Shown: one piece after another, positions 1 through 64,000 of the stretch
Numbering within the stretch: the stretch's first letter is position 1
Layout: every line of letters begins with the position of its first letter
IMG/VR virus record: IMGVR_UViG_3300042455_001086
Span: 124,001 to 188,000 of that record
Length of the DNA stretch: 64,000 bases
Strand: one strand, 5' to 3'
Position numbers and translations under genes: made by a program
The notes under the pieces: model-generated
The model's database searches: none
What the model saw: only the letters and a program-made list of their open reading frames with translations
What the model was told of the DNA's origin: nothing

Positions 1-33
1 AGTTCTCCGGTGTATGGATCGTGTGTTGGTATT

Positions 34-228
34 TTATTTGCCGAAGTTTCCATTGAATAGCATTTTCATTTGGTTCATAAGTTGTATTTGTTTTTTTTGT
101 AGTTCTTGGACTTTCCTTTTTTCTTCATCACTGAGTTCGTAGCTATTTGCGTTGATGTCTGAAATTTCATTTAAGATTCTTCTATGTTCGTTCAATAACT
201 GTCCGTAAATTACCTCTATATTTTTCAT
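34..228 (-). CDS. hypothetical coiled-coil protein
   Basis: 64-aa ORF in a tightly packed minus-strand run. Confidence 0.7.
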   Translation of the reverse strand: MKNIEVIYGQLLNEHRRILNEISDINANSYELSDEEKRKVQELQKKQIQLMNQMKMLFNGNFGK

Positions 229-473
229 TTTACAATTGCATTTGTCAATTGGTTTATTAGTCCTTGGACTTCTTCAAATTTAGTAAATCTGATGATTGGA
301 TCCGTGTTAAATACTTCTACCGGCCAGTCTGATGTCTTTAATTCTTCATTTGCCGGAGTTATAAATGTTAAACCATTTACAATATCTAAAGCATAATAGT
401 AAGACTCATCATCATCATATTCTCCGATGTATTCTTTTTGGAACCCCAAAAGTTGTAATTCTTTCTCTGTCAT
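225..473 (-). CDS. hypothetical protein
   Basis: 82-aa ORF, 4-bp overlap with next gene. Confidence 0.75.
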   Translation of the reverse strand: MTEKELQLLGFQKEYIGEYDDDESYYYALDIVNGLTFITPANEELKTSDWPVEVFNTDPIIRFTKFEEVQGLINQLTNAIVK

Positions 474-474
474 C

Positions 475-738
475 TTATTTTTTTTCTACAATGTTAAATG
501 TTCCTTCTACTACACCCCAAGATGATTCTTCCTGAAACTGATAAGTTTCGGCAACATCGTTTGAATTCATTTCTCTTGTCAAATACCAAATTTGGTCTTT
601 TTTCCAAGTTATGTTCATCAACTTTCTTCCCTTTGGTAGATTAATTGTCCCTTGACCACCCCAAGATTTAACTCGTTCGTTTTGAGTACATGATGTTGCA
701 ATAACACAAATTAATATTCCTAAAATTACTTTTCTCAT
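475..738 (-). CDS. putative lipoprotein
   Basis: signal-like N-terminus with lipobox-like IATSC. Confidence 0.65.
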   Translation of the reverse strand: MRKVILGILICVIATSCTQNERVKSWGGQGTINLPKGRKLMNITWKKDQIWYLTREMNSNDVAETYQFQEESSWGVVEGTFNIVEKK

Positions 739-749
739 TTTTATTTTTT

Positions 750-1016
750 TTACAATTCTCGTTTATCTAACTCTTCTAAAACTTCTTTTAACAATTCATC
801 ACCTTTTTTATATTTTATATCGTGGTAAATATACAATAAAAAACAAACAACATCAAGACATATTGAATACAAAATCCATTTTCCTGTGGATAATACAAAT
901 AAACTTTGTATTAAAACAATAATACACAATATAGTGGTAATAAAAGTATTTTTTTCCATCTTTTTTAATTCAGAATACGCTAAATCAAATAGATCGTCAT
1001 TTTTTAAATCTTTCAT
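750..1016 (-). CDS. small membrane protein
   Basis: two hydrophobic segments. Confidence 0.65.
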   Translation of the reverse strand: MKDLKNDDLFDLAYSELKKMEKNTFITTILCIIVLIQSLFVLSTGKWILYSICLDVVCFLLYIYHDIKYKKGDELLKEVLEELDKREL

Positions 1017-1252
1017 TCCAGTTCTTTTACTTTTATTAACGAATGTGCGGCTTCAAATCTCTTTAATGTCATAATAAGTTCTGTGACATTATCAAAAGCC
1101 CATCTTTCTGTTTCAATAACATAAAAATCTCCACCACCACCATTTTGAGTTTTGATAGTTAAAAATTGATCTCTTGTATCACAACAATCAGCGTCCTGGG
1201 TAAATGTCATTTGGAATTCTTGACCCAATATTGAAACTTTATTTTCTCTCAT
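1013..1252 (-). CDS. hypothetical protein
   Basis: 79-aa ORF, operon-like overlap. Confidence 0.7.
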   Translation of the reverse strand: MRENKVSILGQEFQMTFTQDADCCDTRDQFLTIKTQNGGGGDFYVIETERWAFDNVTELIMTLKRFEAAHSLIKVKELE

Positions 1253-1291
1253 AACCTTAATTTTAAATCAAAGTTAAAAAAAAAACTTTAA

Positions 1292-1519
1292 TCAAACAAG
1301 TTTTATGATGAATTTTCCAGGATTTAAATATTCTTCCTCACAAGTCATATTATAATCACTAACACAATTTATTACAATATTTTTCATTTGATTACTTTGG
1401 CCGGTAATAACACCAACAACTTTTTGATTTGATTTCATATTCTCCCACAGAAATTGATCCAGAATAGTTTGGACCTCGTTATGTCTAATCCCGTGGAGAT
1501 CCAGCGAGTTCATCTTCAA
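1292..1519 (-). CDS. stand-alone Smr/MutS2-domain protein
   Basis: LDLHG...VITG...NPG motifs of Smr domains (start may be 1513). Confidence 0.8.
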   Translation of the reverse strand: MKMNSLDLHGIRHNEVQTILDQFLWENMKSNQKVVGVITGQSNQMKNIVINCVSDYNMTCEEEYLNPGKFIIKLV

Positions 1520-1670
1520 TTATATTTACTAAACTTACAGAAATTAAACTATTTGTCCCATCTTTGTCCTGATATATCACTTTTTTACCTCCAACAAAAT
1601 AATTATCATCTTCTAAAACGGCATCAACAATTTCACCATCAATCAATATTTTGATATTATTTTTGATCAT
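1485..1670 (-). CDS. hypothetical protein
   Basis: ORF trimmed to ATG of MIKNNIK. Confidence 0.5.
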   Translation of the reverse strand: MIKNNIKILIDGEIVDAVLEDDNYFVGGKKVIYQDKDGTNSLISVSLVNIIEDELAGSPRD

Positions 1671-1765
1671 CTTTTTTTCCTTTTTTATAACGAATATAAA
1701 GTTCAAGTGGTATTAAAATCATAACACAAACAATTCCACTAATTATTAAAAATTGTTCCATTTTT

Positions 1766-2074
1766 TTAAATATTATAGGTTAATTCACCATTTTCAATTT
1801 CAACCTCTAACACACCATCACTTTCATAGGTAATTTTATCTATTTGTTCACCAGTTAATGTAATTTTTTCTGGTTCCATAAAAATTTTATATGCCTGGTT
1901 TAAAGACAACTTTGGGTCTGTAATTAAATTCAAAGTTGTTTGATTACTACATTCAACTATGGAAGGATATTGTCCGCCAACAGTCATAATCGCCTTATCC
2001 CCAATTTGAATTTCATCCAATGAGACCAAAAAAGGTTTTTCATCAATTATAAATAATTTTAATTTTTTTGTCAT
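1766..2074 (-). CDS. hypothetical protein
   Basis: 102-aa ORF. Confidence 0.75.
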   Translation of the reverse strand: MTKKLKLFIIDEKPFLVSLDEIQIGDKAIMTVGGQYPSIVECSNQTTLNLITDPKLSLNQAYKIFMEPEKITLTGEQIDKITYESDGVLEVEIENGELTYNI

Positions 2075-2460
2075 TTTTTTATGTTAAAATTTAATAGAGT
2101 TTCAACCTCTTGATTTTTTAACTCAACAATAGGTCCCCACTCTCCTTTATATGTTATGCCTCTTACCGGTCTATTATCAACCCAAACATACTCACAATCA
2201 TCCTCAATACATCTTGGTTTATCCATAATCAAATCGTGAAATTTGAAACCGTTTTCTATTAACCAATTGTATGTTGTTTCTCTATCTTTTGATTCTCTTG
2301 CGGTGAAAAACACAATTTTATTTCCATCGTTATAAAGTTTATTAATAATCTCAATTGATTTTGGAAAAACTTTTGCTGTTGAGTAAAGGTGTGAATCCTC
2401 ATTTTTTATATCATCACAAATAGTGCCGTCAATATCAAGAAGAAAAACTCTTTTTTTCAT
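2071..2460 (-). CDS. HAD-superfamily phosphatase
   Basis: LDIDGTI motif I, FTAR motif II, MDKP, VDN. Confidence 0.85.
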   Translation of the reverse strand: MKKRVFLLDIDGTICDDIKNEDSHLYSTAKVFPKSIEIINKLYNDGNKIVFFTARESKDRETTYNWLIENGFKFHDLIMDKPRCIEDDCEYVWVDNRPVRGITYKGEWGPIVELKNQEVETLLNFNIKK

Positions 2461-2771
2461 ATTCTCAAATCATTTTTACGATTCATATCCAAAATATAAG
2501 CCATTAAATTTTTAACTAAAGTGTCTGGGTCAATGCTCTGATATAAATCCGGATAACGGTCTTGTAGAATTTTGTTTTCTTCATATTCTCTACAACTATC
2601 AAGTATATCTGAAAGCATTGATTTTAACATATGTTCTTTATCATAAGTATCTTCAACTTTACTTTCCATTACTTGCCCTTCAAGTTCTTGGGTATATTCA
2701 ATTAATTCCTCAACTGGACTTAAATCCATTAAGTGTTCATTCCCTTTGAATATTTGACTTATACTTTTCAT
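2457..2771 (-). CDS. hypothetical protein
   Basis: 104-aa ORF. Confidence 0.7.
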   Translation of the reverse strand: MKSISQIFKGNEHLMDLSPVEELIEYTQELEGQVMESKVEDTYDKEHMLKSMLSDILDSCREYEENKILQDRYPDLYQSIDPDTLVKNLMAYILDMNRKNDLRI

Positions 2772-3316
2772 TCCAAAAACTTCAATATCTTTTCTTTAAC
2801 GCCCGATTGTTTAATTCCTTCAGTATGTGGTCTAGCACAATGAACGAAATTATCAAGACCCCACTCTTTCCAGGATGTCCCATCTTTACCCATATTAAGG
2901 TCATCAACGACAACCCAATGTGTTACTTCAGGATGATCGTGTAACCAGTTCATTATTTCAACAGCTCGTGTGTGCTCTAGTTCCCACATTGCCATCCATT
3001 CGTGATCGTTTATAAAATTTTCACAATCTTTAATTGATGGTGTTAAATCAATTGGCGCTTTAATTCCACGAGTTTTATACATTTCTTTCATATCATCTAA
3101 TGTTCCGTACTTCTTCCAATCAGAAGATATGACTATTTCACACCCTGTAAGTTCTATGATTTCATTTAATACTTTAACTGCCTTTTCATCAAAACTATCC
3201 ATTCGTATATCCATAGGAGTTTCGGGATTTGAATCAAATCCTTTTTTCTTATATCGCCCACCCCAATTATTGGATAGGCATATAACTCCGTCGTGATCTA
3301 AAAATAATATTTTCAT
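2768..3316 (-). CDS. HAD domain protein, 'Swiss army knife' RNA-repair type
   Basis: LFLDHDGV, VISSDW, RAVEI, VVVDD; start trimmed to MKILFLD just after a TATATTTG promoter box. Confidence 0.8.
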   Translation of the reverse strand: MKILFLDHDGVICLSNNWGGRYKKKGFDSNPETPMDIRMDSFDEKAVKVLNEIIELTGCEIVISSDWKKYGTLDDMKEMYKTRGIKAPIDLTPSIKDCENFINDHEWMAMWELEHTRAVEIMNWLHDHPEVTHWVVVDDLNMGKDGTSWKEWGLDNFVHCARPHTEGIKQSGVKEKILKFLE

Positions 3317-3339
3317 AATACAAATATAATAAATTAAAT

Positions 3340-3645
3340 TCAATAACCGGTAATAATATCAAGCTTTGTTTTATATTTTTGTGAAAACCATTCTTCCACA
3401 AAGTTATATGTTTCGTTATAATCAATATTAAACATATTTAATATTGGATCTATCACATATTTGGAACTAACAAAGACAACACTATCTATACTTCTATCTT
3501 CACAACTATCTAAAATGAAAATTTTATCACCAAAATTTTTCTGACTAAATGTTTTATATCTCCCATTCTTTTCTTCCGCAACAATTAAATTACCATAATG
3601 TAGATTCAAGAATTTAGATACTGCATTTTTTTGTAATTCGGTCAT
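3340..3645 (-). CDS. hypothetical protein
   Basis: ORF trimmed to MTELQKN (the longer start lies inside a terminator). Confidence 0.65.
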   Translation of the reverse strand: MTELQKNAVSKFLNLHYGNLIVAEEKNGRYKTFSQKNFGDKIFILDSCEDRSIDSVVFVSSKYVIDPILNMFNIDYNETYNFVEEWFSQKYKTKLDIITGY

Positions 3646-3655
3646 TTTTAAAATT

Positions 3656-3692
3656 TTAAAAAACCCCAAACTCAATGAAGAGAGTGGGGTTT
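3656..3692 (-). terminator. intrinsic terminator
   Basis: AAACCCCA...TGGGGTTT stem followed by a T run on the minus strand. Confidence 0.8.
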
Positions 3693-3693
3693 A

Positions 3694-3852
3694 TGAGTTG
3701 AGTTATGTCTATCTGAGGTTAGAAGAGGTTTAAGATTTGAAATACTAACTGTTGAACTATTTAACTTTTGACATTTAAGGCCTTGGTAATCTAATCATAG
3801 CATCGTAGATCTGGAACAAAGTTCTCGTAATAGATATAACATAATCAACTCA
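3694..3852 (-). ncRNA. candidate structured RNA downstream of DIP1984-like gene
   Basis: 3832-3852 and 3694-3714 are imperfect ~21-nt inverted repeats closing the element; seven 7-8-nt internal repeats; no ORF; terminator follows. Confidence 0.6.
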
Positions 3853-3854
3853 AA

Positions 3855-4301
3855 TTACAAACCAGCAATTGTGGTTGTAAAGTTGTGTTGGTCCAACTCT
3901 TCTTGAAGTTGTTCAATTTTCAACTCAAGTGATTTAACTTCATTGTCTCTCTCAACAATTGAAATTTCAGCGTTTTTGATAATTGGTGATTCACTTCTAC
4001 GAGCGTAGAAATCAACTGCCACACCATTGGTACAGTCAAGTTCTTTTAAACCTTTTACTAAAGATTTTAACTCACCCATTAGGAAAATTTTATCATAGAC
4101 TGGTCCATTTGCTCTATGGATTTGAGTTTTGATAATGTTGATTTGTTCAATCTTTTTATAGATTGCAGCTAATGTTTCTTTAGAAGAATATGATCTTTCA
4201 TTTCCTTCTAATACAGAGTTATTAATGTGTAATCTTTTTGTTAATTCATTTAATTCTTGAACTAACTTGTTTTTAAACTTTAATGCTTGTTTAATCGTCA
4301 T
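3855..4301 (-). CDS. DIP1984/DUF6847-like coiled-coil protein
   Basis: MTIKQALKFKNKL..., IKTQIHRAN, C-terminal IEQLQEELDQHNFTTTI match the family pattern as I recall it. Confidence 0.65.
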   Translation of the reverse strand: MTIKQALKFKNKLVQELNELTKRLHINNSVLEGNERSYSSKETLAAIYKKIEQINIIKTQIHRANGPVYDKIFLMGELKSLVKGLKELDCTNGVAVDFYARRSESPIIKNAEISIVERDNEVKSLELKIEQLQEELDQHNFTTTIAGL

Positions 4302-4318
4302 AACTTATTTTTTTGTTT

Positions 4319-4326
4319 CAAAATTA
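4319..4326 (-). promoter_or_regulatory. Bacteroidota-type -7 promoter box (TAATTTTG)
   Basis: TAnnTTTG 17 nt upstream of the ATG at 4301. Confidence 0.55.
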
Positions 4327-4340
4327 TACTTGTATTATAT

Positions 4341-4670
4341 TTAATAGTCAATATTTTTTGTTAGACAAATTTCTCTATCGGCTAAATGACTATATGCCCA
4401 CACCTCAAAACCAAAACCGCCGGTTGGTCTAAATATATATTCAATTTCACCATACATATCAAAAACACCTTTTATGTTTTCTTTCCATTTATTTAAGATT
4501 TCTACCTCATCCGGATGAATTGTAAATGTCATTGATTTATTATTTTCATCAACCAAATCATTTTTATGTTTTATTGAATCACAAAACAATAAATCTGTGT
4601 TATTACTATTTTCACTTTTATTAAGAATCCTTTCACGCATTTTGTTTAATCTTTCAACTTCAGTTTCCAT
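4341..4670 (-). CDS. hypothetical protein
   Basis: 109-aa ORF. Confidence 0.7.
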   Translation of the reverse strand: METEVERLNKMRERILNKSENSNNTDLLFCDSIKHKNDLVDENNKSMTFTIHPDEVEILNKWKENIKGVFDMYGEIEYIFRPTGGFGFEVWAYSHLADREICLTKNIDY

Positions 4671-4679
4671 GTGAAAATT

Positions 4680-5237
4680 TTAATCATTATTTTTTATAAC
4701 TTCAACAACCTTTAAAGACCAGGGATCAGAAAAATCATCAAACTCACAGATTGATATTTCATTATGAAGTGCGTTGAAATATAAATCTCCCTTTAATATT
4801 GGTTCCTTTAAATTTTTAAGGTATAATTTTCCATCTACTTCAATATATAGTTTTTCATCCCGATGTTCCTCGCATAAGGTATAAATCCAACCATTTATTT
4901 TATGTTGTTCTCCTGGTTCTCCACAAACTTCACATACCTGGAAACTCTCTCTTTCCGCCTCAACGATAAAGTGTAATCCATTTTCTGGAAGATTGTCAAT
5001 AAAAAAACTAAGCCCTCCAAATTTTTCTTTTACATTGATAAAACTTTTATCCCAACCAAGTCTAATCAAAGTTTCAAAAAGTCTCTCAAGTATTCCAAGC
5101 CAACCATTTCCAACATTGAATTCATTTCTTGATAATATTGGTCCTTTGTCTGTTCTATAAACTCTTACAAGTCCACCAATATTTGCTAAGAAATCTTCAA
5201 ACTCAGTATCAGTTCTAAAATTATCATTCTTTCTCAT
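4680..5237 (-). CDS. conserved phage protein with Zn-binding motif
   Basis: VKEKFGGLSF followed by CEVCG...LCEEH. Confidence 0.75.
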   Translation of the reverse strand: MRKNDNFRTDTEFEDFLANIGGLVRVYRTDKGPILSRNEFNVGNGWLGILERLFETLIRLGWDKSFINVKEKFGGLSFFIDNLPENGLHFIVEAERESFQVCEVCGEPGEQHKINGWIYTLCEEHRDEKLYIEVDGKLYLKNLKEPILKGDLYFNALHNEISICEFDDFSDPWSLKVVEVIKNND

Positions 5238-5646
5238 CTTTTCTTATTTTTTTAACAATAGTCAATGCGTTTGATAAAGTCCAATATGAATCCCAAAAAC
5301 CACCTCGGTCATCAAGAAAAATGTTTGCATATAGTTTTCCGTTTATACCATAAGGTCTGTTCCATTCTGGGTGCATTTCATTTACTCCGTGGACTTCAAC
5401 ACCCAAAGATTCAACCTGTTCTTTTGCGTTCTCTAATCTATCTAAACTTCTTGCTGTATTAATCAAAAAGTATATTCCTTCTTTTTGACATTCCAAGATT
5501 AGATCAACCATTTTTTTACAATTTTCTCTAATCTCTTCATTATATGGAATAATTGTGTCGTCAAGATCACAAGCGATTATAATCTTACCATTCTTCAACC
5601 ATTCTTTGACTAATCTATTTGTATAAAAGTTTGTATGATGTCTCAT
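5224..5646 (-). CDS. HAD-superfamily hydrolase
   Basis: CDLDDTI, NTAR, KLYANIFLDDR. Confidence 0.8.
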   Translation of the reverse strand: MRHHTNFYTNRLVKEWLKNGKIIIACDLDDTIIPYNEEIRENCKKMVDLILECQKEGIYFLINTARSLDRLENAKEQVESLGVEVHGVNEMHPEWNRPYGINGKLYANIFLDDRGGFWDSYWTLSNALTIVKKIRKDEKE

Positions 5647-5828
5647 TTTTCTAATTCTTCTTCTTTGATAATTCTTATTTCACCCATTGTTCTTGAATAA
5701 AATTCCTCCAAATCAAATCCACTTTTTCCACATTCACAAACTTGCATATCCCATCTTCTATTGGAATACGATTCGTGTTGGTTCCCACAACTAAGACATT
5801 CCCAGGTTACTTTTTTGTGTTTTGTCAT
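5643..5828 (-). CDS. small Zn-ribbon protein
   Basis: CLSCG...CECG. Confidence 0.65.
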   Translation of the reverse strand: MTKHKKVTWECLSCGNQHESYSNRRWDMQVCECGKSGFDLEEFYSRTMGEIRIIKEEELEK

Positions 5829-5875
5829 CTTATTCTGATTTAAAGGTTTTGTTAAAGTAAAGTTCATAGATTTTT

Positions 5876-5999
5876 ATTGCACCTAATCCGCTTTCTTTTT
5901 CTACTTCGGTCTGTATATGTAATTTTTTTACAAAGGTATGAATAAGTTTTGATATTTCAAAATAAAAAACTACATATACACCCAACCGTTATATTCAAT
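5876..5999. repeat. attC-like palindromic element enclosing a promoter
   Basis: 16/17 inverted repeat 5912-5928 / 5964-5980; outer ATTG..CCTAAT / GTTATAT..CAAT; TTTG-N19-TACCTTTG inside. Confidence 0.45.
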
Positions 6000-6202
6000 T
6001 AACGACCATCCAAAAAACTACCTATAATAAGTTGTGGAACAATTTCACCGTCTTCCAAGGTCTCATCAAAATTAAAATCAACAAACATTTTCCAGTCCTG
6101 CAAATAATCCCCAAAATCTTCAATATATAATTCTGCGTTATATTTAACAAGTAATAAGTTAAGCTCTTTTAAAAATTGTTCTTGTTTTTCTTTTCCTATC
6201 AT
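5999..6202 (-). CDS. hypothetical protein
   Basis: 67-aa ORF. Confidence 0.65.
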   Translation of the reverse strand: MIGKEKQEQFLKELNLLLVKYNAELYIEDFGDYLQDWKMFVDFNFDETLEDGEIVPQLIIGSFLDGR

Positions 6203-6210
6203 AATATTAA

Positions 6211-7248
6211 CTATTTTCCAAACCCAACACTACCAGAACCTTTAATTGTTGGTGTTTTTTTCAACCCTTCAAGATTTTCAATTGTTTCTTCAAAAGTTCT
6301 ACCCATAACAATAACCGAAATAACAACTTCTTTTAAGTGTGACAATGACATCCCTTCAGTTTTTTTGATCCATTCCTCAATATCAATACCTTTTAAATCT
6401 TCTTCACTTAATTTATGTTCAATATAAGCTCTTCTAATATCTTCATTTGGAAGTTCCACTTTATATCTTCTATCAAAACGGGACGGACGGTTGGTGATTC
6501 TTTCCTGTAACTTCTCCGGATAGTTTGTTGTTGCAATATAAACAACACCTTCAATTTGTTTAACACCATCTAGTATGTTTAATAATCTAGCAGTTTGACT
6601 TCTACCTTCACCAGCAAGTGAATCAATATCCTCCAATAAAACAATCAATGGTCTTTTTGGTTCAACTTTTCTAAATGTCCCAATAAATGATGTAAACCTT
6701 TCAACATCTTCTTCATCTTTGATATTAATTACAATACCATCTTTTTCAATTAGTTGTTGTGATATTAATTGGATTATACCTGATTTACCACAACCTGGTT
6801 CACCATACATTAATATACCTCTTTTATGGATATAGTTATATTTCTTATAGTTGTCGGCTCTGTTCCAAAAATTATCAATATCTTTTAAAATGTCTGTAAT
6901 TTCATATGAAGGTAAGTGATATAACTCGTCAGACTTGAATGGTTGTTTTTTAACGGTATAAGTTTGTAAATTACCATTCCAACCTATTTCATAAACACCG
7001 GCAGGAACCTTTGGTACTGTAACATATGCCGGTGCGTACTCGTTATTTTTTAAATTACTCCAACAACAAGGTATATCTAAATCTTTTTTTTCTTCATCAG
7101 ATGTTCCACTAATAATAGGTTCTTCTATTGCCGGATCATCATTATATGCTAATGTATCTTCTATATATTTTTCACTCATATTATTTCTTTTTAATATTTC
7201 TTTTAGTTCTTTTCTCCAATCTCTTTCCATTGTTCTATTTTTTCCCAA
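6211..7248 (-). CDS. AAA+ ATPase
   Basis: Walker A GEPGCGKS, Walker B LLEDID, SRH ATTNYPE..NRPSRFDRR. Confidence 0.9.
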   Translation of the reverse strand: MGKNRTMERDWRKELKEILKRNNMSEKYIEDTLAYNDDPAIEEPIISGTSDEEKKDLDIPCCWSNLKNNEYAPAYVTVPKVPAGVYEIGWNGNLQTYTVKKQPFKSDELYHLPSYEITDILKDIDNFWNRADNYKKYNYIHKRGILMYGEPGCGKSGIIQLISQQLIEKDGIVINIKDEEDVERFTSFIGTFRKVEPKRPLIVLLEDIDSLAGEGRSQTARLLNILDGVKQIEGVVYIATTNYPEKLQERITNRPSRFDRRYKVELPNEDIRRAYIEHKLSEEDLKGIDIEEWIKKTEGMSLSHLKEVVISVIVMGRTFEETIENLEGLKKTPTIKGSGSVGFGK

Positions 7249-7436
7249 TCTTCTTTTCTTGTAGCAACAGTAATACCATCAATATCAAAAAATACTTCCT
7301 GTGTAAAAATCCTTGGATTACTTATTTTGGTGGGGTCCACACTTATCTTATCATAGTAAGTTCCTTCATTTGCGAATCTTACATATATCTCAATCTTCTC
7401 TATCATAACTTTTGTCAAATAATATATGTTCTTCAA
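7203..7436 (-). CDS. hypothetical protein
   Basis: ORF bridging neighbours; start probably MIEKIE. Confidence 0.55.
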   Translation of the reverse strand: MKNIYYLTKVMIEKIEIYVRFANEGTYYDKISVDPTKISNPRIFTQEVFFDIDGITVATRKEDWEKIEQWKEIGEKN

Positions 7437-8514
7437 TTTGGTTTTTCAGTTCTTCTTTAGTAATATCAACACGAATTTTTAAATCTTTCAAATATTCTTC
7501 AATGTCTTCTTCTTCCATTATAGGTTCAATTCTATCTTCTACTTGTGGTTCAAGAATTGGCATTGGTACTATTCTTCCTTGTCTTGTTAAAGGACGAGCA
7601 ATTGGCATAATTTCTTCTGCAATTTCCATCATTTTTTCTCCACCAAGAATTTCATCTTCAGGTAATGGTCCGTTGTATCTTCTCATTTCATTTTTTTCTT
7701 CTTCAGAAAACAATTTATAGTTTGGAATTGTTGTCGGTGACTTTACATCGCATTCCATTAAAATGATTTGAAGAATGTTCATTGGAAGACCTGTCTGTAT
7801 TGTATCAATTTGTTTATCTTCCTGGTTAAATGTTTTAAATGCGTAATCTTGGTGATCATCTGAAATTTCGTATTGGTTTGGTAAATGTCTATAAAATGCA
7901 AACTTTTTATTTTGTTTTTTGTCAATAAGATAAATTAAAATTCCTTTTGAATGATTGTAGAAATAATCTGGATCACTAACCATTGCTGTACACCATTTTG
8001 TTTGATAACCATATGAACAAGATGCAGCATAAGTTAATGGTTTAAAAATCAAATAATTGTCGTCCTCAAAAATCTTGTGAATTTCTTTTTTTGATCTTTT
8101 AAATAACTCACGATTTTTAGCTTCATATAGTTGTATTTCCAACATATCCCAGGAATCATATTTACTGATGTCTTTTTCATCAATCAAACCTCTTTCCATT
8201 AATTCAGTAAATTCAACAAATCTTTCCATTCTACCCCAAGAAAATAAATACTCACAAAATAAAGCTCTTGATATTATATTTTCAAATGAATCATTTGTTA
8301 CAGTTCTTTCAACTGGACTAAGGTGAACTCTTTCTGATTGAATGACTGGTCGAAAACCATCTTGTTCTAGTTGCCAATCTTCAATTTTTTTATTGAGCAT
8401 CTTAACCAAGAATTGTGTATATTTTTTGGTTTTACTTGTATCAAATCTTTCCAACATATTGGCAAGATTTAAATTTAAAATTTCATTTTCTTTTTTTAAT
8501 TTCTTAATTCCCAT
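7390..8514 (-). CDS. PcfJ-like 'TKWC'-motif protein (paralog 1)
   Basis: PLTYAASCSYGYQTKWCT motif shared with 15295..16257. Confidence 0.7.
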   Translation of the reverse strand: MGIKKLKKENEILNLNLANMLERFDTSKTKKYTQFLVKMLNKKIEDWQLEQDGFRPVIQSERVHLSPVERTVTNDSFENIISRALFCEYLFSWGRMERFVEFTELMERGLIDEKDISKYDSWDMLEIQLYEAKNRELFKRSKKEIHKIFEDDNYLIFKPLTYAASCSYGYQTKWCTAMVSDPDYFYNHSKGILIYLIDKKQNKKFAFYRHLPNQYEISDDHQDYAFKTFNQEDKQIDTIQTGLPMNILQIILMECDVKSPTTIPNYKLFSEEEKNEMRRYNGPLPEDEILGGEKMMEIAEEIMPIARPLTRQGRIVPMPILEPQVEDRIEPIMEEEDIEEYLKDLKIRVDITKEELKNQIEEHILFDKSYDRED

Positions 8515-8713
8515 TTTCTTCTTCTTTTTTTTCTATCAGACATGAACTAAATATAAAAAATTCAAATATGACAAACAATACACCACCCCAAAAATATTGA
8601 TAAATCCACCATTCGGTTGGATTAAATGATCTATTTGTGATTACCATAATTGCATACCAAAAAAGATTTTTTGATACGAATTCAACAAAATTGAATTTAG
8701 GTTTATTTTCCAT
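8504..8713 (-). CDS. small membrane protein
   Basis: two hydrophobic segments. Confidence 0.65.
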   Translation of the reverse strand: MENKPKFNFVEFVSKNLFWYAIMVITNRSFNPTEWWIYQYFWGGVLFVIFEFFIFSSCLIEKKEEENGN

Positions 8714-8955
8714 TATCTTAACACAAAAGGATGAATAATTACTACGATTTGTTCCACTCTACCTTCCTGTGGTATTATTGCTCTATCTTCTTTTATAATG
8801 AGATCCATTAGACCTAAATCTTCTTTTAATCTTTCTGCTTGGATTTTAACTTCTTTTTTCGCGTCTTCTTCATTTTTGAAGAATCCGAAATACGCGTCAC
8901 AACCTCCGGTTTTATCACAAACACCGAAAATAATTTCTCTTACTGGTTTTATCAT
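8713..8955 (-). CDS. hypothetical protein
   Basis: 80-aa ORF. Confidence 0.7.
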   Translation of the reverse strand: MIKPVREIIFGVCDKTGGCDAYFGFFKNEEDAKKEVKIQAERLKEDLGLMDLIIKEDRAIIPQEGRVEQIVVIIHPFVLR

Positions 8956-9218
8956 AATCTATTTGCTATTTTTTCAATAATTTCTTCTTCTTCATTAGTT
9001 AGTTGGTAATATGAGTTCCAAATTTTCATTAAATCATCTCTTAAATATTTTTCAACGATTGATTCTTGGTCACCTCTAACCATTTTTCTTATTTCTGGAT
9101 TTGGGTGTGTATCTAAAATACCATCTTCGTATAACCGTTCGGCCATATTGCGTTTATCAATCCTATCCATTTCGTTGTAAACCTCATCTAAATCAACATC
9201 TATTCTAACGTAACTCAT
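8952..9218 (-). CDS. hypothetical protein
   Basis: 88-aa ORF. Confidence 0.7.
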   Translation of the reverse strand: MSYVRIDVDLDEVYNEMDRIDKRNMAERLYEDGILDTHPNPEIRKMVRGDQESIVEKYLRDDLMKIWNSYYQLTNEEEEIIEKIANRL

Positions 9219-9244
9219 ATTTTTAATTTTTTTAAAAAGTTAAG

Positions 9245-9276
9245 AAAAAAAGGTGACTCCATCAATGGGAGTCACC
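9245..9276 (-). terminator. intrinsic terminator after RNA ligase
   Basis: GGTGACTCC/GGAGTCACC stem plus T7 on the minus strand. Confidence 0.8.
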
Positions 9277-10377
9277 AACATTATTTTTTTCACCAAAAAT
9301 TAAATAATCCGGATTTATACATTTTGACACTTTTTTACGATCACCGGTTACACATTTAACAACTATACCTTCGTGTGGAACTTTGGTTCCGTCTATAAAA
9401 TTATTAAACACAAAACTATCTTGTTTTTCTTTATTCCAATATCCCCAGTGTAATCTTTCAACTTGTGGTAAGTTTAACACATCAAAGTGTGCACACTCAG
9501 CTGGGTACCCAACATATTCATTATCAACCTCAACATCAAATCCGGCAAATTTTATTTCACTTAAACCGTAGTCATAGTTTTTTTGTATACCAGCGCCATA
9601 TATCTCACCGTATATTATAAAACCACTTTCAAGGTATTCATAAGTATCTTTAACGTGAGACCAAAGTTTTGATCTTATATCATATTTAACAGCAACCTCA
9701 TCCCAAACATCGGTAGAATAAAAACCTTGTGAGTCGGACCCTTTCTCAACATTATGAGATCCGTATACATATTCAAACGCCGCCCATTTATTTCCGAAGA
9801 ATATTTTAACACGGTCAAGTAATGAAAGTTTTTTCTTTTTAACTATTCCATATCTGGCATTGGTTCCGTGAAGTTTACGAGTTATAACAACTTCATCTTC
9901 TTCGTTAAACATATCCGGAACATTCTTCTGATTAGGAAACTTGTAGTATATGTGGAAATTAGGATTTTGATGGTATTTTATTTTTCTACCTCCAGATTGT
10001 AAAGTTATGGTTTTAACTGGTGGTTCGTATTTGAATATCTCAAGTAGTTCCATACAATCTGCCCCTTCGTATCTATATTTATCCGGAACAAAACCTATTG
10101 GTATTATTAAACATTCAGAGTAAACTCCACGAAGTTTTACGGTTCTTACTCTTTGTCCTTTTCTTAAATAATTTGTAACACCCAATCCATCAGAAAGTTT
10201 CTTTGGTATTACAGCGTCAGTAGTAGAAACAACAACCATATCGCCAACCTGGTATTCACCTTTTTTGGTTATTGCTTGCCAACCATTAACTAATACTAAT
10301 TCTATATTGTCAGCACCTGGTATTTCAGATACTGAACCTATCTTACCAACATATGTAACACTATTTAAATTTTCCAT
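9262..10377 (-). CDS. RNA ligase, DRB0094 family
   Basis: N-terminal OB-like IPGADNIE...KLRGVYS; motif I TRKLHGTN; GEIYG; EGIVVK. Confidence 0.9.
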   Translation of the reverse strand: MENLNSVTYVGKIGSVSEIPGADNIELVLVNGWQAITKKGEYQVGDMVVVSTTDAVIPKKLSDGLGVTNYLRKGQRVRTVKLRGVYSECLIIPIGFVPDKYRYEGADCMELLEIFKYEPPVKTITLQSGGRKIKYHQNPNFHIYYKFPNQKNVPDMFNEEDEVVITRKLHGTNARYGIVKKKKLSLLDRVKIFFGNKWAAFEYVYGSHNVEKGSDSQGFYSTDVWDEVAVKYDIRSKLWSHVKDTYEYLESGFIIYGEIYGAGIQKNYDYGLSEIKFAGFDVEVDNEYVGYPAECAHFDVLNLPQVERLHWGYWNKEKQDSFVFNNFIDGTKVPHEGIVVKCVTGDRKKVSKCINPDYLIFGEKNNVGDSH

Positions 10378-10379
10378 TT

Positions 10380-10640
10380 TTATATACTTTCAAATTCTTC
10401 TTTTACTAATTCTATTTCTTTTTTTAATCTTTCAAGTTCCTTAACTATCATTTCTTTGATTACTTCTTTGTTATAAAGAATAACCTCGTCTTTTCTTCGT
10501 GATTCACCTCCTGTTGAGTATGTGATTGTTGCACCCAAAAAACAAGATTTAAGAGATCTTTCCAACTTATACTTCTGATTTTCTAATCTATCAAGTTGTT
10601 CTTTAACTTTTTTTGCTCTTTCAAATGCCTCAAATTCCAT
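10380..10640 (-). CDS. hypothetical coiled-coil protein
   Basis: 86-aa ORF. Confidence 0.7.
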   Translation of the reverse strand: MEFEAFERAKKVKEQLDRLENQKYKLERSLKSCFLGATITYSTGGESRRKDEVILYNKEVIKEMIVKELERLKKEIELVKEEFESI

Positions 10641-10644
10641 AATT

Positions 10645-10776
10645 TTAATCGTTACTTTTCATAGATGGTGTTAATAATAAAGCCCATAAACAATTTGCGT
10701 TTTGGGTAATGTACAATGCGGTTCCTATTAATCCAAAGAACCCTAAATAAATCAAACTAACTCCTAAATATTTCAT
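10645..10776 (-). CDS. 43-aa membrane peptide (not in ORF track)
   Basis: MKYLGVSLIYLGFFGLIGTALYITQNANCLWALLLTPSMKSND, directly after TACCTTTG promoter box at 10781-10788. Confidence 0.6.
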   Translation of the reverse strand: MKYLGVSLIYLGFFGLIGTALYITQNANCLWALLLTPSMKSND

Positions 10777-10800
10777 ATCACAAAGGTATAAATAATTTTT

Positions 10801-11325
10801 TTAATTATCACTATCTTCTTCAAAATAATTTTTCTTCATAGACCTTGGTTCAGTAAAGTCCCACGTCTTACTTTCAAACTCTTTGGTCATCTCGTCAACT
10901 TCCTCTTTTGTCCAAATAGGTGCAAACATAGGCCTGTATCTTAATGGTTTATCTTTACATTCCTCCCACTCATTAACTCTTTTTGTTACATCTTCAACAA
11001 AGTTTTTTTCTTTATTGTATTTAACCCAGTCTCTGTAATCACTTTCAGATTTAATATACATAACGTCACCATAATTTTCAAACTCCATTTCCGGAAATTC
11101 TAAATTGGGGTTGTTAGTATATACATCAACAATACCGTTGTCTCCGTAATACGAATCACAAAGTTCTTTTAACGAATATAAACTACTTGGTCTTTCTTCC
11201 CAAACACTACCAAACTGACGAACAGAACAGATATACAAATATCCATCTTCGTATGACTGTATTTTATTCTCAATTTCATTTCTTAATGAGATAAGTTCGT
11301 CCATTGTTAGTTTATCTAAGTTCAT
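10801..11325 (-). CDS. hypothetical protein
   Basis: 174-aa ORF. Confidence 0.75.
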   Translation of the reverse strand: MNLDKLTMDELISLRNEIENKIQSYEDGYLYICSVRQFGSVWEERPSSLYSLKELCDSYYGDNGIVDVYTNNPNLEFPEMEFENYGDVMYIKSESDYRDWVKYNKEKNFVEDVTKRVNEWEECKDKPLRYRPMFAPIWTKEEVDEMTKEFESKTWDFTEPRSMKKNYFEEDSDN

Positions 11326-11337
11326 ATTATTTGTTTT

Positions 11338-11694
11338 TTATTTATACACGCCATAATCGGTCATATCAACATTTCTTTGTTCCACAATTTGAATTAACTT
11401 TTCAAGTGCAACATCACCTTCAAAAACTTGATTCTCCAAATTATAAACATACCACCCATTTTCACCTAAACAAACTTTAAATTCACCATCTATTTGGGGT
11501 AATAACCATCTAAATGCTTGTTGGAATAGTGGTGCTGAATATCCAATTTCGGGTTGTAATTCTCTATCTGAATAGCAAAAAGCATATCCAATACTATAAC
11601 CCTCATCAACATCATAATATCCAAAACAAGGTTCATCAAATCCAAGTTTTTTCATCCTTAAAGCTAACTCATAAGGTACAAATTCTTTTTCCAT
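11338..11694 (-). CDS. hypothetical phage protein
   Basis: trimmed to MEKEFVPYELA...GFDEPC; promoter box at 11699-11706. Confidence 0.7.
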   Translation of the reverse strand: MEKEFVPYELALRMKKLGFDEPCFGYYDVDEGYSIGYAFCYSDRELQPEIGYSAPLFQQAFRWLLPQIDGEFKVCLGENGWYVYNLENQVFEGDVALEKLIQIVEQRNVDMTDYGVYK

Positions 11695-11695
11695 A

Positions 11696-12109
11696 TTACA
11701 AAGATAAATGTTTTTTTGCATTTTCCAAAAATGATTCAATATTTTTTTTACCAACAGGATTTGCTGAGTGGATCAAATATTCCGGTAATGGTTGGTTCTC
11801 GTCCGCACAATATTCAACAAGAAATTTTGCACAGTCAAGACCAGTTTTTTCTTTGATGTTGTCGTAATCCAAAGTTCCTTTGGTTGCAACATTTCTAAAA
11901 TATTCATCCATTGCAGTATCACCAAGGTCGTGATCAAATGATACAAACTCAGGAGCACCATTTACTTCTAGGTATTGTACGAACTCGTCATAGTTTCTTA
12001 CAACATCCCAATCATTCTCCCAATAAAACTTATTATGTTTATCCGGAACCAATCCAATTGCGTCCTTTGGTGACCGCACGTCATCCAAGAATAATTTGTT
12101 ATTTTTCAT
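11696..12109 (-). CDS. cyclic-phosphate-processing receiver domain protein
   Basis: LFLDDVR, SFDHDLG, TGLDCAKFL, IHSANPVG. Confidence 0.85.
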   Translation of the reverse strand: MKNNKLFLDDVRSPKDAIGLVPDKHNKFYWENDWDVVRNYDEFVQYLEVNGAPEFVSFDHDLGDTAMDEYFRNVATKGTLDYDNIKEKTGLDCAKFLVEYCADENQPLPEYLIHSANPVGKKNIESFLENAKKHLSL

Positions 12110-12626
12110 ATAATCCGTCTTTTTCATCGTCTTTCATCATTTGAATCAATCTAGCTTCTCTCGAATACTTTCGTATAAGTTTGAATATTTCTGTAATATC
12201 TGTAAATTCAGACACTGGACTATCATTTCTACCAGGAAGAAATATCAAAGTAAATCCGTGGTTTGCTTCAAACTTTTCGGTAACTCTAATTCCACAGATC
12301 TCATCAATATAAACCCAAGGAAAGTTTCCCGATAGTTTTACATCAATACCAATTTTTTTCAATCTTTCAACAAAGATAGTAATTTTTTTACTAGTTAAAC
12401 TTGTTGGTGTTTCTTTTTCCATATAAGTTCCAAATTTAGTTTCTTTTGTTTTCATACTAGAATTTTTCCATTCTCTCCAATTATCAAAGTCTTTAAGTTT
12501 TTCTAAAAACTCATCATCCATTTTTTTTGCTTGTTGAATAAGTCGTTTTATTTCATTTTCTGTTAAATGTCTTTCGCCATCTAATTGTTCAACCAACCAT
12601 TCTACTGCTGTCTGTTTTACCTCCAT
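12099..12626 (-). CDS. hypothetical protein (apparent fusion of short modules)
   Basis: KQTAVEWL N-terminal module plus a second module from MKTKETKFG. Confidence 0.65.
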   Translation of the reverse strand: MEVKQTAVEWLVEQLDGERHLTENEIKRLIQQAKKMDDEFLEKLKDFDNWREWKNSSMKTKETKFGTYMEKETPTSLTSKKITIFVERLKKIGIDVKLSGNFPWVYIDEICGIRVTEKFEANHGFTLIFLPGRNDSPVSEFTDITEIFKLIRKYSREARLIQMMKDDEKDGLYEK

Positions 12627-12636
12627 AACATTCTAA

Positions 12637-12948
12637 TTATTTATTTTTTATAATCCATTCAACAATTTCTTCTCTAGTTAAACCAACTAATTTATCTTTA
12701 TATTCTTTGTTAAATTTATCCGCAAGATATAAAGGCATTTCGTGATGTCTCGCCCAAAAATTCCCATTCTCATCAGGTTCAAAAAAGTATATTCTACCAT
12801 ACCCTTTTGTTGGTGGTGGAAGTTTTTCTATATCTTTTCCTGTTGTTAAAATTTTTTTAATCCTAATAACATAAAAGGGTATTACCAACTTTATAAAAAA
12901 TAATAATCTACTTTTAATTTTTTTTAATCTACTTTCTTTTACTTCCAT
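12637..12948 (-). CDS. hypothetical protein flanked by 22-bp direct repeats
   Basis: 103-aa ORF; repeats at 12615-12636 and 12937-12958. Confidence 0.6.
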   Translation of the reverse strand: MEVKESRLKKIKSRLLFFIKLVIPFYVIRIKKILTTGKDIEKLPPPTKGYGRIYFFEPDENGNFWARHHEMPLYLADKFNKEYKDKLVGLTREEIVEWIIKNK

Positions 12949-13105
12949 AACATTCCAAATTTTTATTAGTTACATTCCACAAATCTTTTTTTCCCTCTGT
13001 CATATGACAATTGTGTTTCTTACCGGTTCTCTCAGCAAAATCAACAATAGTATCGTTGTGACGATTACGAATGAAGTGAGGACATTCTTTACAGGGTTTT
13101 TTCAT
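12929..13105 (-). CDS. 58-aa Cys/His Zn-binding protein (not in ORF track)
   Basis: MKKPCKECPH...NCHM...LECYG. Confidence 0.65.
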   Translation of the reverse strand: MKKPCKECPHFIRNRHNDTIVDFAERTGKKHNCHMTEGKKDLWNVTNKNLECYGSKRK

Positions 13106-13338
13106 TAATCAACTAATACAAAGTTTTCAGAACTTAAAAACTTCAACACTCTTTTTTCAGAAGTTGAGTTTATTGCTGGTTTTGTTGCTATATCATTAAG
13201 TCCTTTTGAAAATATGATTTGAAACTTTCTTTTATTACCAGTATAATATGAACCAACATAACAATGTTCGTCTTTATCATTAACAAAGACACCAGATGTT
13301 TTACCCTTCAATAATTGACCTAATGTTTTATTTTCCAT
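13105..13338 (-). CDS. hypothetical protein
   Basis: 77-aa ORF right after a full promoter. Confidence 0.7.
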   Translation of the reverse strand: MENKTLGQLLKGKTSGVFVNDKDEHCYVGSYYTGNKRKFQIIFSKGLNDIATKPAINSTSEKRVLKFLSSENFVLVD

Positions 13339-13342
13339 ATCA

Positions 13343-13373
13343 CAAAGATATAGAAAAAAATCAGATTACCAAA
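13343..13373 (-). promoter_or_regulatory. Bacteroidota-type promoter TTTG-N19-TATCTTTG
   Basis: matches the established -33/-7 consensus; similar boxes at 3321, 5931, 10781, 11699, 17044, 23761, 35512, 36408, 39594. Confidence 0.75.
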
Positions 13374-14603
13374 CTATTTTTTGAAATTGTAGGAAGTTTG
13401 AATTGGTCTTTTACCATACTTTTTTTCCATAAGTTTCTGGTGTAGATCCCAATCTAATATTGATTCATTTGTTTGTTCCTTTTCATCCGGAATCAATGAA
13501 TAAATTTTTGATATTTTTTTCATAAGTTTTGTTGCAACATAATTAAATCTTTCACATTCGTCTTTGAAGAAATCCAACTCTCTATTTTGGTATTTGGTTA
13601 TATGATTTATAAATTTATTCCTAACTTTTTCTTTATTTGGATTTATTTTCTCTCCACCACCCAATAGTTGTGCCATAAACCCATCAAACATACTGTTAAT
13701 CTTTTCTCGTTGTGAATAAAAATAATTATCAAAATTTTCAACTTTAGTATTTACTAAATTAACATATACCAATCTAAGCACCATTTTTATTTTTGTTTCA
13801 TCATCAACATTTGTTTCCATTCCAGCGTGTTCTAATAATCTATCAACCCTTTCCATTTCATTATACAAACTTTCAATCAAATAATCAAATGAAAAATTTT
13901 TAATATCTTGTAATTCTTTATATGCCGTATCATTTGTTATAAAATCATAAAACTGTTCTTTTGTAATACCTTTCTTTAACATTCTAGTTGAGATCTCAGT
14001 TGGTCTTACCAGATTTTCGGTCATTTGAATAAAATAACTGTATCTCATAAACTTATTTAAGATTGGTATTCCAAAATTTAATCTACCTGATGAGTACGCC
14101 TGGTAATCGGCAAGATCGCCTACGAATCCTTTTGTTTTTTTTGTTCTATCGTATTTGTGTTTTAATTCGTGAGCCATAACTGAAACTGTATGTGCTTCAT
14201 CTTCTTGGAATTTTTCTAATATTTCCTCTGGTTCCCACATTTCTGCCGCAACAAAATTAATGTGTAATATTAAAGTTTTATTTACCGGTGAAATCTGCAT
14301 GAGTATAGCATTATCAAAAATAAATTCGTTTGAGACACCCATCGCCGCTATTTCTGGTTTTCCATCGTAATCTTCAACTTCTTGGATTTCAACTATAACT
14401 TTGATATGATCTATTGTTATATCTGAAATTTGTAATTCTTTATCTTCAATATCAAATTCGTATTCTATATCATTTTCATTTATTGATTTTAACTTTTCTA
14501 GAACAATACTATATAGTTCTTCGGCCGCTTCCATAATTCCTTTTGGAACACCAACAGCTTCTGTGATTAGTCTTAATTGATTTTCGGTTATTAGGATTTT
14601 CAT
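13374..14603 (-). CDS. putative virion-packaged zincin-like metallopeptidase
   Basis: HELKH (HExxH) with downstream E; N-terminal MKILITENQLRLITEA; TATTTAT upstream. Confidence 0.6.
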   Translation of the reverse strand: MKILITENQLRLITEAVGVPKGIMEAAEELYSIVLEKLKSINENDIEYEFDIEDKELQISDITIDHIKVIVEIQEVEDYDGKPEIAAMGVSNEFIFDNAILMQISPVNKTLILHINFVAAEMWEPEEILEKFQEDEAHTVSVMAHELKHKYDRTKKTKGFVGDLADYQAYSSGRLNFGIPILNKFMRYSYFIQMTENLVRPTEISTRMLKKGITKEQFYDFITNDTAYKELQDIKNFSFDYLIESLYNEMERVDRLLEHAGMETNVDDETKIKMVLRLVYVNLVNTKVENFDNYFYSQREKINSMFDGFMAQLLGGGEKINPNKEKVRNKFINHITKYQNRELDFFKDECERFNYVATKLMKKISKIYSLIPDEKEQTNESILDWDLHQKLMEKKYGKRPIQTSYNFKK

Positions 14604-14629
14604 AATAATAAATATATTGGAGTTATAGT

Positions 14630-15283
14630 TTATCCAACAACACCAACTAAATCATCCAGGTGGTGATCTCCAGACATATCGGACCCAACTGGTCTTTTAT
14701 CCATAATTTTGATTATTTCATCAATACTATATGGGTCCAATCCATTTCCATCAACACCAACATCCATTTTTTTACCATTACCGAATTTGGCTTCTCGTCC
14801 AAGGTGTGAGTGTCCGTGTAAATGGATAACACCTTTGTTAAGACCATTCCAACTTTGTAATGGATAATGACATAAAACAAAGTTTCTGTCATTTATTCTA
14901 ACTTCCAAGTAGTGATTTACACTTAAAAATCTTGATTGGATATTTTCTTTGTTATTAACTATATGTTGGTCGTGATTACCAAGTATTAGATGAATGTTTT
15001 TACAAATCAATCTTTCTAAGAAAATACCAATATTCTCAAACCCACCAAATGAAACATCACCTAACATAATCAATGTATCGTCCTGACCCACCATATTGTT
15101 AATTCCATCTACCAATCGTTGGTTCATCTGCTCGATAGTTTGAAAATCTCTTGTTGAATCAACTGGGATTTTTCCATCTTGAGTTCTCCAATTCGTCACA
15201 CCACGACAAATATTTTGGTGTCCGAAATGTGTATCGCTCACTATAAACACTTTTCCTATTGTTTCTAATGTTTTAAATTTCAT
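14630..15283 (-). CDS. calcineurin-like metallophosphoesterase
   Basis: SDTHFGH, LGDV, GNHD, CHYP, HGHSH. Confidence 0.9.
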   Translation of the reverse strand: MKFKTLETIGKVFIVSDTHFGHQNICRGVTNWRTQDGKIPVDSTRDFQTIEQMNQRLVDGINNMVGQDDTLIMLGDVSFGGFENIGIFLERLICKNIHLILGNHDQHIVNNKENIQSRFLSVNHYLEVRINDRNFVLCHYPLQSWNGLNKGVIHLHGHSHLGREAKFGNGKKMDVGVDGNGLDPYSIDEIIKIMDKRPVGSDMSGDHHLDDLVGVVG

Positions 15284-15294
15284 AGTTTTTATCT

Positions 15295-16257
15295 TTAAGG
15301 TAAATCATCTAAATAATTATAATCTTCATCTAAATAATTATAATCTATGGTATTATTTAATCCTATCGTTGCACTCGATAGTCCTAACAATTCTTTAATC
15401 CTACCAAGTTGGATATTTCCAGTTGTACTCGGTTGAGGATTACTTATAACAATATCCCCATAATTCGCGTTTCCAGATATGGTATGTCCATAAAAATGTG
15501 GATCATTTGTTAATATTCTATCACTAATTGGGTAGTCAGCTATTTTTCTTACACTTTTCACATTATCACCCCAACCAATTAAATCTCCAGTTGTCTTATC
15601 CCTTTGTAGTTCTTTTCTAATTTTTAAAAACAATTCATCCGGAATAAAGTCAATAAACATTGGATCAACTTCTCTATCTTGTTGATCCCAAGCTTGGAAC
15701 TTTTCATTTCTAAACTCTCTTGAGAATGCGATTTTTGTATCCGTTTTTTTATTTAAAACATAAATCAACCTATGTGTTGTTAAATATTGATTCCAATATT
15801 TTTCTTGTGTTACACACCATTTTGTGTTTGTACCATATACTTTAGATGCTTCAAAACTTAATGGTGTTAGAATAAACCAGGTTTCATCTTCGTGAATATT
15901 TAATATTTCTTTTTCAATTTTTTTTCTGTTTTCAATTTCTTCGGCGACTTTAACGGCTTCGTTTAATTCTAAAAAATTTTTGTATTGACTAATATCTTTA
16001 ATTTTAATTCTATTTGCCTTTGAATGTCTTTCAAATTCATTTAGAGTTTCAACCTCACCGGAACCAAATAGGAATATACCCATATATCCCATAAATTCAT
16101 CTTTGTTAGAACTATAATAATCACTATCTCTTTTAAAATTCTTAATTAAGAACTCTGTATATTTGTAAGAATCCGTTGGATCCAAATGTGAAATAATATC
16201 AATTAGTGATATGTTCAAATCCGGATGTTGTTCTTTTAATCTGTCTAATCTACTCAT
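15295..16257 (-). CDS. PcfJ-like 'TKWC'-motif protein (paralog 2)
   Basis: PLSFEASKVYGTNTKWCV; KYTEFL like KYTQFL of paralog 1. Confidence 0.7.
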   Translation of the reverse strand: MSRLDRLKEQHPDLNISLIDIISHLDPTDSYKYTEFLIKNFKRDSDYYSSNKDEFMGYMGIFLFGSGEVETLNEFERHSKANRIKIKDISQYKNFLELNEAVKVAEEIENRKKIEKEILNIHEDETWFILTPLSFEASKVYGTNTKWCVTQEKYWNQYLTTHRLIYVLNKKTDTKIAFSREFRNEKFQAWDQQDREVDPMFIDFIPDELFLKIRKELQRDKTTGDLIGWGDNVKSVRKIADYPISDRILTNDPHFYGHTISGNANYGDIVISNPQPSTTGNIQLGRIKELLGLSSATIGLNNTIDYNYLDEDYNYLDDLP

Positions 16258-16646
16258 AATTTTATACTAAAACGATTTTTCATTTGTTCTATCTTATCTT
16301 CTGGAACATTGTGTTCGTTGGTATTTCCGTGACGATTTTCAACAATTATAGTAAAAACTTTATATCCAAATTCTTTTGCTAAATCAAAATATGGTGTCAT
16401 CTCCCATTCTTGTGTAAAGGTGTTTGAGACAACAATTTTTTCACGAGCAACGGCCATATCGGTTTTAACCTTATCTAAACACCAAGTATGAGCATTTTTA
16501 ATTTTTGTCCCATCAAATTTATATTCACCGGTATTTGGATCAATAAAATACATATCAGCTTCATAATGTTTTCCACCTAAAGTTTTAGCAAATGTTGATT
16601 TTCCAGCACCACAAATCCCGCGGCATATCACAAGTATTTTTTCCAT
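16254..16646 (-). CDS. P-loop kinase, AAA_33/polynucleotide-kinase-like
   Basis: GICGAGKST, EADMYF, VSNTFT, HNVP. Confidence 0.85.
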   Translation of the reverse strand: MEKILVICRGICGAGKSTFAKTLGGKHYEADMYFIDPNTGEYKFDGTKIKNAHTWCLDKVKTDMAVAREKIVVSNTFTQEWEMTPYFDLAKEFGYKVFTIIVENRHGNTNEHNVPEDKIEQMKNRFSIKL

Positions 16647-16679
16647 AAAACAAAATTAAAAAAAATATCTTATAAAAAC

Positions 16680-16764
16680 AAGAAAAGGAACCATTTCTGA
16701 TTCCTTTAATTTGGGTCGACATTGAATGTCAACTCTCCACCACCTTGTTTTGATAGAACAAGGA
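16680..16764 (-). other. three-hairpin 3' element with terminator
   Basis: CCTTGTT/AACAAGG and GTTGACAT/ATGTCGAC hairpins, then AAAGGAA/TTCCTTTT. Confidence 0.4.
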
Positions 16765-16766
16765 AA

Positions 16767-17039
16767 CTACTTTGTAACCAACGCCTCAATCTTACTTTTA
16801 ACCTGTTCGGTTATTGATATTTCTTTTGTGTTTGTAACTATTATACAATCACCCAATGTTTTTGCTGGTATATTCACATAAAATGTATCTCCATTAAAAA
16901 AAGATAAATTCTCTTTTAATTCAACACTTGCATGAACCATCTTCAAAAATAATTTGAATTGTGTCTGATCCATAAATGTTTCATTTAGTAATTCACCAAA
17001 GGTTTCGTGTAATATTCTTATGTTAAATCCTATTTTCAT
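16767..17039 (-). CDS. hypothetical protein
   Basis: trimmed to MKIGFNI after promoter box 17044-17051. Confidence 0.7.
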   Translation of the reverse strand: MKIGFNIRILHETFGELLNETFMDQTQFKLFLKMVHASVELKENLSFFNGDTFYVNIPAKTLGDCIIVTNTKEISITEQVKSKIEALVTK

Positions 17040-17074
17040 ATCACAAATATAATGAACTTTTTGATATAAAACAA

Positions 17075-17112
17075 AAAATCTCACAAATTATATTACTAAT
17101 CTATGAGATTTT
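17075..17112. terminator. hairpin terminator
   Basis: AAAATCTCA...TGAGATTTT inverted repeat. Confidence 0.6.
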
Positions 17113-17186
17113 AAATTATTACCAACAAAATAAGAAGGATATGTGGTTTTTTTGTGTTTTATAAATACTATGAAATTCACAAAAAG

Positions 17187-17470
17187 TCAAAAATTTTTCA
17201 AAATTTCCATCATATTTTTTGTTTTTTTTGTCTCCGGAAGGTCATTTTTAGTAAAATACCAATAAGATTCAAATTTTTTTTATCAATTTTCAAATGCGTT
17301 TCTTCCTTAAATTCTCTAACAGCAGCATCAATTGGTAATTCATCTTTATCCATATGTCCAGATGGTATAGACCATTCCAATGGTAAAGATTCGTTTTTTG
17401 ATCTTTTACACAAAAGTAATTTATCATTATATTTAACAACAACTCCGGCTATTTTTTTTAATTCAGACAT
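17187..17470 (-). pseudogene. NUDIX hydrolase, internally deleted/frameshifted
   Basis: Nudix box PSGHMDKDELPIDAAVREFKEET; C-terminal YFTKNDLP segment in another frame from ~17258. Confidence 0.7.
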
Positions 17471-17489
17471 AAGATATATTTATATAAAT

Positions 17490-17837
17490 ATGGAGATTTT
17501 ACTTAATAATAATCTGTTGAATGTAAAATGTGTAATGAATTCAAAAGACACTCAAAAAGGAATGATGGGTAGAAAATTTTCAAATGAATTTGATGGGATG
17601 TTGTTTATTATGAATGATAAAGAACACTCATTCTGGATGAAAGACTGTATCATACCATTAGATATTATTTTTATCGAAAATAATAGAGTTTCTAAAATAC
17701 ACCATAACTGCAAACCTTGTAGGCAAGAGCCTTGTAAAAGATACAAAGGTAATGGCGATATGGTTTTAGAGGTTAAAGGTGGTTTCTGTAATGAGTATGA
17801 TATTGAGATTGGTGATATTCTAACTTTTAACGATTAG
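17490..17837 (+). CDS. DUF192 family protein
   Basis: KGMMGR..GMLF..FWMKDCIIPLDIIFI..VLEV; start trimmed to MEILLNN after TATTTAT. Confidence 0.85.
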   Translation: MEILLNNNLLNVKCVMNSKDTQKGMMGRKFSNEFDGMLFIMNDKEHSFWMKDCIIPLDIIFIENNRVSKIHHNCKPCRQEPCKRYKGNGDMVLEVKGGFCNEYDIEIGDILTFND

Positions 17838-18054
17838 ATTTTAATATATCAATATGGTGCTGTAAATACCAAGCGGCTTTTTCCAAATCTTGTATTTCTT
17901 TATCCGGATCTTTCTTCCCGGCTCTTGAAATGTATTTTACCGTGTTGCCCAATGAAAACCCAAGATTCCAAGCATCAATCACCTTTATGGCTTCATAAAT
18001 GTTCGTTTCTCCACCATAATGATTAGGATGATTTACCTGTTCCTTATTTTCCAT
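17827..18054 (-). CDS. DUF3310 family protein
   Basis: VNHPNHY...GNTVKYISRAGKK...DLEKAAWYL. Confidence 0.85.
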   Translation of the reverse strand: MENKEQVNHPNHYGGETNIYEAIKVIDAWNLGFSLGNTVKYISRAGKKDPDKEIQDLEKAAWYLQHHIDILKSNR

Positions 18055-18146
18055 TTTTTTGTTTAAGTTCATTTACGATTCTTCTAATCTCTTCACCCAA
18101 ATCATAATCGTTAGGAAATTTTTTTACTAATTCAATAAGTTCTTTC

Positions 18147-18923
18147 TCATTCATCTTGTTCTGTTTTAACACTTTTATAATATTCAACTATTTTTTTCTG
18201 TTCGATATAAGAAATTAGTTTTCTCTTGAACAATGGTAATAAAGTTTCTTCTAAAGGAAAATCACCATTACTTACCATTTCAACTACTGATAATTTCTTT
18301 TTATCTTCCAATAAACTAAATGTAGATATTATTCTTGAGGGAGTCAAATTATTTCTTTCTCCATCATAAATTATTTTTGTGATTAACTTATTTTCCGGTG
18401 ATCCTTTAGCGACTGGTTTTTTTTCATATTCCCAAACAATAATTCTTTTGTTTTTCTTATCATTAAAATACATAAAACCAGAATCATTTATAATATTTTC
18501 TTTGTTTTTTTTAACAACCAAATAAATCTTATCAAAAACAAGTTCCCAAACAGATTTGGCAATATTAAAGTATTCAATCATTCTTGGTGTTGTATATGAT
18601 AAAATTTGGATAAATTCTTCATACTCGTCCTTTGTCATTTCTGGAACATCTTTAATCTTTAAATCTTTCACCAATAGTTCATCGTCAATTGAAGAAAATC
18701 TTTTGTTTGTGTATAGAATTTTTTTGTCTTTTACAAGTGTTTGAACATTTGCCAAATGTAATGCAAGTTCAATAAATCCTGGGTATAATTCCAAATTATC
18801 TAGTTTTTCACCCATTTTTTGGAAATAAGAAAGTAATTTATATTCTTTGTGTTCCTTGTCAATTGGTTTTTCAAACATCCATTCGGTGTTCATTAAAAAT
18901 TCTATCTTCTTTTTCTTTGCCAT
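18147..18923 (-). CDS. hypothetical protein
   Basis: 258-aa ORF. Confidence 0.8.
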   Translation of the reverse strand: MAKKKKIEFLMNTEWMFEKPIDKEHKEYKLLSYFQKMGEKLDNLELYPGFIELALHLANVQTLVKDKKILYTNKRFSSIDDELLVKDLKIKDVPEMTKDEYEEFIQILSYTTPRMIEYFNIAKSVWELVFDKIYLVVKKNKENIINDSGFMYFNDKKNKRIIVWEYEKKPVAKGSPENKLITKIIYDGERNNLTPSRIISTFSLLEDKKKLSVVEMVSNGDFPLEETLLPLFKRKLISYIEQKKIVEYYKSVKTEQDE

Positions 18924-18961
18924 TTGGAATAATAATAATCATATAATATTTTCAGTAAATA

Positions 18962-20473
18962 TTAGTCGGTTCTCATTACAACAAATTCTTTATCACCGAC
19001 ATCAATCATACTATATTGTCCGTCGTATGAACTCAAAGTTTCACCATAATCACTATCTCTAATCAAATCGTCTTTTAGTCGATCCTTGTCAATATAATTG
19101 TAAAGTTCATCACCACCAAAACCCATTTCATCTAACCAATCAGCAGGTCTTCTCCTTATTTGGTCCAAATAATCTTCAACAGCTTCTTCAATATCATCAT
19201 CACTTGGGTCACCATCTGGATTATCTTTTATTTCTTCAATCTCATATTCAATATCTGATATTCTACTATCTCTATCGTCTTGATGGTCTTGTGTGTCCTC
19301 GTCGTCATATATTTGATTGGGATCTACTCTTACACCATCTTTATCTAAAAACCAATTACCACCTTCTTCATAATATTGAAACCTATTACCTTCTTCATCT
19401 TCAAAATCAAAAACTCCACCATCTTCTTTTGTTGCATGTTGAATTGGAAATCTTACACCAGTATTTTCAAGAATATATTTTTCCATTTCAAGTAGCCAAA
19501 TTTCTTCTTCTTGGTCACTACTTAATTGTTTTTCAACATTATAAGACTCTGGTTCTTCATATATCCAATCTCTTACTGTGTCTTCCCAACCTTCGGCTAA
19601 AGCGTCTCCATCTATATAATAAGATAGTCGGTCTTTACTGATATAATGTTCTGGATTCTCGACCCATTCTTCGTAGTAATCCTCCATAGCGACATCAGCT
19701 TCAGATTCTGTTCCAACGGTATATTCATAACCGGTTGATAAACATTCAAAACTATCCATTCTATAGTTAGTTCCACTCGGATAGAAATCATAAACATCGG
19801 ATTTTCCTGAAATTAACTCATCTCTTTCTTCTTCAAGTTCTAATTGTTTATTTGTAATCTCATCAAATTTTTCACTATACTCTTCATCATCTAGGTTCAA
19901 ATTTTGTTGTTCTTCTTCAAGTCTTTGAATTTCTTCTTCAATTTCTTTGACACTATCTCTATCATCGTCCGTTAAACCACTAACATCACCTCTTTCCATC
20001 GCATATAAAAAGACGGCATTTGCTCTTAATCCTTCATCATCTGTATTGGCCAGATTCCACACATCATTTCTTCTCCGTTCTTCCTGTTCTCTATATTTTT
20101 CTTGTTGTATTCTTCTTTGGACTAAACCATAATAAGGTGTGTCCCAATACCTTTTACTTCCGGTAACTTCGGTGTTGTCAAGATTTTTTATTTTAGTGTA
20201 ATTAACACTTAAATCACCCTCAATTCTAATTGATCCAAGATCTATTAAATTATTACTATCAATACCGTCTAATTTTAAACTACCAGTTACAACAATTTTT
20301 TTATTTTTAAATTTTGACATTTTTGGAATTAAATGTGCATTATATCCCACATGTCTTAAAAGCATTGTATATTCTTCTGGTGTAAATCTCACTTCCTCCA
20401 CTTCTTGTTCTTTAATAATATCCTTAACTAATTTAATCAAATTTGATTCTGTAAGTCTTAAAATTCTTTTCAT
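18962..20473 (-). CDS. acidic putative head-packaged protein with short LRR-like stretch
   Basis: MKRILRLTESNLIKLVKDIIKEQ N-terminus; GSL/GDL..TKIKNL repeats; TATTTAT upstream. Confidence 0.7.
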   Translation of the reverse strand: MKRILRLTESNLIKLVKDIIKEQEVEEVRFTPEEYTMLLRHVGYNAHLIPKMSKFKNKKIVVTGSLKLDGIDSNNLIDLGSIRIEGDLSVNYTKIKNLDNTEVTGSKRYWDTPYYGLVQRRIQQEKYREQEERRRNDVWNLANTDDEGLRANAVFLYAMERGDVSGLTDDDRDSVKEIEEEIQRLEEEQQNLNLDDEEYSEKFDEITNKQLELEEERDELISGKSDVYDFYPSGTNYRMDSFECLSTGYEYTVGTESEADVAMEDYYEEWVENPEHYISKDRLSYYIDGDALAEGWEDTVRDWIYEEPESYNVEKQLSSDQEEEIWLLEMEKYILENTGVRFPIQHATKEDGGVFDFEDEEGNRFQYYEEGGNWFLDKDGVRVDPNQIYDDEDTQDHQDDRDSRISDIEYEIEEIKDNPDGDPSDDDIEEAVEDYLDQIRRRPADWLDEMGFGGDELYNYIDKDRLKDDLIRDSDYGETLSSYDGQYSMIDVGDKEFVVMRTD

Positions 20474-20555
20474 ACAATAATAAATACTTAAAACTTTACA
20501 AATATGAATATATCATAATATTTATAGATAAATAAACTTGTAAAAACAAATCATT

Positions 20556-20702
20556 ATGTCATGCGGATGCAAAAACAAAGGAAATCAACAAGCGGCTGCC
20601 AGTCAACCAGCGCAAAAAACTGTATCTGAACAAGCTAAAACTACTGATTCTGTAAAAGATTCAGTAAAAAAAATCGTTGAGAAATATTACAACAAAAAAT
20701 AA
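20556..20702 (+). CDS. 48-aa MSCGCK peptide (not in ORF track)
   Basis: MSCGCKNKGNQQAAASQPAQ...KYYNKK; TATTTAT upstream and terminator at ~20728-20756. Confidence 0.7.
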   Translation: MSCGCKNKGNQQAAASQPAQKTVSEQAKTTDSVKDSVKKIVEKYYNKK

Positions 20703-20768
20703 TTTCCTTTGGCCAAAGAAAAATTAAAGGTGGAAGTAATTTTCCGCTTTTTTTTATATTTATAAAAT

Positions 20769-21890
20769 ATGGGAAGATTGGATCAATTTTTAGAATGGTT
20801 TCACGATGGTAGAGAAAGTGAGTATGATGAAATACTCAAAATTTTTGTAACAACAAGAAACTTCTTAAATTCCGTCATAAAATTTGGTGAAGAAGACAAC
20901 ATAGATATTTCTTATATTCCAGCAAATGAATTTAAAAAAGACCCAGAACTTTTTGATTTTTTAAGTGAAAATGGTTTTTTGGAAGATGTTAAGTATAACG
21001 ATTTAAATGATCATTTAAGGAATTGCTATCTTCTTTGGATGATGAACAGAGACAAGGTTTCAACATTAAAATTCATATGTGATAACTTACTAACTGATGT
21101 TGAACCAAGGAGTGATGGATATTGGTTAAGATTAAGGGATAGAGAAGAACTTGCAGATTTTTTTAGAAGTAGTAGTAGAAGAAGTGATTATGACTTACAA
21201 GAAATTGCAAAACAAGTATTAAGTGATGGTTTAGATTATGGAAGATATTGGGATACAACAAATGATGTATATGAAGATGTTATTAAAGTATTAAACAAAA
21301 AAAATATTCAATATCTTGCAAATTACATTTTAAAACATATCGGAAACAAAGATTTAAATGTTAGTGATTATAATTCTGATTTCTTTGAAGAATTGGCTCA
21401 GATTCAGGCTCGTGATGGTATGTTCCAAATTACACAAGATGATGTTATTCCTTTAATAAATGATGCAGAAGCAATGGAAGAACTAATGGATGGTGATTTA
21501 TCTGATTTAGAAAGTGAATTACATTCAATACACGAAAACGCTTATAATAGCGCATATGAAAGTATGTTTTATAAACAAGTTATGGATGGTCTTGAAGAAT
21601 ATTTTTCACCACCAATTGATGAAATTGCAACAAAAGTTGGTGAAAAAACAAAATATATTTCATATATTAAAATTCGTGATTTTTATTCTAATGTCTTAGC
21701 TTTTATTGAAAATAACTTGGGTGATTCCTGGAATGAAAGTGTTTTAGAATATTTTGGTTCTTATACTGGAATGATGAACCAATTATTCAGTGAAGATATT
21801 TATGAACCAATTGATTTTAGAGTTGATGATTATCCAGACCATAGAGAGGTTGATTTAGCAATTAACGATTATTTTGGTGATTATATCTAA
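20769..21890 (+). CDS. acidic hypothetical protein
   Basis: 373-aa ORF with TATTTAT upstream. Confidence 0.8.
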   Translation: MGRLDQFLEWFHDGRESEYDEILKIFVTTRNFLNSVIKFGEEDNIDISYIPANEFKKDPELFDFLSENGFLEDVKYNDLNDHLRNCYLLWMMNRDKVSTLKFICDNLLTDVEPRSDGYWLRLRDREELADFFRSSSRRSDYDLQEIAKQVLSDGLDYGRYWDTTNDVYEDVIKVLNKKNIQYLANYILKHIGNKDLNVSDYNSDFFEELAQIQARDGMFQITQDDVIPLINDAEAMEELMDGDLSDLESELHSIHENAYNSAYESMFYKQVMDGLEEYFSPPIDEIATKVGEKTKYISYIKIRDFYSNVLAFIENNLGDSWNESVLEYFGSYTGMMNQLFSEDIYEPIDFRVDDYPDHREVDLAINDYFGDYI

Positions 21891-21943
21891 AACTATTTAG
21901 ATATTTAATTAAAAATCATATTCATTATAAAAAATGATGGAAT

Positions 21944-22639
21944 ATGAGAAAAATTAACAAAAATTCAAGGAGAGGTATTGTAAATCTATTTGCCGATTTT
22001 ATTCTTACAAGAATAGACAAAAAAGAAAATTCAATCATCCAGGTTACAGATTGTGAATCATTTATGGTTATCCACGGTCACACAACATCAAATGATATTT
22101 TAGATCTAGAAAAAATAAAAACAGATTTTTTTGAGTGGTTCAAGGATATATTAGATGAAGTTGGTATTACCCAAATAAATACAATTGATATTATTCGTTA
22201 TGGACAAGAAATCAATAATATTGAGAAAGGTTGGATTGATGTAAATAAAAGTGTGTTCGTTGATGAACCAGAACCAATTATGGAACTTTCAATATCATCA
22301 GAGTTTCCATACGGATATAGTCATAATTGTGGTCGTCTTATGGTGTATTATTCACACTACATTTTTAATCATTTATACAATACGATGGGTGTTAATCGTT
22401 TAGATTTTTATTTTACCAAAGAAATGAATGAAGATGAAGATTTTAAAATAAAAATTGTTGCGGATTCAAAATATAATATAGTTGGTATTAAGTCTTTGGT
22501 TCTTGATGTATTTTCTTTTAATTTAGAAGAGTTTGGTGAGAGAATTAAGGATTATGACCTTTTACAAGATATACTATTTCCAGATGAAGAAAAACCATAT
22601 GTAAAACAAGATATGTTAGAACATATAATATTCTTTTAA
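21944..22639 (+). CDS. degenerate SAM synthetase (MetK)-like protein
   Basis: pattern similarity to MetK N-terminal, GYA and C-terminal segments; GHPDK and GAGDQG absent. Confidence 0.45.
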   Translation: MRKINKNSRRGIVNLFADFILTRIDKKENSIIQVTDCESFMVIHGHTTSNDILDLEKIKTDFFEWFKDILDEVGITQINTIDIIRYGQEINNIEKGWIDVNKSVFVDEPEPIMELSISSEFPYGYSHNCGRLMVYYSHYIFNHLYNTMGVNRLDFYFTKEMNEDEDFKIKIVADSKYNIVGIKSLVLDVFSFNLEEFGERIKDYDLLQDILFPDEEKPYVKQDMLEHIIFF

Positions 22640-22643
22640 AAAG

Positions 22644-22674
22644 AAACCCCACCTTATTAGGATGGGGTTTTTTT
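22644..22674. terminator. bidirectional terminator
   Basis: AAACCCCA..TGGGGTTT between convergent genes. Confidence 0.75.
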
Positions 22675-22960
22675 AATCATTTAAGAATTTTTTAATTATT
22701 TTAAAACCTTCATTTATATCATCAAAATCTCTATCCGGAGCAAAAAGTTCTGTTATTGGTTCGTTTGATTCTGGAGATTCAATTAACATAAAGGCAGGAA
22801 CAAAATCATTACCGGTTAATTCGACAAATAAGTCATATTCTTCTTCGTGTTCGTGAATATCTCTATCAACAAAGAAAATATCCTCTTTTTCCAACATTTC
22901 TTTAAGTTCAACACAGAAAGGACATCCTTTCATTGTGAATATCACAGTTACCTTATCCAT
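22673..22960 (-). CDS. glutaredoxin
   Basis: CPFC, FVP. Confidence 0.85.
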   Translation of the reverse strand: MDKVTVIFTMKGCPFCVELKEMLEKEDIFFVDRDIHEHEEEYDLFVELTGNDFVPAFMLIESPESNEPITELFAPDRDFDDINEGFKIIKKFLND

Positions 22961-23267
22961 TAATTAACTCTATTAGTAAATCATTTATTTGTCCTTCTGA
23001 CAAAACACCAACTTTTGTATCAATAACTTCACCACCATTAAAAACTTTTATCGTTGGTACACTTCTAACGCCAAGGGTCATTGCAACCTCTCTATTTAGA
23101 TCAACATCCATCGTGTACATCTGAACTTCTGATGTGTTTTGACTAGCTATTTTTTCAAAAATCGGATTTAAAACCAAACACGGTTGGCACCAAGATGCAC
23201 CTAATTTTAGAATAATTTTTTCACCATTTTTAATTTTTTCTTGTAATTCTACACTACTAATTTCCAT
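22953..23267 (-). CDS. trxA: thioredoxin
   Basis: ASWCQPC, VRSVPT. Confidence 0.9.
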   Translation of the reverse strand: MEISSVELQEKIKNGEKIILKLGASWCQPCLVLNPIFEKIASQNTSEVQMYTMDVDLNREVAMTLGVRSVPTIKVFNGGEVIDTKVGVLSEGQINDLLIELING

Positions 23268-23601
23268 TTTGTTTTAATTTAGTTAATTGTTTAATGAAAA
23301 GAGTAACCTCATTAAGCTTACTAATTTCATAAATTATCTTCAATCGATATTCACCATCATATCTACATAGATAAAGATAAATATCAGACCTATTTTTAAA
23401 AATACTCTCAAAGTGAAACATTTTTTTCTCTACCTGGAGCCAAATACTTTCTAAATATTCTGTTGTAAAATTATCTCTACTAATTAAATCATCTGGGACT
23501 AAATTTGGTGTTTCAATTAAAACTGAACTATACAAGTTTCCAGTTTTTTTTGTTAATTCTTCAATAAAAATATCTTCCTTTTTAAAGTATTTTTTTTCCA
23601 T
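23257..23601 (-). CDS. hypothetical protein
   Basis: 114-aa ORF. Confidence 0.7.
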   Translation of the reverse strand: MEKKYFKKEDIFIEELTKKTGNLYSSVLIETPNLVPDDLISRDNFTTEYLESIWLQVEKKMFHFESIFKNRSDIYLYLCRYDGEYRLKIIYEISKLNEVTLFIKQLTKLKQNGN

Positions 23602-23608
23602 ACATATT

Positions 23609-23722
23609 TTAGTAGGATTTATTTTTGTGTTTTTGTTTACGAGTGTATTCTTTTTTACTCTTTTGAACGATTGGCCTTGTTGCAGCCCAGATTTCTTGTA
23701 TTGTTATTTCTACAGTTTTCAT
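23609..23722 (-). CDS. 37-aa basic ArfA-like peptide (not in ORF track)
   Basis: MKTVEITIQEIWAATRPIVQKSKKEYTRKQKHKNKSY; own promoter at 23761-23791. Confidence 0.6.
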   Translation of the reverse strand: MKTVEITIQEIWAATRPIVQKSKKEYTRKQKHKNKSY

Positions 23723-23804
23723 TTTTATATTTTTTAAAGTTATTATCAATTATTGCCTAGCAAAGATACAAACATTTTTTTAATCTCCAAATATTTTTTT
23801 GAAA

Positions 23805-24095
23805 CTAATTTAAAATAATGTCACCAAACTTTGTCTTATGTATAAGTTTATCTAAATCTACTTTTTTGTCCGATACAATTTCTGGTATTTTTAGTTCAAG
23901 AACAATATCGATAATTTGTTCTCTTGACAAAATAAAATCTTTTCCTTCTTTAAAATTTAATTCGCTCCTTTGTCTCAATTTTTGATAAAACTCATCCTTT
24001 TGTAGGGACCCAATAAGATCAATTAAATCATTTGGGTTGTTTTCAAAAAAAGAAATTAAATTTGAAATGTAAATTTCTACATCAATATTTTTCAT
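23805..24095 (-). CDS. hypothetical protein
   Basis: 96-aa ORF. Confidence 0.7.
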   Translation of the reverse strand: MKNIDVEIYISNLISFFENNPNDLIDLIGSLQKDEFYQKLRQRSELNFKEGKDFILSREQIIDIVLELKIPEIVSDKKVDLDKLIHKTKFGDIILN

Positions 24096-24098
24096 AAA

Positions 24099-26054
24099 TT
24101 AAAAATCAGTTGGTCCTTCACTAACACATTGATCGGTAATATAATCTGGGAAGTTTGGTGACCACAACTCATCACCAACAATTAAATATTGTGCCAATTC
24201 TTCTGGCACATTCTTAATGTCCAAACCAGAATTTCTTTTTGATATAAAGGTCAAACAAGGACAATTAAGTAGTGTCACAGGTAGTGTTTTTAATTCACGA
24301 CAATTTGTTATATTCAAGAAAGATAATTCTTTACATTCACCAATTTCTTCAGGAATTGATTTAACAATATTAGTAACAGAAAGTGTATATAAATTTTTAA
24401 GCCTACCGATCGTTTCAGGGAGTTCAATATAAATCTCATCGTTTGATTTGTTTTCTATTGTAAGCATTGTTGTATTTTCCGGTATTAACTCAAAAACTTC
24501 TCTAAATCCAAACATTCTGGCATATTTCGCATTTGGGTCACTTGGATAAATGATTTGAATAAACCCTGTGTTAAAATTTTCAATTTCTTTTTTGTATTTT
24601 GCTTTCAAACTTTTTAAATATGGTCTCATTTCTCTACTCATAATAACTTCCATATTATTTTCACTTAAATCTTTCAAGGATTTTGTAAGCAATTTTTCTT
24701 TTTTCTTTGATACATAATATGACATAGCACTTGGTGTAAGGACTCTAACCATTCCAGCGCTTAATTCATTTCCAAGTCCAATGTATTTCTTTTGCATTTC
24801 TTCTGGAAGATTCTTAAATATTTCATCCCCATTTTGTGTTGATTTTAAATCTGGGCTTCTTAATTCTAACCACATTTCAACTTCTTGGTAACCACCAAGT
24901 TCAGTTATAGGATCTGTAGTTTTTAAATTATAAGACTTATATTTTTGCATTTTATCTTGATCCTCATCAGTAAATGGTTTTCCTTCCAAATATTTTTCTT
25001 TATCTTTAAGAACTGGAATTTTACTTAAAATCTCACTCCAAGGAATAACAGTAGATCCGGCATATCTTCCAGAATTAGAACCATCGGCTAACCTCTTTTC
25101 GCCCCACTTATCAACAAGAATAACTGAAGCGTAATTTAAATCTGATTCTGGTAAATTTTTGTTGATGATATAATAAAGTGTAAGATTTTGATTTAATCTA
25201 TAATTGTAATAGTAATTTGAAGCACCCTCCCAAGATGTACACCATCTTCTATCTGGTGCAAATTTCTTTCTAATGTTAATACATTTATGTTTTTGATCTG
25301 GCGCAAAGATTAATACATTATCATCCTCATATGCAATATCAACATCGCTTGTGTCAACTTCAGGAACATCATACTCACTTTCTTCCATTGGTGTATAACC
25401 ATCAACAGCATGTTCAAATTCATCAAATGTCATAAACGCACTTAACTTCATATTGATTGGAAATAAGTTGTAGTGTTTTACAAATCTTTTTGCTCTCGGT
25501 AAAATTACTGTCATAACATCCTCTTCCGGTAATTGATCGTGGAATTTTTGTGCGATTGCAACAATAAGTTCATTGACACCTTGGTTATTAAATTTTGAAA
25601 AGTATCTTTCAACCAAAGAATTTAATTCTGCCGGAGTATAAGTTGTAACTTCTTTCTTAAATTCTTTTAATTGTGGTAATTGTGTTTTAATTTCAAAAAA
25701 CTTCTTGATATTTGTTTTTACTAATTGTAAATCGGTTCCTTTATATTTTTGGATATAGTCTTGAACCATATCTTCAAGATTCTTTTTACTTTTTTGTTTT
25801 GTTGCCTTATCTTCAATAAGTTTTTTAAGTTTTTCGTATGTATGTTTAAAAATGTCTTTGTCTTCATTTGCAAACGCACTTTTAAATCTTTCAAAGTCGG
25901 CAATATTTTTTCTTATCATTTCTTCAGAATCTTGAGTTTCTTTAGAAAATTTATCTACTAACTTTTTAATTGTGGATTCTGGGTATTCCAATAGAATTTT
26001 TTTAGTGTTAGCATTCTCCTTAACTACATTTGATAATAGGTTGATTAATTCCAT
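24099..26054 (-). CDS. 'WC'-motif domain plus C-terminal leucine-rich repeats, putative virion protein
   Basis: DRRWCTS..NYYYNY..LYYII; LRRs LPETIGRLKNLYTL / IPEEIGECKELSFL / LPVTLLNCPCL. Confidence 0.75.
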   Translation of the reverse strand: MELINLLSNVVKENANTKKILLEYPESTIKKLVDKFSKETQDSEEMIRKNIADFERFKSAFANEDKDIFKHTYEKLKKLIEDKATKQKSKKNLEDMVQDYIQKYKGTDLQLVKTNIKKFFEIKTQLPQLKEFKKEVTTYTPAELNSLVERYFSKFNNQGVNELIVAIAQKFHDQLPEEDVMTVILPRAKRFVKHYNLFPINMKLSAFMTFDEFEHAVDGYTPMEESEYDVPEVDTSDVDIAYEDDNVLIFAPDQKHKCINIRKKFAPDRRWCTSWEGASNYYYNYRLNQNLTLYYIINKNLPESDLNYASVILVDKWGEKRLADGSNSGRYAGSTVIPWSEILSKIPVLKDKEKYLEGKPFTDEDQDKMQKYKSYNLKTTDPITELGGYQEVEMWLELRSPDLKSTQNGDEIFKNLPEEMQKKYIGLGNELSAGMVRVLTPSAMSYYVSKKKEKLLTKSLKDLSENNMEVIMSREMRPYLKSLKAKYKKEIENFNTGFIQIIYPSDPNAKYARMFGFREVFELIPENTTMLTIENKSNDEIYIELPETIGRLKNLYTLSVTNIVKSIPEEIGECKELSFLNITNCRELKTLPVTLLNCPCLTFISKRNSGLDIKNVPEELAQYLIVGDELWSPNFPDYITDQCVSEGPTDF

Positions 26055-26147
26055 AATTTGTTTTTACTATAAATATTATAACCAAGTAAAAAAATAACTA
26101 TTTATTATTTATATGTCAATTTAAAAAAAATTAATTACTTATTTGTT

Positions 26148-26176
26148 GAACTACTCACGAACTAAAGATTTATGAC
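26148..26176. mobile_element. possible decayed IS200/IS605-type end hairpin
   Basis: GAACTACTCACGAACTAAAGATTTATGAC resembles terminal hairpins with a CTAAAG loop; second arm degenerate. Confidence 0.3.
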
Positions 26177-26257
26177 ATTTTAATTAGAGAAGAATTAAGT
26201 TTTAATTACTTTACTAAAATCGTAAGAGGTGATATAATTATTTATTATAATTAAAAT

Positions 26258-26419
26258 ATGGAAAATAAAGAAGCAACAAAAGTAGGGTGTCAATCTTGTA
26301 AAACTGACAAGGGTGTTAAAAGAACACAAAATTTTTTAATTGGTTTTGGTATTGTAATGTTTGTTTTATCAATATATGGTGGAATAGCGTTAGTAAAAGA
26401 TATTATGTCTTTTTTCTAA
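26258..26419 (+). CDS. 53-aa CxxC membrane peptide (not in ORF track)
   Basis: GCQSCK followed by a TM helix; TATTTAT upstream. Confidence 0.65.
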   Translation: MENKEATKVGCQSCKTDKGVKRTQNFLIGFGIVMFVLSIYGGIALVKDIMSFF

Positions 26420-27357
26420 TTTCTTTCGTATCTCAAAAATTGATTTATCATTAAGTCACCCCCATTTTCAATTCTAAATCCCTTTCCTTTAACTCTTAAA
26501 GGTTTTGATGTGTCAATGTTCTTTGGAAACTTGATTGTCATTGATCCGTCCGGATGTGGGATTTCAAAACTATCCTTTTCCAGATCTTTAAGTGTAAAAT
26601 AACAATTATAAACTAAATGGTTTCCGAATTTTTCAAAGTTATTTTCTTTATCCACTTGTATTCTCAAAATTAAATCACCAAAAATTCCGTTTCTAAAATC
26701 ACCTTGTCCTTGTAATCTTAAAAACTGACCGTCATCAGCCCCATGTGGTAATTTAATATCAACATTTTTAATTTCATCTTTTGTTCCTTGACCACCACAG
26801 GAATGGCAAGCGTTTATCATTATTTTTCCAGAACCCATACAGGTTGGACATTGCATTTGAACCATTTGTATAAACATATTTGATCCGACTTGTCTTACGA
26901 CCTGGCCTTGTCCGTGGCAGGTTGAACAAGTTTGACTATCACCCCCACTACCATTACAAGGTTCACACATTGTTTTTCTTTGATATGTGATTGTTTTAGT
27001 TTTACCCAAAAAAGATTCTACAGCACCAATAGATATTGTAAGATTTGTTGTGTGAGTTCTTGGTTGTTGTCTTTGTTGTCTTCCAGCACCAAAAACACTA
27101 TTAAATAAATCACTCATTGACGAACCGAAACCACCACCCATACCGGCAAATGGATTCTTTCTTTCCATATCATATTGTTGTCTTTTTTGTTCATCACCAA
27201 TAGTATCATAGGCCACAGAAATCTTTTTAAAAATATCCTCATTTCCACCTTTATCTGGATGATTTTCTTTTGCAAGTGTTCTATATGCTTTTTTTATGTC
27301 GTCTTGTGTCGCGGTTTCAGCAACACCTAAAATGTCGTAATATGTTTCACCATTCAT
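26416..27357 (-). CDS. dnaJ: DnaJ chaperone
   Basis: J domain with HPD, G/F region, four CxxCxGxG motifs, C-terminal domain. Confidence 0.95.
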   Translation of the reverse strand: MNGETYYDILGVAETATQDDIKKAYRTLAKENHPDKGGNEDIFKKISVAYDTIGDEQKRQQYDMERKNPFAGMGGGFGSSMSDLFNSVFGAGRQQRQQPRTHTTNLTISIGAVESFLGKTKTITYQRKTMCEPCNGSGGDSQTCSTCHGQGQVVRQVGSNMFIQMVQMQCPTCMGSGKIMINACHSCGGQGTKDEIKNVDIKLPHGADDGQFLRLQGQGDFRNGIFGDLILRIQVDKENNFEKFGNHLVYNCYFTLKDLEKDSFEIPHPDGSMTIKFPKNIDTSKPLRVKGKGFRIENGGDLMINQFLRYERN

Positions 27358-27402
27358 TTATCTAATGTTTTTAATATACTTTTTAATTATAGGAATATTT
27401 TT

Positions 27403-28035
27403 ATGAAATATCTAATAGTTTTATTCAAAAATAAAGAAAGAAAAAAGATTTTAAAGAAATTTAAAACATTTCAACGAGCCAATTCATATTTTACCGGTCT
27501 AACGAACAACGATGTTATTTTTGATAAGAGAGTCGAAAACGGTAAAAGTGTTTTTTTTGAGGTTGGGTTGCTTGAAAAGGATTCTAACGATTTTACAATT
27601 TTTTATAAAAAAGATAGTCTGGGAAGACAATTAAAAATAGAACTTGATGATCCAGATTATAAATTATCAAAAGTTTCCGACTATAAGGTTGAGGAATTTC
27701 TTTTTGATCTTCAATCAAATAAAAAAATAAGTTTTAAAAAATTCTACAATCAATACCTCAAAGGTGGTGGATTAAAATTCATATCAAGTCTAAATAATAA
27801 AATTGTTGTTCAGGAAGACGATAATTATAACTTATTTTCATTAAAGTGTGAGCCAGAATCTAACAGATTTTTAAATATACTTTCTGATGTTTTATATAAA
27901 AATAGGAGGAGTGATTGTATTGTGGTTCCAGAAACAACTAAGGATCAAAAAAGATATTTATACTCAACATTGGAGCAGAAGGGTTTTTCAAAATCAACCC
28001 TCTATAGAAACTCTACGACTTACTTTTACGATTAA
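27403..28035 (+). CDS. hypothetical protein
   Basis: 210-aa ORF. Confidence 0.75.
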   Translation: MKYLIVLFKNKERKKILKKFKTFQRANSYFTGLTNNDVIFDKRVENGKSVFFEVGLLEKDSNDFTIFYKKDSLGRQLKIELDDPDYKLSKVSDYKVEEFLFDLQSNKKISFKKFYNQYLKGGGLKFISSLNNKIVVQEDDNYNLFSLKCEPESNRFLNILSDVLYKNRRSDCIVVPETTKDQKRYLYSTLEQKGFSKSTLYRNSTTYFYD

Positions 28036-28330
28036 ATTTTGTTAAAATTTGAGACCAGAACGATTTTTTTTCAATAATAGGTTCATCTTCTATTTTTTCT
28101 TCAATAGTCCCTTCAAGAATAAAAATTACCTCAACACCCGATATATCAATTTTAAACCTACTTCCATCAGTTTTTAATTGTTTAAAATAATTTTTAACCC
28201 TATAAAAATCGTGTGGTCTTAATTCAAAAACAATAGCACCAACACCATCTGGAAAAATGTTTTGCATTCCATCGGTAATTAGTGCTAATTTTTCTAAATC
28301 CCCAACAATACTTTCTTCATTCTTTGCCAT
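28013..28330 (-). CDS. hypothetical protein
   Basis: 105-aa ORF. Confidence 0.7.
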   Translation of the reverse strand: MAKNEESIVGDLEKLALITDGMQNIFPDGVGAIVFELRPHDFYRVKNYFKQLKTDGSRFKIDISGVEVIFILEGTIEEKIEDEPIIEKKSFWSQILTKFNRKSKS

Positions 28331-28497
28331 AAGGACATTTTTTCTTTTTCAGTTGGGATTATCTCTTCTTTTTTTAGGTTTTTAATTTGTGATATGAACT
28401 CCATCTTTTCCCTATGAAGTTCTTTTTCATCAGCTTCAATCTCATTCTTCAACCATTGGAGATTCTTCTCCTTGTCTGTCATTATCTTGCTCATCAT
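28294..28497 (-). CDS. hypothetical protein
   Basis: short ORF overlapping neighbours. Confidence 0.55.
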   Translation of the reverse strand: MMSKIMTDKEKNLQWLKNEIEADEKELHREKMEFISQIKNLKKEEIIPTEKEKMSLWQRMKKVLLGI

Positions 28498-28879
28498 CTA
28501 TCAATTTAAATTTATCTTCAAGATCAAACTTCAAATCTTTGAGTGTTGTTAAATTTTGTTTTTCAAATATATTTTTAAGTTCTTTGACTTTCAAATTGAA
28601 TAACCTTTCTTTTTCTTCAAGTTCCTTATTGTATTTAATAACATTTTTGATGTTTGTGGCAATCGTATTGATTTTTTCCTCTTCAAATTCTGAAACAAAA
28701 GAGATTAACCTTTTATTTGGATCTTGTGATTCATTTTCAACAACACTATTTTCTGGAACAAACTTTTTTGGTAATTTCCATTCTTTTGGAAAATTCATAT
28801 CAAAACTCAAATAATTTTTTAATTTTCTGATTGACTGGATATAAGGATAAAAATCACTAAATTCTTTGTAAATACTCAT
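28442..28879 (-). CDS. hypothetical protein
   Basis: 145-aa ORF. Confidence 0.75.
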   Translation of the reverse strand: MSIYKEFSDFYPYIQSIRKLKNYLSFDMNFPKEWKLPKKFVPENSVVENESQDPNKRLISFVSEFEEEKINTIATNIKNVIKYNKELEEKERLFNLKVKELKNIFEKQNLTTLKDLKFDLEDKFKLIDDEQDNDRQGEESPMVEE

Positions 28880-28880
28880 C

Positions 28881-29069
28881 TTATTTTTGTATAATGTAGG
28901 TTATTATATATGAAATCAAAATCCCATAAAAAAACAATTCATTCTTTTGTAAATTTAACTTTTGTGGAGTGTTTTGTAATAATAAAATTATTGTTTTAAA
29001 ACAAAGTCGTATTACTCCAATCAAAGAAAATATAAATAGAAAAAGAAATATTGTATTTATATTAGTCAT
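28881..29069 (-). CDS. small membrane protein
   Basis: two TM segments. Confidence 0.65.
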   Translation of the reverse strand: MTNINTIFLFLFIFSLIGVIRLCFKTIILLLQNTPQKLNLQKNELFFYGILISYIITYIIQK

Positions 29070-29238
29070 TTTTTTTAGCTTCTAATATTTCAGCTCTAAA
29101 TGTTTTTAACAATTCTCGTAATTCTTGTGCTGAGGTTCTTGCTCTTGTTCCGGCAGATTTGTTTCCTTTTTCAAAAAACTTTGTTGATTCTGCTGATATT
29201 GTCTCAACCAATGTTTTAATTTTTTCTAAAGTTTCCAT
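29062..29238 (-). CDS. histone H1-like (Hc1 family) DNA-binding protein (not in ORF track)
   Basis: 58 aa with EKGNKSAGTRAR signature. Confidence 0.8.
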   Translation of the reverse strand: METLEKIKTLVETISAESTKFFEKGNKSAGTRARTSAQELRELLKTFRAEILEAKKND

Positions 29239-29289
29239 TTTTAAATTTTTATTTGTTTATTAAACTATAAGATATGGTATGATTCGCCT

Positions 29290-29766
29290 TTAGTAAATAT
29301 TAACGGTCATATTTTTATCAAGGTTCTTATATATCGTCAATATAAGGTCTAAATCAGATTGTGTAAATGATTGTTCTAAATCAAAAACATCTCTAAAAAA
29401 CTTATCTATTGATTCTCTTATTTTTTTTTCTTTTTGTTTGTAAAATATTTCATCAAAAAATGTTATGAAATAATCATAATGATCACCATCCGGTTCAAAA
29501 CTTATGTTTTCTTTTTTGAAATCTTCCAATAATTGGTCCCAACACCAGTTGAAATGATTTATATTATCTTCTTCTGACATTATTGTATTGGTTTCGTCTT
29601 TACCTTCAAAACCAAGGTATGTTGATGTTACTTTAAGGTATAATGAATTACAAAAGTCATAGTATAACTCCATTTTTTCTGGATAGATATTATTCATTTT
29701 CATCCAAATATCAACATCCTCTTTTTCTACTTGTTTTGTAATATAGTTAAAAAAATTATTCTCCAT
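29290..29766 (-). CDS. hypothetical protein
   Basis: 158-aa ORF. Confidence 0.75.
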   Translation of the reverse strand: MENNFFNYITKQVEKEDVDIWMKMNNIYPEKMELYYDFCNSLYLKVTSTYLGFEGKDETNTIMSEEDNINHFNWCWDQLLEDFKKENISFEPDGDHYDYFITFFDEIFYKQKEKKIRESIDKFFRDVFDLEQSFTQSDLDLILTIYKNLDKNMTVNIY

Positions 29767-29817
29767 AAACTATTAATTGTCTATGGAGAATAATATCATA
29801 GTTAAATTATAAGTAAA

Positions 29818-31146
29818 TTATTGTGTCGCTCTATCGTAGTTAATAAGTTTTTGGATTTTTGAAAACTCTTCTAAAACAAGATTTCTTCTTTTATCTAAAT
29901 CTGATTCTAGTTTAATATTAACACCAGATCCGGAGTTTTCGCCAGTACCATCCGTTATAGGTTGTTTTGATTTTCTATATGCGGCCATCTTAGCTTTACG
30001 ATATTTCTGATCTTTCATTTTCTTACTCAATTTTTTACCAAGATCAGTTTCTTCGGCATTTGCCCACTCCGGGTTATTTCCGGTTCTTGATGAACCTTCA
30101 ATATTATCTTTTACCCATTTTTCGTCATATTCAATTTCATCCGGAACCAAATTTTCCATTCCTGGTCTCATATAGTCATCCAAGAATTCTTTACCATCAT
30201 CAGACATTGTATATTTTTTTGTTTTCATTTTTTCCAACTGTCCGTTTCCTTTTGGGAAATGTTTTGGGTTTTCCTCATAATCACCTTTAGAACCGTCTTT
30301 TAAATAATCACCCATTTTCTTTTTAACTGATTTTAAGTAATCATCGTTTTCTTTTTTGGATTTTTTCACAGCTCTTTCATACTCACCAAGACCTTTTGGT
30401 GTTTTTCCTTTACTAATATTGTTTTGTTCTTTTAAAACAGCTTTTTCAATAATATCTAAAAGTTTTTCCTCACTTACAATAAATCCTTTTCCTCCCACTT
30501 CTAATTGGTATTTAACCTCTGAAGATTCGTTATTTTTTTGTTCTTTTTCAACGATACTAATAATTAACTGATCCAATTCAGACTCAGACAAAATAGTTTC
30601 TTCACCATCAATCTCCAAATTATACAATACAGATTCTTTTACTGGGAATTTTTTACCATCCAAATCAAAACTTTTCTTACCTTCTTTTTTTGCCATTTTC
30701 GCAGCATAAGTGAATTCACTACTTTCTTCCATTTCTTCGTCTAATTCCAACTCGTAAATAGCCTCATCACCTTCTTTTCTTAATTTATCAAAATCGGCTT
30801 TTGTTAATTTACCAAATGGTTTTGCTTTATCTAATTTCTTTTGACCACCATATAGTTTTTCAAGAACTTCACCTTCTTTCATTCCACATTCTGAACATTC
30901 GCCTTCTTTCATTTCACTACCACATTGTTCACAAGTTTCACCTTCACTCATTTCCTTACTACATTGCTCACAAGTTTCACCTTCTTTCATTTCACCACCA
31001 CATTGCTCACAAGTTTCACCTTCCTCAACATAATCAAATGATTCACCTGGTTTATTGAATTTCAATTTTTCCATAATATCATTTGTTTTATCTTCAAGAG
31101 TCTCGTTTAATATTTTGTTAGTTATTTTTGCAATTAAATTTTTCAT
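29818..31146 (-). CDS. putative prohead core/internal protein with CxxC repeats
   Basis: four EGETCEQC-type repeats; E/K-rich; internal LSESEL...KEQ motifs. Confidence 0.6.
   Translation of the reverse strand: MKNLIAKITNKILNETLEDKTNDIMEKLKFNKPGESFDYVEEGETCEQCGGEMKEGETCEQCSKEMSEGETCEQCGSEMKEGECSECGMKEGEVLEKLYGGQKKLDKAKPFGKLTKADFDKLRKEGDEAIYELELDEEMEESSEFTYAAKMAKKEGKKSFDLDGKKFPVKESVLYNLEIDGEETILSESELDQLIISIVEKEQKNNESSEVKYQLEVGGKGFIVSEEKLLDIIEKAVLKEQNNISKGKTPKGLGEYERAVKKSKKENDDYLKSVKKKMGDYLKDGSKGDYEENPKHFPKGNGQLEKMKTKKYTMSDDGKEFLDDYMRPGMENLVPDEIEYDEKWVKDNIEGSSRTGNNPEWANAEETDLGKKLSKKMKDQKYRKAKMAAYRKSKQPITDGTGENSGSGVNIKLESDLDKRRNLVLEEFSKIQKLINYDRATQ
30885..31025. repeat. 39-bp tandem repeat encoding EGETCEQCxxEMK
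   Basis: three near-identical units plus a degenerate fourth. Confidence 0.75.
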
Positions 31147-31168
31147 CTTTACTTTTTTATTATAAATA

Positions 31169-31849
31169 TCATTTATTCTTTCTTTTTACAATTTCTTTGT
31201 AAATTATTTCTTTTATGAAATCTTCGTGAATATCCATTTTTTCTGAAAGATTGTTTATTACTTTTTTAATAGTATCGTTTTCAAATATTTTAAGGGCTTT
31301 AATATCACCTTGATTACAATAAGGAAATTTCTTACATTTTTTTTTAACCTGGACGAATTTACCACCCGGAATTTGTGTTTTAGATTTTCCTCTCCAATCT
31401 TTCTTACTAGTTGATTTAGCCCAAGCGGCCGGAGTTTCATAAGAACCAGACGATGATGATGAGGTTGCTTCCTTTGCTTCAACTTTCTTTGGTTCTTCAC
31501 CAGAAAATAGAGGTGCAGAATATGCACCAGCTGAAGATGCACCAGTCGATTCTTTATTTTCTTTTCTTCTATTTATTTTTTCCAGAATTGAAGTTAAAAA
31601 TTCTCTTAGTTCTTCTGGGTTTTTAAGAAATTCTTTAATTTTTTGTTTTATTCTAGTTCCTGATAATTTTTTATTTTTAACCAATTTTAAAATATCTCCC
31701 ATATTTTTTGGGTCATTAAGATATTCTTCCGGATTTTTATGTGTATCCTCCTCACTTAAACTTTTAAGTGCTTTTGTTCTAGCTTCTTGATTTCCAGCTG
31801 TTAAACTAGAAACCATTTGTTGTAATTTTGGTTTTATTGGGTCTTCCAT
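31169..31849 (-). CDS. putative virion protein
   Basis: duplicated E(S/A)T..SS.G.Y..P motif. Confidence 0.65.
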   Translation of the reverse strand: MEDPIKPKLQQMVSSLTAGNQEARTKALKSLSEEDTHKNPEEYLNDPKNMGDILKLVKNKKLSGTRIKQKIKEFLKNPEELREFLTSILEKINRRKENKESTGASSAGAYSAPLFSGEEPKKVEAKEATSSSSSGSYETPAAWAKSTSKKDWRGKSKTQIPGGKFVQVKKKCKKFPYCNQGDIKALKIFENDTIKKVINNLSEKMDIHEDFIKEIIYKEIVKRKNK

Positions 31850-31850
31850 T

Positions 31851-32258
31851 TTATTTAAAAACTAAAGCGTATGTTAATCCAACTATAATTGAGCCACCAA
31901 CTATATCTATAATTATATGTTTTGTCTTAATTTTTTTTATTTCACTTCTTAAACTTTTATTTTCCTTATCTAATAATTTAAATTTTGATTCGGTTAGTGA
32001 TATTATTTGATTATTTTTTTTGTCCTTTTCTTCTAGGATTGAAATTATATCGTTGTTTTTGGTTATTTTCGTCTCCAATTGAAAAATTTCATTAATATAA
32101 GTTTCCTCTTGTTTCTTTAGTCGATCAAACTCATTTAAATCAAGTAAAATAGACTTACCAACTCTAGCTGGTATATTCAAGGTTGTTGAATCAACATTTT
32201 TTTGTGAAAACAAAAATGTTGTAAGACAAATAAAAATAATGTTTAAAATATATTTCAT
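31851..32258 (-). CDS. coiled-coil membrane protein (spanin-like)
   Basis: signal peptide, coiled coil, C-terminal TM; near amidase. Confidence 0.5.
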   Translation of the reverse strand: MKYILNIIFICLTTFLFSQKNVDSTTLNIPARVGKSILLDLNEFDRLKKQEETYINEIFQLETKITKNNDIISILEEKDKKNNQIISLTESKFKLLDKENKSLRSEIKKIKTKHIIIDIVGGSIIVGLTYALVFK

Positions 32259-32259
32259 A

Positions 32260-32613
32260 TTAATAGTTATATCTTTTTTTAAGTGCCGAATCAATTTGTC
32301 TGGCATCATAGGTCAAAATCAATTCTTTTTCAACCTGGAAATAATTGTTTATTGTTTTTCTTTCATTTTTAATTTTGAAAATAGCAGAATCAATTTTTAA
32401 AATATCTTTCTTGTAGTTTAAGATTGAACTATCCAATTTTTTTTGTTGGCTTTTTAAATCGTTAATTTTTAAATCCAGTTGTTCTAATTTATATTTTAAC
32501 AATTCAGATCTATCTTCCACTGGTGTAAAAGCTCTAATTACAAGAACAATCAATAGGATAATTCCAATTGACTGAATAATAAATTTGAAATTATGTTTAA
32601 AAAAATCTTTCAT
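32260..32613 (-). CDS. TM-anchored coiled-coil protein (spanin-like)
   Basis: N-terminal TM then coiled coil. Confidence 0.5.
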   Translation of the reverse strand: MKDFFKHNFKFIIQSIGIILLIVLVIRAFTPVEDRSELLKYKLEQLDLKINDLKSQQKKLDSSILNYKKDILKIDSAIFKIKNERKTINNYFQVEKELILTYDARQIDSALKKRYNY

Positions 32614-33212
32614 TCGGTTGGGGTTTTCTTTCGGCTTGCGATTATTTTGGACCATTTTGTTTTAAATTTCTCATAATATTTTTTCAAATCAACAAGAAAA
32701 GCAAGGTATTCCTCATCAATTTTTGTCATTGTTCCATTTATATAGACACCATTTTTTTCACCAATAGTATAGAAAAATTCAACATCAAGTTCGGTTATTT
32801 TTCCAGACCATTCAACATTGTTTTCATATAAATTAAGTTTATTAAAATCAACAAGTTCAGAAACTTCAACAACAAATTCATCCATAGTTTCTTGGAAAGC
32901 TCTTTTATCTTCAGTTGTTAATTGTAAATCTTTACTTTCCTTGCTATGTATTACCATAATACCTCCAGAAATTCTATAAGCTTTCTTTTTTTCTGACTTA
33001 TTTGATTTTTCTTCATCTTCCTCATTATCAGTTTCGGCTGTCTCATACTCTTTTGTTACCCCTTCAATTTCTTTTTCAACATCTTCTTGTTCTGTAAGTA
33101 ATTTATAATTGTTAATAATTTGTTTTGACTCACTTTCAGAAATTTGGGTTTTAAGAGCTTTTCTTGTTGCCTCCAATAATGTTTTAATTTCTTCGTATCT
33201 ACTCATCTTCAA
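32610..33212 (-). CDS. putative virion protein
   Basis: ISESESKQII...LLTEQ motif. Confidence 0.65.
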   Translation of the reverse strand: MKMSRYEEIKTLLEATRKALKTQISESESKQIINNYKLLTEQEDVEKEIEGVTKEYETAETDNEEDEEKSNKSEKKKAYRISGGIMVIHSKESKDLQLTTEDKRAFQETMDEFVVEVSELVDFNKLNLYENNVEWSGKITELDVEFFYTIGEKNGVYINGTMTKIDEEYLAFLVDLKKYYEKFKTKWSKIIASRKKTPTE

Positions 33213-33795
33213 TTTTTTTTAAAAAATATTCAAAATTAAATGATGGGTTTAAATCTGTGGAATCTGAAAAGAAATTACTTCTAGTCAAAATACCATTTGT
33301 TTTTTCCGCACCATTTATTTTGGTGTTATGTCCAACAAATTTTTTCTCAATATTAAATTCTGTAATTAATTTTTTACATAAAAATATTGTAGAATTTATT
33401 TGTTCTTCTGTGTAAGTATCCCAAAAAATAAAATCTCTCCATTTTTTTTCGTATGGCTTACCTTTATAAATACTTCCAATCCAGTTAATGTATCCATTTT
33501 TTAATGGTTCTTTTTGCAACCATCCTAAATTTTCTAAACAAATCGTGATTGCGTTTTTATCTATTAACTTACTATTAAATATTTTAGATGTTTCTTCTTG
33601 GTTCAATAACTCCAAAATCTTACCTTCTTTATCTATAAAAAAATTTGGGATTTTATCGTATTTTCTATTTCCACGATATTTTAAGGCTGTAAGATATTCT
33701 TCGGCCAAACGAGAAGAATGTAGGAGTATTATTTGTTTTTTATTTTTATTTATACCTTGACCTAAAAAATTTCCGTATTTTATTATTTTAGTCAT
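33199..33795 (-). CDS. N-acetylmuramoyl-L-alanine amidase-like (Amidase_2 fold)
   Basis: IILLHSS, FFIDKEGKI, ITICLEN, YTEEQI, TDLNP; later Zn ligands look divergent. Confidence 0.7.
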   Translation of the reverse strand: MTKIIKYGNFLGQGINKNKKQIILLHSSRLAEEYLTALKYRGNRKYDKIPNFFIDKEGKILELLNQEETSKIFNSKLIDKNAITICLENLGWLQKEPLKNGYINWIGSIYKGKPYEKKWRDFIFWDTYTEEQINSTIFLCKKLITEFNIEKKFVGHNTKINGAEKTNGILTRSNFFSDSTDLNPSFNFEYFLKKIEDE

Positions 33796-34858
33796 TAGAT
33801 TTTTTATAAACCAATCTTTTTATGTTTTGATTAACTTCTTCACCCTTTTCTTCGTTTGTTGGGATCCAGGATTTTTGTTCTGTTATATTCAATGGTTCTC
33901 TTTTGATTTCAATTGTTGGCATATCAACTACTTGGTCGGTACTTGGTCGGTACTTGGTCGGTACTTGGTCACTTTCTTGGTCACTTTCTTGGTTACCCTC
34001 ATCTACTTGGGGGGTAGTTGGGGGGTGGTTGGGGGTTGGTTGAATATTATCATCGTCCTTTTTATTCCCCTTAAACGCTTGGTTTGTTGCAATAACCAAT
34101 GTTATTGCCAATGGATCAAAAACAAAAATAAGAATCAAAATAAAAAGATTTGCCGTTCTTTTAATGTCCCAATTCAAAACCTCACTTAAATACTTTATGG
34201 TTCCCAATTCACTTCCTTCAATTTCCTGAGATTCCATATTTAATATCTCAACATCTAGATTTGTTATACTGTCATTTAAATTATCAATCTTTTTTGAAAT
34301 TGTATCTCTTCTTATTTGTGCATCTTTTAATTGATTTTCAAATGTCTTTCTATTGGCATTATTTGCTTTTGTTATGATTTGACCGGTCTTTCTATCAACT
34401 GATTGTGTGGTCGTATTATTTGATAAACCATCTCTTAATTTTGTAATATCACGATCCAAAGTTTCTTTTTCCTTGGTTAATTCATCTTTAATTTCTTCAA
34501 ATCTGGTTTTTTTAAGTTCAACATTTTTTACTTTTTTTCCACTGATTTCAAGTTTTGCAATATTCTGTTGGAAACCGGTACTTAATAAACCATAAATCCC
34601 AAGTGATGTAATGATTGAAAGTGTTACGAGGGCTGTTGTCATATATATTTTTAAAACACCATATACTTCGTCCCACTTATCGTGAAGATAAGTTGCAATT
34701 GCGAGTTTTGAGATTTCAAGAAAACTACCCATTATAATAACAGGAATTGCAACACCTGTAAAAACCACAGATAATCCAATAACACTATAGTAGGCCGCAG
34801 TTCCGGAAAGACCTAGCGCACAAAATAATAAAAACCAAGGTAATAATTTATCTTTCAT
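33788..34858 (-). CDS. multi-pass membrane protein with coiled coil
   Basis: three N-terminal TMs, coiled coil, IFVFDPLAI TM. Confidence 0.75.
   Translation of the reverse strand: MKDKLLPWFLLFCALGLSGTAAYYSVIGLSVVFTGVAIPVIIMGSFLEISKLAIATYLHDKWDEVYGVLKIYMTTALVTLSIITSLGIYGLLSTGFQQNIAKLEISGKKVKNVELKKTRFEEIKDELTKEKETLDRDITKLRDGLSNNTTTQSVDRKTGQIITKANNANRKTFENQLKDAQIRRDTISKKIDNLNDSITNLDVEILNMESQEIEGSELGTIKYLSEVLNWDIKRTANLFILILIFVFDPLAITLVIATNQAFKGNKKDDDNIQPTPNHPPTTPQVDEGNQESDQESDQVPTKYRPSTDQVVDMPTIEIKREPLNITEQKSWIPTNEEKGEEVNQNIKRLVYKKSND
33930..34042. repeat. 11-nt and 12-nt tandem repeats, including a G-tract array
   Basis: (ACTTGGTCGGT)x3, (CTTGGTCACTTT)x2, (TGGGGGKTRGT)x3. Confidence 0.8.
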
Positions 34859-35339
34859 AATGAACAATTATATTCCCTTTGACAAATTTTGTAAATGACT
34901 TTAGATTTACAAATTCCTCAACAACTAAATCACCATCACTTTTTATGATAATTAATTTATTTTCTGGTTTATATGATAAAGTTTTTGGGTATATTATTGA
35001 AGTTACAATATTGAGGGAGTATGTTCCGTTTCTATTTAGATGTGGTACAACAATAAAATCAAAAAGATTTAAATAATCCTTAACTAATATACTTGTTTTA
35101 TTACCACCTTCTAATATTGTTTTAGCAAGCTCAGAAAAAACATCCGAGAATTCAAAAATAACATCACCAATAGTATTAACATCTACTCTACCAAATCTTG
35201 TATTAGGTGCTGTGGTTTCTTGAGAATGTATTGTTGCCACAACCTTAAATGTGTCACCATCTTCATCAGTGAAATCTCCCAAATTTATTCTTGCTCCTTG
35301 TTCAAGTATTATGTTTTTTAAAACACTTAATAGTTCCAT
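34848..35339 (-). CDS. putative head-packaged protein
   Basis: MELLSVLKNIILEQ N-terminus; TATTTAT upstream. Confidence 0.7.
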   Translation of the reverse strand: MELLSVLKNIILEQGARINLGDFTDEDGDTFKVVATIHSQETTAPNTRFGRVDVNTIGDVIFEFSDVFSELAKTILEGGNKTSILVKDYLNLFDFIVVPHLNRNGTYSLNIVTSIIYPKTLSYKPENKLIIIKSDGDLVVEEFVNLKSFTKFVKGNIIVHYER

Positions 35340-35352
35340 ATGTTATAAATAT

Positions 35353-35505
35353 AAAACCCCCCGTAAAAACGGAGGGTTCAATGGATATTTAACCAATTAA
35401 GGTAGGTTTATCCAACCCGAATCTTTGCTATCACTTGATTCTCAGTGGTCAGCTTTACACTAGGAGGGCTGACATTCCTTGTTTCTGTGTTTGTGAACTA
35501 CATCA
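35353..35505 (-). ncRNA. candidate sRNA A
   Basis: promoter TTTG-N20-TATCTTTG (35512-35543), terminator 35353-35378, GC-rich, hairpins, no meaningful ORF. Confidence 0.6.
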
Positions 35506-35569
35506 ACAATACAAAGATATGTTCTTTTTTTTAATCTACCAAATAATTTTTGTGGTATTTATTATAAAT

Positions 35570-36190
35570 ATGAAAAGTTTAATTAGGAGAATTTTAAAAG
35601 AGGAAGTTGAGACTTTCAGTATTAAAGAGATTGATTTACCAGATTTTCTTTTTGAAAATTTATTAACTGAAGGAAGGTCATCAATGCCTGTTGATAAAGA
35701 GCTTGTTGAAGAATTAAATAAATATGTTAAAGAAAGATACAACTGGCCACCAAATATAAAAAATGAATGGTGTAGCGATATAAAAGAAAAAGAATTACCA
35801 AATGAAAAAATTGTAAAATATTCTTGTTCTAAAAAATTTGAGATTAAAGTTTCTGATCATTGGGCGCAAAGACTTTTTAGGCCAGAAGAACCAGAGCATC
35901 AACCTGGTGGTAGATTATCACATTTAAATATATTATACCCTAGAAAACACGAAGGGTTGAATCTTTTTTTTGATTATAAAGATTCAATTAATGAATATTT
36001 TACAAATGCAACAAGTTGGGCACCTCCACAAACAAAAAGATTTTTACTTACTTTAGGTAATTATCAAGAAATTGTTGCGGTAAGAAAAGAAGGTAAAGGT
36101 CAGTATTACGCAGAATTTATAACACAAATAAAAGGAGAAAGATTTTTTGATACGGAAGATCTAAAAAAAACAATACGTTTATATCTATAA
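35570..36190 (+). CDS. putative head-packaged protein
   Basis: start trimmed to MKSLIRRILKEE after TATTTAT (35556-35562). Confidence 0.75.
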   Translation: MKSLIRRILKEEVETFSIKEIDLPDFLFENLLTEGRSSMPVDKELVEELNKYVKERYNWPPNIKNEWCSDIKEKELPNEKIVKYSCSKKFEIKVSDHWAQRLFRPEEPEHQPGGRLSHLNILYPRKHEGLNLFFDYKDSINEYFTNATSWAPPQTKRFLLTLGNYQEIVAVRKEGKGQYYAEFITQIKGERFFDTEDLKKTIRLYL

Positions 36191-36191
36191 G

Positions 36192-36221
36192 AAAAAAAGG
36201 ACGGTTTATCCGTCCTTTTTT
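36192..36221. terminator. bidirectional terminator
   Basis: A7-GGACGG..CCGTCC-T6. Confidence 0.85.
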
Positions 36222-36400
36222 AATCTTATCTCGTAAGATTTTAACGCCCATCGAGCTGTATATGGGATAGCTGATGATTACCACATTTCTGTGTATTTTG
36301 GGGACCTCCCATCTTTTTCAATCACCCCCCCTAACCCGTAAGTTAAGAGATAAACTCCTTTTCTATACTTGGGAGCCCAAAAACAAGTTGTTATTAATTT
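36192..36400 (-). ncRNA. candidate sRNA B
   Basis: promoter TTTG-N19-TATCTTTG (36408-36438), terminator, rod-like 5' domain, 3' motif shared with sRNA A. Confidence 0.6.
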
Positions 36401-36443
36401 AATAATACAAAGATAAAAAGTTTTTTCTAATTACCAAACTTTC

Positions 36444-37277
36444 CTAATAAATATTTTTAAAAATATGTGCAATCACATCTACGGTCCATCCATTACCGAG
36501 TAAATTGAATCTTTGTGTGTTTGAAACAACGGATGTGTAATTATCTTGGACAGTTTGTAATCTCTCACATTCAAGTGGTGTAAATAACCTATCTTCTCCT
36601 GTTATAGCTTTAATTTCTATATAACATTTTGGTGTTATATTTTTACCCCATCCGTGTGCTAACTCACGAGTAAGTGTTGGTGCTTTACCAGTTGCTTTAT
36701 AGTTTTTAGCATAATTTAGTTGAGCTTGGATGGTTTTTGGTGGTAAAGTTTTATGTTTTGTTGAATAATCCAAAATATCTTTAACTAATATTCCTTTATC
36801 ATCCGGTTGTTTTAAATTAGGAATATTTGTCCAATATAATCGTTCTCTATTTTGTGCTGAAACTAAATTACTATTAATCCTGATCGGTTCAACACCCATA
36901 TGTTCTGTAATTACATTTTCGGATTCCTTTTTCATCTTAACATTCTCTAACAAGAAATATTTTGGTTGTAATTCATCTCTTAATCGAACAAACTCAAAAA
37001 ATAATTTACTTCTTGAATCCTCAAAATTCAATCCTTTACCGGCAAAGGAAAAACCTCGACACGGTGATCCACCAAACATTAAATCTATTTTTGGTAAATC
37101 AGATCCTTTTACATTTAATACATCTCCAACCTGGATTGTTTCCGGATAATTATGTTGTGTTACCTTAATCGCATATTCATCAATTTCGGAAGCATAATAT
37201 TTATCATATTTAATACCAGCTCGGTTCAAAGCAATTTGGCCACAACTCATCCCATCGAAAAGACTCAGTATATTCAT
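36444..37277 (-). CDS. DNA (cytosine-5) methyltransferase
   Basis: LSLFDG, GGSPC, LENV, QNRER, ECERLQ, LGNGW. Confidence 0.92.
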   Translation of the reverse strand: MNILSLFDGMSCGQIALNRAGIKYDKYYASEIDEYAIKVTQHNYPETIQVGDVLNVKGSDLPKIDLMFGGSPCRGFSFAGKGLNFEDSRSKLFFEFVRLRDELQPKYFLLENVKMKKESENVITEHMGVEPIRINSNLVSAQNRERLYWTNIPNLKQPDDKGILVKDILDYSTKHKTLPPKTIQAQLNYAKNYKATGKAPTLTRELAHGWGKNITPKCYIEIKAITGEDRLFTPLECERLQTVQDNYTSVVSNTQRFNLLGNGWTVDVIAHIFKNIY

Positions 37278-38188
37278 AATTCAATATTTTTTAATAAGAT
37301 ATTTTCAATATCATCAAACTTATAATATGGAATTCTAATTAATGTTATATTATTATCCATACAATATTTAGTTTTAATTTTATCTCTTTTTTTTGTTTTT
37401 TCCAATAATTCATCACCACCAAAATTTTTAACACTTTTAAAATGTAGTTCACCATCAAATTCAACACATATATTTTGTTCTGGTAAATAAAAATCAAAAG
37501 GGAGTGGTTTAATGTTTTTACAATCATCAAAAATACATTCTCTAATATATTTAATTTTTTGTTTATCTAATATTTCCACAATTTTTTCCTCACCTTTTGA
37601 ATTTTGACACTCTGGACATCCAGACTTTTTACTTAAATGGTGATTTGGTGAAACATTAAATATTCCGTGATTTTTACACACAATACTAACTTTTGTTCTA
37701 TTATTTTTATATTCTACCAAACTATAATCATATCTATTATTGTGTATCTGATTTGCCTCGTCAATAAATTCACTTGTTGTTTTTTTATAAACATTACCAC
37801 ATTTTTGACAACCAGCACCGGCCAAATGATGATGTGGTGTCTGTTTGAATAAGCCGTGTGTTGGGCAAATTATATCAATTTTTATTTCGTTTCGAACATA
37901 GACACTATTTGAATAGTCGTATTTATTATTGTGTTTTTTATTAAATCTATCAATTATATTTTTACCAATATTTTTAGATTTTGATATACTAGCGTTATTA
38001 CATTTATTACAACCAACTTTTTTACTTAAATGGTCGTTTGGTCTTATACTAAATAAACCGTGTATTGGACAAATTAAATTAACTTTAACACCATTACTAA
38101 TATAATTTACTTGTGAATATTCATATTTATCACCGTGAATTTCAATTGATTCCGAAATAAATTCTTCATTTGTTTTTCTTTTACTCAT
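37274..38188 (-). CDS. putative homing-type endonuclease (DUF723-like repeats plus Vsr/PD-(D/E)xK domain)
   Basis: three KYDYS..Y...CxxHG.F...HL...GCxxC repeats; LPFDFYLP..VEFDGELH. Confidence 0.8.
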   Translation of the reverse strand: MSKRKTNEEFISESIEIHGDKYEYSQVNYISNGVKVNLICPIHGLFSIRPNDHLSKKVGCNKCNNASISKSKNIGKNIIDRFNKKHNNKYDYSNSVYVRNEIKIDIICPTHGLFKQTPHHHLAGAGCQKCGNVYKKTTSEFIDEANQIHNNRYDYSLVEYKNNRTKVSIVCKNHGIFNVSPNHHLSKKSGCPECQNSKGEEKIVEILDKQKIKYIRECIFDDCKNIKPLPFDFYLPEQNICVEFDGELHFKSVKNFGGDELLEKTKKRDKIKTKYCMDNNITLIRIPYYKFDDIENILLKNIEL

Positions 38189-38231
38189 ACTGATAAATAT
38201 GAGTAAAGAACAAAAAAGACAAATTAAATTT

Positions 38232-39032
38232 TTATATATAATCAAATAATTCAGAACAACTATTTCTCAACTTCCTAAGCGATTTTTCCTTGATCTGACG
38301 AACGCGCTCTTTTGTCAAACCAAAATCAGAACCAATATCTTCCAAGGTTCTTGGTGTTCCAGTTAGACCAAAGTAATCACCAACGATTGTTTTTTCGCGT
38401 TCATCCAAGATGTTGAGTAATGAAAGTAATTTATCTTTTAAAATGTCTTTTGTGTCAAAACCAGCATCTGGAGCTAAAGCATCGTGATTTTCAATTAAAT
38501 CAATAAGTGTATCACCTTCCTCATTGATGTTCATATCAAGATTGATAATTGACGGAAGTCCCGCAAACTTGTCATCAAGTTTCTTTCCTGATTGATCTAC
38601 CTCTTTTTTAGCTTTTTGAAGGTCTTGAACAACATTAACCGGTAGACGGATTGTTCTTGCGTTATCATTTAAAGATTGAATAATAGATTGTTTAACCCAC
38701 CATACAGCATATGATATAAATCGTAGATCTTTACTCCAATCAAAGTTTTTAATTGCTTTCATTAATCCAAGATTTCCTTCAGCAATAAGGTCCGATAAAT
38801 CAAGACCTTGATTTTGGTATTGTTTTGCAACCGTAATTACAAAACGAAGATTTCCTCGTAATAGTTCTTCTTCAATTTTTCTTTTTTCACGATCAGAGAT
38901 TTCATCTGACTTCATTTTTATGGCCAGTTCTTTTTCACGATCAGGTGTCATAACCTTAATCTTTCTAATGTCTTTTAGGTAGTGATAAATCTCTTCCTGG
39001 TTAATTGGAACTCCGGTGTTTTTTTCCTTCAT
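38232..39032 (-). CDS. RNA polymerase sigma-70 factor (RpoD-like, no region 1.1)
   Basis: NLRFVITVAKQY..DLIAEGNLGL..YAVWW..RTIRLP; region 4 TLEDIG..LTKERVRQIKEK. Confidence 0.93.
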   Translation of the reverse strand: MKEKNTGVPINQEEIYHYLKDIRKIKVMTPDREKELAIKMKSDEISDREKRKIEEELLRGNLRFVITVAKQYQNQGLDLSDLIAEGNLGLMKAIKNFDWSKDLRFISYAVWWVKQSIIQSLNDNARTIRLPVNVVQDLQKAKKEVDQSGKKLDDKFAGLPSIINLDMNINEEGDTLIDLIENHDALAPDAGFDTKDILKDKLLSLLNILDEREKTIVGDYFGLTGTPRTLEDIGSDFGLTKERVRQIKEKSLRKLRNSCSELFDYI

Positions 39033-39039
39033 ATTATAA

Positions 39040-39573
39040 TTATATTTGTTTTGAATATTCGTCTAATTTATCTTTCTCAGCTCTTGTTAATGAGTCAATT
39101 CCTTGTTCTGTAATTTTATCCAAAATTTCGTCAAGAGTCAAGTCGCATACTTGATTTTTTAAAAATTCTTCAACACGGATTCTATTCTCTTCCATAAATT
39201 TCGAAATATCGAAACCTAGATGATCGTTTGACAATACTTCTTTGATTGGATTTGACTTTGGTTTTCTACCTCTTTTATTGACCTTCAATAAGTGTTCCAA
39301 ATGATTGCTATCCATATTTGAATTTACACTTTTAACACCTTGGGCTAATACGAACATAAACTCTGGTGATTCATCCTTAATAAGTTCAACATAGTCGCTC
39401 ATTTCTGAAGGTGATAGTATCGAATCAAAGTGAAAAATACTATGGTTTTCACCATAAACATATTTTATATCGTCTGATTTTGAAACTGTAGCTAATTCAC
39501 TTGCTATTTTTTCATTTGACTCTGTTGGGTCCCAGCTATCATCACAGGGATAAACAAACAATAAATATTTCAT
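39040..39573 (-). CDS. hypothetical protein
   Basis: C-terminal LDEILDKI..GIDSLT..EK motif. Confidence 0.75.
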   Translation of the reverse strand: MKYLLFVYPCDDSWDPTESNEKIASELATVSKSDDIKYVYGENHSIFHFDSILSPSEMSDYVELIKDESPEFMFVLAQGVKSVNSNMDSNHLEHLLKVNKRGRKPKSNPIKEVLSNDHLGFDISKFMEENRIRVEEFLKNQVCDLTLDEILDKITEQGIDSLTRAEKDKLDEYSKQI

Positions 39574-39633
39574 AGTTTTTTATTTTGGTTCAACAAAGAT
39601 AGTAAAAATTCTGAATTGGTTGGTTATAAACCC

Positions 39634-40350
39634 TTAAATTTTTTCTTCTAAAAGACTTTTTGATAAACCCATATACTTTTCGTCAATTTCAATACCAATA
39701 AAATTTCTATTTAATCTACTAGCAACAATTCCTGATGTGCCAGAACCTAAAAAAGGGTCTAAAACAACATCGTTTTCATCTGTTGATAATAAGATACAAT
39801 TTTCAACTAATTTTTGTGGAAAAGGTGCTGGATGTTGTGTGTTTTTATCTGGATTTATAATCCAAACTTCAGAATGAAATTGTTTATCCACATTATTTTT
39901 AAAAACTTTTGGTTTTGATTTTGTCAACCAGTAAATGTGTTCAGTACATGGTAATAAAACATCTTTTCTTATGTTTGGACTAGACAATCTATTCCAAATT
40001 ATTAATTGGTATAAATCTAATTTTGATTTAGAGATAAAATCGGTTGGTAAATAAACCTTGTTATTGTGTCTTCTTGGTTTATGATTAAAGAATATGGATC
40101 CATCTTTTTTTAAAACTCTATACATTTCGTCAAGGATCTGAACCATCCAATTTTTATAATCATCTTCTTTCAAGTCGTCACCATACGAATTATAATCTAT
40201 ATTAAATTTTTTCCAAACTTGATTACCTGGTTTTACTTTACCAATCAATCCTTTTTTATTATAAGGTGGTGATGTGACAATACAAGAAATTGACTCATCA
40301 TCAATTTTTTTTAATTCATCCAAGGAGTCACCTAAAATAAGTTTTAACAT
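39634..40350 (-). CDS. DNA amino-methyltransferase (beta class, N4-C/N6-A)
   Basis: TSPPY before DPFLGSGT; HPAPFP. Confidence 0.92.
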   Translation of the reverse strand: MLKLILGDSLDELKKIDDESISCIVTSPPYNKKGLIGKVKPGNQVWKKFNIDYNSYGDDLKEDDYKNWMVQILDEMYRVLKKDGSIFFNHKPRRHNNKVYLPTDFISKSKLDLYQLIIWNRLSSPNIRKDVLLPCTEHIYWLTKSKPKVFKNNVDKQFHSEVWIINPDKNTQHPAPFPQKLVENCILLSTDENDVVLDPFLGSGTSGIVASRLNRNFIGIEIDEKYMGLSKSLLEEKI

Positions 40351-40368
40351 AATGTAATTATAAATATT

Positions 40369-40998
40369 TTAATTTAAAAATAAATTTTTATGAATATGGA
40401 ACAAAACATTAAATCTATTATTTTTATTTTTTTTACCTTCTCTTTGTAAATGAAAAATTGTTTTATTTTTTTCATTTTTTAAATGGACACCACCTTTTAA
40501 CATTACCCAAGTTGTATTTTCACAAATTTTTTGTATCTCTTGGTAACTCTTAGTATATATTTTACCATTTTGTAAATCTCTTATTGTTACATTAGTTATA
40601 TTTTCACCATTACAAATTATCAATTCAATAATTTTTTCTTTATTTTGTTCTAAAAATGATAAAAATTCATTTTTTATTTCATCATCGATTTCATTTGTAT
40701 GGAAACGATCTTTACCATTATTGTTAATAGTCGTATCGCCACAAAAAAGTTCAATAAATTTTTTACTTAATCCGTTTAAATTAAATTTTTTTATAAATTT
40801 TTTTTGAGTTGTTAAATGAACTTGTGTGCTTTTACCAGAAAAATTTTTAATACTTTCATTCTGATTACCATTAGTCCCATCAATTTTAGTTTTACTACCA
40901 CCAACTTGTATTAAATTTCTAACTTCACAAATTTCTTTTTCTTTTTTGGTTGAGTATTCTTTTTGAACTTCCCTACCTTTTTCAGAGTTTATCCCCAT
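40369..40998 (-). CDS. putative type II restriction endonuclease
   Basis: KTKID...ESIK PD-(D/E)xK-like, QVH, HLQREG; adjacent to MTase. Confidence 0.55.
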   Translation of the reverse strand: MGINSEKGREVQKEYSTKKEKEICEVRNLIQVGGSKTKIDGTNGNQNESIKNFSGKSTQVHLTTQKKFIKKFNLNGLSKKFIELFCGDTTINNNGKDRFHTNEIDDEIKNEFLSFLEQNKEKIIELIICNGENITNVTIRDLQNGKIYTKSYQEIQKICENTTWVMLKGGVHLKNEKNKTIFHLQREGKKNKNNRFNVLFHIHKNLFLN

Positions 40999-41030
40999 AA
41001 TATTTTTTTACTAAACTTACAAACAATTTT

Positions 41031-43409
41031 CTAGTCCACCAAGAGTTTTGAAATATTATTTTGTTTTGTAATTTTAACTACACTATCTGCCCACTGACTT
41101 ACCATTGGATTGTGTGTAATTACAAACACTTTATCAAAATAATCCTTAATCTTAACAAAAAATTCAGAAACCATTTCTAAGTTGTCATTACTTATTTTAC
41201 CAAATACCTCGTCGAATACTACAAGGTTGGGTTTTGGTAGAGAACATACCTTACTCAAGACAGATCTTAAAGCAAGTGAAGCAATTGTTTTTTCATAACC
41301 AGAACCACTAACCATTAACTTTTCAACACCGGTATTATTATCTACCTGGATGAACTCAACCTCTGACTTATCGTTAATTCTAATCTCTAATTTGAAATAT
41401 GAAGAATCTTCCATCAATCTTTGTAATTCAGAGTTAATAAGTGGCATCATAGTTCTCATAATAATTTTACTAACACCATTTTTACCATAACTTTCCAGAT
41501 ACATTTTATAAATCTTATCCTTACTTTCCTCTTCTTTAATTTTTACAATTAAATTTTTGTTGTTTGTAATCTTTTCCTGGTTAGATTTGATACTATACTC
41601 ATTTGAGTTGATTGTATTGTTCTTTTCTCTTAATAGTTTATCATAACTATCCAATTTCAAATCAGCTTTGATTAACATTGCATCAATCTGATCGTTTGTT
41701 TTAATTTTATCCTGGACTTCATCCCACCTTTTTAATTTATCTTCCAAACCAGATATTTTAAGATCACAGCTTTCAACACTCAAATCATATTTTTCTTTGA
41801 TAAGTTTGTTTTTTTCATATTCATCAAACTGTCTTTTTGTCTCAACAAATTCTTTTTCTTTGTTGGATAATTCCGTCATTAACTTCTCAATAACCTTTTT
41901 TTGTTGTGTAAATCCATCAAGTTCCGAAATTTTTTGTTGTGTTATTGCCGCGTTCATTAACTCAATACCACAATGTTCGCACTTAATGCCACCCTTCACT
42001 GATGATTGTAATTTTTCGATTTCAGAAATTTTGGTTTCAAGTTCAATTTTTGATTGGAATTTATTTTTATAATCCTCTTTTACTTTATCGTGTTCATCTT
42101 CTTTATAATATTGTTCTGGTTCAACAACTTTTAAATTAGATAATAATTCAACATATCCTTCTTTTTCTTTCTTTAAAGTCTCAATTTGAGATTTTGTTGT
42201 TTCCGGATTAAGTAATGCAATTTCTTTATCAATGTCTGTGTGTTTCTTTTTTAACATTGAATCTCTATAATCCTTTCCTTTTGCAATACCTTCTTCAATT
42301 TCTTTTACTTCTTTTTGTAATACATCAATCTGGCTATTTAGTTCAGTAATTTTTTCCTCGAAAGTTTCAATATCTTGTTTTAGTTGTTCTGAACTATAAA
42401 GGTTTGATATTTTTGATTTACTAAATGAAGAATAAATTTCTTTTGCCGCTTCTTCTTTTCTCTTTAAAAATTCAAGACCCATAAACCTTGATAGGACTTG
42501 CCCTCTGGCGGTTGGTTTTGATTCCAATAGTTCTTCCAGGTTTGTTGCTGTTGTAAGAATTGTCATTAAGAAATCTTCCTTGGTTCCGATTGAGTTTTTA
42601 ATGAAAGCTTCAGTTTCTCGTCTTTGCTCACCGGTGAAATTCTGTAATGATCCATCGTGTAGTTTTTTAAAGAAATCAAGCTCGGTCTTAACATTCCATT
42701 CACCTTTCTTTGATTTTTTTCTTTCAATGGTTCTTACAATAATATAATCTTCCCCATCAATTGTAATCTCACCTTTTACAACTACCGAGTTTTTATCGGT
42801 AAATCGATTAAATACTTCTTCAGCCTTTGATGTTTTTGTTGTTTCGTTAAAGAATAGGAACATTAATAAATCCACCGATAATACGGTTTTACCTCCAAAA
42901 TTTGGAGGATCTGATTCAACAACAACTATTCCATTTAACTTATCAAAATCAAGTCGTTGGTTTTCACCATATGATAAAAAGTTGGAGAACTCAATGTTTC
43001 TAATATACCACTTTTTAAATTGTGTTGTATCAACATCATCTTCTTTCATTTTGTTTTCAACCGTTTGGTTTAAATCCAAAACTTCTTTAAGGTGTTCTCC
43101 ATATCCCTTGGATTCCAAGAATTTTTTTAACAAATCAAGTTGGTAATTTGTATCTGTAATATTCATTGACACATCAACCGTTTGCATAGTTTCAGTATCA
43201 ACATTTTTTACTTTTGTAACAACATTAACATTTGTGGTGTTATACTTCTTTTGGAAGTAATGTTTAACACTTTTCATTTTGTCTTGTGTGAAATTTTCTT
43301 GTAGGTCTTCCCACACCACTTGAATAGATGGGTTTTCAAGCTTTGAAAAATCCAAATCTTTTATCATAATATTGTAATTGAATAATTTTGGTGGATTAAA
43401 TAAATCCAT
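41031..43409 (-). CDS. SbcC/Rad50-like ATPase (T4 gp46-like)
   Basis: NFLSYG, NFGGKT, CEHC zinc hook, SGYEK signature, VFDE, ITH. Confidence 0.9.
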   Translation of the reverse strand: MDLFNPPKLFNYNIMIKDLDFSKLENPSIQVVWEDLQENFTQDKMKSVKHYFQKKYNTTNVNVVTKVKNVDTETMQTVDVSMNITDTNYQLDLLKKFLESKGYGEHLKEVLDLNQTVENKMKEDDVDTTQFKKWYIRNIEFSNFLSYGENQRLDFDKLNGIVVVESDPPNFGGKTVLSVDLLMFLFFNETTKTSKAEEVFNRFTDKNSVVVKGEITIDGEDYIIVRTIERKKSKKGEWNVKTELDFFKKLHDGSLQNFTGEQRRETEAFIKNSIGTKEDFLMTILTTATNLEELLESKPTARGQVLSRFMGLEFLKRKEEAAKEIYSSFSKSKISNLYSSEQLKQDIETFEEKITELNSQIDVLQKEVKEIEEGIAKGKDYRDSMLKKKHTDIDKEIALLNPETTKSQIETLKKEKEGYVELLSNLKVVEPEQYYKEDEHDKVKEDYKNKFQSKIELETKISEIEKLQSSVKGGIKCEHCGIELMNAAITQQKISELDGFTQQKKVIEKLMTELSNKEKEFVETKRQFDEYEKNKLIKEKYDLSVESCDLKISGLEDKLKRWDEVQDKIKTNDQIDAMLIKADLKLDSYDKLLREKNNTINSNEYSIKSNQEKITNNKNLIVKIKEEESKDKIYKMYLESYGKNGVSKIIMRTMMPLINSELQRLMEDSSYFKLEIRINDKSEVEFIQVDNNTGVEKLMVSGSGYEKTIASLALRSVLSKVCSLPKPNLVVFDEVFGKISNDNLEMVSEFFVKIKDYFDKVFVITHNPMVSQWADSVVKITKQNNISKLLVD

Positions 43410-43415
43410 ATTTTA

Positions 43416-43748
43416 TTACTGCTCGTTGTTTTCAGTTGTTTCTACAACATCAACAACTGTTTCTTCTGGTTTAAATTCTGTTGTTTGTAAAATTTCAGGA
43501 TTTTCCTCTTTGAACGAGACATTACCTTCAAATTCAAAACCTTTAATGCCGGTGTTAGTTGGTTGACCCACAACTTCAAATGGAATATTTTCATTACCAA
43601 CTTTTACTGCTAAATTATCGGCTTCTTTTTGTTCCGCCATTTGTTTCATCATTTTATTCAATGCGTTTTGCATCGAATATTTCTCTTGTGCAATTCTTCT
43701 GTTTCTTTTTGCAACCTTTGCCCTGCGTTCTTTTTCTTTCTTACCCAT
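43416..43748 (-). CDS. hypothetical protein
   Basis: basic N-terminus, acidic C-terminus. Confidence 0.7.
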   Translation of the reverse strand: MGKKEKERRAKVAKRNRRIAQEKYSMQNALNKMMKQMAEQKEADNLAVKVGNENIPFEVVGQPTNTGIKGFEFEGNVSFKEENPEILQTTEFKPEETVVDVVETTENNEQ

Positions 43749-43760
43749 TTTTATTTATTT

Positions 43761-44159
43761 TTAATCGTTTAATATTTGTTCTTCCTCAATTTCCGATTCT
43801 TGATGATATTCAATCTTTTGTGGTCTATTTTCTTCAAACCATTCAATTATCGCATTGATTGCCCATACAGAACCCGCCGAAAACATTCCATCAAAGAATA
43901 CGGAAACATATTCATTAAGTCCAATAAAATTATGAATTGGTGAGAAGAAAGTTAATGATAGGAAAAATCCAACCCATGTTGAAGTACATAACACACAAGA
44001 AATGAGCCCCGATAGGAATTTACCGAGACCATTAAAGGCCATATAGTCACTATTACCCCAATTGTGTATGGATTGTCTTAATCCGTTAAAAATTGATCCG
44101 TAGACCAAAATGTTTGTCATTCCGTAGGCAACCAACATAAAAATTACTAATTGTATCAT
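43761..44159 (-). CDS. membrane protein with CxxC (DUF1360-like)
   Basis: LISCVLCTSTWVG between TMs. Confidence 0.7.
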   Translation of the reverse strand: MIQLVIFMLVAYGMTNILVYGSIFNGLRQSIHNWGNSDYMAFNGLGKFLSGLISCVLCTSTWVGFFLSLTFFSPIHNFIGLNEYVSVFFDGMFSAGSVWAINAIIEWFEENRPQKIEYHQESEIEEEQILND

Positions 44160-44165
44160 ACTATT

Positions 44166-44939
44166 TTATTTTAAATTTGAACCTCTCAAGAATACGGCGC
44201 TTAATCTATTTTCTTTTGTATTTTGTAGGTCCTGGTTTATTTTTGTTAATTCTTTTATTTTTTCGTTTTTTTCAAGCAACTCTTTTCTTAACTTCTGGAG
44301 TGTTTCTTGAAGCATTTTTTCATTTGTGTTGTCTAACTTAATGTCTAAACTTCGTCTAACTTCGTCTAATTCATTATCCTTTTTAGACATTTCTTTTTGG
44401 AAATTATTTTCCAGTTCTTGGGTTTTAATGGAAAAAATTTTCCTTTCTTCTTCTAATTGTTTTTCTAAATGGAAAATATTTTCTTCCAATTTGGTGATTT
44501 TTTCGCCAAGTTCATTTATTTGTTGATTGTCTGTTATGTAAATTTCTTTTTCTATAACTCTATCAACCGGAACTTCCTTAATCACTTCAATCACTTTTTC
44601 TATTTCTTTGATTGTTTCAACTGGAACTTCTTTTATTATTTCTTTTTCAACAACAACTTCTTTAATCACTTCAACTGGTATTTCCACTCGTTTTTCAACA
44701 ATAACTTCCTTTATTAACTGTTTTTCTTCAACAACACCCGTTTTTAAGTCTTTTTCACCTTCATTAAGTGTTTTTCCCAATAATCCATACTTTTCTATAT
44801 TGAACCCCGATTCAAAACATTTTTTAATAAATCCATCAATATCTTCAATATTATTTAATTGACAATATTCTTTAATGGATTTAATTAATTTTTCATTAAA
44901 AATTTGTGAGTAATTCAGTTCCATTCTCAATATCTTCAA
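44166..44939 (-). CDS. coiled-coil protein with EVIKEVPV repeats
   Basis: low-complexity V/E/K repeats. Confidence 0.7.
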   Translation of the reverse strand: MKILRMELNYSQIFNEKLIKSIKEYCQLNNIEDIDGFIKKCFESGFNIEKYGLLGKTLNEGEKDLKTGVVEEKQLIKEVIVEKRVEIPVEVIKEVVVEKEIIKEVPVETIKEIEKVIEVIKEVPVDRVIEKEIYITDNQQINELGEKITKLEENIFHLEKQLEEERKIFSIKTQELENNFQKEMSKKDNELDEVRRSLDIKLDNTNEKMLQETLQKLRKELLEKNEKIKELTKINQDLQNTKENRLSAVFLRGSNLK

Positions 44940-45675
44940 ATGATTTTATTGAAAATTTTAAAAAAGGTTTAGGATTAAATAAATCAACATATCTATACTC
45001 TTTAGTTTCAATGTTATAAATACCATACCCATGCTTAGTTATACTTTCACCTATATTATTTTGTATCGTTGACCCAATCATAAATCCCTTGCCAGTTTTA
45101 AATTTAAATTCGGCTCTTTTATGAATATCACCACATAAAACAATTTCAAGTCCATTAAATTTTTCAACATCATAGGCCTCATCCCCAAATTCAAAACCAA
45201 GATCTGTTTTTAAACCGGAAATGGGTCCGTGGAATAAACCAATTTTAATTCCAGTCGCTACATTCAAATCTGGTGGAATATTCCCTTGAAACTGAGAATA
45301 TACACACCAACTGACATTTTCATCTTCGTAAACACCTCTATCCTTGTAATAAACAATATTATTGTTATTTAGTGAATCGATAATCGGAGATAAAGCGTCT
45401 AACCTATCTGAATTATTGATTAAGGCATCGTGATTGCCAGGTATAATAATTGTTTTTGTAATTTTAGAACATTCTGTTAATAACCAACTCACCATTTCTA
45501 TCAATTCTGGTGTTAATTGGTTTTTGCTATGAACCAGGTCACCTGTGAAGATAATTCGACAAGGTTTTAATTCTTTCCATTGATTTAACATATCAGTTAA
45601 TATTGACCTATAAAGGTCATGATCTTTAAATAATCTTAGATGAAGATCAGAAAAATGAACTAAAGTTTTTATCAT
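44896..45675 (-). CDS. SbcD/Mre11-like nuclease (T4 gp47-like)
   Basis: SDLH, GDLVH, GNHD, FHG, GDIH. Confidence 0.88.
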   Translation of the reverse strand: MIKTLVHFSDLHLRLFKDHDLYRSILTDMLNQWKELKPCRIIFTGDLVHSKNQLTPELIEMVSWLLTECSKITKTIIIPGNHDALINNSDRLDALSPIIDSLNNNNIVYYKDRGVYEDENVSWCVYSQFQGNIPPDLNVATGIKIGLFHGPISGLKTDLGFEFGDEAYDVEKFNGLEIVLCGDIHKRAEFKFKTGKGFMIGSTIQNNIGESITKHGYGIYNIETKEYRYVDLFNPKPFLKFSIKSFEDIENGTELLTNF

Positions 45676-45819
45676 ACTAATTCTCTATTATAAAGGTTTG
45701 CTAAAATAATTCTTGCAAATCTAAAATCTCTAACTCTGTGTAATTTTAATCCATAAGTGTGTGATATAATCGCCAAATGAGGATATATCTCACTTATTGT
45801 CATTCTACCTATTTCCATT

Positions 45820-46035
45820 TTAATCTATAAAAAGTTCAAATTCTTCATTTACAAACCCACAACTATTACACATATAGGTCGGAAACGGAACAATCGTGTC
45901 TTCGTGGCTTCCGGTTAATAATTTTGGGACTTTTTTAATCATCACAACTTCTTTGAAGCATTTTGATCCGCATTCCGTACATTTTACAGTTTCCTGTTGT
46001 TTTAGATCAATTCTTGGTTTAATAATATCTTCCAT
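45820..46035 (-). CDS. Zn-ribbon protein
   Basis: CTECG...CNSCG. Confidence 0.75.
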   Translation of the reverse strand: MEDIIKPRIDLKQQETVKCTECGSKCFKEVVMIKKVPKLLTGSHEDTIVPFPTYMCNSCGFVNEEFELFID

Positions 46036-46038
46036 AAT

Positions 46039-46287
46039 TTAATAATTTACAATTTCTTCTTCCTCGTTAGAGTATTTTTGATTTATCATTTCAGTGTTAA
46101 ATTGAAACTCGTCGACTAATGTTTCTTCACTACCATCTTTAATGTTTTCTTCATACATAATTTCATTAAAGTATTCAAGAATTTCTTTATCTGTTTTACC
46201 TTCCAACTCTGGGTAATCTTCCAAATTTACTTCAATCGGCCCGTAAGACTCATAAACCGAATAAGTTTTTGTCATATACAACTTCAT
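46039..46287 (-). CDS. acidic hypothetical protein
   Basis: 82-aa ORF. Confidence 0.7.
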   Translation of the reverse strand: MKLYMTKTYSVYESYGPIEVNLEDYPELEGKTDKEILEYFNEIMYEENIKDGSEETLVDEFQFNTEMINQKYSNEEEEIVNY

Positions 46288-46292
46288 AATTT

Positions 46293-47159
46293 TTATTTTT
46301 TTAATTTATTTAACATTGGTTTTATATCCATATTAAGTATAGTATTTATTGTGGATTTATCAACTCTGTATTCAACATATTCTCTATCTTCTGTTAATCT
46401 CACAATAATACAACCCAACAATTTTATATTTTCATATTTTGTCCCCTCAAGCATTTTAAGAAGTAATTTACCATATAACGGAAGTTGTGTGTTATAGTGC
46501 CCAAGAGCATTATTTGGTAGATATTCAAATGGTGGTCGCATTGGTTTTGTATACCATTGTTTTATGAAATTTTTTTCTTTATTCGTCTTGTAATCTGTTA
46601 TTATAAAACCAAAACCATCTTTATTCTTATTTTCAATTAACCAGCTCGTATCTCCTTGTCCTGTATATTCTAATTCCGGATGTCCTAAAACAATTTCGGT
46701 GTCAAGTAAATGAGCTCCTCGTTCTTTCATTTTCTCTAAAAAAAGTTTTCCGGCGGTAATCATTGCATCACCTTTTGTTATTTGTGTTGCATCACACTCA
46801 TAGATTGGTTCTCTAATTGTTTTCTCATAATTAAACATATCCAACGAATGTTTTTCCAATAAAAAATGGACCCTACTACCCATATTTGTTGCGTATTCAC
46901 CGGACATTTTCCATTCATTTAATAACCTTTCTGTTTCATCTGGATCACCACCAGACATCTCAAATGCTTTTTTTTCTGATGGAAATTCATCATAAAACAA
47001 TTTCATTACCTTTGAAACTGATGGCCATTTATCTGTTAATTCTCCATTGAGATTTAACATTGTATATTTATGTGTATCTTCCTCAAAAGATAATTTAAAT
47101 TCTTTTCGTCTTTCTGATAAGATATATCTTATTTCTTCTACTGTTTTAATTAAATCCAT
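46293..47159 (-). CDS. PD-(D/E)xK exonuclease (RecB/Cas4-like)
   Basis: PSVS, GSRVH, E..GQGD..DYKT, QLPLY. Confidence 0.85.
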   Translation of the reverse strand: MDLIKTVEEIRYILSERRKEFKLSFEEDTHKYTMLNLNGELTDKWPSVSKVMKLFYDEFPSEKKAFEMSGGDPDETERLLNEWKMSGEYATNMGSRVHFLLEKHSLDMFNYEKTIREPIYECDATQITKGDAMITAGKLFLEKMKERGAHLLDTEIVLGHPELEYTGQGDTSWLIENKNKDGFGFIITDYKTNKEKNFIKQWYTKPMRPPFEYLPNNALGHYNTQLPLYGKLLLKMLEGTKYENIKLLGCIIVRLTEDREYVEYRVDKSTINTILNMDIKPMLNKLKK

Positions 47160-47433
47160 AATTTTGTGTAAGTTTTTTATAAATCAAGTATCCTTCAATA
47201 TCTCTAATTATTTGATTGACAATTGGGTATATTCTGTTATTTCGTTTTACACCTTTAGAATGTAGATATAATATATCGTGGTTTGTTTTTTTAATATATA
47301 CTATAACACCATTTGATAAATGTATTTGTTTTGGTGTTCTTTTTATAACTGATATTTTGGAATCACCTACCATATAGTAATCACCAACATTGGCGTTATA
47401 TAAAAACAAGTTTGCTTGTTTATTTAAATCCAT
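47146..47433 (-). CDS. hypothetical protein
   Basis: 95-aa ORF. Confidence 0.65.
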   Translation of the reverse strand: MDLNKQANLFLYNANVGDYYMVGDSKISVIKRTPKQIHLSNGVIVYIKKTNHDILYLHSKGVKRNNRIYPIVNQIIRDIEGYLIYKKLTQNYGFN

Positions 47434-47434
47434 T

Positions 47435-48337
47435 TTAATCTCTTATTTCAAAATAATAATCATCTATTTGTCCCTTCAAATCACAGACATCCCTATCATT
47501 TGGAAGTTTTACAATTTTTACCTTACCCCACAATTCACCACCATTAAGTTCGTGATATAATCTTACGGCATTTTCCCAGGCATCACCGTCTAAACAAATT
47601 ATAACATTTCCTTTTGCTTTATTGTATATTGTCTCAAAAAGAAGTTCTGACATATGTTTTCCAAGCATCACAACTGGGTTGTCTAAAAACATTCCGTCAA
47701 AGGCTCCCTCAACCAAATATATGTCTTTATTCCAATCAATCAAATTTTCCCAAAATATTATTTGGTCTTTTTCGGCTTCCGGATTTCTATATTTTGCCCT
47801 GCTATGTGGATCCCAACTTCTTCCGACATAATAATTAAGATCACCTTTGAGATTGTATGAAGGTATTATAATTCTACCCATATGACTTCCTTTGTCACAA
47901 AAACCAATGCCAAATCTTTCAATTATCTCATCGGTTATTCCTCTACTTTTAAGATAATTATATGCTTGTTTTCTGACCGGATATATTGGGTGTGAATCTT
48001 TGAATAATGTGAAATTTTCTGGAAGAACTACTTTTGGTTTTTTAACTCTAACGACTTTTTCATTTTCTTCTGGTCTTAAAATTAGATAAAGTTTTTTTAA
48101 CTTTTTATTGCCAAATTTATCAAATAATTTTCCCAATTTTCCGTGGGTTCCCTCACTATCGCCGCACGCCCAGCATTTGAAAACACCCTCAAAATAATTT
48201 ACTTCCAAATTATGTTTATTTCTATCATCATCGCACACCGGGCAATTAAATTGGATTTGACCGCGATTTGGATAATGTAATCCGTGATCACCTAAAAATT
48301 CCTCCAATAATTCAACAATTGCTTCTTGTTCTTCCAT
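47435..48337 (-). CDS. DNA primase (DnaG-type)
   Basis: CPVC..CWAC zinc finger, YLKSRGI, RIIIP, TOPRIM VEGAFD and LDGD. Confidence 0.9.
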   Translation of the reverse strand: MEEQEAIVELLEEFLGDHGLHYPNRGQIQFNCPVCDDDRNKHNLEVNYFEGVFKCWACGDSEGTHGKLGKLFDKFGNKKLKKLYLILRPEENEKVVRVKKPKVVLPENFTLFKDSHPIYPVRKQAYNYLKSRGITDEIIERFGIGFCDKGSHMGRIIIPSYNLKGDLNYYVGRSWDPHSRAKYRNPEAEKDQIIFWENLIDWNKDIYLVEGAFDGMFLDNPVVMLGKHMSELLFETIYNKAKGNVIICLDGDAWENAVRLYHELNGGELWGKVKIVKLPNDRDVCDLKGQIDDYYFEIRD

Positions 48338-48420
48338 TCACTATAATATAGATAAAACAAATAACTATATCAACTACACAAGTTTTTCTTATCTTCTATA
48401 TTTATGTAAAAAGAAAATAA

Positions 48421-48642
48421 ATGCCAACAAATATAACAATTAGTGGTCTTGGTGGTGCATCTCCGTTTGATGTATATGTTTGTGACGCAACAATCACAAC
48501 TTGTGTATATGTATCAACAATAACTCCGGCAAGTTTGCCTTATGTGTTTGAAATACCGTCTGTTTATTCTTCTTTAACAAATTTTGTTGTCAAGGTTGTT
48601 GATAATAATAATTGCATTAAAACACAAAGTTTATCAGTTTAA
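48421..48642 (+). CDS. small virion structural protein
   Basis: beta-rich, [14 protein letters not shown]; TATTTAT upstream. Confidence 0.7.
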
Positions 48643-48643
48643 T

Positions 48644-49531
48644 ATGGCTACCGAACCAATAACACCAACACCAGTTAATCCTTGTAATAGTACTTATTGT
48701 ATTAATGGTGCTGGAATTTATGATGGGAATTACAATATTTCATCAACAAATTACAATGGTTATAAATATTTTACTCGTAGTACTTCGCCAACATATCAAA
48801 TATACTACAGATCTGGTTCAACAAATCCAAGTTGGTGTTTATCCACAACTTTGGGTGGTTCTTGTTTATTATTTGGTAAATCGCCTTGTTTAAGTTCTTG
48901 TCCTGATTTATGTGATGATTTTTTTGGGCCTGGTCCTTGCTCATTACCTACACCAACACCAACACCAGTTTGTGATATTGATTTTAACGCACATTTTGAT
49001 TGTGAGGTTGATCCAACACCGACACCAACACCAACACCGATTGCAACATCAACACCTACTCCAACACCTACTCCAACAAATCAATGTGCTGGTGTTAGTC
49101 TAACAGTATCGGCGACTACCGTTCCAGTAGCACCGACTCCAACACCCACACCAACTCCAACTCCAACACCAAGTATTACAAGAAATTGTGATTTTACGGG
49201 TAAGGTCTCTTTTAACACAATTGATGATTATATTCGTTGTCAGACTAATAAAAAATTCAGAGATTGCACATCTGGTTTATTATACTATTCTTCTGACGTG
49301 ATTTTGAATGAATCTGGTTCAACACCAACATTAGGTTATGTATATAAAACAACAATAAATGGAAATTGTCTATGTGTTGTTTTTGATGGTTTGGTCGATA
49401 ATATAAGTGGAATTGATGATATTGTAATAATTCAAACAATTGGTTTGGAATCAAATGGTGCTTGTTTAACTTGTGTTCCAACAAATTGTATTACACCAAC
49501 ACCAACACCTACCTCAACACCAACACCTTAA
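48644..49531 (+). CDS. Cys-rich virion protein with Pro-Thr linkers
   Basis: start trimmed to MATEPITP; several (PT)n tracts; ends in a linker. Confidence 0.75.
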
Positions 49532-49595
49532 ATAAAAAAATATCTTTAAAAAAAAAATATCTGTCAAATATACTTATAAATAAAAGTATATAACT

Positions 49596-51779
49596 ATGAC
49601 AAATGAAATAGTTCTTAGTAATATTACAGGGATTGACGCACCATACAATGTTTTTGGTTGTGATATATATGGGAATAATTGTATTTTAATTGCCACAGTA
49701 GATAGAGATATTCCACCACCATTAACACTACCATTATCACCAATTTTTAACACATATCCTGGTGTTCTGTTAAAATTATCAAATTGTTCTGGATGTGTTG
49801 ATAGTGAATATTTGAGTTGTATTGAGCAACCATTATTGGGATTGTGTTTTAATTTGGGGGTTGAAGCGACAAATACTAACCCATGTCATATATTACCAAG
49901 TGGTTATTACCATAGTAAGCCATATTATCGTATGTTAGATTTAGATTGTTTAACTCCTATTAATTATTATGTTTGGTGGAATAATGATACAACAAGGTGG
50001 GAATTGACCAATGCAGTAGGTTCTGGACCAGTATGTTATTACCTTAATAATCCAGGTAATTATCCGGTAAGTAATCAAGAATATCCTTGGGTAGGTGGGG
50101 ATTGTTCCATTATTTTGAAATACTCTATCCTAGGTGAATGTCCTGAACCTATGTGTTTTAGTTACAATTTTGAAGCTTTTGGTGGTAATTCCGTTTGTAC
50201 GATACTTGCTAGTGGTTTTCATAATAATAAAGTATATTTTTTGTTATTAGATAGTGCATGTTCGATGGCTGAAAGTAATTATTATATTTGGTGGAATAAT
50301 AATACAACAAGGTGGGAATTGACCGAAACATTAGGTTCTGGACTAGTACTAAATTATCTTACTAATCCTGGAAATTACCCAGAAACAAACAGTACTTATA
50401 GTTGGAATAATTCAAATCCGCAAATAATTTTTAATTATTCATTACTAGGTGAATGTCCTACTATGTGTATTTGGTGGGAGGGTGAATCGATTGTTGGCGA
50501 TTCTAGTCCTTGTGAAACAAATCCAAGTGGTTATCATAATGGTAAAATATATTACCAAATGTTAGATACAAGTAATAATTGTTCCACAACTATACCTAGG
50601 TATATTTGGTGGAATAGTGGTACAACAAGGTGGGAAGTAACAGAAACATTTGGTTCTGGAGAGGTCAAATGGTATAATGAAAATCCTGGAAACTACCCAG
50701 AAGGTACATCAGAATATCCTTGGGTTTGGAATGGTGATAGCAATGTATCTACCCTTGCTGTAATATTTGGTGATTGTCCTGAAATTATGTGTTTTAGTTA
50801 CGGAAAATATAGTGTGTTTGATGGTATTTTTAAACAAATAAGTTGTAATCCATTTCCATTAGGAATCCACAATGGTAAATACTATTATGTATTTTCACTT
50901 GATGGGTGTAATCCTACAGGTCCTGAACTAGCTGAGTTTTATTTATATTGGGAAACATCAACATCTAGATGGGAAATAAGAACAGGTATTGGTTCTGGAA
51001 CATTATATTCATATCTTAATAATCCTAGTAATTATCCTACATCTTCACCTACTGTTACTTGGACCAACACTCAACCAGGTGTATTAGCGATGTATACATC
51101 AAATACACCAAATGAATGTCCTACTATGTGTATTTATGCTAGTGGTGAAGGTCTTGGAGAAACGACTAATTGTCAAACAGGTCCAAGAGGTTATCATAAT
51201 AATAAAGTGTATTACCAATTACTTCAAGCGGATTGTTACACAGATAGTTTTTTGTATATTTGGTGGAATAGTACTAATATGCGATGGGAAATGACCACCG
51301 CTTTAGGGTCTGGAAACCTTTTGTGGTATAATGAAAATCCTGGAAATTATCCAGAAGGTACATCAGAATATCCTTGGGTTCATTATGCTAGTTCTGTTGT
51401 TGGTTCATTGTCCACAATACTTGGTGATTGTCCTGAACCTATGTGTTTTGTCTATTACACTGAAATTGCTAGTCTTTCAAGTTGTAATAATACATTTCCA
51501 GTAGGAATCCACAATGGTAAATACTATTATGGAATTGCGGCCGATCTGTGTAGTCCTTTAACTTATGATATTTCTATTGAGTTTTATTTATATTGGGAAA
51601 CATCAACATCTAGATGGGAAATAAGAACAGGCATTGGTTCTGGAACATTATATTCATATCTTAATAATCCTGACGATTATCCAGTAGTAACAGACGTATA
51701 TAGTTGGAATAATACTCAACCAAGTGTATTCGAAATGTTTGGGTCTGATTTTGGTTCAGATTGTTATTCAGAAGCGTAG
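49596..51779 (+). CDS. virion protein with six tandem ~105-aa Trp/Tyr-rich modules
   Basis: repeat C....G.HN.K.YY...Y.WW...RWE....GSG....NPGNYP...W...G.CP. Confidence 0.8.
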   Translation: MTNEIVLSNITGIDAPYNVFGCDIYGNNCILIATVDRDIPPPLTLPLSPIFNTYPGVLLKLSNCSGCVDSEYLSCIEQPLLGLCFNLGVEATNTNPCHILPSGYYHSKPYYRMLDLDCLTPINYYVWWNNDTTRWELTNAVGSGPVCYYLNNPGNYPVSNQEYPWVGGDCSIILKYSILGECPEPMCFSYNFEAFGGNSVCTILASGFHNNKVYFLLLDSACSMAESNYYIWWNNNTTRWELTETLGSGLVLNYLTNPGNYPETNSTYSWNNSNPQIIFNYSLLGECPTMCIWWEGESIVGDSSPCETNPSGYHNGKIYYQMLDTSNNCSTTIPRYIWWNSGTTRWEVTETFGSGEVKWYNENPGNYPEGTSEYPWVWNGDSNVSTLAVIFGDCPEIMCFSYGKYSVFDGIFKQISCNPFPLGIHNGKYYYVFSLDGCNPTGPELAEFYLYWETSTSRWEIRTGIGSGTLYSYLNNPSNYPTSSPTVTWTNTQPGVLAMYTSNTPNECPTMCIYASGEGLGETTNCQTGPRGYHNNKVYYQLLQADCYTDSFLYIWWNSTNMRWEMTTALGSGNLLWYNENPGNYPEGTSEYPWVHYASSVVGSLSTILGDCPEPMCFVYYTEIASLSSCNNTFPVGIHNGKYYYGIAADLCSPLTYDISIEFYLYWETSTSRWEIRTGIGSGTLYSYLNNPDDYPVVTDVYSWNNTQPSVFEMFGSDFGSDCYSEA

Positions 51780-51840
51780 TAGAATAAAAAAATATCACAT
51801 AAAAAGACGATATTTCAAATTATCAGTAAATTAAACGATA

Positions 51841-52452
51841 TTATTTCCAAATTTCTTTTGATTTCATATAACCTAATACACAAGTATAGGCATCAGTTTG
51901 GTCAAAATTTTCTTTTTTAAGGGTGTTGTTTTTGGTATATCCCCAAGTTATTTGTGGTTCTTTTTTTGCTACTTTTTCCCAAATAATCATTTTTTTATCA
52001 ATGTCTTTTGGTAGACCACCGAATAATACAAATTTTTTCTTATCGTTTTCTTGAACTAGTTCTGGCCAAGCAAACTTTCTAGCGTTATAGGTTGATATGA
52101 ATTCTGGAACAACACCTAAAATATTATATATTTCTTTACAAACAAAACTATTAAACCTTAATAATGTTTGAATTGTATATATATTGTTTGAGTTTAATAA
52201 TGGTTCCTCAATAATCACCTTTACAATCCCAAGACCAATATATTGTTTTAACTTTTCTGCGAATATTTCTGATTTTAAAAGAAGTTCAAATAATTTATTA
52301 TCACTTTCTTCTTTTTTTATTTTAGGTCTTGGTGATATGTGTGTCAATTCCAATAATTCCTCGTTTTGAGTATCAAATAAAGCCCATCCAATTGTTCTAG
52401 TTGAAATATCAAGACCCAATACTTTTGGTGTATTTTTAATAGGTTTTCCCAT
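51841..52452 (-). CDS. RuvC-like Holliday junction resolvase
   Basis: LGLDISTRTIGWA, IIEEP, DQTDA. Confidence 0.85.
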   Translation of the reverse strand: MGKPIKNTPKVLGLDISTRTIGWALFDTQNEELLELTHISPRPKIKKEESDNKLFELLLKSEIFAEKLKQYIGLGIVKVIIEEPLLNSNNIYTIQTLLRFNSFVCKEIYNILGVVPEFISTYNARKFAWPELVQENDKKKFVLFGGLPKDIDKKMIIWEKVAKKEPQITWGYTKNNTLKKENFDQTDAYTCVLGYMKSKEIWK

Positions 52453-52503
52453 AAAGTTATAGTTTATGATTAAATTCTAACATAAAAAGAAATAAAATGA
52501 ATA

Positions 52504-55104
52504 TTAGAAGTCCAATTTGACTACAAATTGTTGAATACCTTGTCTTAAAACCGGTGATTGGAGTTTTGACATTACAAGAATATCTTTATTATCATCAAGT
52601 AATGCAATCTCACTAACATATGATTGATTACCAGTAGTCCAAGTTGGGTTTGATGTATTTTTGAATTCATTAGAATTTAAAACTATCTTATAATTCATTT
52701 CATATATCGTCGCTTGAATATCCGTTTCCAAAGAACCATAGAAATAATACTCATCACCGAAATTTAAATCTGGTGCTGTATTTCCTTGTGGTGTAAGTTC
52801 AATATAATCACCAAGATTATATATTGGGGCACTATTATATAATTCTTTTGTAATTACAAATGTTGTTCCAGTTAAACCTTCTTGTGTTATATATCCATTT
52901 ACTGTTGTTGCGGAAATATAATCTGTGAAATCAATGATTTTCCAAGCATTTGGTTGCGGTCTATTACCAGTTGTAACTTTTTGAGCAATAATTTCAAAGT
53001 TTGTTGCAAAGAAACCGGGTTTTACATCGCAATCAGTAATAGGGTCGCTTGTTTTCATTGGACCACTTGTGTTCAGATATGTTTCTTTTAATTCCGGTGT
53101 ATTATCTTTTGTTAATAAAATTGAATCATCACACCAAATAAGATCGTCATCATTTTCTGTTATTGTTATGTCTAATTCTTCAGTTAAAATAAAACAAGTA
53201 TCTTCAATTGGTGGTTGTTCTTGATAATTTAAACAAGAAAATTCTGGTCCAAATCTTACCGCAACATTTTTTGAAGTTTCTGGATTACATATATTATTAT
53301 TTCCAACAATTTTTGGATAATAGTTTGAATGTAATGAATTTGTGAAAGTGTTTTGATTTGTAAATCTATAAGTGACATACATAGTTTCATTAGCACTTGA
53401 CATAACACCATCAGTTGATTGAGACTCAACTCCACAAGTATTTGGTGTGATTAAGGAAAGTTGTGGTGCTGGTAATGTCCAGTTTCTATTTGATTTGTAT
53501 GACATTGCCGCAATAATTTCTTCATCGTCAATAATAACCAATTTACTATCCGGAAATACCTTACCAATTCTACTTGGTATTCCGTTTGAATTCGCATGTG
53601 TATCCCACAAATGATAATAACGAATTCCTGGTTGATTCATATTGTCATTCTTATTTGACTTAATATATTGAACTTGGAATAAATCAAGTTCTTCAAAATT
53701 CGGTGGATCAACCCAAAATGTCTCACCATTACAACATTCAGGATTTTTGTGCCACATTAACCAAGGAATGTGTAGCTTAAAATTCCTAGCTTGACCAGTA
53801 GTATCATCCGGATTTGATGGATTATATGGTTGTAATGCAAATTTTTCACCGTAGAAAAAATCTATTGTTTGGTTTGTATAGTGAATAATCGCAATTGCTT
53901 TCTGTTCTTCTGGTTTTACCTCAACAATTTCATCAAATGAATTATAATAATAGACATAATCTGTGTCTGTTTGACCTAAACTTGAGTTATATCCAAAATA
54001 TTCTTTTGTTCCAATGTAATCAACAGATCCAAATTTATCATATCCTTCATATGATATTGTGTTAATACCTGCTGGTGTTTCTGTCCAAGGAATGTTCATA
54101 TTCCAAATTTTAACATCAAATTGATCTATATCACAAACCGATTCAAAATTAATCACATCACTAGACCAATGAGGTCTTGGTGTTATACTATCATAAAGTG
54201 ATGTCATTGTTGGTGGATAAATGATTGCTCTTCCATAACAACTAGAACCAGATAATGTAAAATTAGGTGTTGCTCTATCTAATGTTATTTCGTTTTGACA
54301 AACACCAACAATCTTATAAGTTAAAATTGGATAACAAGAATTAAAACTCATACCACATTTAGCATCTGGTGGTTGAGGACATAATGCGGTTGGTTCTGGT
54401 GGTGGACAAGGTGTTGCCGTTGGTGTAGGTGTCGGTGTAGGTGTCGCACAAGGATCTTCAGTTGGTCCCGGTGTTGGTGTGGGTGTTACTGTTAATCCCG
54501 GTGTTGGTGTGGGTGTTGGAGTTGGTTGAGGTGGATAATCACTACAAGAACAATTATTACCACCATTACCATCATAATATATTGTTATAATATCACCAAT
54601 AGAAGGTTCTTTAAAATTATATATATTACAACCAGAATATATTAAATTTATTGTGTTTGTCCCATTTAATGTTGTCATATCAACAACAAAATTTGATGAT
54701 ATAACATACTTGTCGTTTGTTAATACACTCCAATCTGTTGTTGGTGTTGTAGTATCTCCACTAAAAAATCCTCGCATTGCCGCTCTATTATAAACTGGTT
54801 CAACAACCGAATCCATAAATGGAATTCCATATGTATTTCCAGCGCCACCATCAACAAAATAAGGGTATTTAACACTTTGTTTATTTGATTGTGGAACACC
54901 GGCGGTGTTTTGAGTATTAAATGGGGGTTCTAATATATTTGTTTTTGTTTGGTTATATCCAGTTGGTGTTTTATTGTATGAAACTTCACTGTCACCAATT
55001 TGGAAATAAGATATTTTAAAATTACCTTGTGAAAGTTTTTGTCTTCCAGTATCGGTAACTCTTGTATTGACTAATCCTGATGTATTTTTAAGTATATAAC
55101 TCAT
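52504..55104 (-). CDS. tail/baseplate structural protein
   Basis: N-terminal TDTGRQKL..FQIGD and C-terminal EIALLD..SKLQSPV..KLDF like tail-collar domains; PT linker. Confidence 0.7.
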   Translation of the reverse strand: MSYILKNTSGLVNTRVTDTGRQKLSQGNFKISYFQIGDSEVSYNKTPTGYNQTKTNILEPPFNTQNTAGVPQSNKQSVKYPYFVDGGAGNTYGIPFMDSVVEPVYNRAAMRGFFSGDTTTPTTDWSVLTNDKYVISSNFVVDMTTLNGTNTINLIYSGCNIYNFKEPSIGDIITIYYDGNGGNNCSCSDYPPQPTPTPTPTPGLTVTPTPTPGPTEDPCATPTPTPTPTATPCPPPEPTALCPQPPDAKCGMSFNSCYPILTYKIVGVCQNEITLDRATPNFTLSGSSCYGRAIIYPPTMTSLYDSITPRPHWSSDVINFESVCDIDQFDVKIWNMNIPWTETPAGINTISYEGYDKFGSVDYIGTKEYFGYNSSLGQTDTDYVYYYNSFDEIVEVKPEEQKAIAIIHYTNQTIDFFYGEKFALQPYNPSNPDDTTGQARNFKLHIPWLMWHKNPECCNGETFWVDPPNFEELDLFQVQYIKSNKNDNMNQPGIRYYHLWDTHANSNGIPSRIGKVFPDSKLVIIDDEEIIAAMSYKSNRNWTLPAPQLSLITPNTCGVESQSTDGVMSSANETMYVTYRFTNQNTFTNSLHSNYYPKIVGNNNICNPETSKNVAVRFGPEFSCLNYQEQPPIEDTCFILTEELDITITENDDDLIWCDDSILLTKDNTPELKETYLNTSGPMKTSDPITDCDVKPGFFATNFEIIAQKVTTGNRPQPNAWKIIDFTDYISATTVNGYITQEGLTGTTFVITKELYNSAPIYNLGDYIELTPQGNTAPDLNFGDEYYFYGSLETDIQATIYEMNYKIVLNSNEFKNTSNPTWTTGNQSYVSEIALLDDNKDILVMSKLQSPVLRQGIQQFVVKLDF

Positions 55105-55170
55105 TTGTTAATAAATATTCTATTTGATAATTTATGAAACTAAATTTGTGTTTTATATCTATTATTCAAA

Positions 55171-55857
55171 TCAACCCACTTGTTGAATTAGTGTTGAACA
55201 ACAATCACAACCTAATATTTTTAAATTATCTATGTATGTTTTTGTTTCTATTGTTCCAAAATAACAGTCAGTTTTTGGTAAATTTGGTGATAAATTACTT
55301 AAAATTGTTCCGCTTACTGTTGTTGTTGATCCCATAGTTATATTCCAAGTATAAGTATCATTTGTAATATAGTAATTACCATTATCACAAGAATTAAAAC
55401 TACTTGAGTTATTGGTTATTGGTAATGGGTTTATAATTTGGTTTCCATCAACAATTACACTTGTTGTTATTGTATTTGTTGCAGAATTTTCTTGTGGAGC
55501 TCTAGTAAAATCATTTTTAAAAATTAAACTAAATTCAATTAACACACCATTTGGTAAAGAAGGTGTGATATTAACATTAAAATTATTACCATTTTTAATT
55601 AAATTTACAACATATACCGTGTTTTTTATTGTTTGGTTTATTACGACATTTTGTGTTTTAATTTCTTGATTATTATCAATAATACTTACCGAATATATTC
55701 CACTAGGTAAATTTTGAAATATAGGGTTTTGTTGCGTTGTAATTCCTCTATCTAATGAATAACTATACGGTGGCATTCCACCATATGGTAATATAATGAT
55801 TGATCCATTGTCTCTACAATCACTATCATTTTTTGTAATATTAAAACCTAATTGCAT
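55171..55857 (-). CDS. SprB-repeat virion protein
   Basis: NGSI...GGMPPYSYSLD...FQNLPSGIYSVSIID. Confidence 0.75.
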   Translation of the reverse strand: MQLGFNITKNDSDCRDNGSIIILPYGGMPPYSYSLDRGITTQQNPIFQNLPSGIYSVSIIDNNQEIKTQNVVINQTIKNTVYVVNLIKNGNNFNVNITPSLPNGVLIEFSLIFKNDFTRAPQENSATNTITTSVIVDGNQIINPLPITNNSSSFNSCDNGNYYITNDTYTWNITMGSTTTVSGTILSNLSPNLPKTDCYFGTIETKTYIDNLKILGCDCCSTLIQQVG

Positions 55858-55875
55858 TTAATTATTTTAATTTTT

Positions 55876-57249
55876 TTATGCGGGTACGGCAGCATTTTGA
55901 GTTAGACCAACAGCTTCAGCATATTTAAGACATGTTTCAAGATCGTCAAAAGAAACAAACATTTGAAATAATGACTCATTTACATTTGTCCAAGTACTAG
56001 TTCCTATAGTCGCTGGATAATCATAGTTATTATTAAGATATGAGTGTAAAGTACCAGAACCTATATTTGAACTTACTTCCCACCTTGGTGTTGTGTTATT
56101 CCAATAGACATAATAATTTACTGGGGTAGTGCAATCACTTTCAGTTAATTGATAAAACCACTTACCATTATACTTACCTAATGGATACTTTGGTGAACAA
56201 CCTATAGTGTTTCCAGATATACTATAGGTAAAACACATTGGTTTAGGACAACTTCCTAGATTTGAGATTACTTCAGTGCTACCTGTCCATATACTTGTAT
56301 TTGTTGCTTCTGGGTAATTTCCGGGGTTTTGAAGGGTCGCATATGTTGTTCCTCCGTTTATTATGTCTGATAATACCCATCTTGTTGTTCCACTGTTCCA
56401 CCATACATAAAACTCTGGTGTTAAATCATCACCAAGCCCATAATACCATTTTTCGTTATATTTACCAATTGGATATTTGTTAGAAAATGATACATATTCA
56501 TCTTCAATTTTAAGTGTGAAACACATTGGTTCAGGACAACTTCCTAAATTTGTTATTAAATAAATCGAACCACTATTCTGTATCCAACTATAAGTTGTTG
56601 TTGTTTCAGGATAATTTCCAGGATTAAGATTATGATTATATTGTGTACCACTACCTAATGCACTTGTTAATACCCATCTTGTTGTAATATCATTCCACCA
56701 TATATAAAAAGGTTTTGGTGTTGTACAATTAGTATCTAATAATCGATAATATGGTTTATCTTTATAAAAACCACTACTTGAGATTGAACAAATTGTTTTA
56801 ACATCATCAATTATTGTGGTAATACACATAGGTAGTGGTAATGGTCGTGGTGGTGCTGTCAAAACACAAGTAGTTATTATTGTGAAATCGCCATAAGAGT
56901 CTGTCACGGTTGCTTTATATGAACCAGTACCCAAATTTGTTATTGATGATCCAACATTACCATTTTCCCAAATTATTTGATAAGGTGGTGTTCCACCAGT
57001 AATCTGTAAAGAAGCTGAACCGTTAAATGTGTCTGTATATGTTGGATTTGTTGTTAAACAATCAACTTCCATAGGAAATATTGTAATAACACTACATTCA
57101 TTTATAGGATCAATAGGGTTATTTGGAACTGGAGCAATCGTAGGTGTTGGTGTAGGTGTTGGTATAACAAATCCTAAAACACCAATAGGGTTATTTGGAA
57201 CCGGATTTGGTGTTGTGTTTAAAACAGTGTTACTATTTGTTTCCGACAT
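55876..57249 (-). CDS. virion protein: SprB repeat plus three Trp/Tyr-rich modules
   Basis: GGTPPY.I.W.NG..L..GSY..TVTD; three modules homologous to those of 49596..51779. Confidence 0.8.
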   Translation of the reverse strand: MSETNSNTVLNTTPNPVPNNPIGVLGFVIPTPTPTPTIAPVPNNPIDPINECSVITIFPMEVDCLTTNPTYTDTFNGSASLQITGGTPPYQIIWENGNVGSSITNLGTGSYKATVTDSYGDFTIITTCVLTAPPRPLPLPMCITTIIDDVKTICSISSSGFYKDKPYYRLLDTNCTTPKPFYIWWNDITTRWVLTSALGSGTQYNHNLNPGNYPETTTTYSWIQNSGSIYLITNLGSCPEPMCFTLKIEDEYVSFSNKYPIGKYNEKWYYGLGDDLTPEFYVWWNSGTTRWVLSDIINGGTTYATLQNPGNYPEATNTSIWTGSTEVISNLGSCPKPMCFTYSISGNTIGCSPKYPLGKYNGKWFYQLTESDCTTPVNYYVYWNNTTPRWEVSSNIGSGTLHSYLNNNYDYPATIGTSTWTNVNESLFQMFVSFDDLETCLKYAEAVGLTQNAAVPA

Positions 57250-57321
57250 CTAAACTTTTACTTATAAATAATCAATTATTTGTTTTTTTGGGTAAATAAC
57301 AATATATTTTCCATATTGGAA

Positions 57322-57465
57322 TTATAATTTGAAATATTTTAAAGTGAATTGGTTGATTTTTAAAATTATGGTGGTCAGTAGAGTCCATATTGTATCATTT
57401 GTCGCTTTAGGAATTGCAACACCGTTATTATATGTTGTATCAATTAAGTTTTGGGTTGTCCAAAC
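57322..57465 (-). pseudogene. relic Fib_succ_major (FISUMP) domain fragment
   Basis: in frame after the stop of the upstream gene: VWTTQNLIDTTYNNGVAIPKATNDTIWTLLTT. Confidence 0.6.
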
Positions 57466-60400
57466 TTAATTACCACCTGATAGAATATTATTTAAGTCAT
57501 TTGCAAATTCTTGAGGTGTAAAATCAATTGCATCAGGACCACAAATATCAGTAGTTACAGATTTATTTAAAATAGCACTCCAACCATAATTCCATAAACC
57601 TACATTTTGTGAAACATAAACATTTGCTATAGGATATGTTATAGAATTAAAACTAGCATCAAAGTTTGTACCTAAAGCTGAAGATAATTCAGCTGAAGAT
57701 ATATTTGAACTATTTGTTGTAGCAGCATACGCGTGAAGTAAAAAGTTTTTAGCACTACTAGCTAAATCATTTGCTGGATAAATTACTCCTTTAAAATAAT
57801 CCCAATGAGTATTATAATCACTTACAAAATTTGCATGATCATAAGTCCATCCACCATAAGGAAAAGGATATGCTGTTGGTTGTAGTACATCATTTGTTAA
57901 TGAAGGAGGTAAATCTGATCCGTGATACCTACTGTCACTTTCATTAACAAATGCAATAAATAAAATTGAAGTTGGTGCAACCCAACTTGGTGTATTCCAA
58001 TTTGGAGGAATTACTGCTCCTATGGTTGTACCATCGGCAGGATTTAACCATGTTATAGTATTAGCATAAGAAGGTTTTGTACCTAATTTAATACTTCTAG
58101 GAAGCCCTAAATAATCTTCTGGTTGAAGATATTCAAATAAATATAAATTACCAGTATAATTTGGATTTGCTAATTGATAATTACTAAACCATTGTGAAAT
58201 ACTTTGAGCTAATACGAGTTTATTCCGAGTAGCACAATTAAAGGCATAGGGTCCTGATGTTATATCTATATAAGCATATACATCAGTTGTATTTGGTAAT
58301 GGTGGAATTGGTGTAGGAGTTGGTGTAGGAGTTGGTGTAGGAGTTGGTGTAGGAGTTGGTATTGGTCCACAATAAAGACAAGAAATGTCATATTCTATCA
58401 CCAAATTAACAATTACTTTTGCGTCAGATAGTAAATTTACATTACTTGGGTTACAATCTGTACCACTAATACAATTCGTAAATATTTGTATTGTGTTTTT
58501 AGTTTCATCAATAATAACTTCACCTATCCCTTCAAAACCTTCCAATGTGTCAACAAGAATTGTGATCCAGTCTTGATCTGAAGGATAATCATTTAAACCG
58601 TTTGATGTGTAAAAAGGAACTGTTTCCAAGTCGCCATCAACAGTTACTTCTAATATAAATTGAGCATCATTTAATATACAATCTGTATAATCAAAAGTTA
58701 AATCATAATAACCTTCATTATACATTTGAAATATTCCTCTTTTCCCTGATATACCGAGACTTTGGAAGTTTGAATCACAAATATTAAAAACTTGATATGA
58801 TGACACCAAACTTGTTCCTTGTAATGTTGTTGATTTGGAATACGAACAACCTTTACTATCGGTAACTTGTAAGGTATAAACACCTGGTGATAAACCGGTA
58901 ACTAAAAGCCCAGTTTGAGAACCCACATTTGGGCTCCAAGAATATGTAAATGTTGGTTCACCATTATATATTAAAACTTCAATTTCACCATTATTACCAG
59001 TTGTTGGTTGTGTTACTAAAAAATCAAAAAACACACCACTTGATGGTGATATATTAAATGTTTTTGTTTGTGAACAACCATTATTATCTGTTACTGTTGC
59101 GGTATATGTTCCGGATGCTAGGTTGTTGAATTGTGTTTGTGATGATGGTGGTTGACCAGTAATTTGATATGTGTATGGTAATGCACCACCAGGACTTGCT
59201 GTAATCTTTACAGAACCATTATTAAGACCACAAGTTGTTCCGGTTGTGGCTGCCGATATTGTAAATAAAATAATATTTGTTATTGTAATCGTCTTTGTAT
59301 ATGTACAAGTCCCATCTGTAATTGTTAAGGTATATGTCCCCGATGCTAAATTATTAAATGAAAAATTAACAAGTGTTGTTGTTTGTGAATTCGTATTACC
59401 AAGAGAATCTGTCAGTGTGTATATAAAAGTTCCTCCAGCAACACCATTATTTAAAACAATATTAACACTACCATTATTACCACAACTTGAATTTACAGTA
59501 TTTACTGATGTTACAAAAAATGAGTTTGGTGTTGATAATGTGGTTGAGTTTGTAATACTACAAAGACCGGCATCTTGAACGAAAACTGAAAAATTTCCTG
59601 GGTTTAAATTTGTGAAAGTATATGTTTGCGAATAAGTAACGATTGTCTGACCGTTGCTACCACTAAAATAATATGGTGCTGTACCATCAACAACCGTAAC
59701 ACTAACTTCACCGTTATTTGTAAAACAACTTGGTGGTGTTGTAATAAAAGAACCAAATTTAATTGGTGGAACATTATTAACTGTTACTGTTTTAATTAAC
59801 TCACACCCTTTTGAATCGGTTACTGTAACCGAATATACACCAGGTAATAAGTTTTCTACCGATGATGAAGTTTCACCATTAGACCACAAATATGTAAATG
59901 GTGCGTTTCCAGTTAAACCAGTTATGAATATTTTTCCATTACCAGCCGCAGAAACACAATTGGCATCATTTACAACATAAAACCCATAATTTATCGGTGT
60001 TGATGAATATATAATACAAGATTCCGATCTTCCAGAACAACCACCACCATCATTTGCAACAACATAATAGGTGTCGGCCGATAGTCCGTTAAATATGTAA
60101 TTATTTGGAACCCCAGTTGCCGAATCATATAAATTATTTGATATATTATATAAATAAAAATCGGCTGAGCCATATATACTCTGTGTTGTTGCTGTAATTG
60201 ATCCGTTATTTGCACCACAAAAAGTTCCTTCAACATTTAGTGAAACACAAGTTCCAGATGATATATATACCGGAACTATTTCACTATCAAAAGCCGAATC
60301 TGTAATTTCAACAAAATAACTACCAGCCGGTAAATTATTAACCCGATATACACTTGTTGTTGCTGATGTTGGTAATAACCCACTTGTTGAGATTTCGCTA

Positions 60401-60507
60401 ACCGCCCAACCCGGACTATCACCAGTAATATTAAAAAATACTTGCCCAAGACCGGAATTAGTACAATCCCCAGTTATAGAATAATTATTTATTGTTATTA
60501 CACCCAT
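57466..60507 (-). CDS. SprB-repeat tail fibre/adhesin-like protein
   Basis: about seven SprB-type repeats (PFTYLWSNG..LLPGVYSVTVTDSKGC), PT linker, distinct C-terminal domain. Confidence 0.85.
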   Translation of the reverse strand: MGVITINNYSITGDCTNSGLGQVFFNITGDSPGWAVSEISTSGLLPTSATTSVYRVNNLPAGSYFVEITDSAFDSEIVPVYISSGTCVSLNVEGTFCGANNGSITATTQSIYGSADFYLYNISNNLYDSATGVPNNYIFNGLSADTYYVVANDGGGCSGRSESCIIYSSTPINYGFYVVNDANCVSAAGNGKIFITGLTGNAPFTYLWSNGETSSSVENLLPGVYSVTVTDSKGCELIKTVTVNNVPPIKFGSFITTPPSCFTNNGEVSVTVVDGTAPYYFSGSNGQTIVTYSQTYTFTNLNPGNFSVFVQDAGLCSITNSTTLSTPNSFFVTSVNTVNSSCGNNGSVNIVLNNGVAGGTFIYTLTDSLGNTNSQTTTLVNFSFNNLASGTYTLTITDGTCTYTKTITITNIILFTISAATTGTTCGLNNGSVKITASPGGALPYTYQITGQPPSSQTQFNNLASGTYTATVTDNNGCSQTKTFNISPSSGVFFDFLVTQPTTGNNGEIEVLIYNGEPTFTYSWSPNVGSQTGLLVTGLSPGVYTLQVTDSKGCSYSKSTTLQGTSLVSSYQVFNICDSNFQSLGISGKRGIFQMYNEGYYDLTFDYTDCILNDAQFILEVTVDGDLETVPFYTSNGLNDYPSDQDWITILVDTLEGFEGIGEVIIDETKNTIQIFTNCISGTDCNPSNVNLLSDAKVIVNLVIEYDISCLYCGPIPTPTPTPTPTPTPTPTPIPPLPNTTDVYAYIDITSGPYAFNCATRNKLVLAQSISQWFSNYQLANPNYTGNLYLFEYLQPEDYLGLPRSIKLGTKPSYANTITWLNPADGTTIGAVIPPNWNTPSWVAPTSILFIAFVNESDSRYHGSDLPPSLTNDVLQPTAYPFPYGGWTYDHANFVSDYNTHWDYFKGVIYPANDLASSAKNFLLHAYAATTNSSNISSAELSSALGTNFDASFNSITYPIANVYVSQNVGLWNYGWSAILNKSVTTDICGPDAIDFTPQEFANDLNNILSGGN
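58308..58360. repeat. perfect 12-bp tandem repeat encoding a (PT)n linker
   Basis: (TTGGTGTAGGAG)x4. Confidence 0.85.
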
Positions 60508-63500
60508 TATCCGTTACACAATATTTTAAAATTTATCCCTACATTGAATTCCAAATTATTATTCATATTTAGTGGAATACAATTATTACTATATATTACA
60601 ATTTTCCCACTATTTTGATTAATTATAAAACTTAATCCATAAAGTTGTAGTTCATCACTTGAACTATTAACCCCTTCAATCCATTTGTTAGGTGTTGGGA
60701 AACTAAGACCTTCAACCAAATACCCTGTACCACTAAAAAATGGAACAGATGCTACTACACTATTATTTAGTCTTACATCAACAAACCAATTAGTGGTAAT
60801 TGAATTTAAAACACAATCATTTGTTAGATCGTAACCATTTGTCACTAAATATGATTCTATAACATTCATTAAAACAACACCAAAAGAATTTATTGCAGGA
60901 TTTGAACCCCAAGGATATAATGGACATTCAACAGATTGAACTGGACAATCATATGCAAATAATTGTCCGACAAGAGAACAAGGCTTACAAGGAACTGGAA
61001 TAATTTGACAACCAGCTTGTCTTCTCCACACAAATTTTTGTCTATGAAAAATTGAGTTTTCATATTTAACTCCGGTATTCCAGATTGTTGTTGCTGGAAC
61101 CATTTGTTCAATAAGTCTAATCCAATAATCACCTAGTCCGTGAACATAATCAATCATTGTTTGGTATGTGAAATTATCATTTGGAATGTTAATTGTTTGT
61201 TCTGATTCCAAATATTTCCAATAAATTGACTGTAATGTTGGGTAACCCCCAGTTTTTCCATCAGTTATATATTGTCTATTTCTTACATTTATCATATTTC
61301 TCCAGAAAGTCTGGGCAAATTCAAAAAATGTTTTTTGTTTTGGTTTTGGGACGATTTCTGTCCAATCTATACCACCTCTCATAGGATATGGTGTGTTTGG
61401 GTTTGGATTACAACAAGTTGGTTCAACATAGTGTAACCCTTCGTTTGGTATTGGATAGTTGTAAATTCTTGACATATTCCAAACATCATAAACCAACCCT
61501 TGGGCTGGGTTCATGTGTATATCAGCATTTTTAACATTGATTGTTAATCTTTCATCACCAACTTCATAATACGCATTAAAATTACCATCAAAACTTTGTC
61601 TTAATGTTGATTCTTCGTCCGTCCAACTTTTTTTATTATCTACGGTTCTTCTCAATCTATACCCCAAATCCATATATGGAAACTTTCTATATCTTTGAAG
61701 ATATTGTTCTCCGTAGTTAAATGGAAGTAGTGTTGTTTGAAAATCTTGATTTGAACCGGTAAATACACTATTTGTTGAATCAACCTTTTCTGGCATTCTA
61801 TGTTTTGGTGTCGATTCAAACCATCCACCACCTATTTGATAATAAAACGAATCGGTTGCTTGTGGCATACTTGGGTAACCATCATCATCGAGAGGATAAT
61901 CTTCAATAACCGAATCAACATTTGATGATATTGTTTGTGTTGTAATACCGGTATATGTTTTTCCCATTACCGAATAAACATCCGTTGTATCAAGAACTGG
62001 TAATTCTTGATTATAAGTTCCACCTGAAATTAAACTATATTGTTTATCAAAATCATCTATACTTATTTTTTGATCCGCAACATAGATATATTCATTAAAT
62101 TCAACTAAAGCTTCTGGTGCTCCAATTAACCTAAGTAAAATTTCAATGGATTTTCTTGTTCCCTTTGATTTAAAAAGATATGCCGAATTTAATATTAAGT
62201 TCCTATAATATTGGTAATTTAATTCTTCTGGTGTTTGTCCAATCCCAACACCGGAAAATTGATTTGACCCGTTTGAAAATACAGAATCCAATAAATTTTG
62301 TTCTGTAATTGGTGAAATATTTGTATTCCACCCCAATGTTTGAGCAAGATTTTTTAATAATTGTGATGGTATATCATTTTTTACAATATAATGGACATTA
62401 TTCATATTTGGTAATGCCAATATGAATTTCATAGATTCATCAAAACTCCTACCATATATTTGTAGGACTTTTTCCATTTTTTGATCATCAGTATCAAATT
62501 CTTTAAACGCCCCAGTTGTTAAAAACCTTGAAACAAGATTGGTTCTATATCTATCCAAACTTGTGGCAAATTCATTTAATTGTGTTAGATAAGCATCAAA
62601 AGATGATGATGTGATGTCTAGGTTCCAAACACCGTTTTTTGGAAATGTTAAATTTTGATTTGTAAGATAATATGTTCCATCTTCATCTTCAACCGATATA
62701 ACAAATTTTGCGGTATATTGTGGGACAGAACTCCTATCAAGTAAAAATTTTTCAACTTCATCAAAATCTTCATTAAAAACCTTTGAAACATAATAATCAC
62801 TTGGTCTTACTACAATTTGTTGAAATGATGTTTGGTTCCCGGAAAAAGGATTCCCTTCTACCGATAATTCAAGAACTGTTGAATTTGAACTAGTTGGTGA
62901 AAACCCAATTATTTTATATGGACTATCATCAACATAAACAACATAGCTCTGGAAATTTTTTGTAAAATTTCTTAATGGTGATACAACAACATCACTTACT
63001 TCAAGATTTCTTGTTGCGTTTGTGGTATAATCAATATCAAATGGATTTCTTATTACAGTTAAAGGAATTTCAAAGTTTGTAATATCTTCAACTTGGTCAT
63101 ATACGATATTCTGTGCAGTTTGATTTGTCGTAAAATCACCAGCAATTGATAATGCTTCAAGTCCTGCTGGAAAGAAGTTAATTATATTTGTAATTGACGC
63201 TGATACTCTTTTTACTAATGAACCATAAAGAGTAAAATTTGTTACTTGTGATAAATCAAAATTTGGATAAACTCTAAAATTATTTGCTTGTATTAACCTT
63301 GATTGTGTTACACTTTCAATATTTAATGTATCCAAATTTATTGGGTCAGAAAATGTCCCAATATTAAAATTCCTATTTTGTTTTTCGTTAAGATTTTCGG
63401 TAAATTCAAAATTACCTTGGGTAAAACCTCCCCCATCAACAAGTTGGAATCCTACCAAATTGTCTGAAAATGTTCCAGCGCCAGATGCTGTTTGTGGGGG

Positions 63501-63524
63501 ACATGTATATTTCTTTAAAGCCAT
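60507..63524 (-). CDS. baseplate wedge-like structural protein
   Basis: LLKNLAQTLGW...YLFKSKGTRKSIEILLRLIG, similar to P2 gpI-type wedge motif. Confidence 0.7.
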   Translation of the reverse strand: MALKKYTCPPQTASGAGTFSDNLVGFQLVDGGGFTQGNFEFTENLNEKQNRNFNIGTFSDPINLDTLNIESVTQSRLIQANNFRVYPNFDLSQVTNFTLYGSLVKRVSASITNIINFFPAGLEALSIAGDFTTNQTAQNIVYDQVEDITNFEIPLTVIRNPFDIDYTTNATRNLEVSDVVVSPLRNFTKNFQSYVVYVDDSPYKIIGFSPTSSNSTVLELSVEGNPFSGNQTSFQQIVVRPSDYYVSKVFNEDFDEVEKFLLDRSSVPQYTAKFVISVEDEDGTYYLTNQNLTFPKNGVWNLDITSSSFDAYLTQLNEFATSLDRYRTNLVSRFLTTGAFKEFDTDDQKMEKVLQIYGRSFDESMKFILALPNMNNVHYIVKNDIPSQLLKNLAQTLGWNTNISPITEQNLLDSVFSNGSNQFSGVGIGQTPEELNYQYYRNLILNSAYLFKSKGTRKSIEILLRLIGAPEALVEFNEYIYVADQKISIDDFDKQYSLISGGTYNQELPVLDTTDVYSVMGKTYTGITTQTISSNVDSVIEDYPLDDDGYPSMPQATDSFYYQIGGGWFESTPKHRMPEKVDSTNSVFTGSNQDFQTTLLPFNYGEQYLQRYRKFPYMDLGYRLRRTVDNKKSWTDEESTLRQSFDGNFNAYYEVGDERLTINVKNADIHMNPAQGLVYDVWNMSRIYNYPIPNEGLHYVEPTCCNPNPNTPYPMRGGIDWTEIVPKPKQKTFFEFAQTFWRNMINVRNRQYITDGKTGGYPTLQSIYWKYLESEQTINIPNDNFTYQTMIDYVHGLGDYWIRLIEQMVPATTIWNTGVKYENSIFHRQKFVWRRQAGCQIIPVPCKPCSLVGQLFAYDCPVQSVECPLYPWGSNPAINSFGVVLMNVIESYLVTNGYDLTNDCVLNSITTNWFVDVRLNNSVVASVPFFSGTGYLVEGLSFPTPNKWIEGVNSSSDELQLYGLSFIINQNSGKIVIYSNNCIPLNMNNNLEFNVGINFKILCNG

Positions 63525-64000
63525 TATCCAGTTATGTTATTGAAAGCTTTGCTAAAATCAATATTATTACCTCTATCCTGTCTTACTTCATAAAGTAAAT
63601 TATTAAATTGATCTCTAATTTCGTATAAGTTGTATTGTTTGTAGATGTTGTTTCCACTATCGTAAATTGTGTAAATACCATCATCCATAGATTTAGTTTG
63701 ATTACCATAAAGAGCAATTGCAAGTGTAGAAATATCCTGATCCACAATTTCAATTTCAGTTGTGATTGGATTAAAATAGGTATTTGTTATAATAATATTT
63801 TGGTTTGGTTGTCCGATAAATGGTGTTGCGTTTGGTTTATTTGTTGGTGATGACGATGGTGATAATGTGCAAAAAAGTAAGTTTGAAGTTCCTTCAACAT
63901 AGATATATCTAATTGATTTTTGACTTGTATTTGTCAAATTTTGAACCACTGGCTCACAATAAAAAGATGATGTAATAATCCTAAAGAAGTTGGGAATTTT
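63524..64000 (-). CDS. structural protein, 5'-truncated by window end
   Basis: reading frame appears to continue past the window. Confidence 0.65.
   Translation of the reverse strand, partial: KIPNFFRIITSSFYCEPVVQNLTNTSQKSIRYIYVEGTSNLLFCTLSPSSSPTNKPNATPFIGQPNQNIIITNTYFNPITTEIEIVDQDISTLAIALYGNQTKSMDDGIYTIYDSGNNIYKQYNLYEIRDQFNNLLYEVRQDRGNNIDFSKAFNNITG

What the first reader, a model, noticed from the sequence alone, without database searches (positions are those of the whole stretch)
3656..4326. Self-contained unit: DIP1984/DUF6847-like protein plus a stem-closed RNA with seven short repeats
Seen (minus strand): a TAnnTTTG promoter box, then a 148-aa coiled-coil gene, then ~160 nt with no ORF, then a strong terminator. 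The RNA ends pair with each other (TGAGTTGATTATGTTATATCT at 3852-3832 with AGATAGACATAACTCAACTCA at 3714-3694). The loop holds a periodic array: TTAAATG TCAAAAG TTAAATAG TTCAACAG TTAGTAT TTCAAATC TTAAACC. Known: the protein pattern matches a family of unknown function. Inference: this is a ribonucleoprotein system in which an oligomer of the protein binds one repeat per subunit (TRAP/Hfq-like logic). It could act as protein plus RNA antitoxin/scaffold, or as an infection-linked sensor. I know of no described system with this layout.
Basis: partly seen in the sequence, partly recalled or inferred. Interest (0 to 1): 0.85.

Follow-up and report, generated by a model that had tools for sequence, protein, structure and literature searches.

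The report
Conserved protein–RNA pair in RNA-repair clusters
A small helical protein of unknown function is followed, in a giant phage and in hundreds of related phages and bacteria, by an undescribed ~160-base structured RNA with a 7-base repeat array, and the pair sits among RNA-repair genes, so it is probably a new protein–RNA partner of RNA repair.

Summary
On the minus strand lie a promoter-like site, a 148-aa gene (4301..3855), a 161-nt ORF-free RNA (3853..3693) and a terminator hairpin (3691..3658).

The RNA has a 20-bp closing stem and a loop with seven TYAA units spaced 7-9 nt apart.

It is not chance. All 195 homologous genes with at least 150 nt of downstream sequence, taken from viral and metagenome contigs, carry the same element on the gene strand. 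Flanking genes vary. The stem's sequence differs between clades but still pairs: 89% of cells pair, against 60% shuffled and 33-45% slid, and 27 of 28 pairs show double changes. The repeat region has no consensus structure.

The protein has the DIP1984 fold (PDB 3KDQ, TM 0.75). Rfam 15 has no match for the RNA, and I found no paper describing it.

The new point is context. In the window the pair lies between an RNA ligase/cRec and a 'Swiss-army-knife' HAD phosphatase. In Verrucomicrobia it lies in tRNA arrays, directly before RtcB and sometimes just after Ro60.

Best reading: a ribonucleoprotein of RNA repair, laid out like rsr–Y RNA–rtcB but built from unrelated parts. Protein–RNA binding and one subunit per repeat are untested. 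The toxin-antitoxin and sensor ideas have no support.

The parts
4319..4351 (-). Promoter-like site: TTGACT (4351..4346), 17 nt, TATAAT (4328..4323), overlapping TAATTTTG (4326..4319, the Bacteroidota-type TAnnTTTG)
   Evidence: 11 of 12 matches, the best in the region; sequence. Consensus match only, and poorly conserved in close relatives.
3855..4301 (-). Gene for a 148-aa helical protein of the DIP1984/DUF6847 fold. The N-terminal 88 residues are net basic and the C-terminal part net acidic.
   Evidence: full-length but sub-threshold HMM matches; AF2 pLDDT 90; Foldseek top hit 3KDQ, TM 0.75; charge dipole in 148 of 148 relatives; 79 close relatives; 1732 clusters at 50% identity.
3693..3853 (-). 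The non-coding RNA, 161 nt. It starts 1-2 nt after the stop codon and ends 1-2 nt before the terminator hairpin.
   Evidence: covariance model R1, 182.8 bits, the only copy in the window; conserved downstream of homologs, gene strand only; no Rfam family.
3832..3852 (-). 5' arm of the closing stem (P1)
   Evidence: In L003/L004 a 5-nt insertion here is matched by a 5-nt insertion in the 3' arm.
3694..3714 (-). 3' arm of the closing stem (P1)
   Evidence: Cognate arms average -21.0 kcal/mol, arms from unrelated clades -11.6, antisense arms -16.8.
3791..3813 (-). Small internal hairpin (P2: CAGAUC ... GAUUAG) whose loop and 3' side carry the conserved GAUnnnnUGAUnnnGAU block (3804..3788)
   Evidence: helices 5 and 6, about 80% of cells paired, some double changes; conserved GAU block. 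Less secure than P1.
3725..3778 (-). Array of seven 7-9-nt units (TYAAnnn) ending in UUAAACCUC. The region is predicted to be single-stranded.
   Evidence: 7-8-nt spacing across the family; RNAalifold finds no consensus pairing in the core; CA every 7 nt in GC-rich relatives.
3658..3691 (-). Intrinsic-terminator-like hairpin and U run
   Evidence: fold; a GC-rich hairpin plus T run in this position in most AT-rich relatives. In nine GC-rich relatives a tRNA-Phe gene starts 3-8 nt after the RNA instead.
2768..3316 (-). Context gene: standalone HAD phosphatase of the 'Swiss-army-knife' RNA-repair family (PF18143), two genes downstream
   Evidence: E 8.5e-24. The same family lies within about 2.5 kb in 18 of 151 distinct loci from several clades.
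9262..10377 (-). Context gene: RNA ligase (PF09414 plus the PHA02142 OB domain), 5 kb upstream on the same strand
   Evidence: Homologs lie near the module in three other clades.
11696..12127 (-). Context gene: cRec-type receiver domain (PF20274), which has been proposed to be a 2',3'-cyclic phosphoesterase linked to RNA ligases
   Evidence: Pfam hit on the called gene; coordinates converted from L385; PMC7824862, section 3.4.9.
6211..7230 (-). Context gene: AAA+ ATPase (PF00004, DUF815-like). It recurs next to the module in other clades.
5224..5646 (-). Context gene: HAD-like hydrolase (weak Hydrolase_3 match)
2071..2460 (-). Context gene: HAD-type acid-phosphatase/LNS2-like protein (weak match)
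   Evidence: The same weak family also lies near the module in L383.

Best explanation
The unit is a two-part module: a DIP1984-fold protein and a stable small RNA encoded directly after it. The RNA's two ends pair into a long rod. The rod encloses a small hairpin with a GAU-rich block and an unstructured, A/C-rich strand made of 7 to 10 units of about 7 nt (YCAA/NCAnnnn).

The module belongs to the RNA-repair or tRNA-maintenance gene set of its carrier. It most likely works as a ribonucleoprotein in that pathway.

Shown:
- The RNA exists as a conserved, strand-specific, covarying element.
- It is tied to this gene.
- The pair recurs next to RNA ligases and end-healing phosphatases.

Inferred:
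- The basic N-terminal half of the protein binds the RNA.
- Several protomers line up on the repeat array, one per unit.
- The rod protects the RNA ends and fixes the length of the platform.
- The particle acts as a platform or decoy during repair of cleaved tRNA or rRNA, in the way Ro60–Y RNA is thought to act beside RtcB.

In AT-rich phages the RNA's 3' end is set by a terminator. In Verrucomicrobia it is probably set by RNase P cutting at the tRNA-Phe gene that follows.
For: 1. Linkage.
- 195 of 195 homologous genes with at least 150 nt of downstream sequence have the element: 184 by nhmmer and 11 by eye.
- An RNA-pattern scan of IMG/VR that ignored the protein gave 41 true hits, 40 with the gene just upstream and one (L102) in a locus too short to show it. 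The other 12 hits lie inside unrelated ORFs and lack the array.
- A sequence profile finds the core in 121 of 151 distinct loci on the gene strand and in none on the other strand.
- Flanking genes fall into many unrelated families.
- Some relatives have a 62-aa ORF inserted between gene and RNA.

2. RNA structure.
- 89.1% of cells pair, against 60.5% shuffled and 33-45% slid. 27 of 28 pairs carry double changes. The covariation score is 0.488 against about 0.055.
- Cognate arms average -21.0 kcal/mol, non-cognate arms -11.6. The sense strand beats the antisense in 49 of 56. 128 of the pairs are G·U.

3. Periodic single strand.

4. Context.
- Window: cRec, RNA ligase, AAA+, HAD, then gene plus RNA, then SAK-HAD, then another HAD. 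L387 has the same block apart from cRec.
- Other phages: SmpB and the CCA-adding enzyme family nearby.
- Verrucomicrobia: tRNA array, [Ro60/TROVE, RlaP], gene, RNA, [tRNA-Phe], RtcB. RtcB lies near the module in 12 of about 16 loci.
- These gene families are the published RNA-repair set of jumbo phages (PMC7824862).

5. Protein: the basic N-terminal and acidic C-terminal parts are conserved in 148 of 148 relatives.
Against: - There is no experimental or transcript evidence at all.
- Binding of this protein to this RNA is inferred only from co-occurrence.
- The protein is near neutral overall (median pI 6.5) and has no known RNA-binding domain.
- Its only structural relative, 3KDQ, has no known function.
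- The alignment used for pair counts was fitted to the model's structure, which favours pairing.
- The RNA-repair link is guilt by association. Many loci have only unknown neighbours within the short flanks I held: 46 of 151 show a repair-type enzyme.
- In the two loci with Ro60, the RNA could be Ro60's partner instead.
- About six distant cellular homologs (L227, L236, L238, L242, L252, L256) show no clear array.
- I could not read Burroughs & Aravind 2016, so the prior-art check is incomplete.
Confidence: 0.55

Rival explanations
1. The RNA acts on something other than the adjacent protein. It could be a Y-RNA-like partner of Ro60 or of another RNA-processing factor. It could also be a sponge or decoy whose repeated single-stranded 7-nt units soak up a host RNA-binding protein or a tRNA-cleaving nuclease. 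In that case the DIP1984-fold protein would be only a co-regulated helper.
For: In two Verrucomicrobial contigs the module lies just after a TROVE (Ro60) gene. Y RNAs are encoded next to rsr and have a long terminal stem plus a large loop (PMC4201824). A decoy role against an anticodon nuclease has been suggested for YrlA (PMC7790460). The repeat unit has the length of a tRNA loop.
Against: TROVE is absent from the window and from all other loci held, yet the RNA is always present with the DIP1984-fold gene. The RNA has no tRNA-like T or D arms, matches no Rfam Y RNA or tRNA model, and is longer than Y RNAs. The strict pairing with one gene across 30-100% protein identity is better explained by a direct partnership.
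Confidence: 0.2
2. The element is a cis-acting 3' untranslated region of the gene's own mRNA. It would be a stabilising 3' structure, or an operator through which the protein controls its own mRNA, rather than a separate RNA.
For: The RNA starts 0-8 nt after the stop codon in most AT-rich loci and is followed by the only terminator of the unit. No separate promoter for the RNA was found.
Against: In some phages a 62-aa ORF sits between gene and RNA. In several GC-rich loci the spacer between ORF and RNA, which is 21-71 nt long, contains its own hairpin. In nine loci a tRNA gene follows within 3-8 nt, as expected for a processed stable RNA. A stabiliser would not need about 115 nt of conserved sequence with a 7-nt period.
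Confidence: 0.12
3. It is a DNA-level element: iterons of an origin, a partition site or an operator bound by the adjacent protein, flanked by an inverted repeat.
For: Short direct repeats next to a small coiled-coil protein gene resemble centromere or iteron arrangements.
Against: The arms pair better on the gene strand than on the complement in 49 of 56 cases, owing to G·U pairs. The profile matches the gene strand only. A terminator or a tRNA gene bounds it. A 7-nt period does not fit the helical repeat of duplex DNA. The same element lies inside chromosomal tRNA arrays.
Confidence: 0.03
4. It is a toxin-antitoxin pair or an abortive-infection sensor, with the protein toxic and the RNA neutralising it.
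For: Protein-plus-RNA pairs exist among type III systems. In Arcicella the module lies beside a type I restriction system on what looks like a mobile element.
Against: There is no PADLOC match. The fold is a helical bundle, not a nuclease. The repeats are 7-8 nt and lie downstream, not 34-36 nt upstream behind a terminator. The module is a conserved chromosomal gene in Verrucomicrobial RNA-repair operons and in lytic-type giant phages.
Confidence: 0.05

Closest known systems
Ro60 (Rsr)–Y RNA ribonucleoprotein of the rsr–yrlBA–rtcBA RNA-repair operon (PMC7790460, PMC4201824)
   Same: The gene order is the same: an RNA-binding-protein gene, then a small RNA whose 5' and 3' ends form a long stem around a large loop, then an RNA ligase gene. 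In Verrucomicrobia this reads gene, RNA, (tRNA-Phe), RtcB, and twice Ro60 itself lies just upstream. Both are tied to tRNA biology and both also occur in phages.
   Different: The protein is a 145-aa helical DIP1984 fold, not a TROVE ring. The RNA is 145-224 nt, not 80-130 nt. Its loop is a 7-nt repeat array rather than a tRNA-like domain. It matches no Rfam Y RNA or tRNA model. Most carriers, the window included, show no Ro60 in the sequence held.
DIP1984 family / Pfam DUF6847 (PDB 3KDQ, Corynebacterium diphtheriae; often auto-annotated 'septicolysin')
   Same: The whole length aligns to both family profiles. The predicted fold superposes on 3KDQ with TM 0.72-0.75. Close relatives carry PF20935.
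   Different: Scores are below both curated cut-offs (20.2 against 27 bits; 26.1 against 70 bits). The family has no known function. The 'septicolysin' label refers to a thiol-activated cytolysin and looks like an annotation carry-over; I saw nothing that supports it. No RNA partner has been reported for the family in the papers searched.
ROOL and GOLLD RNAs of phages and prophages (bioRxiv 10.1101/2024.12.08.627333)
   Same: They are phage-borne structured RNAs of unknown function that often lie near tRNA islands, as this RNA does in the GC-rich clade.
   Different: Those RNAs are 500-800+ nt, highly structured, form RNA-only cages and have no dedicated protein gene. This RNA is about 160-220 nt, is largely single-stranded inside one rod, and is always paired with one protein gene. 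There is no Rfam match.
Proteins that read evenly spaced short RNA motifs (TRAP with GAG/UAG every 5 nt; HutP with UAG every 7 nt) and T4 gp32 on its own mRNA operator (own knowledge, not tested here)
   Same: A short motif repeated at a fixed spacing in an unstructured strand next to a structured anchor is the signature of multi-subunit or cooperative binding.
   Different: Those proteins have different folds. Those RNAs are 5' leaders that control expression of downstream genes. Here the array lies in a separate RNA after the gene, and binding has not been shown.
Type III toxin-antitoxin systems (ToxIN type; own knowledge)
   Same: A protein gene is paired with a repeat-bearing RNA.
   Different: There the repeats are about 34-36 nt, lie upstream of the toxin behind a terminator and are cut by the toxin, which is an endoribonuclease. 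None of this is seen here.

Membership tests
DIP1984 family / DUF6847 (protein) | Match to the family HMM above the curated cut-off | tested here: not met
   Pfam PF20935: 20.2 bits against 27, E 6e-4. NCBIfam NF038048: 26.1 bits against 70, E 7.7e-6. Both matches cover nearly the whole profile.
DIP1984 family / DUF6847 (protein) | Same fold as the solved family member 3KDQ | tested here: met
   AF2 model pLDDT 90. The Foldseek top hits are 3KDQ chains C and A, probability 1.00, TM 0.72-0.75. The next hit has probability 0.25.
DIP1984 family / DUF6847 (protein) | Close relatives are assigned to the family | tested here: met
   Many of the 79 homologs at 45-93% identity carry a precomputed PF20935 hit. 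The Atlas neighbours are DUF6847 clusters.
Ro60–Y RNA ribonucleoprotein | A TROVE-domain (Ro60/Rsr) protein | tested here: not met
   The module's protein has no TROVE match. tblastn with a Verrucomicrobial TROVE protein finds nothing in the window. Only 64 kb of the 257-kb contig was searched.
Ro60–Y RNA ribonucleoprotein | RNA of 80-130 nt with a long stem formed by its two ends and a large internal loop (PMC4201824) | tested here: inconclusive
   The stem-plus-loop plan is met. The size is not: 161 nt here, 145-224 nt in relatives.
Ro60–Y RNA ribonucleoprotein | tRNA-like T and D arms (YrlA class) or a match to a Y RNA model | tested here: not met
   ARAGORN finds nothing. The Rfam scan at E up to 10 gives no Y RNA or tRNA-like hit on 3600..3900, and none appears in 19 relatives.
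Ro60–Y RNA ribonucleoprotein | Encoded beside rsr and rtcB | tested here: inconclusive
   Met in Verrucomicrobial relatives: RtcB in 12 loci and TROVE in 2. Not met in the window, where the ligase is an ATP-dependent RNA ligase 5 kb away.
Ro60–Y RNA ribonucleoprotein | The RNA binds Ro60 | not testable with these tools
   This needs immunoprecipitation or a binding assay.
Type III toxin-antitoxin (ToxIN-like) | Tandem repeats of about 34-36 nt upstream of an endoribonuclease toxin gene | tested here: not met
   The units are 7-9 nt and lie downstream. There is no PADLOC match. The fold is a helical bundle.
Known RNA families (Rfam 15) | Match at the family's gathering score | tested here: not met
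   No match in the window. In 18 diverse relatives only tRNAs matched. Only chance-level hits appear at E up to 10.
Intrinsic terminator | GC-rich hairpin followed by a U run | tested here: met
   Fold of 3691..3658. A hairpin and T run are kept in most AT-rich relatives, with changed stem sequences. Termination itself was not tested.
Jumbo-phage RNA-repair gene set (PMC7824862, section 3.4.9) | Operon-level linkage to an RNA ligase (Rnl or RtcB) and end-healing phosphoesterases (cRec, SAK-HAD, calcineurin-like) | tested here: met
   Window: cRec, RNA ligase and SAK-HAD on the same strand within 8 kb. Relatives. Enrichment against a genome-wide background was not computed.

The most novel reading that the evidence does not exclude
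The module is a previously unrecognised ribonucleoprotein class of RNA repair. A rod-closed RNA displays 7-10 evenly spaced 7-nt single-stranded units, the size of a tRNA loop. One DIP1984-fold protomer binds each unit, building a defined-length particle. That particle either presents or shields broken tRNA for RtcB or Rnl ligases, or acts as a multivalent decoy for tRNA-cleaving defence nucleases. If so, the whole DIP1984/DUF6847 family (more than 1700 clusters, the 3KDQ fold) gets its first function, and Ro60–Y RNA gains an unrelated analogue that giant phages carry.
Probability: 0.3. Interest if true: 0.9.

Novelty: new variant of a known kind. Interest (0 to 1): 0.82.

Why it matters
- It defines a widespread structured RNA that Rfam 15 lacks and that I did not find in the papers searched. 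It occurs in giant phages of freshwater Bacteroidota-type hosts and in Verrucomicrobial chromosomes.
- It gives a large family of unknown function (DIP1984/DUF6847, with a solved but unexplained structure) a testable partner and a pathway.
- RNA repair in phage-host conflict is known mostly through its enzymes. The only known ribonucleoprotein in it is Ro60–Y RNA, whose role is still unclear. A second, unrelated protein–RNA pair in the same operon position suggests that such particles are a general requirement of the pathway, and it offers a simpler system to study.
- The strict 7-nt array is a rare, clean case for studying how a protein oligomer could measure an RNA.
- One cultured carrier exists, Arcicella aurantiaca DSM 22214, so experiments are feasible.

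Tried and rejected
- GenBank phages by DNA gave no match. By protein there was one uncultured 462-kb phage, LR756500.1, which also has the RNA. No cultured phage is therefore available.
- PLSDB plasmids by protein gave no match. I could not test whether the Acinetobacter plasmid 'septicolysin' genes have an RNA.
- PHROGs and PADLOC gave nothing for the protein.
- Sequence search of the PDB gave only a marginal 3KDQ hit, E 0.7.
- RNAalifold on MAFFT alignments spanning several clades found no stem, or only the outermost helix, because the arms are misaligned. A covariance model from one clade solved this.
- Per-sequence duplex z-scores against shuffles were weak (median -1.6) in this AT-rich sequence. 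I replaced them with the cognate versus non-cognate arm test.
- A 14-base pattern for the GC-rich variant returned only chance hits in IMG/VR.
- A column-pair search in the core gave only artefacts of conserved columns.
- I considered and dropped tmRNA, tRNA-like RNA, 6S RNA, a retron RNA (no reverse transcriptase seen among the neighbours checked), a CRISPR-repeat mimic, a small ORF in the loop (MSKVK is not conserved) and stop-codon read-through of the gene (the frame closes after 19 codons).
- Burroughs & Aravind 2016 could not be opened.
Full report
**What is in the window.** The window is part of a 257-kb viral contig, IMGVR_UViG_3300042455_001086. It has about 30% G+C, small genes packed on one strand, a virion structural protein and an SbcC-like nuclease, so it is a giant phage.

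- A promoter-like TTGACT-17-TATAAT (4351..4323) overlaps TAATTTTG.
- A 148-aa ORF runs 4301..3855.
- The following stretch has no ORF.
- The arms 3852..3832 and 3714..3694 pair in the minimum-energy fold (z = -3.9).
- A GC-rich hairpin and U run lie at 3691..3658.
- Seven TYAA-type units, 7-9 nt apart, lie at 3778..3727.

Taken alone, the promoter match and the repeat count are weak. The region has as many promoter-like matches as its shuffles, and 4 of 200 shuffles reach six TYAA. The case rests on comparison with relatives.

**The protein.** It aligns end to end with Pfam DUF6847 and NCBIfam DIP1984 but scores below both cut-offs. An AlphaFold2 model built on 27 relatives is confident (pLDDT 90) and mostly helical with a small beta hairpin. 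Its only real structural match is 3KDQ, the DIP1984 protein of Corynebacterium diphtheriae, at TM 0.72-0.75. That protein has no known function.

The family is large. I found 79 homologs at 45-93% identity and 1732 clusters at 50% identity with E up to 0.001.

In all 148 distinct relatives examined, the first 88 residues are net positive (median +7) and the rest net negative (median -7). PHROGs and PADLOC have nothing for it.

**The RNA is conserved and tied to this gene.** In the three closest contigs the ORF-free stretch is at least as well conserved as the coding sequence. Two of them carry a 5-nt insertion in the 5' arm that is matched by a 5-nt insertion in the 3' arm.

In 79 viral loci whose proteins are 47-100% identical, most leave a 210-260-nt gap after the gene before the next same-strand ORF. 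The exceptions mostly have no same-strand ORF called downstream, or carry a 62-aa ORF inserted after the gene. The gaps align into one design:
- a rod formed by the two ends;
- a conserved YUACAA;
- a GAUnnnnUGAUnnUGAU block;
- four UCAAnnn units, a spacer, then GUCAAAnnUUAAAACUC.

Counting all loci from viral and metagenome contigs, 184 of 203 genes have a profile hit downstream on the same strand. Eight of the rest are cut off by the end of the contig, and the other eleven show the element by eye. That makes 195 of 195.

I also ran a scan of IMG/VR with a pattern taken from the RNA alone. It returned 53 stretches. Forty have the gene immediately upstream, and one is a locus too short to show it. 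Twelve lie inside unrelated ORFs and lack the array, so they are chance hits.

A profile search of 151 distinct downstream regions finds the core in 121 on the gene strand and in none on the other strand.

The genes on either side belong to many unrelated families. Some phages have a 62-aa zinc-ribbon ORF inserted between gene and RNA. The constant unit is therefore gene plus RNA.

**Structure.** The arm sequences differ completely between clades, yet each 5' arm pairs with its own 3' arm.
- The mean duplex energy is -21.0 kcal/mol for cognate arms and -11.6 for arms from unrelated clades.
- In 42 of 56 cases the cognate arm beats every unrelated one.
- The gene-strand arms are more stable than their complements in 49 of 56, owing to 128 G·U pairs. 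This argues for RNA rather than duplex DNA.

A covariance model built from the window's clade finds one copy in the window. It also finds 48 of 100 diverse loci, all on the gene strand. On that alignment:
- 89.1% of cells pair, against 60.5% in shuffles and 33-45% with slid partners;
- 27 of 28 pairs show changes on both sides;
- the covariation score is 0.488, against about 0.055.

The alignment is fitted to the model, which favours pairing, but the margin is large. A short internal hairpin around the GAU block is less secure, at about 80% paired.

The 115-nt core has no consensus structure. Several clades share a 4x4 internal loop, GGAU opposite UGAA, in the rod. The window's clade does not.

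**The repeat array.** Across 56 AT-rich RNAs, successive T[CT]AA lie 7 nt apart in 124 cases and 8 nt apart in 46. In 43 cases they are 14-16 nt apart, which means one degenerate unit lies between. The mean is 5.5 units per RNA, against 2.4 in shuffles.

Distant GC-rich relatives keep the same plan in a different base composition. CA recurs every 7 nt for 8-10 units, for example GUCAAAC CGCAUCG GUCAGCC ... CUCAAGC CGCAGCC CGCAAGG CUCAAGC. There, 47% of CA spacings are exactly 7, against 6% shuffled.

**Is it known?** Rfam 15 gives nothing at gathering scores in the window or in 18 diverse relatives, where only tRNAs match. At E up to 10 there are only chance-level hits. ARAGORN finds nothing.

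The paper library has no occurrence of DUF6847 or DIP1984 among the 20 papers it listed. The 'septicolysin' label attached to family members refers to a thiol-activated cytolysin. It looks like an annotation carry-over, and nothing I saw supports it. The published inventory of jumbo-phage RNA-repair components does not list this protein or an RNA partner. I could not open Burroughs & Aravind 2016.

**Context, the main new finding.** In the window the module sits in a same-strand run of genes:
- cRec receiver-type domain (12127..11696);
- RNA ligase (10377..9262);
- AAA+ ATPase (7230..6211);
- HAD-like hydrolase (5646..5224);
- two unknown genes;
- the module;
- one unknown gene;
- 'Swiss-army-knife' HAD phosphatase (3316..2768);
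- another HAD-like phosphatase (2460..2071).

RNA ligase, cRec and SAK-HAD are the enzymes that Iyer et al. describe as the RNA-repair set of jumbo phages (PMC7824862, section 3.4.9).

The same block, apart from cRec, recurs in a lineage with 66% protein identity. SAK-HAD lies within about 2.5 kb in 18 of 151 distinct loci from several clades. A calcineurin-like phosphoesterase lies nearby in 17, and homologs of the window's RNA ligase in three other clades. Two other giant-phage contigs have SmpB 3-6 kb away, and one also has a CCA-adding-type nucleotidyltransferase.

The GC-rich relatives lie in Verrucomicrobial contigs of up to 620 kb that carry housekeeping genes. There the module is embedded in tRNA gene arrays on the same strand. 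In nine loci tRNA-Phe(GAA) starts 3-8 nt after the RNA's 3' arm. RtcB follows directly and lies near the module in 12 of about 16 loci. In two contigs a TROVE (Ro60) gene lies just upstream, once with SIR2 and the RNA-ligase-associated RlaP.

In the isolate Arcicella aurantiaca DSM 22214 the module, with its RNA, lies beside a type I restriction system and mobile-element-like genes.

**Interpretation.** Two unrelated ligase systems, Rnl with end-healing phosphatases in phages and RtcB in bacteria, have the same protein-plus-RNA pair beside them. The order protein gene, small RNA with terminal stem, RtcB mirrors rsr–yrlBA–rtcBA (PMC7790460; PMC4201824).

I therefore read the module as a ribonucleoprotein of RNA repair that works like Ro60–Y RNA without being a member of it. 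The membership tests fail on the protein domain, the RNA size, the tRNA-like arms and the Rfam models.

The flanking tRNA gene in one clade and the terminator in the other both fit a discrete stable RNA rather than a mere 3' UTR.

That the basic half of the protein binds the array, one protomer per unit, is an inference from co-occurrence, periodicity and charge. It is untested.

**Rivals.**
- The RNA serves another factor (Ro60, a nuclease or a host protein) as a partner or decoy: 0.2.
- It is a cis-acting 3' UTR element: 0.12.
- It is a toxin-antitoxin pair or a sensor: 0.05.
- It is a DNA repeat element: 0.03.

**Limits.**
- There are no transcript data.
- No cultured phage carries the module.
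- Flanks were short for most loci, and enrichment of repair genes was not tested against a background.
- About six distant cellular homologs show no clear array.
- Bona fide actinobacterial DIP1984 loci were not examined.

**Verdict.** The added result is that the unit belongs to RNA-repair gene clusters. This is a new variant of a known kind (a Ro/Y-like ribonucleoprotein beside RNA ligases), built from an undescribed RNA family and a protein family that until now had no function.

Noticed in passing
L030, L035, L039, L042-L044, L046 (about 1-190 nt after the homolog's stop codon): A 62-aa ORF with two CxxC pairs (zinc-ribbon-like) is inserted between the DIP1984-fold gene and the RNA in one phage clade. 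The RNA then starts right after this ORF.
   Followed up: partly
Rod of the RNA in L022-L025, L040, L054, L064-L081, L084 and others; not present in the window's copy: A conserved symmetric internal loop, 5'-GGAU-3' opposite 5'-UGAA-3' (GGAA/GAAG in GC-rich relatives), sits between the outer and middle helices of the rod in several clades whose helices otherwise differ. It may be a tandem G·A motif that serves as a protein or tertiary contact.
   Followed up: partly
L241, L243, L246, L250, L253, L254, L255, L258, L259: In Verrucomicrobia-type loci, tRNA-Phe(GAA) begins 3-8 nt after the RNA's 3' arm, inside arrays of up to 16 tRNA genes. This suggests co-transcription and RNase P processing.
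   Followed up: partly
L388 6440-7867 and the P0309 contig: A TROVE (Ro60) gene lies immediately upstream of the module in two Verrucomicrobial contigs, but Rfam finds no Y RNA there. The module's RNA might be the Ro60 partner in these species.
   Followed up: partly
L261 (Arcicella aurantiaca DSM 22214, NZ_QGGO01000004.1, 139-159 kb): A cultured isolate carries the module beside a type I restriction-modification system (HsdR, HsdS, HsdM, PBECR3) and HTH_17, AAA_25 and DUF4248 genes, which looks like an integrated mobile element. It is a possible experimental system.
   Followed up: partly
L256 4001-4414 (Bacteroidales MAG contig): The homolog has an in-frame TAG after codon 109, and the reading frame continues into a normal family C-terminus. 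This is either TAG recoding, as in some gut phages, or a pseudogene. No clear RNA array follows it.
   Followed up: no
L381 4734-5942: An IS605 OrfB/TnpB (Cas12f-like) gene sits 4 kb from the module in a 292-kb phage contig, next to NUDIX and SmpB genes.
   Followed up: no
L079 438-2297 and 8 other loci (L017, L054, L080, L147, L161, L162, L167, L214): A full-length Hsp70/DnaK gene (E 1e-256) lies just upstream of the module in one group of phage loci. Band_7/SPFH genes recur near it in another group.
   Followed up: no
window 41031..43409 (-), 57466..60507 (-), 14630..15283 (-): Other annotatable genes in the window are an SbcC-like nuclease subunit, a large virion structural protein and a weak calcineurin-like phosphoesterase. 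Most other large ORFs match no PHROG or Pfam family.
   Followed up: no
L385 16628-17896 (same contig, just outside the window's low end): A UvrC-like protein (GIY-YIG, UvrC_M and UvrC RNaseH-like domains) is encoded about 6 kb downstream of the module in the phage contig.
   Followed up: no

Follow-up and report, generated by a model that had tools for sequence, protein, structure and literature searches.

Do otherwise unrelated phage proteins share an N-terminal leader that directs them into the head? The question is raised by a 64,000-nt stretch of DNA (IMGVR_UViG_3300042455_001086:124001-188000; hereafter, the window), part of a 257-kb lake-water phage genome. A sequence-only reading of the window had noted amphipathic N-termini ending in I/L-x-E on six unrelated genes, all preceded by TATTTAT, and had proposed a capsid-targeting tag. 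All six N-termini are present at the starts given for them, and a sense-strand TATTTAT lies 4–15 nt upstream of each ATG (Table 1).

Across the whole genome, at least 39 otherwise unrelated proteins carry N-terminal leaders of 11–30 residues, which form four profile families, A to D. Most of the members are located at genome positions 39–117 kb, outside the window, so that the window represents only the edge of the feature. Among 326 proteins, the profile E-values for the four families reach 1e-21, whereas shuffled proteomes remain at the noise level. The leaders begin at residue 1 in nearly all of the 39 members; one ORF has an additional internal copy, and the weaker internal profile matches are at the level of the shuffled controls. 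For 32 of the 39 leaders, the pattern is [ILVMF][ILV]-x-E, with the Glu at residues 10–29. In families A and B, fixed residues are encoded by several synonymous codons (Ser by TCN and AGY; Arg by AGA and CGT) and, judged from the sequences, both families are conserved as protein, not as DNA, that is, by selection at the protein level. The family-D copies at 83.9–88.1 kb of the genome are nearly identical in DNA. The cargos, about 7,500 residues of distinct tagged protein in total, are mostly orphans (5 Pfam families among 42 scanned), and for the nucleases that had been suspected among them no evidence was found. One leader-bearing cargo combines PG_binding_1 and GH19, an architecture seen in endolysins. 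On inspection, Sec, Tat or lipoprotein signal peptides were rejected: charged residues recur in the leaders at intervals of 2–4 positions (e.g., LTESDLTRIVKRVINE), and no uninterrupted hydrophobic core of at least 10 residues follows a basic N-region. True signal-peptide-like N-termini of the same genome look unlike the leaders (e.g., MKTIFFIFTLFIVSFVNSQ).

Table 1. Genes with a family leader or only a candidate leader, proposed leaders, TATTTAT boxes and the sigma factor gene in the window (positions counted from the first nucleotide of the window).
Feature	Position	Strand	Evidence or remark
409-aa protein, family-B leader, clade core gene	13374..14603	-	family-B profile E = 6e-8, residues 1-21
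Residues 1-15 of the 409-aa protein (MKILITENQLRLITE), leader with a putative cut behind E15	14559..14603	-	
TATTTAT box of the 409-aa protein gene	14608..14614	-	4 nt 5' of ATG
503-aa protein, very acidic (pI 4.2), family-A leader	18962..20473	-	family-A profile E = 1e-12, residues 1-24
Residues 1-22 of the 503-aa protein (MKRILRLTESNLIKLVKDIIKE), family-A leader with a putative cut behind E22	20408..20473	-	
TATTTAT box of the 503-aa protein gene	20480..20486	-	6 nt 5' of ATG
651-aa core protein, LRR-like C-terminus, candidate leader MELINLLSNVVKEN..KILLE23	24099..26054	-	
TATTTAT box of the 651-aa protein gene	26069..26075	-	kept 5' of 30/30 distinct orthologues
442-aa protein, Cys-rich repeats, candidate leader MKNLIAKITNKILNE15	29818..31146	-	
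TATTTAT box of the 442-aa protein gene	31162..31168	-	
163-aa protein, candidate leader MELLSVLKNIILE13	34848..35339	-	
TATTTAT box of the 163-aa protein gene	35345..35351	-	immediately 3' of a GC-rich hairpin and T-run
206-aa protein, short family-D leader MKSLIRRILKE11	35570..36190	+	family-D profile E = 2e-8
TATTTAT box of the 206-aa protein gene	35556..35562	+	inside a longer ORF from 35519
Sigma-70 family factor, phage-encoded	38232..39032	-	PF04542, 64.8 bits, window 38652-38861

For the six genes of the window, the claim of a shared leader was borne out in three cases, the 409-aa (family B), 503-aa (family A) and 206-aa (family D) proteins, for which the capsid-leader reading has good support. 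The 409-aa protein has 1076 homologues, and in 22 aligned orthologues its leader ends in ...L-I-x-E15, followed by an invariant AVGVP. The description of this protein as a peptidase agrees with an invariant HExxH motif (H145, E146, H149), but comparison of its model (pLDDT 74) with the PDB yielded no fold match. In this model, the leader is a low-confidence helix (residues 7–17, pLDDT 55–64) in front of a well-predicted body, and a low-confidence leader helix apart from a well-predicted body was seen in two predicted structures. The 503-aa protein matches neither Pfam nor PHROG, and in the protein atlas only viral hypothetical clusters were retrieved. For the 206-aa protein, the leaders of Ntn-hydrolase orthologues yielded a second, independent profile that also matches (E = 3e-5). 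Its start is placed at 35570, since the leader profile aligns from the Met there and the longer ORF, from 35519, would include the box.

The remaining three proteins match no family profile, nor one derived from other, independent leaders of this style. They fit only the loose hydrophobic-hydrophobic-x-Glu pattern. Of random 25-residue windows, 12% contain it, and once families A to D are set aside, TATTTAT genes show no enrichment for it (13/66 versus 30/221, p = 0.24). On sequence grounds, we could not separate their candidate leaders from chance, and the capsid-leader reading can be extended to them only tentatively. The 651-aa protein has 59 related loci, with ..LLE|YPEST and, more upstream, ATATTTAT kept in 30 distinct orthologues; the LRR assignment made for it earlier corresponds to an LRR_14 match of 24 bits, which is below the cut-off of 40. 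An orthologue of the 442-aa protein with 46% identity retains ..ILxK(I/V)LNE(S/T)LE, whereas the relatives found for the 163-aa protein are all near-identical.

Family A could be followed into metagenomic phages. IMG/VR contains 131 N-terminal family-A leaders on 111 distinct cargos from 81 unrelated families (median 107 aa), and all 131 leaders end in Glu, a residue that the DNA search pattern did not include. In 113 distinct instances, most leader positions have an entropy of less than 0.3 bits and the Glu has none; starting two residues past the Glu, the value is about 4 bits, and a second helix past the Glu is not conserved. The motif is located at residue 1 in 134 of 138 instances. In a few metagenomic proteins it is internal or C-terminal, twice without the Glu. 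Judged by these sequences, the tag families are genuine, sit at the N-terminus and are modular on more than 80 cargo families. Strict family-A leaders number 2–6 in each complete genome examined (257–321 kb). All five large leader-bearing genomes examined (241–321 kb) encode an S77 protease, a co-occurrence that is not independent evidence since all tag-bearing genomes belong to one clade. Leaders of families A to D were not found in any cultured phage, and none of the RNA runs searched holds the 257-kb phage.

The genome encodes a T4-type head module in T4 gene order, with a gp23 capsid protein (profile match of 246 bits), a gp20 portal (225 bits), a gp21-type S77 prohead protease and, beside them, an acidic, scaffold-like protein of 499 aa. 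The protease belongs to Pfam S77 (80 bits versus a cut-off of 27) and is 35% identical to T4 gp21. The ELNHP and SSRG(L/V)GS stretches align, and presumably ELNHP and SSRG carry the catalytic His and Ser. In T4, the prohead protease works inside assembled proheads. T4 gp21 cleaves after L/I-x-E, and the leaders of the T4 internal proteins, 10–19 residues long, direct these proteins to the core (PMC9026906). The capsid protein of the lake-water phage has ...L-I-N-E60|A just ahead of the part aligned to T4 gp23 residues 95–178, and the corresponding stretch of T4 gp23 is F-L-T-E65|A.

The strongest evidence comes from a cargo encoded outside the window, g90526. Its model has the alpha-beta-beta-alpha fold of Ntn hydrolases (Z 16–20 to NAAA, AAT, BSH and PVA structures); its Pfam AAT match of 23.6 bits is barely above the cut-off of 23.2. 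Cys23 of the model superposes on Cys2 of BSH, Cys1 of PVA, Cys103 of AAT and the first residue of NAAA beta chains. This catalytic Cys must be a free N-terminus, and the enzyme requires removal of the leader exactly past the Glu. In all 116 orthologues, [ILVM]-x-E directly precedes the Cys, with Glu at P1, an unconstrained P2 and I, L, V or M at P3. The leader class is variable: 44 orthologues have family D, 13 have family B, and 59 have leaders of other styles. The orthologue of the cultured Chryseobacterium phage MA9V-1, which has an S77 protease, has the junction ...F-L-N-E|C. Ntn hydrolases ordinarily process themselves; hence, the leader might be lost without a prohead protease, but the invariant Glu and the hydrophobic P3 would then call for a separate explanation. 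By its sequence, the junction resembles one recognised by a Glu-specific protease other than the enzyme itself. A head propeptide of the phiKZ type was rejected because P3 is I/L/V/M in 116/116 junctions, not S/A/G.

We consider it probable that the leaders are N-terminal propeptides that act like the capsid-targeting sequences of T4 internal proteins. A leader would have three parts: a short segment of beta-like character (KIIxL), a cap (TES/TEE) for the helix, and the amphipathic helix itself, with hydrophobic-hydrophobic-x-Glu at its end. We infer that it binds the scaffolding core and would hold the protein there during prohead assembly, that the gp21-type S77 protease cleaves past the Glu and would set the cargo free inside the head, and that the packaged cargo would later leave the head with the DNA and be injected. 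The tag originally proposed is in line with the S77 protease, the [IL]-x-E ends, the modularity of the leaders and the Ntn-hydrolase junction, while three of the six proteins on which it was proposed lack a family match.

The conservation of family A far past the needs of a three-residue cleavage motif, and the internal or C-terminal motifs lacking the Glu, count against such propeptides. They would be better accommodated if the basic, amphipathic strand-plus-helix stayed on the mature proteins as a docking, oligomerisation, nucleic-acid-binding or membrane module for a common partner other than the prohead, with the Glu as part of the helix; from general knowledge, a strand followed by a helix loosely recalls the start of ribbon-helix-helix proteins. 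However, a retained leader is impossible for the Ntn hydrolase, where it would block the catalytic N-terminus, and the leader class is swapped freely among the orthologues of this enzyme. The location at residue 1, the end of conservation exactly at the Glu, the lack of a conserved second helix and the position of the leader helix outside the body in both models also speak against it, and we regard this alternative as unlikely. Another point against capsid propeptides is that the PG_binding_1 and GH19 cargo need not be in the head, given its endolysin-like architecture. Together with an Ntn hydrolase that needs leader removal and belongs to an ordinarily self-processing class, it would fit a pro-sequence that holds each protein in an inactive, soluble or unfolded state until it is removed by autoproteolysis, by a host protease or by the phage protease at work in the cytoplasm; the proteins would act late in the infected cell and not be packaged. 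Yet the T4 prohead protease is, as is well established, active within assembled proheads, and a near-invariant 22-residue tag on 81 unrelated families, most of them too small for enzymes, is an improbable inhibitor of each. Moreover, the 116 junctions correspond to the T4 gp21 site (PMC9026906) and to no known requirement of self-cleavage. We likewise regard such a pro-sequence as unlikely.

Finally, the leaders might have no common function and reflect an AT-rich genome rich in Lys, Ile, Leu and Glu codons, limits on the first codons of mRNAs with a short leader or none, and promoter-plus-start cassettes that were duplicated recently. This would cover the three unclassified proteins of the window, given the frequency of the loose pattern and its lack of enrichment, as well as the near-identical family-D copies, and would suit the observation that the ATG is mostly 4–20 nt from the box and that a Shine-Dalgarno sequence is absent. 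For families A to D, the E-values, the shuffled proteomes and the synonymous codon turnover under fixed residues argue against it, as does the retention of family A on unrelated cargo across many metagenomic contigs, and it is very improbable.

Under the capsid-targeting interpretation, the closest relatives are the IPI, IPII, IPIII and Alt proteins of T4 and the T-even phages, which likewise have a short N-terminal leader as the sole shared part of unrelated, mostly small proteins, a hydrophobic-x-Glu site of the gp21 type at its end, the same gp20, gp21, scaffold and gp23 module, and a rapid turnover of the cargo set. By eye, however, the leaders resemble the T4 sequence, which we take to be MKTYQEFIAE, only in the terminal hydrophobic-hydrophobic-x-Glu, and with 11–30 residues versus 10–19 they can be longer. 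The genome has at least four leader families and at least 39 tagged genes, whereas T4 has 3 such genes and reports for the T-even phages as a group give about 10; so many different packaged proteins, far above T4, count against the interpretation. In addition, some of the cargos are large conserved core genes. In our judgement, the leaders are most likely a much enlarged form of T4 capsid targeting that has not been described so far. Encapsulin targeting peptides, by which a short terminal peptide brings diverse cargo into an HK97-fold shell, are similar in principle and have no sequence relationship; unlike the leaders, they mostly sit at the C-terminus, attach to the shell itself and stay uncut. 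Penicillin V acylase, AAT, NAAA and acid ceramidase are Ntn hydrolases with pro-sequences; g90526 shares their fold and has its nucleophile Cys directly behind the leader, but the known enzymes remove the pro-sequence by themselves and are not known to have a conserved Glu at P1, in contrast to the junction described above. The jumbo phages phiKZ, 201phi2-1 and SPN3US also have a gp21-type protease, a diverged gp21 homologue that cuts many head proteins after Glu (PMC9026906, PMC5694885); their sites are S/A/G-x-E, and they have no known shared targeting leader, whereas the leaders of the lake-water phage form sequence families. MA9V-1 infects a Flavobacteriia host and is likewise a jumbo phage with S77; several of its ORFs start with the T4-like M(K/R)xFF(I/V)NE|A, one of them directly 5' of the protease gene. 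This leader is shorter and of another family, not matched by profiles A to D, and the published protein analysis of MA9V-1 virions consists of SDS-PAGE only (PMC10537231).

A wider reading, a serious possibility that falls somewhat short of probable, is that in a widespread clade of 240–320-kb freshwater phages more than a tenth of the genes encode capsid-loaded, injected proteins with at least four interchangeable leader families, and that some enzymes are switched on only by the cut of the prohead protease, as zymogens in the capsid. The Ntn hydrolase would be such an enzyme, and perhaps also the PG_binding_1 and GH19 protein and the HExxH protein. If true, the leaders would provide a searchable signature for hundreds of injected effector and anti-defence families in uncultured phages.

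The box upstream of the leader genes appears to define a promoter class. As a word, TATTTAT is not over-represented in the window (55 occurrences versus 56 expected). By position, it is far from random: of 326 crude ORFs in the genome, 84 have it in the sense orientation no more than 40 nt upstream, compared with about 6 expected from its density, and 27 have it in antisense. The sequence-only reading implied that the motif would not be equally common on early genes. To the extent that sequence can address this, the leader genes have the TATTTAT box in 25 of 39 cases and the host-type TAnnTTTG box in a single one. These TAnnTTTG boxes and the absent Shine-Dalgarno sequences indicate that the host is probably a freshwater member of the Bacteroidota. 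The leader genes would be transcribed from a phage-specific (A)TATTTAT box, probably by the phage's own sigma factor, for which the sigma-70 family protein listed in Table 1 is a candidate. TATTTAT is also found 5' of the terminase and scaffold genes and of some non-structural genes (a methyltransferase, homing endonucleases), and the gene upstream of the sigma factor (39040–39573) has a host-type TAnnTTTG box.

Iterated profile searches within the genome defined four families of N-terminal leaders, A to D, which together mark 39 proteins, nearly all of them matched from residue 1, the lowest E-value being 1e-21. The sequence-only reading saw only part of this feature: it had described one shared leader on six proteins of the window; three of these (409, 503 and 206 aa) belong to the families, whereas the other three (651, 442 and 163 aa) match no family profile. 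The window holds only these three family members, and most of the leader proteins are encoded at genome positions 39-117 kb. At the conserved residues of families A and B the codons vary synonymously, for example between TCN and AGY for serine and between AGA and CGT for arginine. Therefore, selection acts on the peptide and not on DNA or mRNA, and an explanation at the mRNA or DNA level was rejected for these two families. Some members of family D form a recent tandem array in which the DNA is almost identical. Relaxed searches for internal leader copies in this genome yielded only matches at the level of a shuffled proteome, with the exception of one ORF (L006), which starts with a family-D leader and has another, also Met-initiated, at residue 200; either two tagged genes have fused or the ORF contains a nested start. 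A family-B leader is also found on a protein with PG_binding_1 and GH19 domains (L007), an architecture known from endolysins; this protein may be a virion-borne wall hydrolase, instead of or besides a lysis enzyme.

Features of the phage genome and of the window (window positions unless marked as genome positions)
Feature	Location	Strand	Particulars
Family A			MKKIIRLTESDLTRIVKRVIxE; 12 proteins
Family B			MKIIITESQYxxLIxE; 10 proteins
Family C			MKKIIITEEEKSRILGMH...ISE; 5 proteins
Family D			MNLQESIRRILRE and short form MKxLIRxILxE; 12 proteins
409-aa protein	13374-14603		family B
503-aa protein	18962-20473		family A
206-aa protein	35570-36190		family D
651-aa protein	24099-26054		leader candidate only
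442-aa protein	29818-31146	-	leader candidate only
163-aa protein	34848-35339		leader candidate only
Ntn-hydrolase cargo g90526	genome 90526-91473		family-D leader MNLKDSIKNILRE...TLVE, then Cys23
Double-leader ORF (L006)	genome 87190-88128
PG_binding_1 and GH19 protein (L007)	genome 94481-95479
gp23 capsid protein	head module, genome 8-18 kb		246 bits
Scaffold-like protein	head module, genome 8-18 kb		acidic, 499 aa
gp21-type S77 prohead protease	head module		80 bits (cut-off 27); 35% identity to T4 gp21; ELNHP and SSRG conserved
Two small proteins	head module		positions of T4 gp67 and gp68
gp20 portal	head module, genome 14400-18422		intein-interrupted; 1340 aa
Large terminase	genome 19487-22492		1001 aa
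Sigma-70 family factor, phage-encoded	38232-39032	-	PF04542, 64.8 bits
Gene just upstream of sigma factor gene	39040-39573		host-type TAnnTTTG box
Paired TATTTAT boxes	17477-17483, 17484-17490	+, -	region 17470-17490
Divergent genes	17210-17470, 17490-17837	-, +	flank paired boxes
DNA methyltransferase-like genes	36444-37277, 39634-40350	-, -
Hairpin-box cassette	35345-35385	-
Signal-peptide-like paralogues	genome 74813-75439, 76354-76773	+, +

A back-translated DNA pattern of family A, in which the glutamate was not specified, matched at least 119 stretches of IMG/VR contigs. Among the matches listed, the leader is N-terminal in 134 of 138 instances, with a methionine 5-8 residues before the leucine, and all 131 scorable N-terminal leaders end in V-I-x-Glu. 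These 131 leaders carry at least 111 distinct cargos of at least 81 unrelated families (median cargo length 107 residues). Also among the matches listed, most leader positions have an entropy of less than 0.3 bits and the glutamate one of zero; from two residues beyond it, the value is about 4 bits. A word-based protein search agrees, with near-identical leaders on unrelated proteins and, now and then, a second, internal copy. The complete genomes tested (257-321 kb, including this one) have 2-6 strict family-A leaders each, all on the coding strand, and none with the reversed pattern; shorter tagged contigs are 25-34% fragments of such large genomes. S77, the family of the T4 gp21-type prohead protease, is encoded in all five large leader-bearing genomes tested (241-321 kb). 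Two small IMG/VR proteins (L024 and L078) have the family-A core at the C-terminus, ..RIVKRVI(D/G)GK, with no glutamate. Searches of cultured phages by tblastn with one family-A protein and with the 409-aa protein gave no match, and a literature search for the leader motif strings found nothing relevant.

The cargo g90526 is modeled with an Ntn-hydrolase fold (pLDDT 83, pTM 0.84), and its structural alignments (Z 16-20) begin at model residue 23. This residue lies opposite the first mature-chain residue of bile-salt hydrolase (Cys2), penicillin V acylase (Cys1), AAT (Cys103), NAAA beta chains, and acid ceramidase (143). In Ntn hydrolases, the nucleophile has to be a free N-terminus. Across 116 orthologues, P1, the residue before the proposed cut, is Glu and P3 is I, L, V or M without exception, and 14 different residues occur at P2. 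The leader varies before this one constant junction (family D in 44 orthologues, family B in 13, other styles in 59), so the leader classes are exchangeable. Four longer fusions retain a leader-like stretch and the same junction internally. The junction is selected as [ILVM]-x-E followed by the catalytic Cys, which is not known to be required for self-cleavage. It matches the published specificity of T4 gp21 (PMC9026906). The junction suggests that these enzymes may be held inactive until the prohead protease releases the catalytic N-terminus.

The 409-aa protein parallels the Ntn-hydrolase case. In 22 aligned orthologues (57-86% identity), its family-B leader ends in ...L-(I/L)-x-E15, followed by an invariant AVGVP, and the junction is kept even where a five-residue insertion extends the leader helix. 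The body of the protein has an invariant HExxH. Foldseek gave no PDB match for it, the best Z of a wide search was 5.3, and BFVD returned only uncharacterised phage proteins; in the protein atlas, the 409-aa and 503-aa proteins both hit viral hypothetical clusters only. Pfam and PHROGs searches with the six window proteins gave only a sub-threshold LRR match and one weak PHROG. When a complex between residues 18-205 of the S77 protease and the N-terminal 45 residues of the 503-aa protein was predicted, the score was 0.00, which counts as evidence neither for nor against binding.

The record represents a single virus of 257,166 bp with 30% G+C, of which the window comprises bases 124,001-188,000, and it has a T4-type head module. 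Among cultured phages, Flavobacterium phage immuto has the closest capsid protein (41% identity), and none matched the region in a near-identity DNA search. A search of sequencing runs found the phage in DNA metagenomes of 19 studies (lake, pond, freshwater, and soil) and in no RNA run. The portal gene contains an intein-splicing domain and an HNH endonuclease, and the large terminase gene is likewise over-long and possibly interrupted. The two ends of the contig are perfect inverted repeats of each other over 127 bp. Such ends are not expected in a T4-like phage and could be an artefact of assembly. An S77 protease is also encoded by the cultured Chryseobacterium phage MA9V-1 (OR050627), whose Ntn-hydrolase orthologue (40% identity) has the junction MTSANNNEFLNE-C. 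Several MA9V-1 ORFs, one of them directly upstream of the S77 protease gene, begin with M(K/R)xFF(I/V)NE-A, in a style close to the capsid-targeting sequence (CTS) of T4 internal proteins. These starts look like a T4-style targeting leader, as yet undescribed, and MA9V-1 is growable.

The best explanation of the sequence data is a T4-like capsid-targeting and cleavage system. The leaders would bind the scaffolding core, the S77 protease would cut them off, and the tagged proteins would be packaged in the head and then injected. The leader families, the head module with its S77 protease, and the [ILVM]-x-E junction partly support the capsid targeting proposed in the sequence-only reading; three of its six proteins lie outside the families. 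A pro-sequence unrelated to packaging is a possible alternative, as is a docking helix that is retained. Chance combined with start-codon context was ruled out for families A-D, and it may still account for the three unclassified window proteins.

These three proteins also lack a match to a profile of independent leaders of similar style, and two further families (E and F), seeded with similar-looking N-termini, theirs among them, were rejected after recruiting nothing beyond these seeds. A profile from F-style leaders of the Ntn-hydrolase orthologues matched the 206-aa protein and members of family D, but none of these three. The loose pattern that the three share, with two hydrophobic residues, any residue, and Glu at positions 8-32, occurs in 12% of random windows and is not enriched on TATTTAT genes outside families A-D (p = 0.24). 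Three points speak for leaders on these proteins: each has its own TATTTAT box; orthologues keep the ..LLE-YPEST of the 651-aa protein and the ..LNE of the 442-aa protein; and a 237-aa protein in the T4 gp67/gp68 position opens in the same style, ..IENILTE-G. For the 163-aa and 442-aa proteins, related-locus scans retrieved mainly near-identical copies. Cys-rich repeats of the form GETCEQCG(G/S)EMKEGE occur several times in the 442-aa protein, which also has two internal family-A-like stretches, ILSESELDQLIISIVEKEQ and IVSEEKLLDIIEKAVLKEQ, that the leader profiles missed.

The T-even internal proteins have nothing in common but the leader and follow the same targeting-cleavage logic (PMC3012670, PMC9026906, PMC12373910). 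In contrast to these, the leaders of this phage differ in sequence and length, at least four leader families occur in one genome, the scale is at least 39 genes (about 12% of the gene count), the cargo includes core enzymes, and the host group is different. If the leaders are capsid-targeting, a simple signature marks the genes for proteins delivered with the DNA in an uncultured phage clade that is common in lakes. The leaders could also tag foreign proteins for packaging into the heads of Bacteroidota phages, as the T4 CTS packages foreign proteins into heads in E. coli. All T-even internal proteins whose targets are known (Ip1-3) inhibit restriction systems of the host (PMC12373910); therefore, the at least 81 family-A cargo families would, if capsid targeting is true, offer a rich and already sorted pool of candidate proteins for anti-defence and takeover.

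The six N-termini quoted in the sequence-only reading are all present, and 4-15 nt ahead of each ATG the sense strand has TATTTAT, the proposed phage-specific promoter box. As a word, TATTTAT is not over-represented (55 observed, 56 expected). Its placement is non-random: genome-wide, it lies in sense orientation within 40 nt upstream of 84 of 326 crude ORFs (about 6 expected) and in antisense orientation at 27. It is preceded by A in 83% of cases, its distances from the ATG fall into clusters of 4-6 and 11-20 nt, and every one of the 30 distinct orthologues of the 651-aa gene keeps it upstream. The box precedes 25 of the 39 leader genes, 24 of them within 40 nt (odds ratio 6, p = 4e-7), as well as the terminase and scaffold genes. 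Shine-Dalgarno sequences are absent from the genes of this genome, and TAnnTTTG, known as the -7 box of Bacteroidota promoters, lies upstream of many small genes; it marks a separate set of 38 genes and occurs at one of the 39 leader genes. Because the sigma-70 factor in the window lies downstream of a gene with such a host-type box, a cascade leading from a host promoter via the phage sigma factor to the TATTTAT genes can reasonably be inferred. One of two DNA methyltransferase-like genes, judged from N-terminal motifs only, has a TATTTAT box (39634-40350), so the box is not confined to structural and tagged genes. Two back-to-back boxes between divergent genes look like a compact bidirectional promoter.

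A stand-alone cassette, consisting of a GC-rich hairpin with a T-run, ATATTTAT, and an ATG 4-20 nt later, was found in the window and at many leader genes elsewhere. These cassettes resemble the mobile promoter/stem-loop cassettes known from T4-type genomes (PMC2839356) and could drive the shuffling of tagged genes. Interspersed with the family-C leader genes, but encoded on the other strand, are two paralogues whose N-termini resemble classical signal peptides; both promoter motifs are combined in a composite box, ATATTTATATTTGTAG, in front of each.

What the first reader, a model, noticed from the sequence alone, without database searches (positions are those of the whole stretch)
35353..36438. 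Two independently transcribed sRNA candidates share a ~45-nt motif with covariation and a possible pseudoknot
Seen: each has its own TTTG-N19/20-TATCTTTG promoter and terminator, is GC-richer than its flanks and has no credible ORF. The minus-strand cores align: ACACAGAAACAAGG-AAT-GTCAGCCCTCCTAGTGTAAAGCT-GAC (35490-35448) versus ACACAGAAATGTGGTAATCATCAGCTATCCCA-TATACAGCTCGAT (36294-36250). The stem closes G-C in one and A-T in the other. Each loop can pair with the bases just downstream (AGTG/CACT; CCCA/TGGG), and an AATC...GATT hairpin follows in both. Inference: a paralogous, undescribed phage ncRNA family expressed early by host RNA polymerase, for example a protein-sponge, anti-defence or catalytic RNA.
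Basis: partly seen in the sequence, partly recalled or inferred. Interest (0 to 1): 0.8.

Follow-up and report, generated by a model that had tools for sequence, protein, structure and literature searches.

The report
Two unrelated structured phage RNAs
This stretch of a freshwater Flavobacteriales phage encodes two real, conserved, highly folded small RNAs that match no described family, but they are two different RNAs (one free-standing and always paired with an unknown protein gene, one a leader in front of a lysis-type operon), not two copies of one motif.

Summary
Both units exist as described. Each has a Bacteroidetes-type promoter and an intrinsic terminator, is richer in G+C than its flanks, and has no conserved ORF.

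RNA1 (about 36400-36192, minus strand) is a new structured ncRNA family. A 7-bp helix closes a three-way junction that is followed directly by an H-type pseudoknot. In 12 distinct homologues 99.6% of cells pair, and 15 of 20 pairs change on both sides. Four freshwater metatranscriptomes cover RNA1 but not its neighbouring genes. RNA1 lies tail-to-tail with a 206-aa protein gene in all 8 lineages of that protein that could be examined.

RNA2 (about 35505-35352, minus strand) belongs to a different conserved family (11 homologues, 97% paired, 11 pairs changed on both sides). It always ends about 15 nt before the ORF163 gene, which is followed by a membrane-protein gene and an amidase gene. It is most likely a terminating leader.

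Covariance models and profile searches in both directions find no link between the two RNAs. The shared 9-mer sits in different helices in each. Rfam has no match. The functions proposed here are inferred.

The parts
36408..36438 (-). RNA1 promoter (TTTG -33 box, 19-nt spacer, TATCTTTG -7 box)
   Evidence: Pattern scan. The promoter is conserved in L033, L034 and L039. The same motif class precedes ATGs elsewhere in the window.
36192..36400 (-). RNA1 transcript, about 205 nt. The 5' end is inferred from the promoter; the 3' end is the terminator.
   Evidence: Metatranscriptome contigs cover 36226-36393 only. Homologues are aligned in A4.
36245..36328 (-). RNA1 conserved core. P-a 36326-36320 / 36279-36273. 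Variable hairpin P-b about 36311-36300. P-c 36293-36290 / 36285-36282 with a GAAA loop. Pseudoknot stem S1 36272-36269 / 36257-36254. Pseudoknot stem S2 36266-36262 / 36251-36247. Invariant CG 36246-36245.
   Evidence: On alignment A11, 99.6% of cells pair and 15 of 20 pairs change on both sides, against 30-43% paired in slid controls. Model R1 scores it 95 bits, E 4e-19.
36222..36240 (-). RNA1 hairpin P-d (AAUCUUA / UAAGAUU)
   Evidence: Changes on both sides in L033 and L034.
36193..36221 (.). Bidirectional intrinsic terminator shared by RNA1 and the convergent ORF206
   Evidence: Terminator scan. Present, with different stem sequences, in all homologues.
35570..36190 (+). ORF206, a 206-aa protein of unknown function that is the constant partner of RNA1
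   Evidence: No Pfam, PHROG or PADLOC hit. 58 homologues found. A convergent RNA1 is present in all 8 lineages examined, at 25-100% protein identity. AlphaFold2 pLDDT 80.7. Only a weak RelE/HigB-like fold hit, E 0.037.
35512..35543 (-). RNA2 promoter (TTTG, 20-nt spacer, TATCTTTG)
   Evidence: Conserved in all RNA2 homologues. 77% identical to the RNA1 promoter over 31 nt.
35352..35505 (-). RNA2 leader transcript, about 150 nt. 5' hairpin 35509-35479. P2 35473-35468 / 35453-35448 with a conserved 14-nt loop. P3 35447-35444 / 35435-35432. PKa 35440-35437 / 35423-35420. P4 35418-35414 / 35408-35404. PKb 35413-35410 / 35386-35383. P5 35403-35401 / 35394-35392. Terminator 35379-35354.
   Evidence: On alignment A10, 97.3% of cells pair and 11 pairs change on both sides, against 31-47% paired in slid controls. 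Model R2 scores it 125.8 bits. A metatranscriptome contig covers 35431-35486.
34848..35339 (-). ORF163, the first gene after the RNA2 terminator. It overlaps the start of the next gene (membrane/coiled-coil protein, 33788-34867), which is followed by an Amidase_2 gene (33199-33795).
   Evidence: ORF list. Homologues P0001-P0020. Same gene order in relatives. Amidase_2 scores 34.3 bits.

Best explanation
The interval holds two different conserved structured RNAs of a lineage of freshwater Flavobacteriales phages. Each is made from a Bacteroidetes-type promoter and ended by an intrinsic terminator.

RNA1
- It is a free-standing RNA of about 205 nt.
- Its core is a 7-bp helix closing a three-way junction. 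The junction has invariant bases (GAAAAWGA, AUAC, GGU), a variable hairpin and a 4-bp hairpin with a tetraloop.
- An H-type pseudoknot (4 bp plus 5 bp) follows directly, then an invariant CG, another hairpin and the terminator.
- It travels with the convergent ORF206 gene as a two-gene module.
- Inference: RNA1 works in trans by binding a protein, most likely ORF206 itself, as a neutralising or cofactor RNA.

RNA2
- It is an unrelated leader of about 150 nt with five helices, two pseudoknots and a terminator.
- The terminator ends about 15 nt before the ATG of ORF163, the first gene of an ORF163 / membrane protein / amidase operon.
- Inference: it is a transcription attenuator. By default RNA polymerase stops and releases the short RNA. 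A signal, possibly the ORF163 protein or another phage factor binding the P4/PKb/P5 domain, allows read-through.

Shown versus inferred
- Shown: both RNAs exist, are conserved and fold as described; RNA1 is present in RNA libraries; the gene linkages hold.
- Inferred: the trans and cis roles and the binding partners.

My probabilities
- Both are real and belong to distinct structured RNA families: 0.9.
- RNA2 is a cis-acting terminating leader: 0.55.
- RNA1 is a protein-binding partner of ORF206: 0.35.
For: RNA1 structure
- 12 distinct homologues: 99.6% of 240 cells pair, 15 of 20 pairs change on both sides, and all 5 pairs of pseudoknot stem S2 covary. Slid controls pair at 30-43%.
- The most distant member (L064) keeps every helix although both pseudoknot stems have entirely different sequences.

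RNA1 expression
- In four freshwater metatranscriptomes from four studies only 36226-36393 is covered. In run X2 the word depth reaches 307 and adapters abut the fragments. ORF206 and the methylase gene have depth 0.

RNA1 linkage
- A convergent RNA1 follows ORF206 homologues of 100, 92, 66, 45, 39, 36, 29 and 25% identity.
- The genes flanking the pair differ between lineages.
- Tandem second copies occur in L035-37 and L048.

RNA2
- 11 homologues: 97.3% of cells pair and 11 pairs change on both sides.
- Mean column identity of the RNA is 85-88%, while ORF163 proteins fall to 55% identity.
- The order promoter, RNA, terminator, about 15 nt, ATG holds in all 11.
- No other promoter lies before ORF163.
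- The downstream amidase is confirmed.
- When the RNA is folded without the terminator's 3' arm, GGGUU pairs with the terminator's own AACCC, a possible anti-terminator.

Distinctness and novelty
- Reciprocal covariance-model and nhmmer searches are negative.
- Rfam has no match in the window or in homologous loci.
Against: - No experiment or strand-specific read data are available. The run data are assembled contigs, so transcript ends and read-through cannot be measured.
- RNA1 occurs without ORF206 in L044 and L048, and in L048 a small same-strand ORF follows its terminator. RNA1 could therefore also be a leader.
- The RelE-like fold of ORF206 is a weak hit only (E 0.037, no sequence support).
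- RNA1 shows no complementarity to the ORF206 start region above shuffled controls.
- For RNA2, the candidate anti-terminator is not supported by covariation. The change on both sides at alignment A10 columns 101/109 favours P4 instead.
- The ORF163 fold is unknown (pLDDT 61).
- The constant RNA1-ORF206 adjacency could be inherited gene order rather than a functional link.
Confidence: 0.55

Rival explanations
1. One reading: RNA1 and RNA2 are paralogues of one ncRNA family that share a ~45-nt hairpin-pseudoknot motif.
For: - The two promoters and first transcribed bases are clearly similar (77% over 31 nt; BLAST hit).
- Both begin with a UUGUU/AACAA-type 5' stem.
- Permissive alignment is marginally above chance (p about 0.01-0.02).
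- RNA1 has duplicated in tandem elsewhere.
- In different relatives both RNAs occupy the same slot after the sigma-factor gene.
- Both contain a hairpin whose loop pairs downstream (RNA1 S2; RNA2 PKb).
Against: - Strict alignment is at chance level.
- Covariance models and profile HMMs in both directions find nothing at E<=10.
- The shared 9-mer lies in non-equivalent helices and is not conserved in distant members of either family.
- The RNA2 pseudoknot that made the two look alike is contradicted by its variants.
- RNA2 has no three-way junction.
Confidence: 0.1
2. Both RNAs are cis-acting leaders of the lambda PR'-6S-tR' or HK022 put kind. These are short promoter-proximal terminated transcripts whose RNA, or a factor bound to it, makes RNA polymerase resistant to terminators so that downstream late or lysis genes are expressed.
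For: - RNA2 sits exactly so, ahead of ORF163, the membrane protein and the amidase.
- In L048 the second RNA1 copy is followed 20 nt later by a same-strand ORF.
- ORF206 is the only opposite-strand gene in the area, so it could be an insertion between RNA1 and the operon.
- Tandem RNA copies, each with its own terminator, fit processive antitermination.
Against: - In 8 lineages RNA1 read-through would run antisense into ORF206.
- RNA1 plus ORF206 moves as a unit between different contexts.
- There is no structural similarity to the two stem-loops of put, and no Q- or N-like gene was identified.
- No alternative pairing involves the RNA1 terminator.
Confidence: 0.15
3. RNA2 with ORF163, and/or RNA1 with ORF206, are RNA-antitoxin/protein-toxin pairs similar to type III toxin-antitoxin systems.
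For: - RNA2 has the promoter / pseudoknotted RNA / terminator / protein gene order typical of toxIN.
- The protein is never seen without its RNA, but the RNA is seen without the protein.
- ORF206 has a weak RelE/HigB/BrnT-like fold hit.
- The RNA is far more abundant than the protein mRNA.
Against: - There are no tandem repeat units.
- There is no ToxN, AbiEii or other toxin signature in Pfam or PADLOC.
- ORF163 overlaps the next gene and looks like part of an operon.
- RNA1 is convergent with its partner, not upstream of it.
Confidence: 0.12
4. RNA1 is a small self-cleaving ribozyme or a ligand-sensing riboswitch aptamer.
For: It has a compact junction-plus-pseudoknot fold with invariant unpaired bases, as aptamers and ribozymes do.
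Against: - No hit to any ribozyme or riboswitch model, even at E<=10.
- In most lineages no regulated gene lies downstream on the same strand.
- No expression platform overlaps the terminator.
- The contigs show no consistent internal end (this is weak evidence).
Confidence: 0.06

Closest known systems
Lambda PR'-tR' '6S' late leader and HK022 put RNAs (my own knowledge of lambdoid late-gene control)
   Same: A strong promoter makes a short RNA of 150-200 nt that stops at an intrinsic terminator just ahead of lysis or late genes. The short RNA accumulates.
   Different: No sequence or structure resemblance. No Q, N or Nun homologue was seen. RNA2 is a multi-helix, double-pseudoknot RNA, not two simple stem-loops. 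RNA1 is mostly followed by a convergent gene.
Type III toxin-antitoxin loci (toxIN, cptIN, tenpIN)
   Same: A pseudoknotted RNA lies beside a protein gene, separated from it by a terminator, and the RNA is in excess over the protein mRNA.
   Different: No 34-36-nt tandem repeats. The proteins are not ToxN-like. RNA1 is convergent. Toxicity was not tested.
phi29 pRNA
   Same: A phage-encoded, abundant RNA of about 170-200 nt built around a three-way junction and transcribed from a strong host-type promoter.
   Different: No Rfam Phage_pRNA match. The helix layout is different. There is no evidence of a link to packaging genes.
H-type pseudoknot aptamers (preQ1-I/II, SAM-II/V) and autoregulatory leader pseudoknots (T4 gene 32, ribosomal-protein leaders)
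   Same: A hairpin loop pairs with the 3' tail. RNA2 lies immediately upstream of the gene that it could regulate.
   Different: No model match. The RNA1 pseudoknot is fused to a three-way junction and has an unusual 4-nt spacer between S2 and S1. RNA2 ends in a terminator rather than masking a start site.
Unnamed 'DNAVirus_X' candidate structured RNAs from IMG/VR (PMC10690425)
   Same: Same data source (IMG/VR intergenic regions) and the same kind of evidence (covariation).
   Different: Overlap could not be checked because no supplementary files are held. That catalogue gives no function or context for such motifs, and its candidates average 67 nt.

Membership tests
Any Rfam 15 family | Covariance-model score at or above the family's gathering threshold | tested here: not met
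   No match in the window or in 8 homologous loci. At E<=10 only terminator-driven hits scoring well below threshold appear.
   Only marginal under permissive scoring.
   ACACAG is the 5' strand of P-c in RNA1 and the 3' strand of the 5' hairpin in RNA2.
   RNA1: yes, all 5 pairs covary. RNA2: no change on both sides and 4 breaking cells. The rival helix P3 is supported.
Type III toxin-antitoxin | Tandem direct repeats of the antitoxin RNA unit | tested here: not met
   Tandem Repeats Finder finds nothing in 35300-36460.
Type III toxin-antitoxin | Terminator between the RNA and the downstream protein gene | tested here: met
   RNA2 and ORF163, 11 of 11 lineages. Not the arrangement of RNA1.
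Type III toxin-antitoxin | Protein is an endoribonuclease toxin (ToxN, CptN or TenpN) | tested here: not met
   No Pfam or PADLOC hit for ORF163 or ORF206. The ORF163 model is too poor to search.
Transcription-attenuating leader / riboswitch | Same-strand position directly upstream of the regulated gene, with an intrinsic terminator | tested here: met
   RNA2. RNA1: only in L048.
Transcription-attenuating leader / riboswitch | A conserved, mutually exclusive anti-terminator | tested here: inconclusive
   A GGGUU:AACCC alternative exists, but covariation favours the competing P4.
Transcription-attenuating leader / riboswitch | A ligand or protein that switches the fold | not testable with these tools
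   Needs in-line probing or termination assays.
RelE/ParE-fold toxin (ORF206) | Fold and sequence match to RelE/HigB | tested here: inconclusive
   Foldseek best hit is 1wmi_A (E 0.037, probability 0.9, target-normalised TM-score 0.52) and no hit reaches E<=0.001. No sequence match.
phi29-type pRNA | Match to the Rfam Phage_pRNA model | tested here: not met
   Absent from the E<=10 list.

The most novel reading that the evidence does not exclude
RNA1 plus ORF206 is a previously unrecognised kind of two-gene RNA-protein module carried by phages. A junction-pseudoknot RNA, made in large excess, binds and controls a nuclease-like protein (possibly RelE-fold) encoded tail-to-tail with it. This would be a repeat-free, convergent analogue of type III toxin-antitoxin or anti-defence systems. 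RNA2 with ORF163 may be a second, differently wired example at the same locus.
Probability: 0.2. Interest if true: 0.8.

Novelty: new variant of a known kind. Interest (0 to 1): 0.62.

Why it matters
- Few structured non-coding RNAs of phages have a known role, and almost none are known from phages of Bacteroidota, whose transcription and translation signals differ from the model systems.
- RNA1 combines strong covariation, high abundance in environmental RNA and a strict protein partner. That makes it a well-defined target for structure determination and binding tests.
- RNA2 offers a testable case of how a Flavobacteriales phage gates a lysis-type operon.
- Both come with covariance models and homologue sets, so they could be submitted as new RNA families.

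Tried and rejected
All lie in coding TESWNGSAW-type repeats of unrelated contigs.
- The INPHARED phage collection matches only the methylase gene.
- Looser RNA1 patterns found no further IMG/VR members.
- The genome collection gave only one Flavobacteriales MAG contig.
- RNA1 pairing with the ORF206 start region is no better than shuffled controls.
- For ORF206, Pfam, PHROGs, PADLOC, PDB sequence search, the ESM Atlas and BFVD gave nothing usable.
- The ORF163 structure model is too poor to search.
- ORF163 versus ORF206 profile comparison gave only a 35-column weak match (probability 5%).
- The neighbours of RNA1 in L044 and L048 are not ORF206 relatives.
- The small ORF inside RNA1 is rejected because its start codon is lost in L033.
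- RNAalifold's long-range pairing of the RNA1 5' domain with AUGGG is rejected in favour of S2, because only S2 compensates in L048c1 and L035B.
- Literature searches found no description of these RNAs.

Full report
SETTING

The window has 29.7% G+C. It is identical to a 74-kb IMG/VR viral contig. Promoters of the Bacteroidetes type (TTTG, 17-21 nt, TAnnTTTG; the consensus is from my own knowledge of Bacteroides and Flavobacterium sigma-A promoters) occur 12 times. The best-matching ones sit a few bases before start codons of ordinary genes. All related sequences come from freshwater metagenomes. One related contig is binned in a Flavobacteriales MAG.

Gene order on the minus strand:
- sigma-70-like gene (39032-38232)
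- DUF723 zinc-ribbon protein
- C5 DNA methylase (37277-36444)
- RNA1
- ORF206, convergent on the plus strand (35570-36190)
- RNA2
- ORF163 (35339-34848)
- membrane/coiled-coil protein
- Amidase_2

THE OBSERVATION

Both promoters, both terminators, the raised G+C and the lack of a conserved ORF are real. Its significance depends on the scoring:
- Strict scoring: 488 of 2000 dinucleotide shuffles reach the observed score.
- Permissive scoring: 18 of 1000 shuffles and 11 of 1000 random window pieces reach it.

The longest direct repeat in the interval is the pair of promoters with their first transcribed bases.

RNA1 IS A REAL, NEW STRUCTURED RNA

Homologues were found through the neighbouring ORF206 and through RNA patterns. 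There are 12 distinct core sequences.

The core (window 36328-36245) consists of:
- a 7-bp helix P-a closing a three-way junction
- a variable hairpin P-b
- a 4-bp hairpin P-c, with a GAAA loop in some members and UUAG in others
- near-invariant junction strands
- immediately after P-a, an H-type pseudoknot (S1 of 4 bp, S2 of 5 bp) and an invariant CG

On alignment A11, 99.6% of 240 cells pair. Fifteen of 20 pairs change on both sides, including all five pairs of S2. Sliding the partners by 1-3 columns gives 30-43% pairing (the earlier 11-sequence count is). The most distant member, L064, keeps P-a, the junction bases, P-c, S1 and S2 with entirely different stem sequences.

A hairpin (P-d) and a terminator follow the core. 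P-d covaries within subfamilies. The only small ORF in RNA1 loses its ATG in L033. Rfam gives nothing.

EXPRESSION

Freshwater metatranscriptomes hold RNA1 words. Contigs of four runs from four studies were laid on 35000-36900.
- Only 36226-36393 is covered. In run X2 the word depth reaches 307, and Illumina adapters abut 36253/36256 and 36375.
- ORF206 and the methylase gene have zero depth.
- DNA contamination would not give this pattern. These are assembled contigs, however, so strand and exact ends are not shown.
- X2 also has a contig on the RNA2 core (35431-35486, depth 10).

CONTEXT OF RNA1

A convergent RNA1-family member directly follows the stop codon of ORF206 homologues at 100, 92, 66, 45, 39, 36, 29 and 25% identity. 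That is every lineage with enough sequence to look. The genes on either side of the pair differ between lineages.

RNA1 occurs without ORF206 in L044 and L048. Tandem second copies exist in L035-37 and L048.

ORF206 has no family assignment. A fairly confident model (pLDDT 80.7) gives only weak RelE/HigB/BrnT-like matches (best E 0.037), which I treat as a lead only. RNA1 is not complementary to the ORF206 start region beyond chance.

RNA2 IS A DIFFERENT CONSERVED RNA AND A LEADER

ORF163 has homologues down to 55% identity. All ten fetched loci, plus one more found by an RNA-only pattern scan, show the same order: promoter, RNA of about 150 nt, terminator, about 15 nt, ATG. In many relatives the order is sigma gene, RNA2, ORF163, with no RNA1 or ORF206.

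The RNA is 85-88% identical by column, far more conserved than the protein. The supported structure has a 5' hairpin, P2 with a near-invariant 14-nt loop (CCUCCUAGUGUAAA), P3, P4, P5, two pseudoknots and the terminator. The pseudoknots are PKa (AAUC/GAUU, which is invariant, so covariation cannot test it) and PKb (the P4 loop with AUCC). In total, 97.3% of cells pair and 11 pairs change on both sides, against 31-47% pairing in slid controls.

It has no compensating change, and all four variant cells break it. The same CACU instead pairs downstream in P3, where 3 of 4 pairs compensate.

When the RNA is folded without the terminator's 3' arm, GGGUU pairs with the terminator's AACCC, which would be a candidate anti-terminator. 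The compensatory change at A10 columns 101/109 supports P4 rather than this alternative, so a switch remains an inference.

ARE THE TWO RNAs RELATED?

- Model R1 (RNA1 core) finds only RNA1 in the window with filters off (95 bits); RNA2 is not hit at E<=10.
- Model R2 (RNA2 core) finds only RNA2 (126 bits). It finds nothing on RNA1 in the window and only noise-level matches in other RNA1-bearing loci.
- nhmmer profiles are negative in both directions.
- The shared ACACAG(AAA) belongs to non-equivalent helices and is not kept in distant members of either family.
- What the two do share is the promoter, the first transcribed bases and a short UUGUU/AACAA-type 5' stem. They also share the genomic slot after the sigma gene.
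- A very old common origin of the two modules cannot be excluded. ORF163 and ORF206 also show one weak 35-column profile match (probability 5%). The claimed shared motif, however, is not supported.

MECHANISM

RNA2: I commit to a terminating leader that gates the ORF163 / membrane protein / amidase operon (0.55). It resembles the lambda PR'-tR' arrangement in layout but not in sequence. The switch factor is unknown.

RNA1: I commit to a trans-acting, protein-binding RNA whose partner is ORF206 (0.35). The basis is the strict one-way co-occurrence, the mobility of the module, the abundance of the RNA and its compact fold with invariant unpaired bases.

The rivals are a cis-acting antitermination leader, a type III-like toxin-antitoxin pair, and a ribozyme or riboswitch.

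NOVELTY

No Rfam family matches and no paper describing these RNAs was found. A 2023 catalogue of 8,495 unnamed IMG/VR structured-RNA candidates may contain fragments of them. This could not be checked.

VERDICT

The objects are real and new, and RNA1 is the stronger of the two.

Noticed in passing
window 38232-39032 (-): The phage encodes a sigma-70-family protein (regions 1.2, 2 and 4). In relatives its gene lies immediately upstream of RNA1 (L034, L039) or RNA2 (L049, L051, L058). In the window a DUF723 zinc-ribbon gene and a C5 methylase gene are inserted between it and RNA1.
   Followed up: partly
L035:3145-3549, L036, L037 (= L043, L046, L047); L048:2958-3348: RNA1 occurs as two tandem copies, each with its own terminator. 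The downstream copy has no promoter of its own. L035 and L038 also carry a duplicated promoter upstream. The copies differ by compensatory changes in S1 and S2.
   Followed up: partly
window 35468-35454 and 35378-35371; L061:594-738: The motif CCCUCC (the same letters as an anti-Shine-Dalgarno sequence) occurs both in the conserved P2 loop of RNA2 and in the 5' arm of its terminator. L061 has a third copy between P4 and P5. The meaning is unknown.
   Followed up: no
window 35570-36190 (+) versus 34848-35339 (-): ORF206 and ORF163 both begin with a similar amphipathic helix and both have a helix-helix-strand-strand-strand segment. hhalign gives one weak 35-column match (E 0.007, probability 5%). 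The two RNA-protein modules may be remotely related.
   Followed up: partly
window 35431-35486, metatranscriptome run X2: An RNA-library contig matches the RNA2 core and then continues on the 5' side into unlike sequence. A relative therefore carries the same core behind a different 5' region.
   Followed up: no
window 23700-23791 (-); L033 about 2070-1960 (-); L064 about 2385-2265 (-): A small conserved ORF (MKT.EIT.QEIW...TRP...) with its own TATCTTTG-type promoter lies next to ORF206 in L033 and L064, but about 12 kb away in the window. This is another sign that these small units are shuffled between genomes.
   Followed up: no
L048:2777-2938 (-): In the Flavobacteriales MAG contig the terminator of the second RNA1 copy is followed, 20 nt later, by a same-strand ORF of about 53 aa. 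Here RNA1 is in a leader-like position.
   Followed up: no
window 37274-38245 (-): A 323-aa protein made of repeated treble-clef/DUF723 zinc-ribbon units, ending in a nuclease-like C-terminal part. It is absent from L034 and L039 but present in L060, and is probably a mobile (homing-type) insertion.
   Followed up: no
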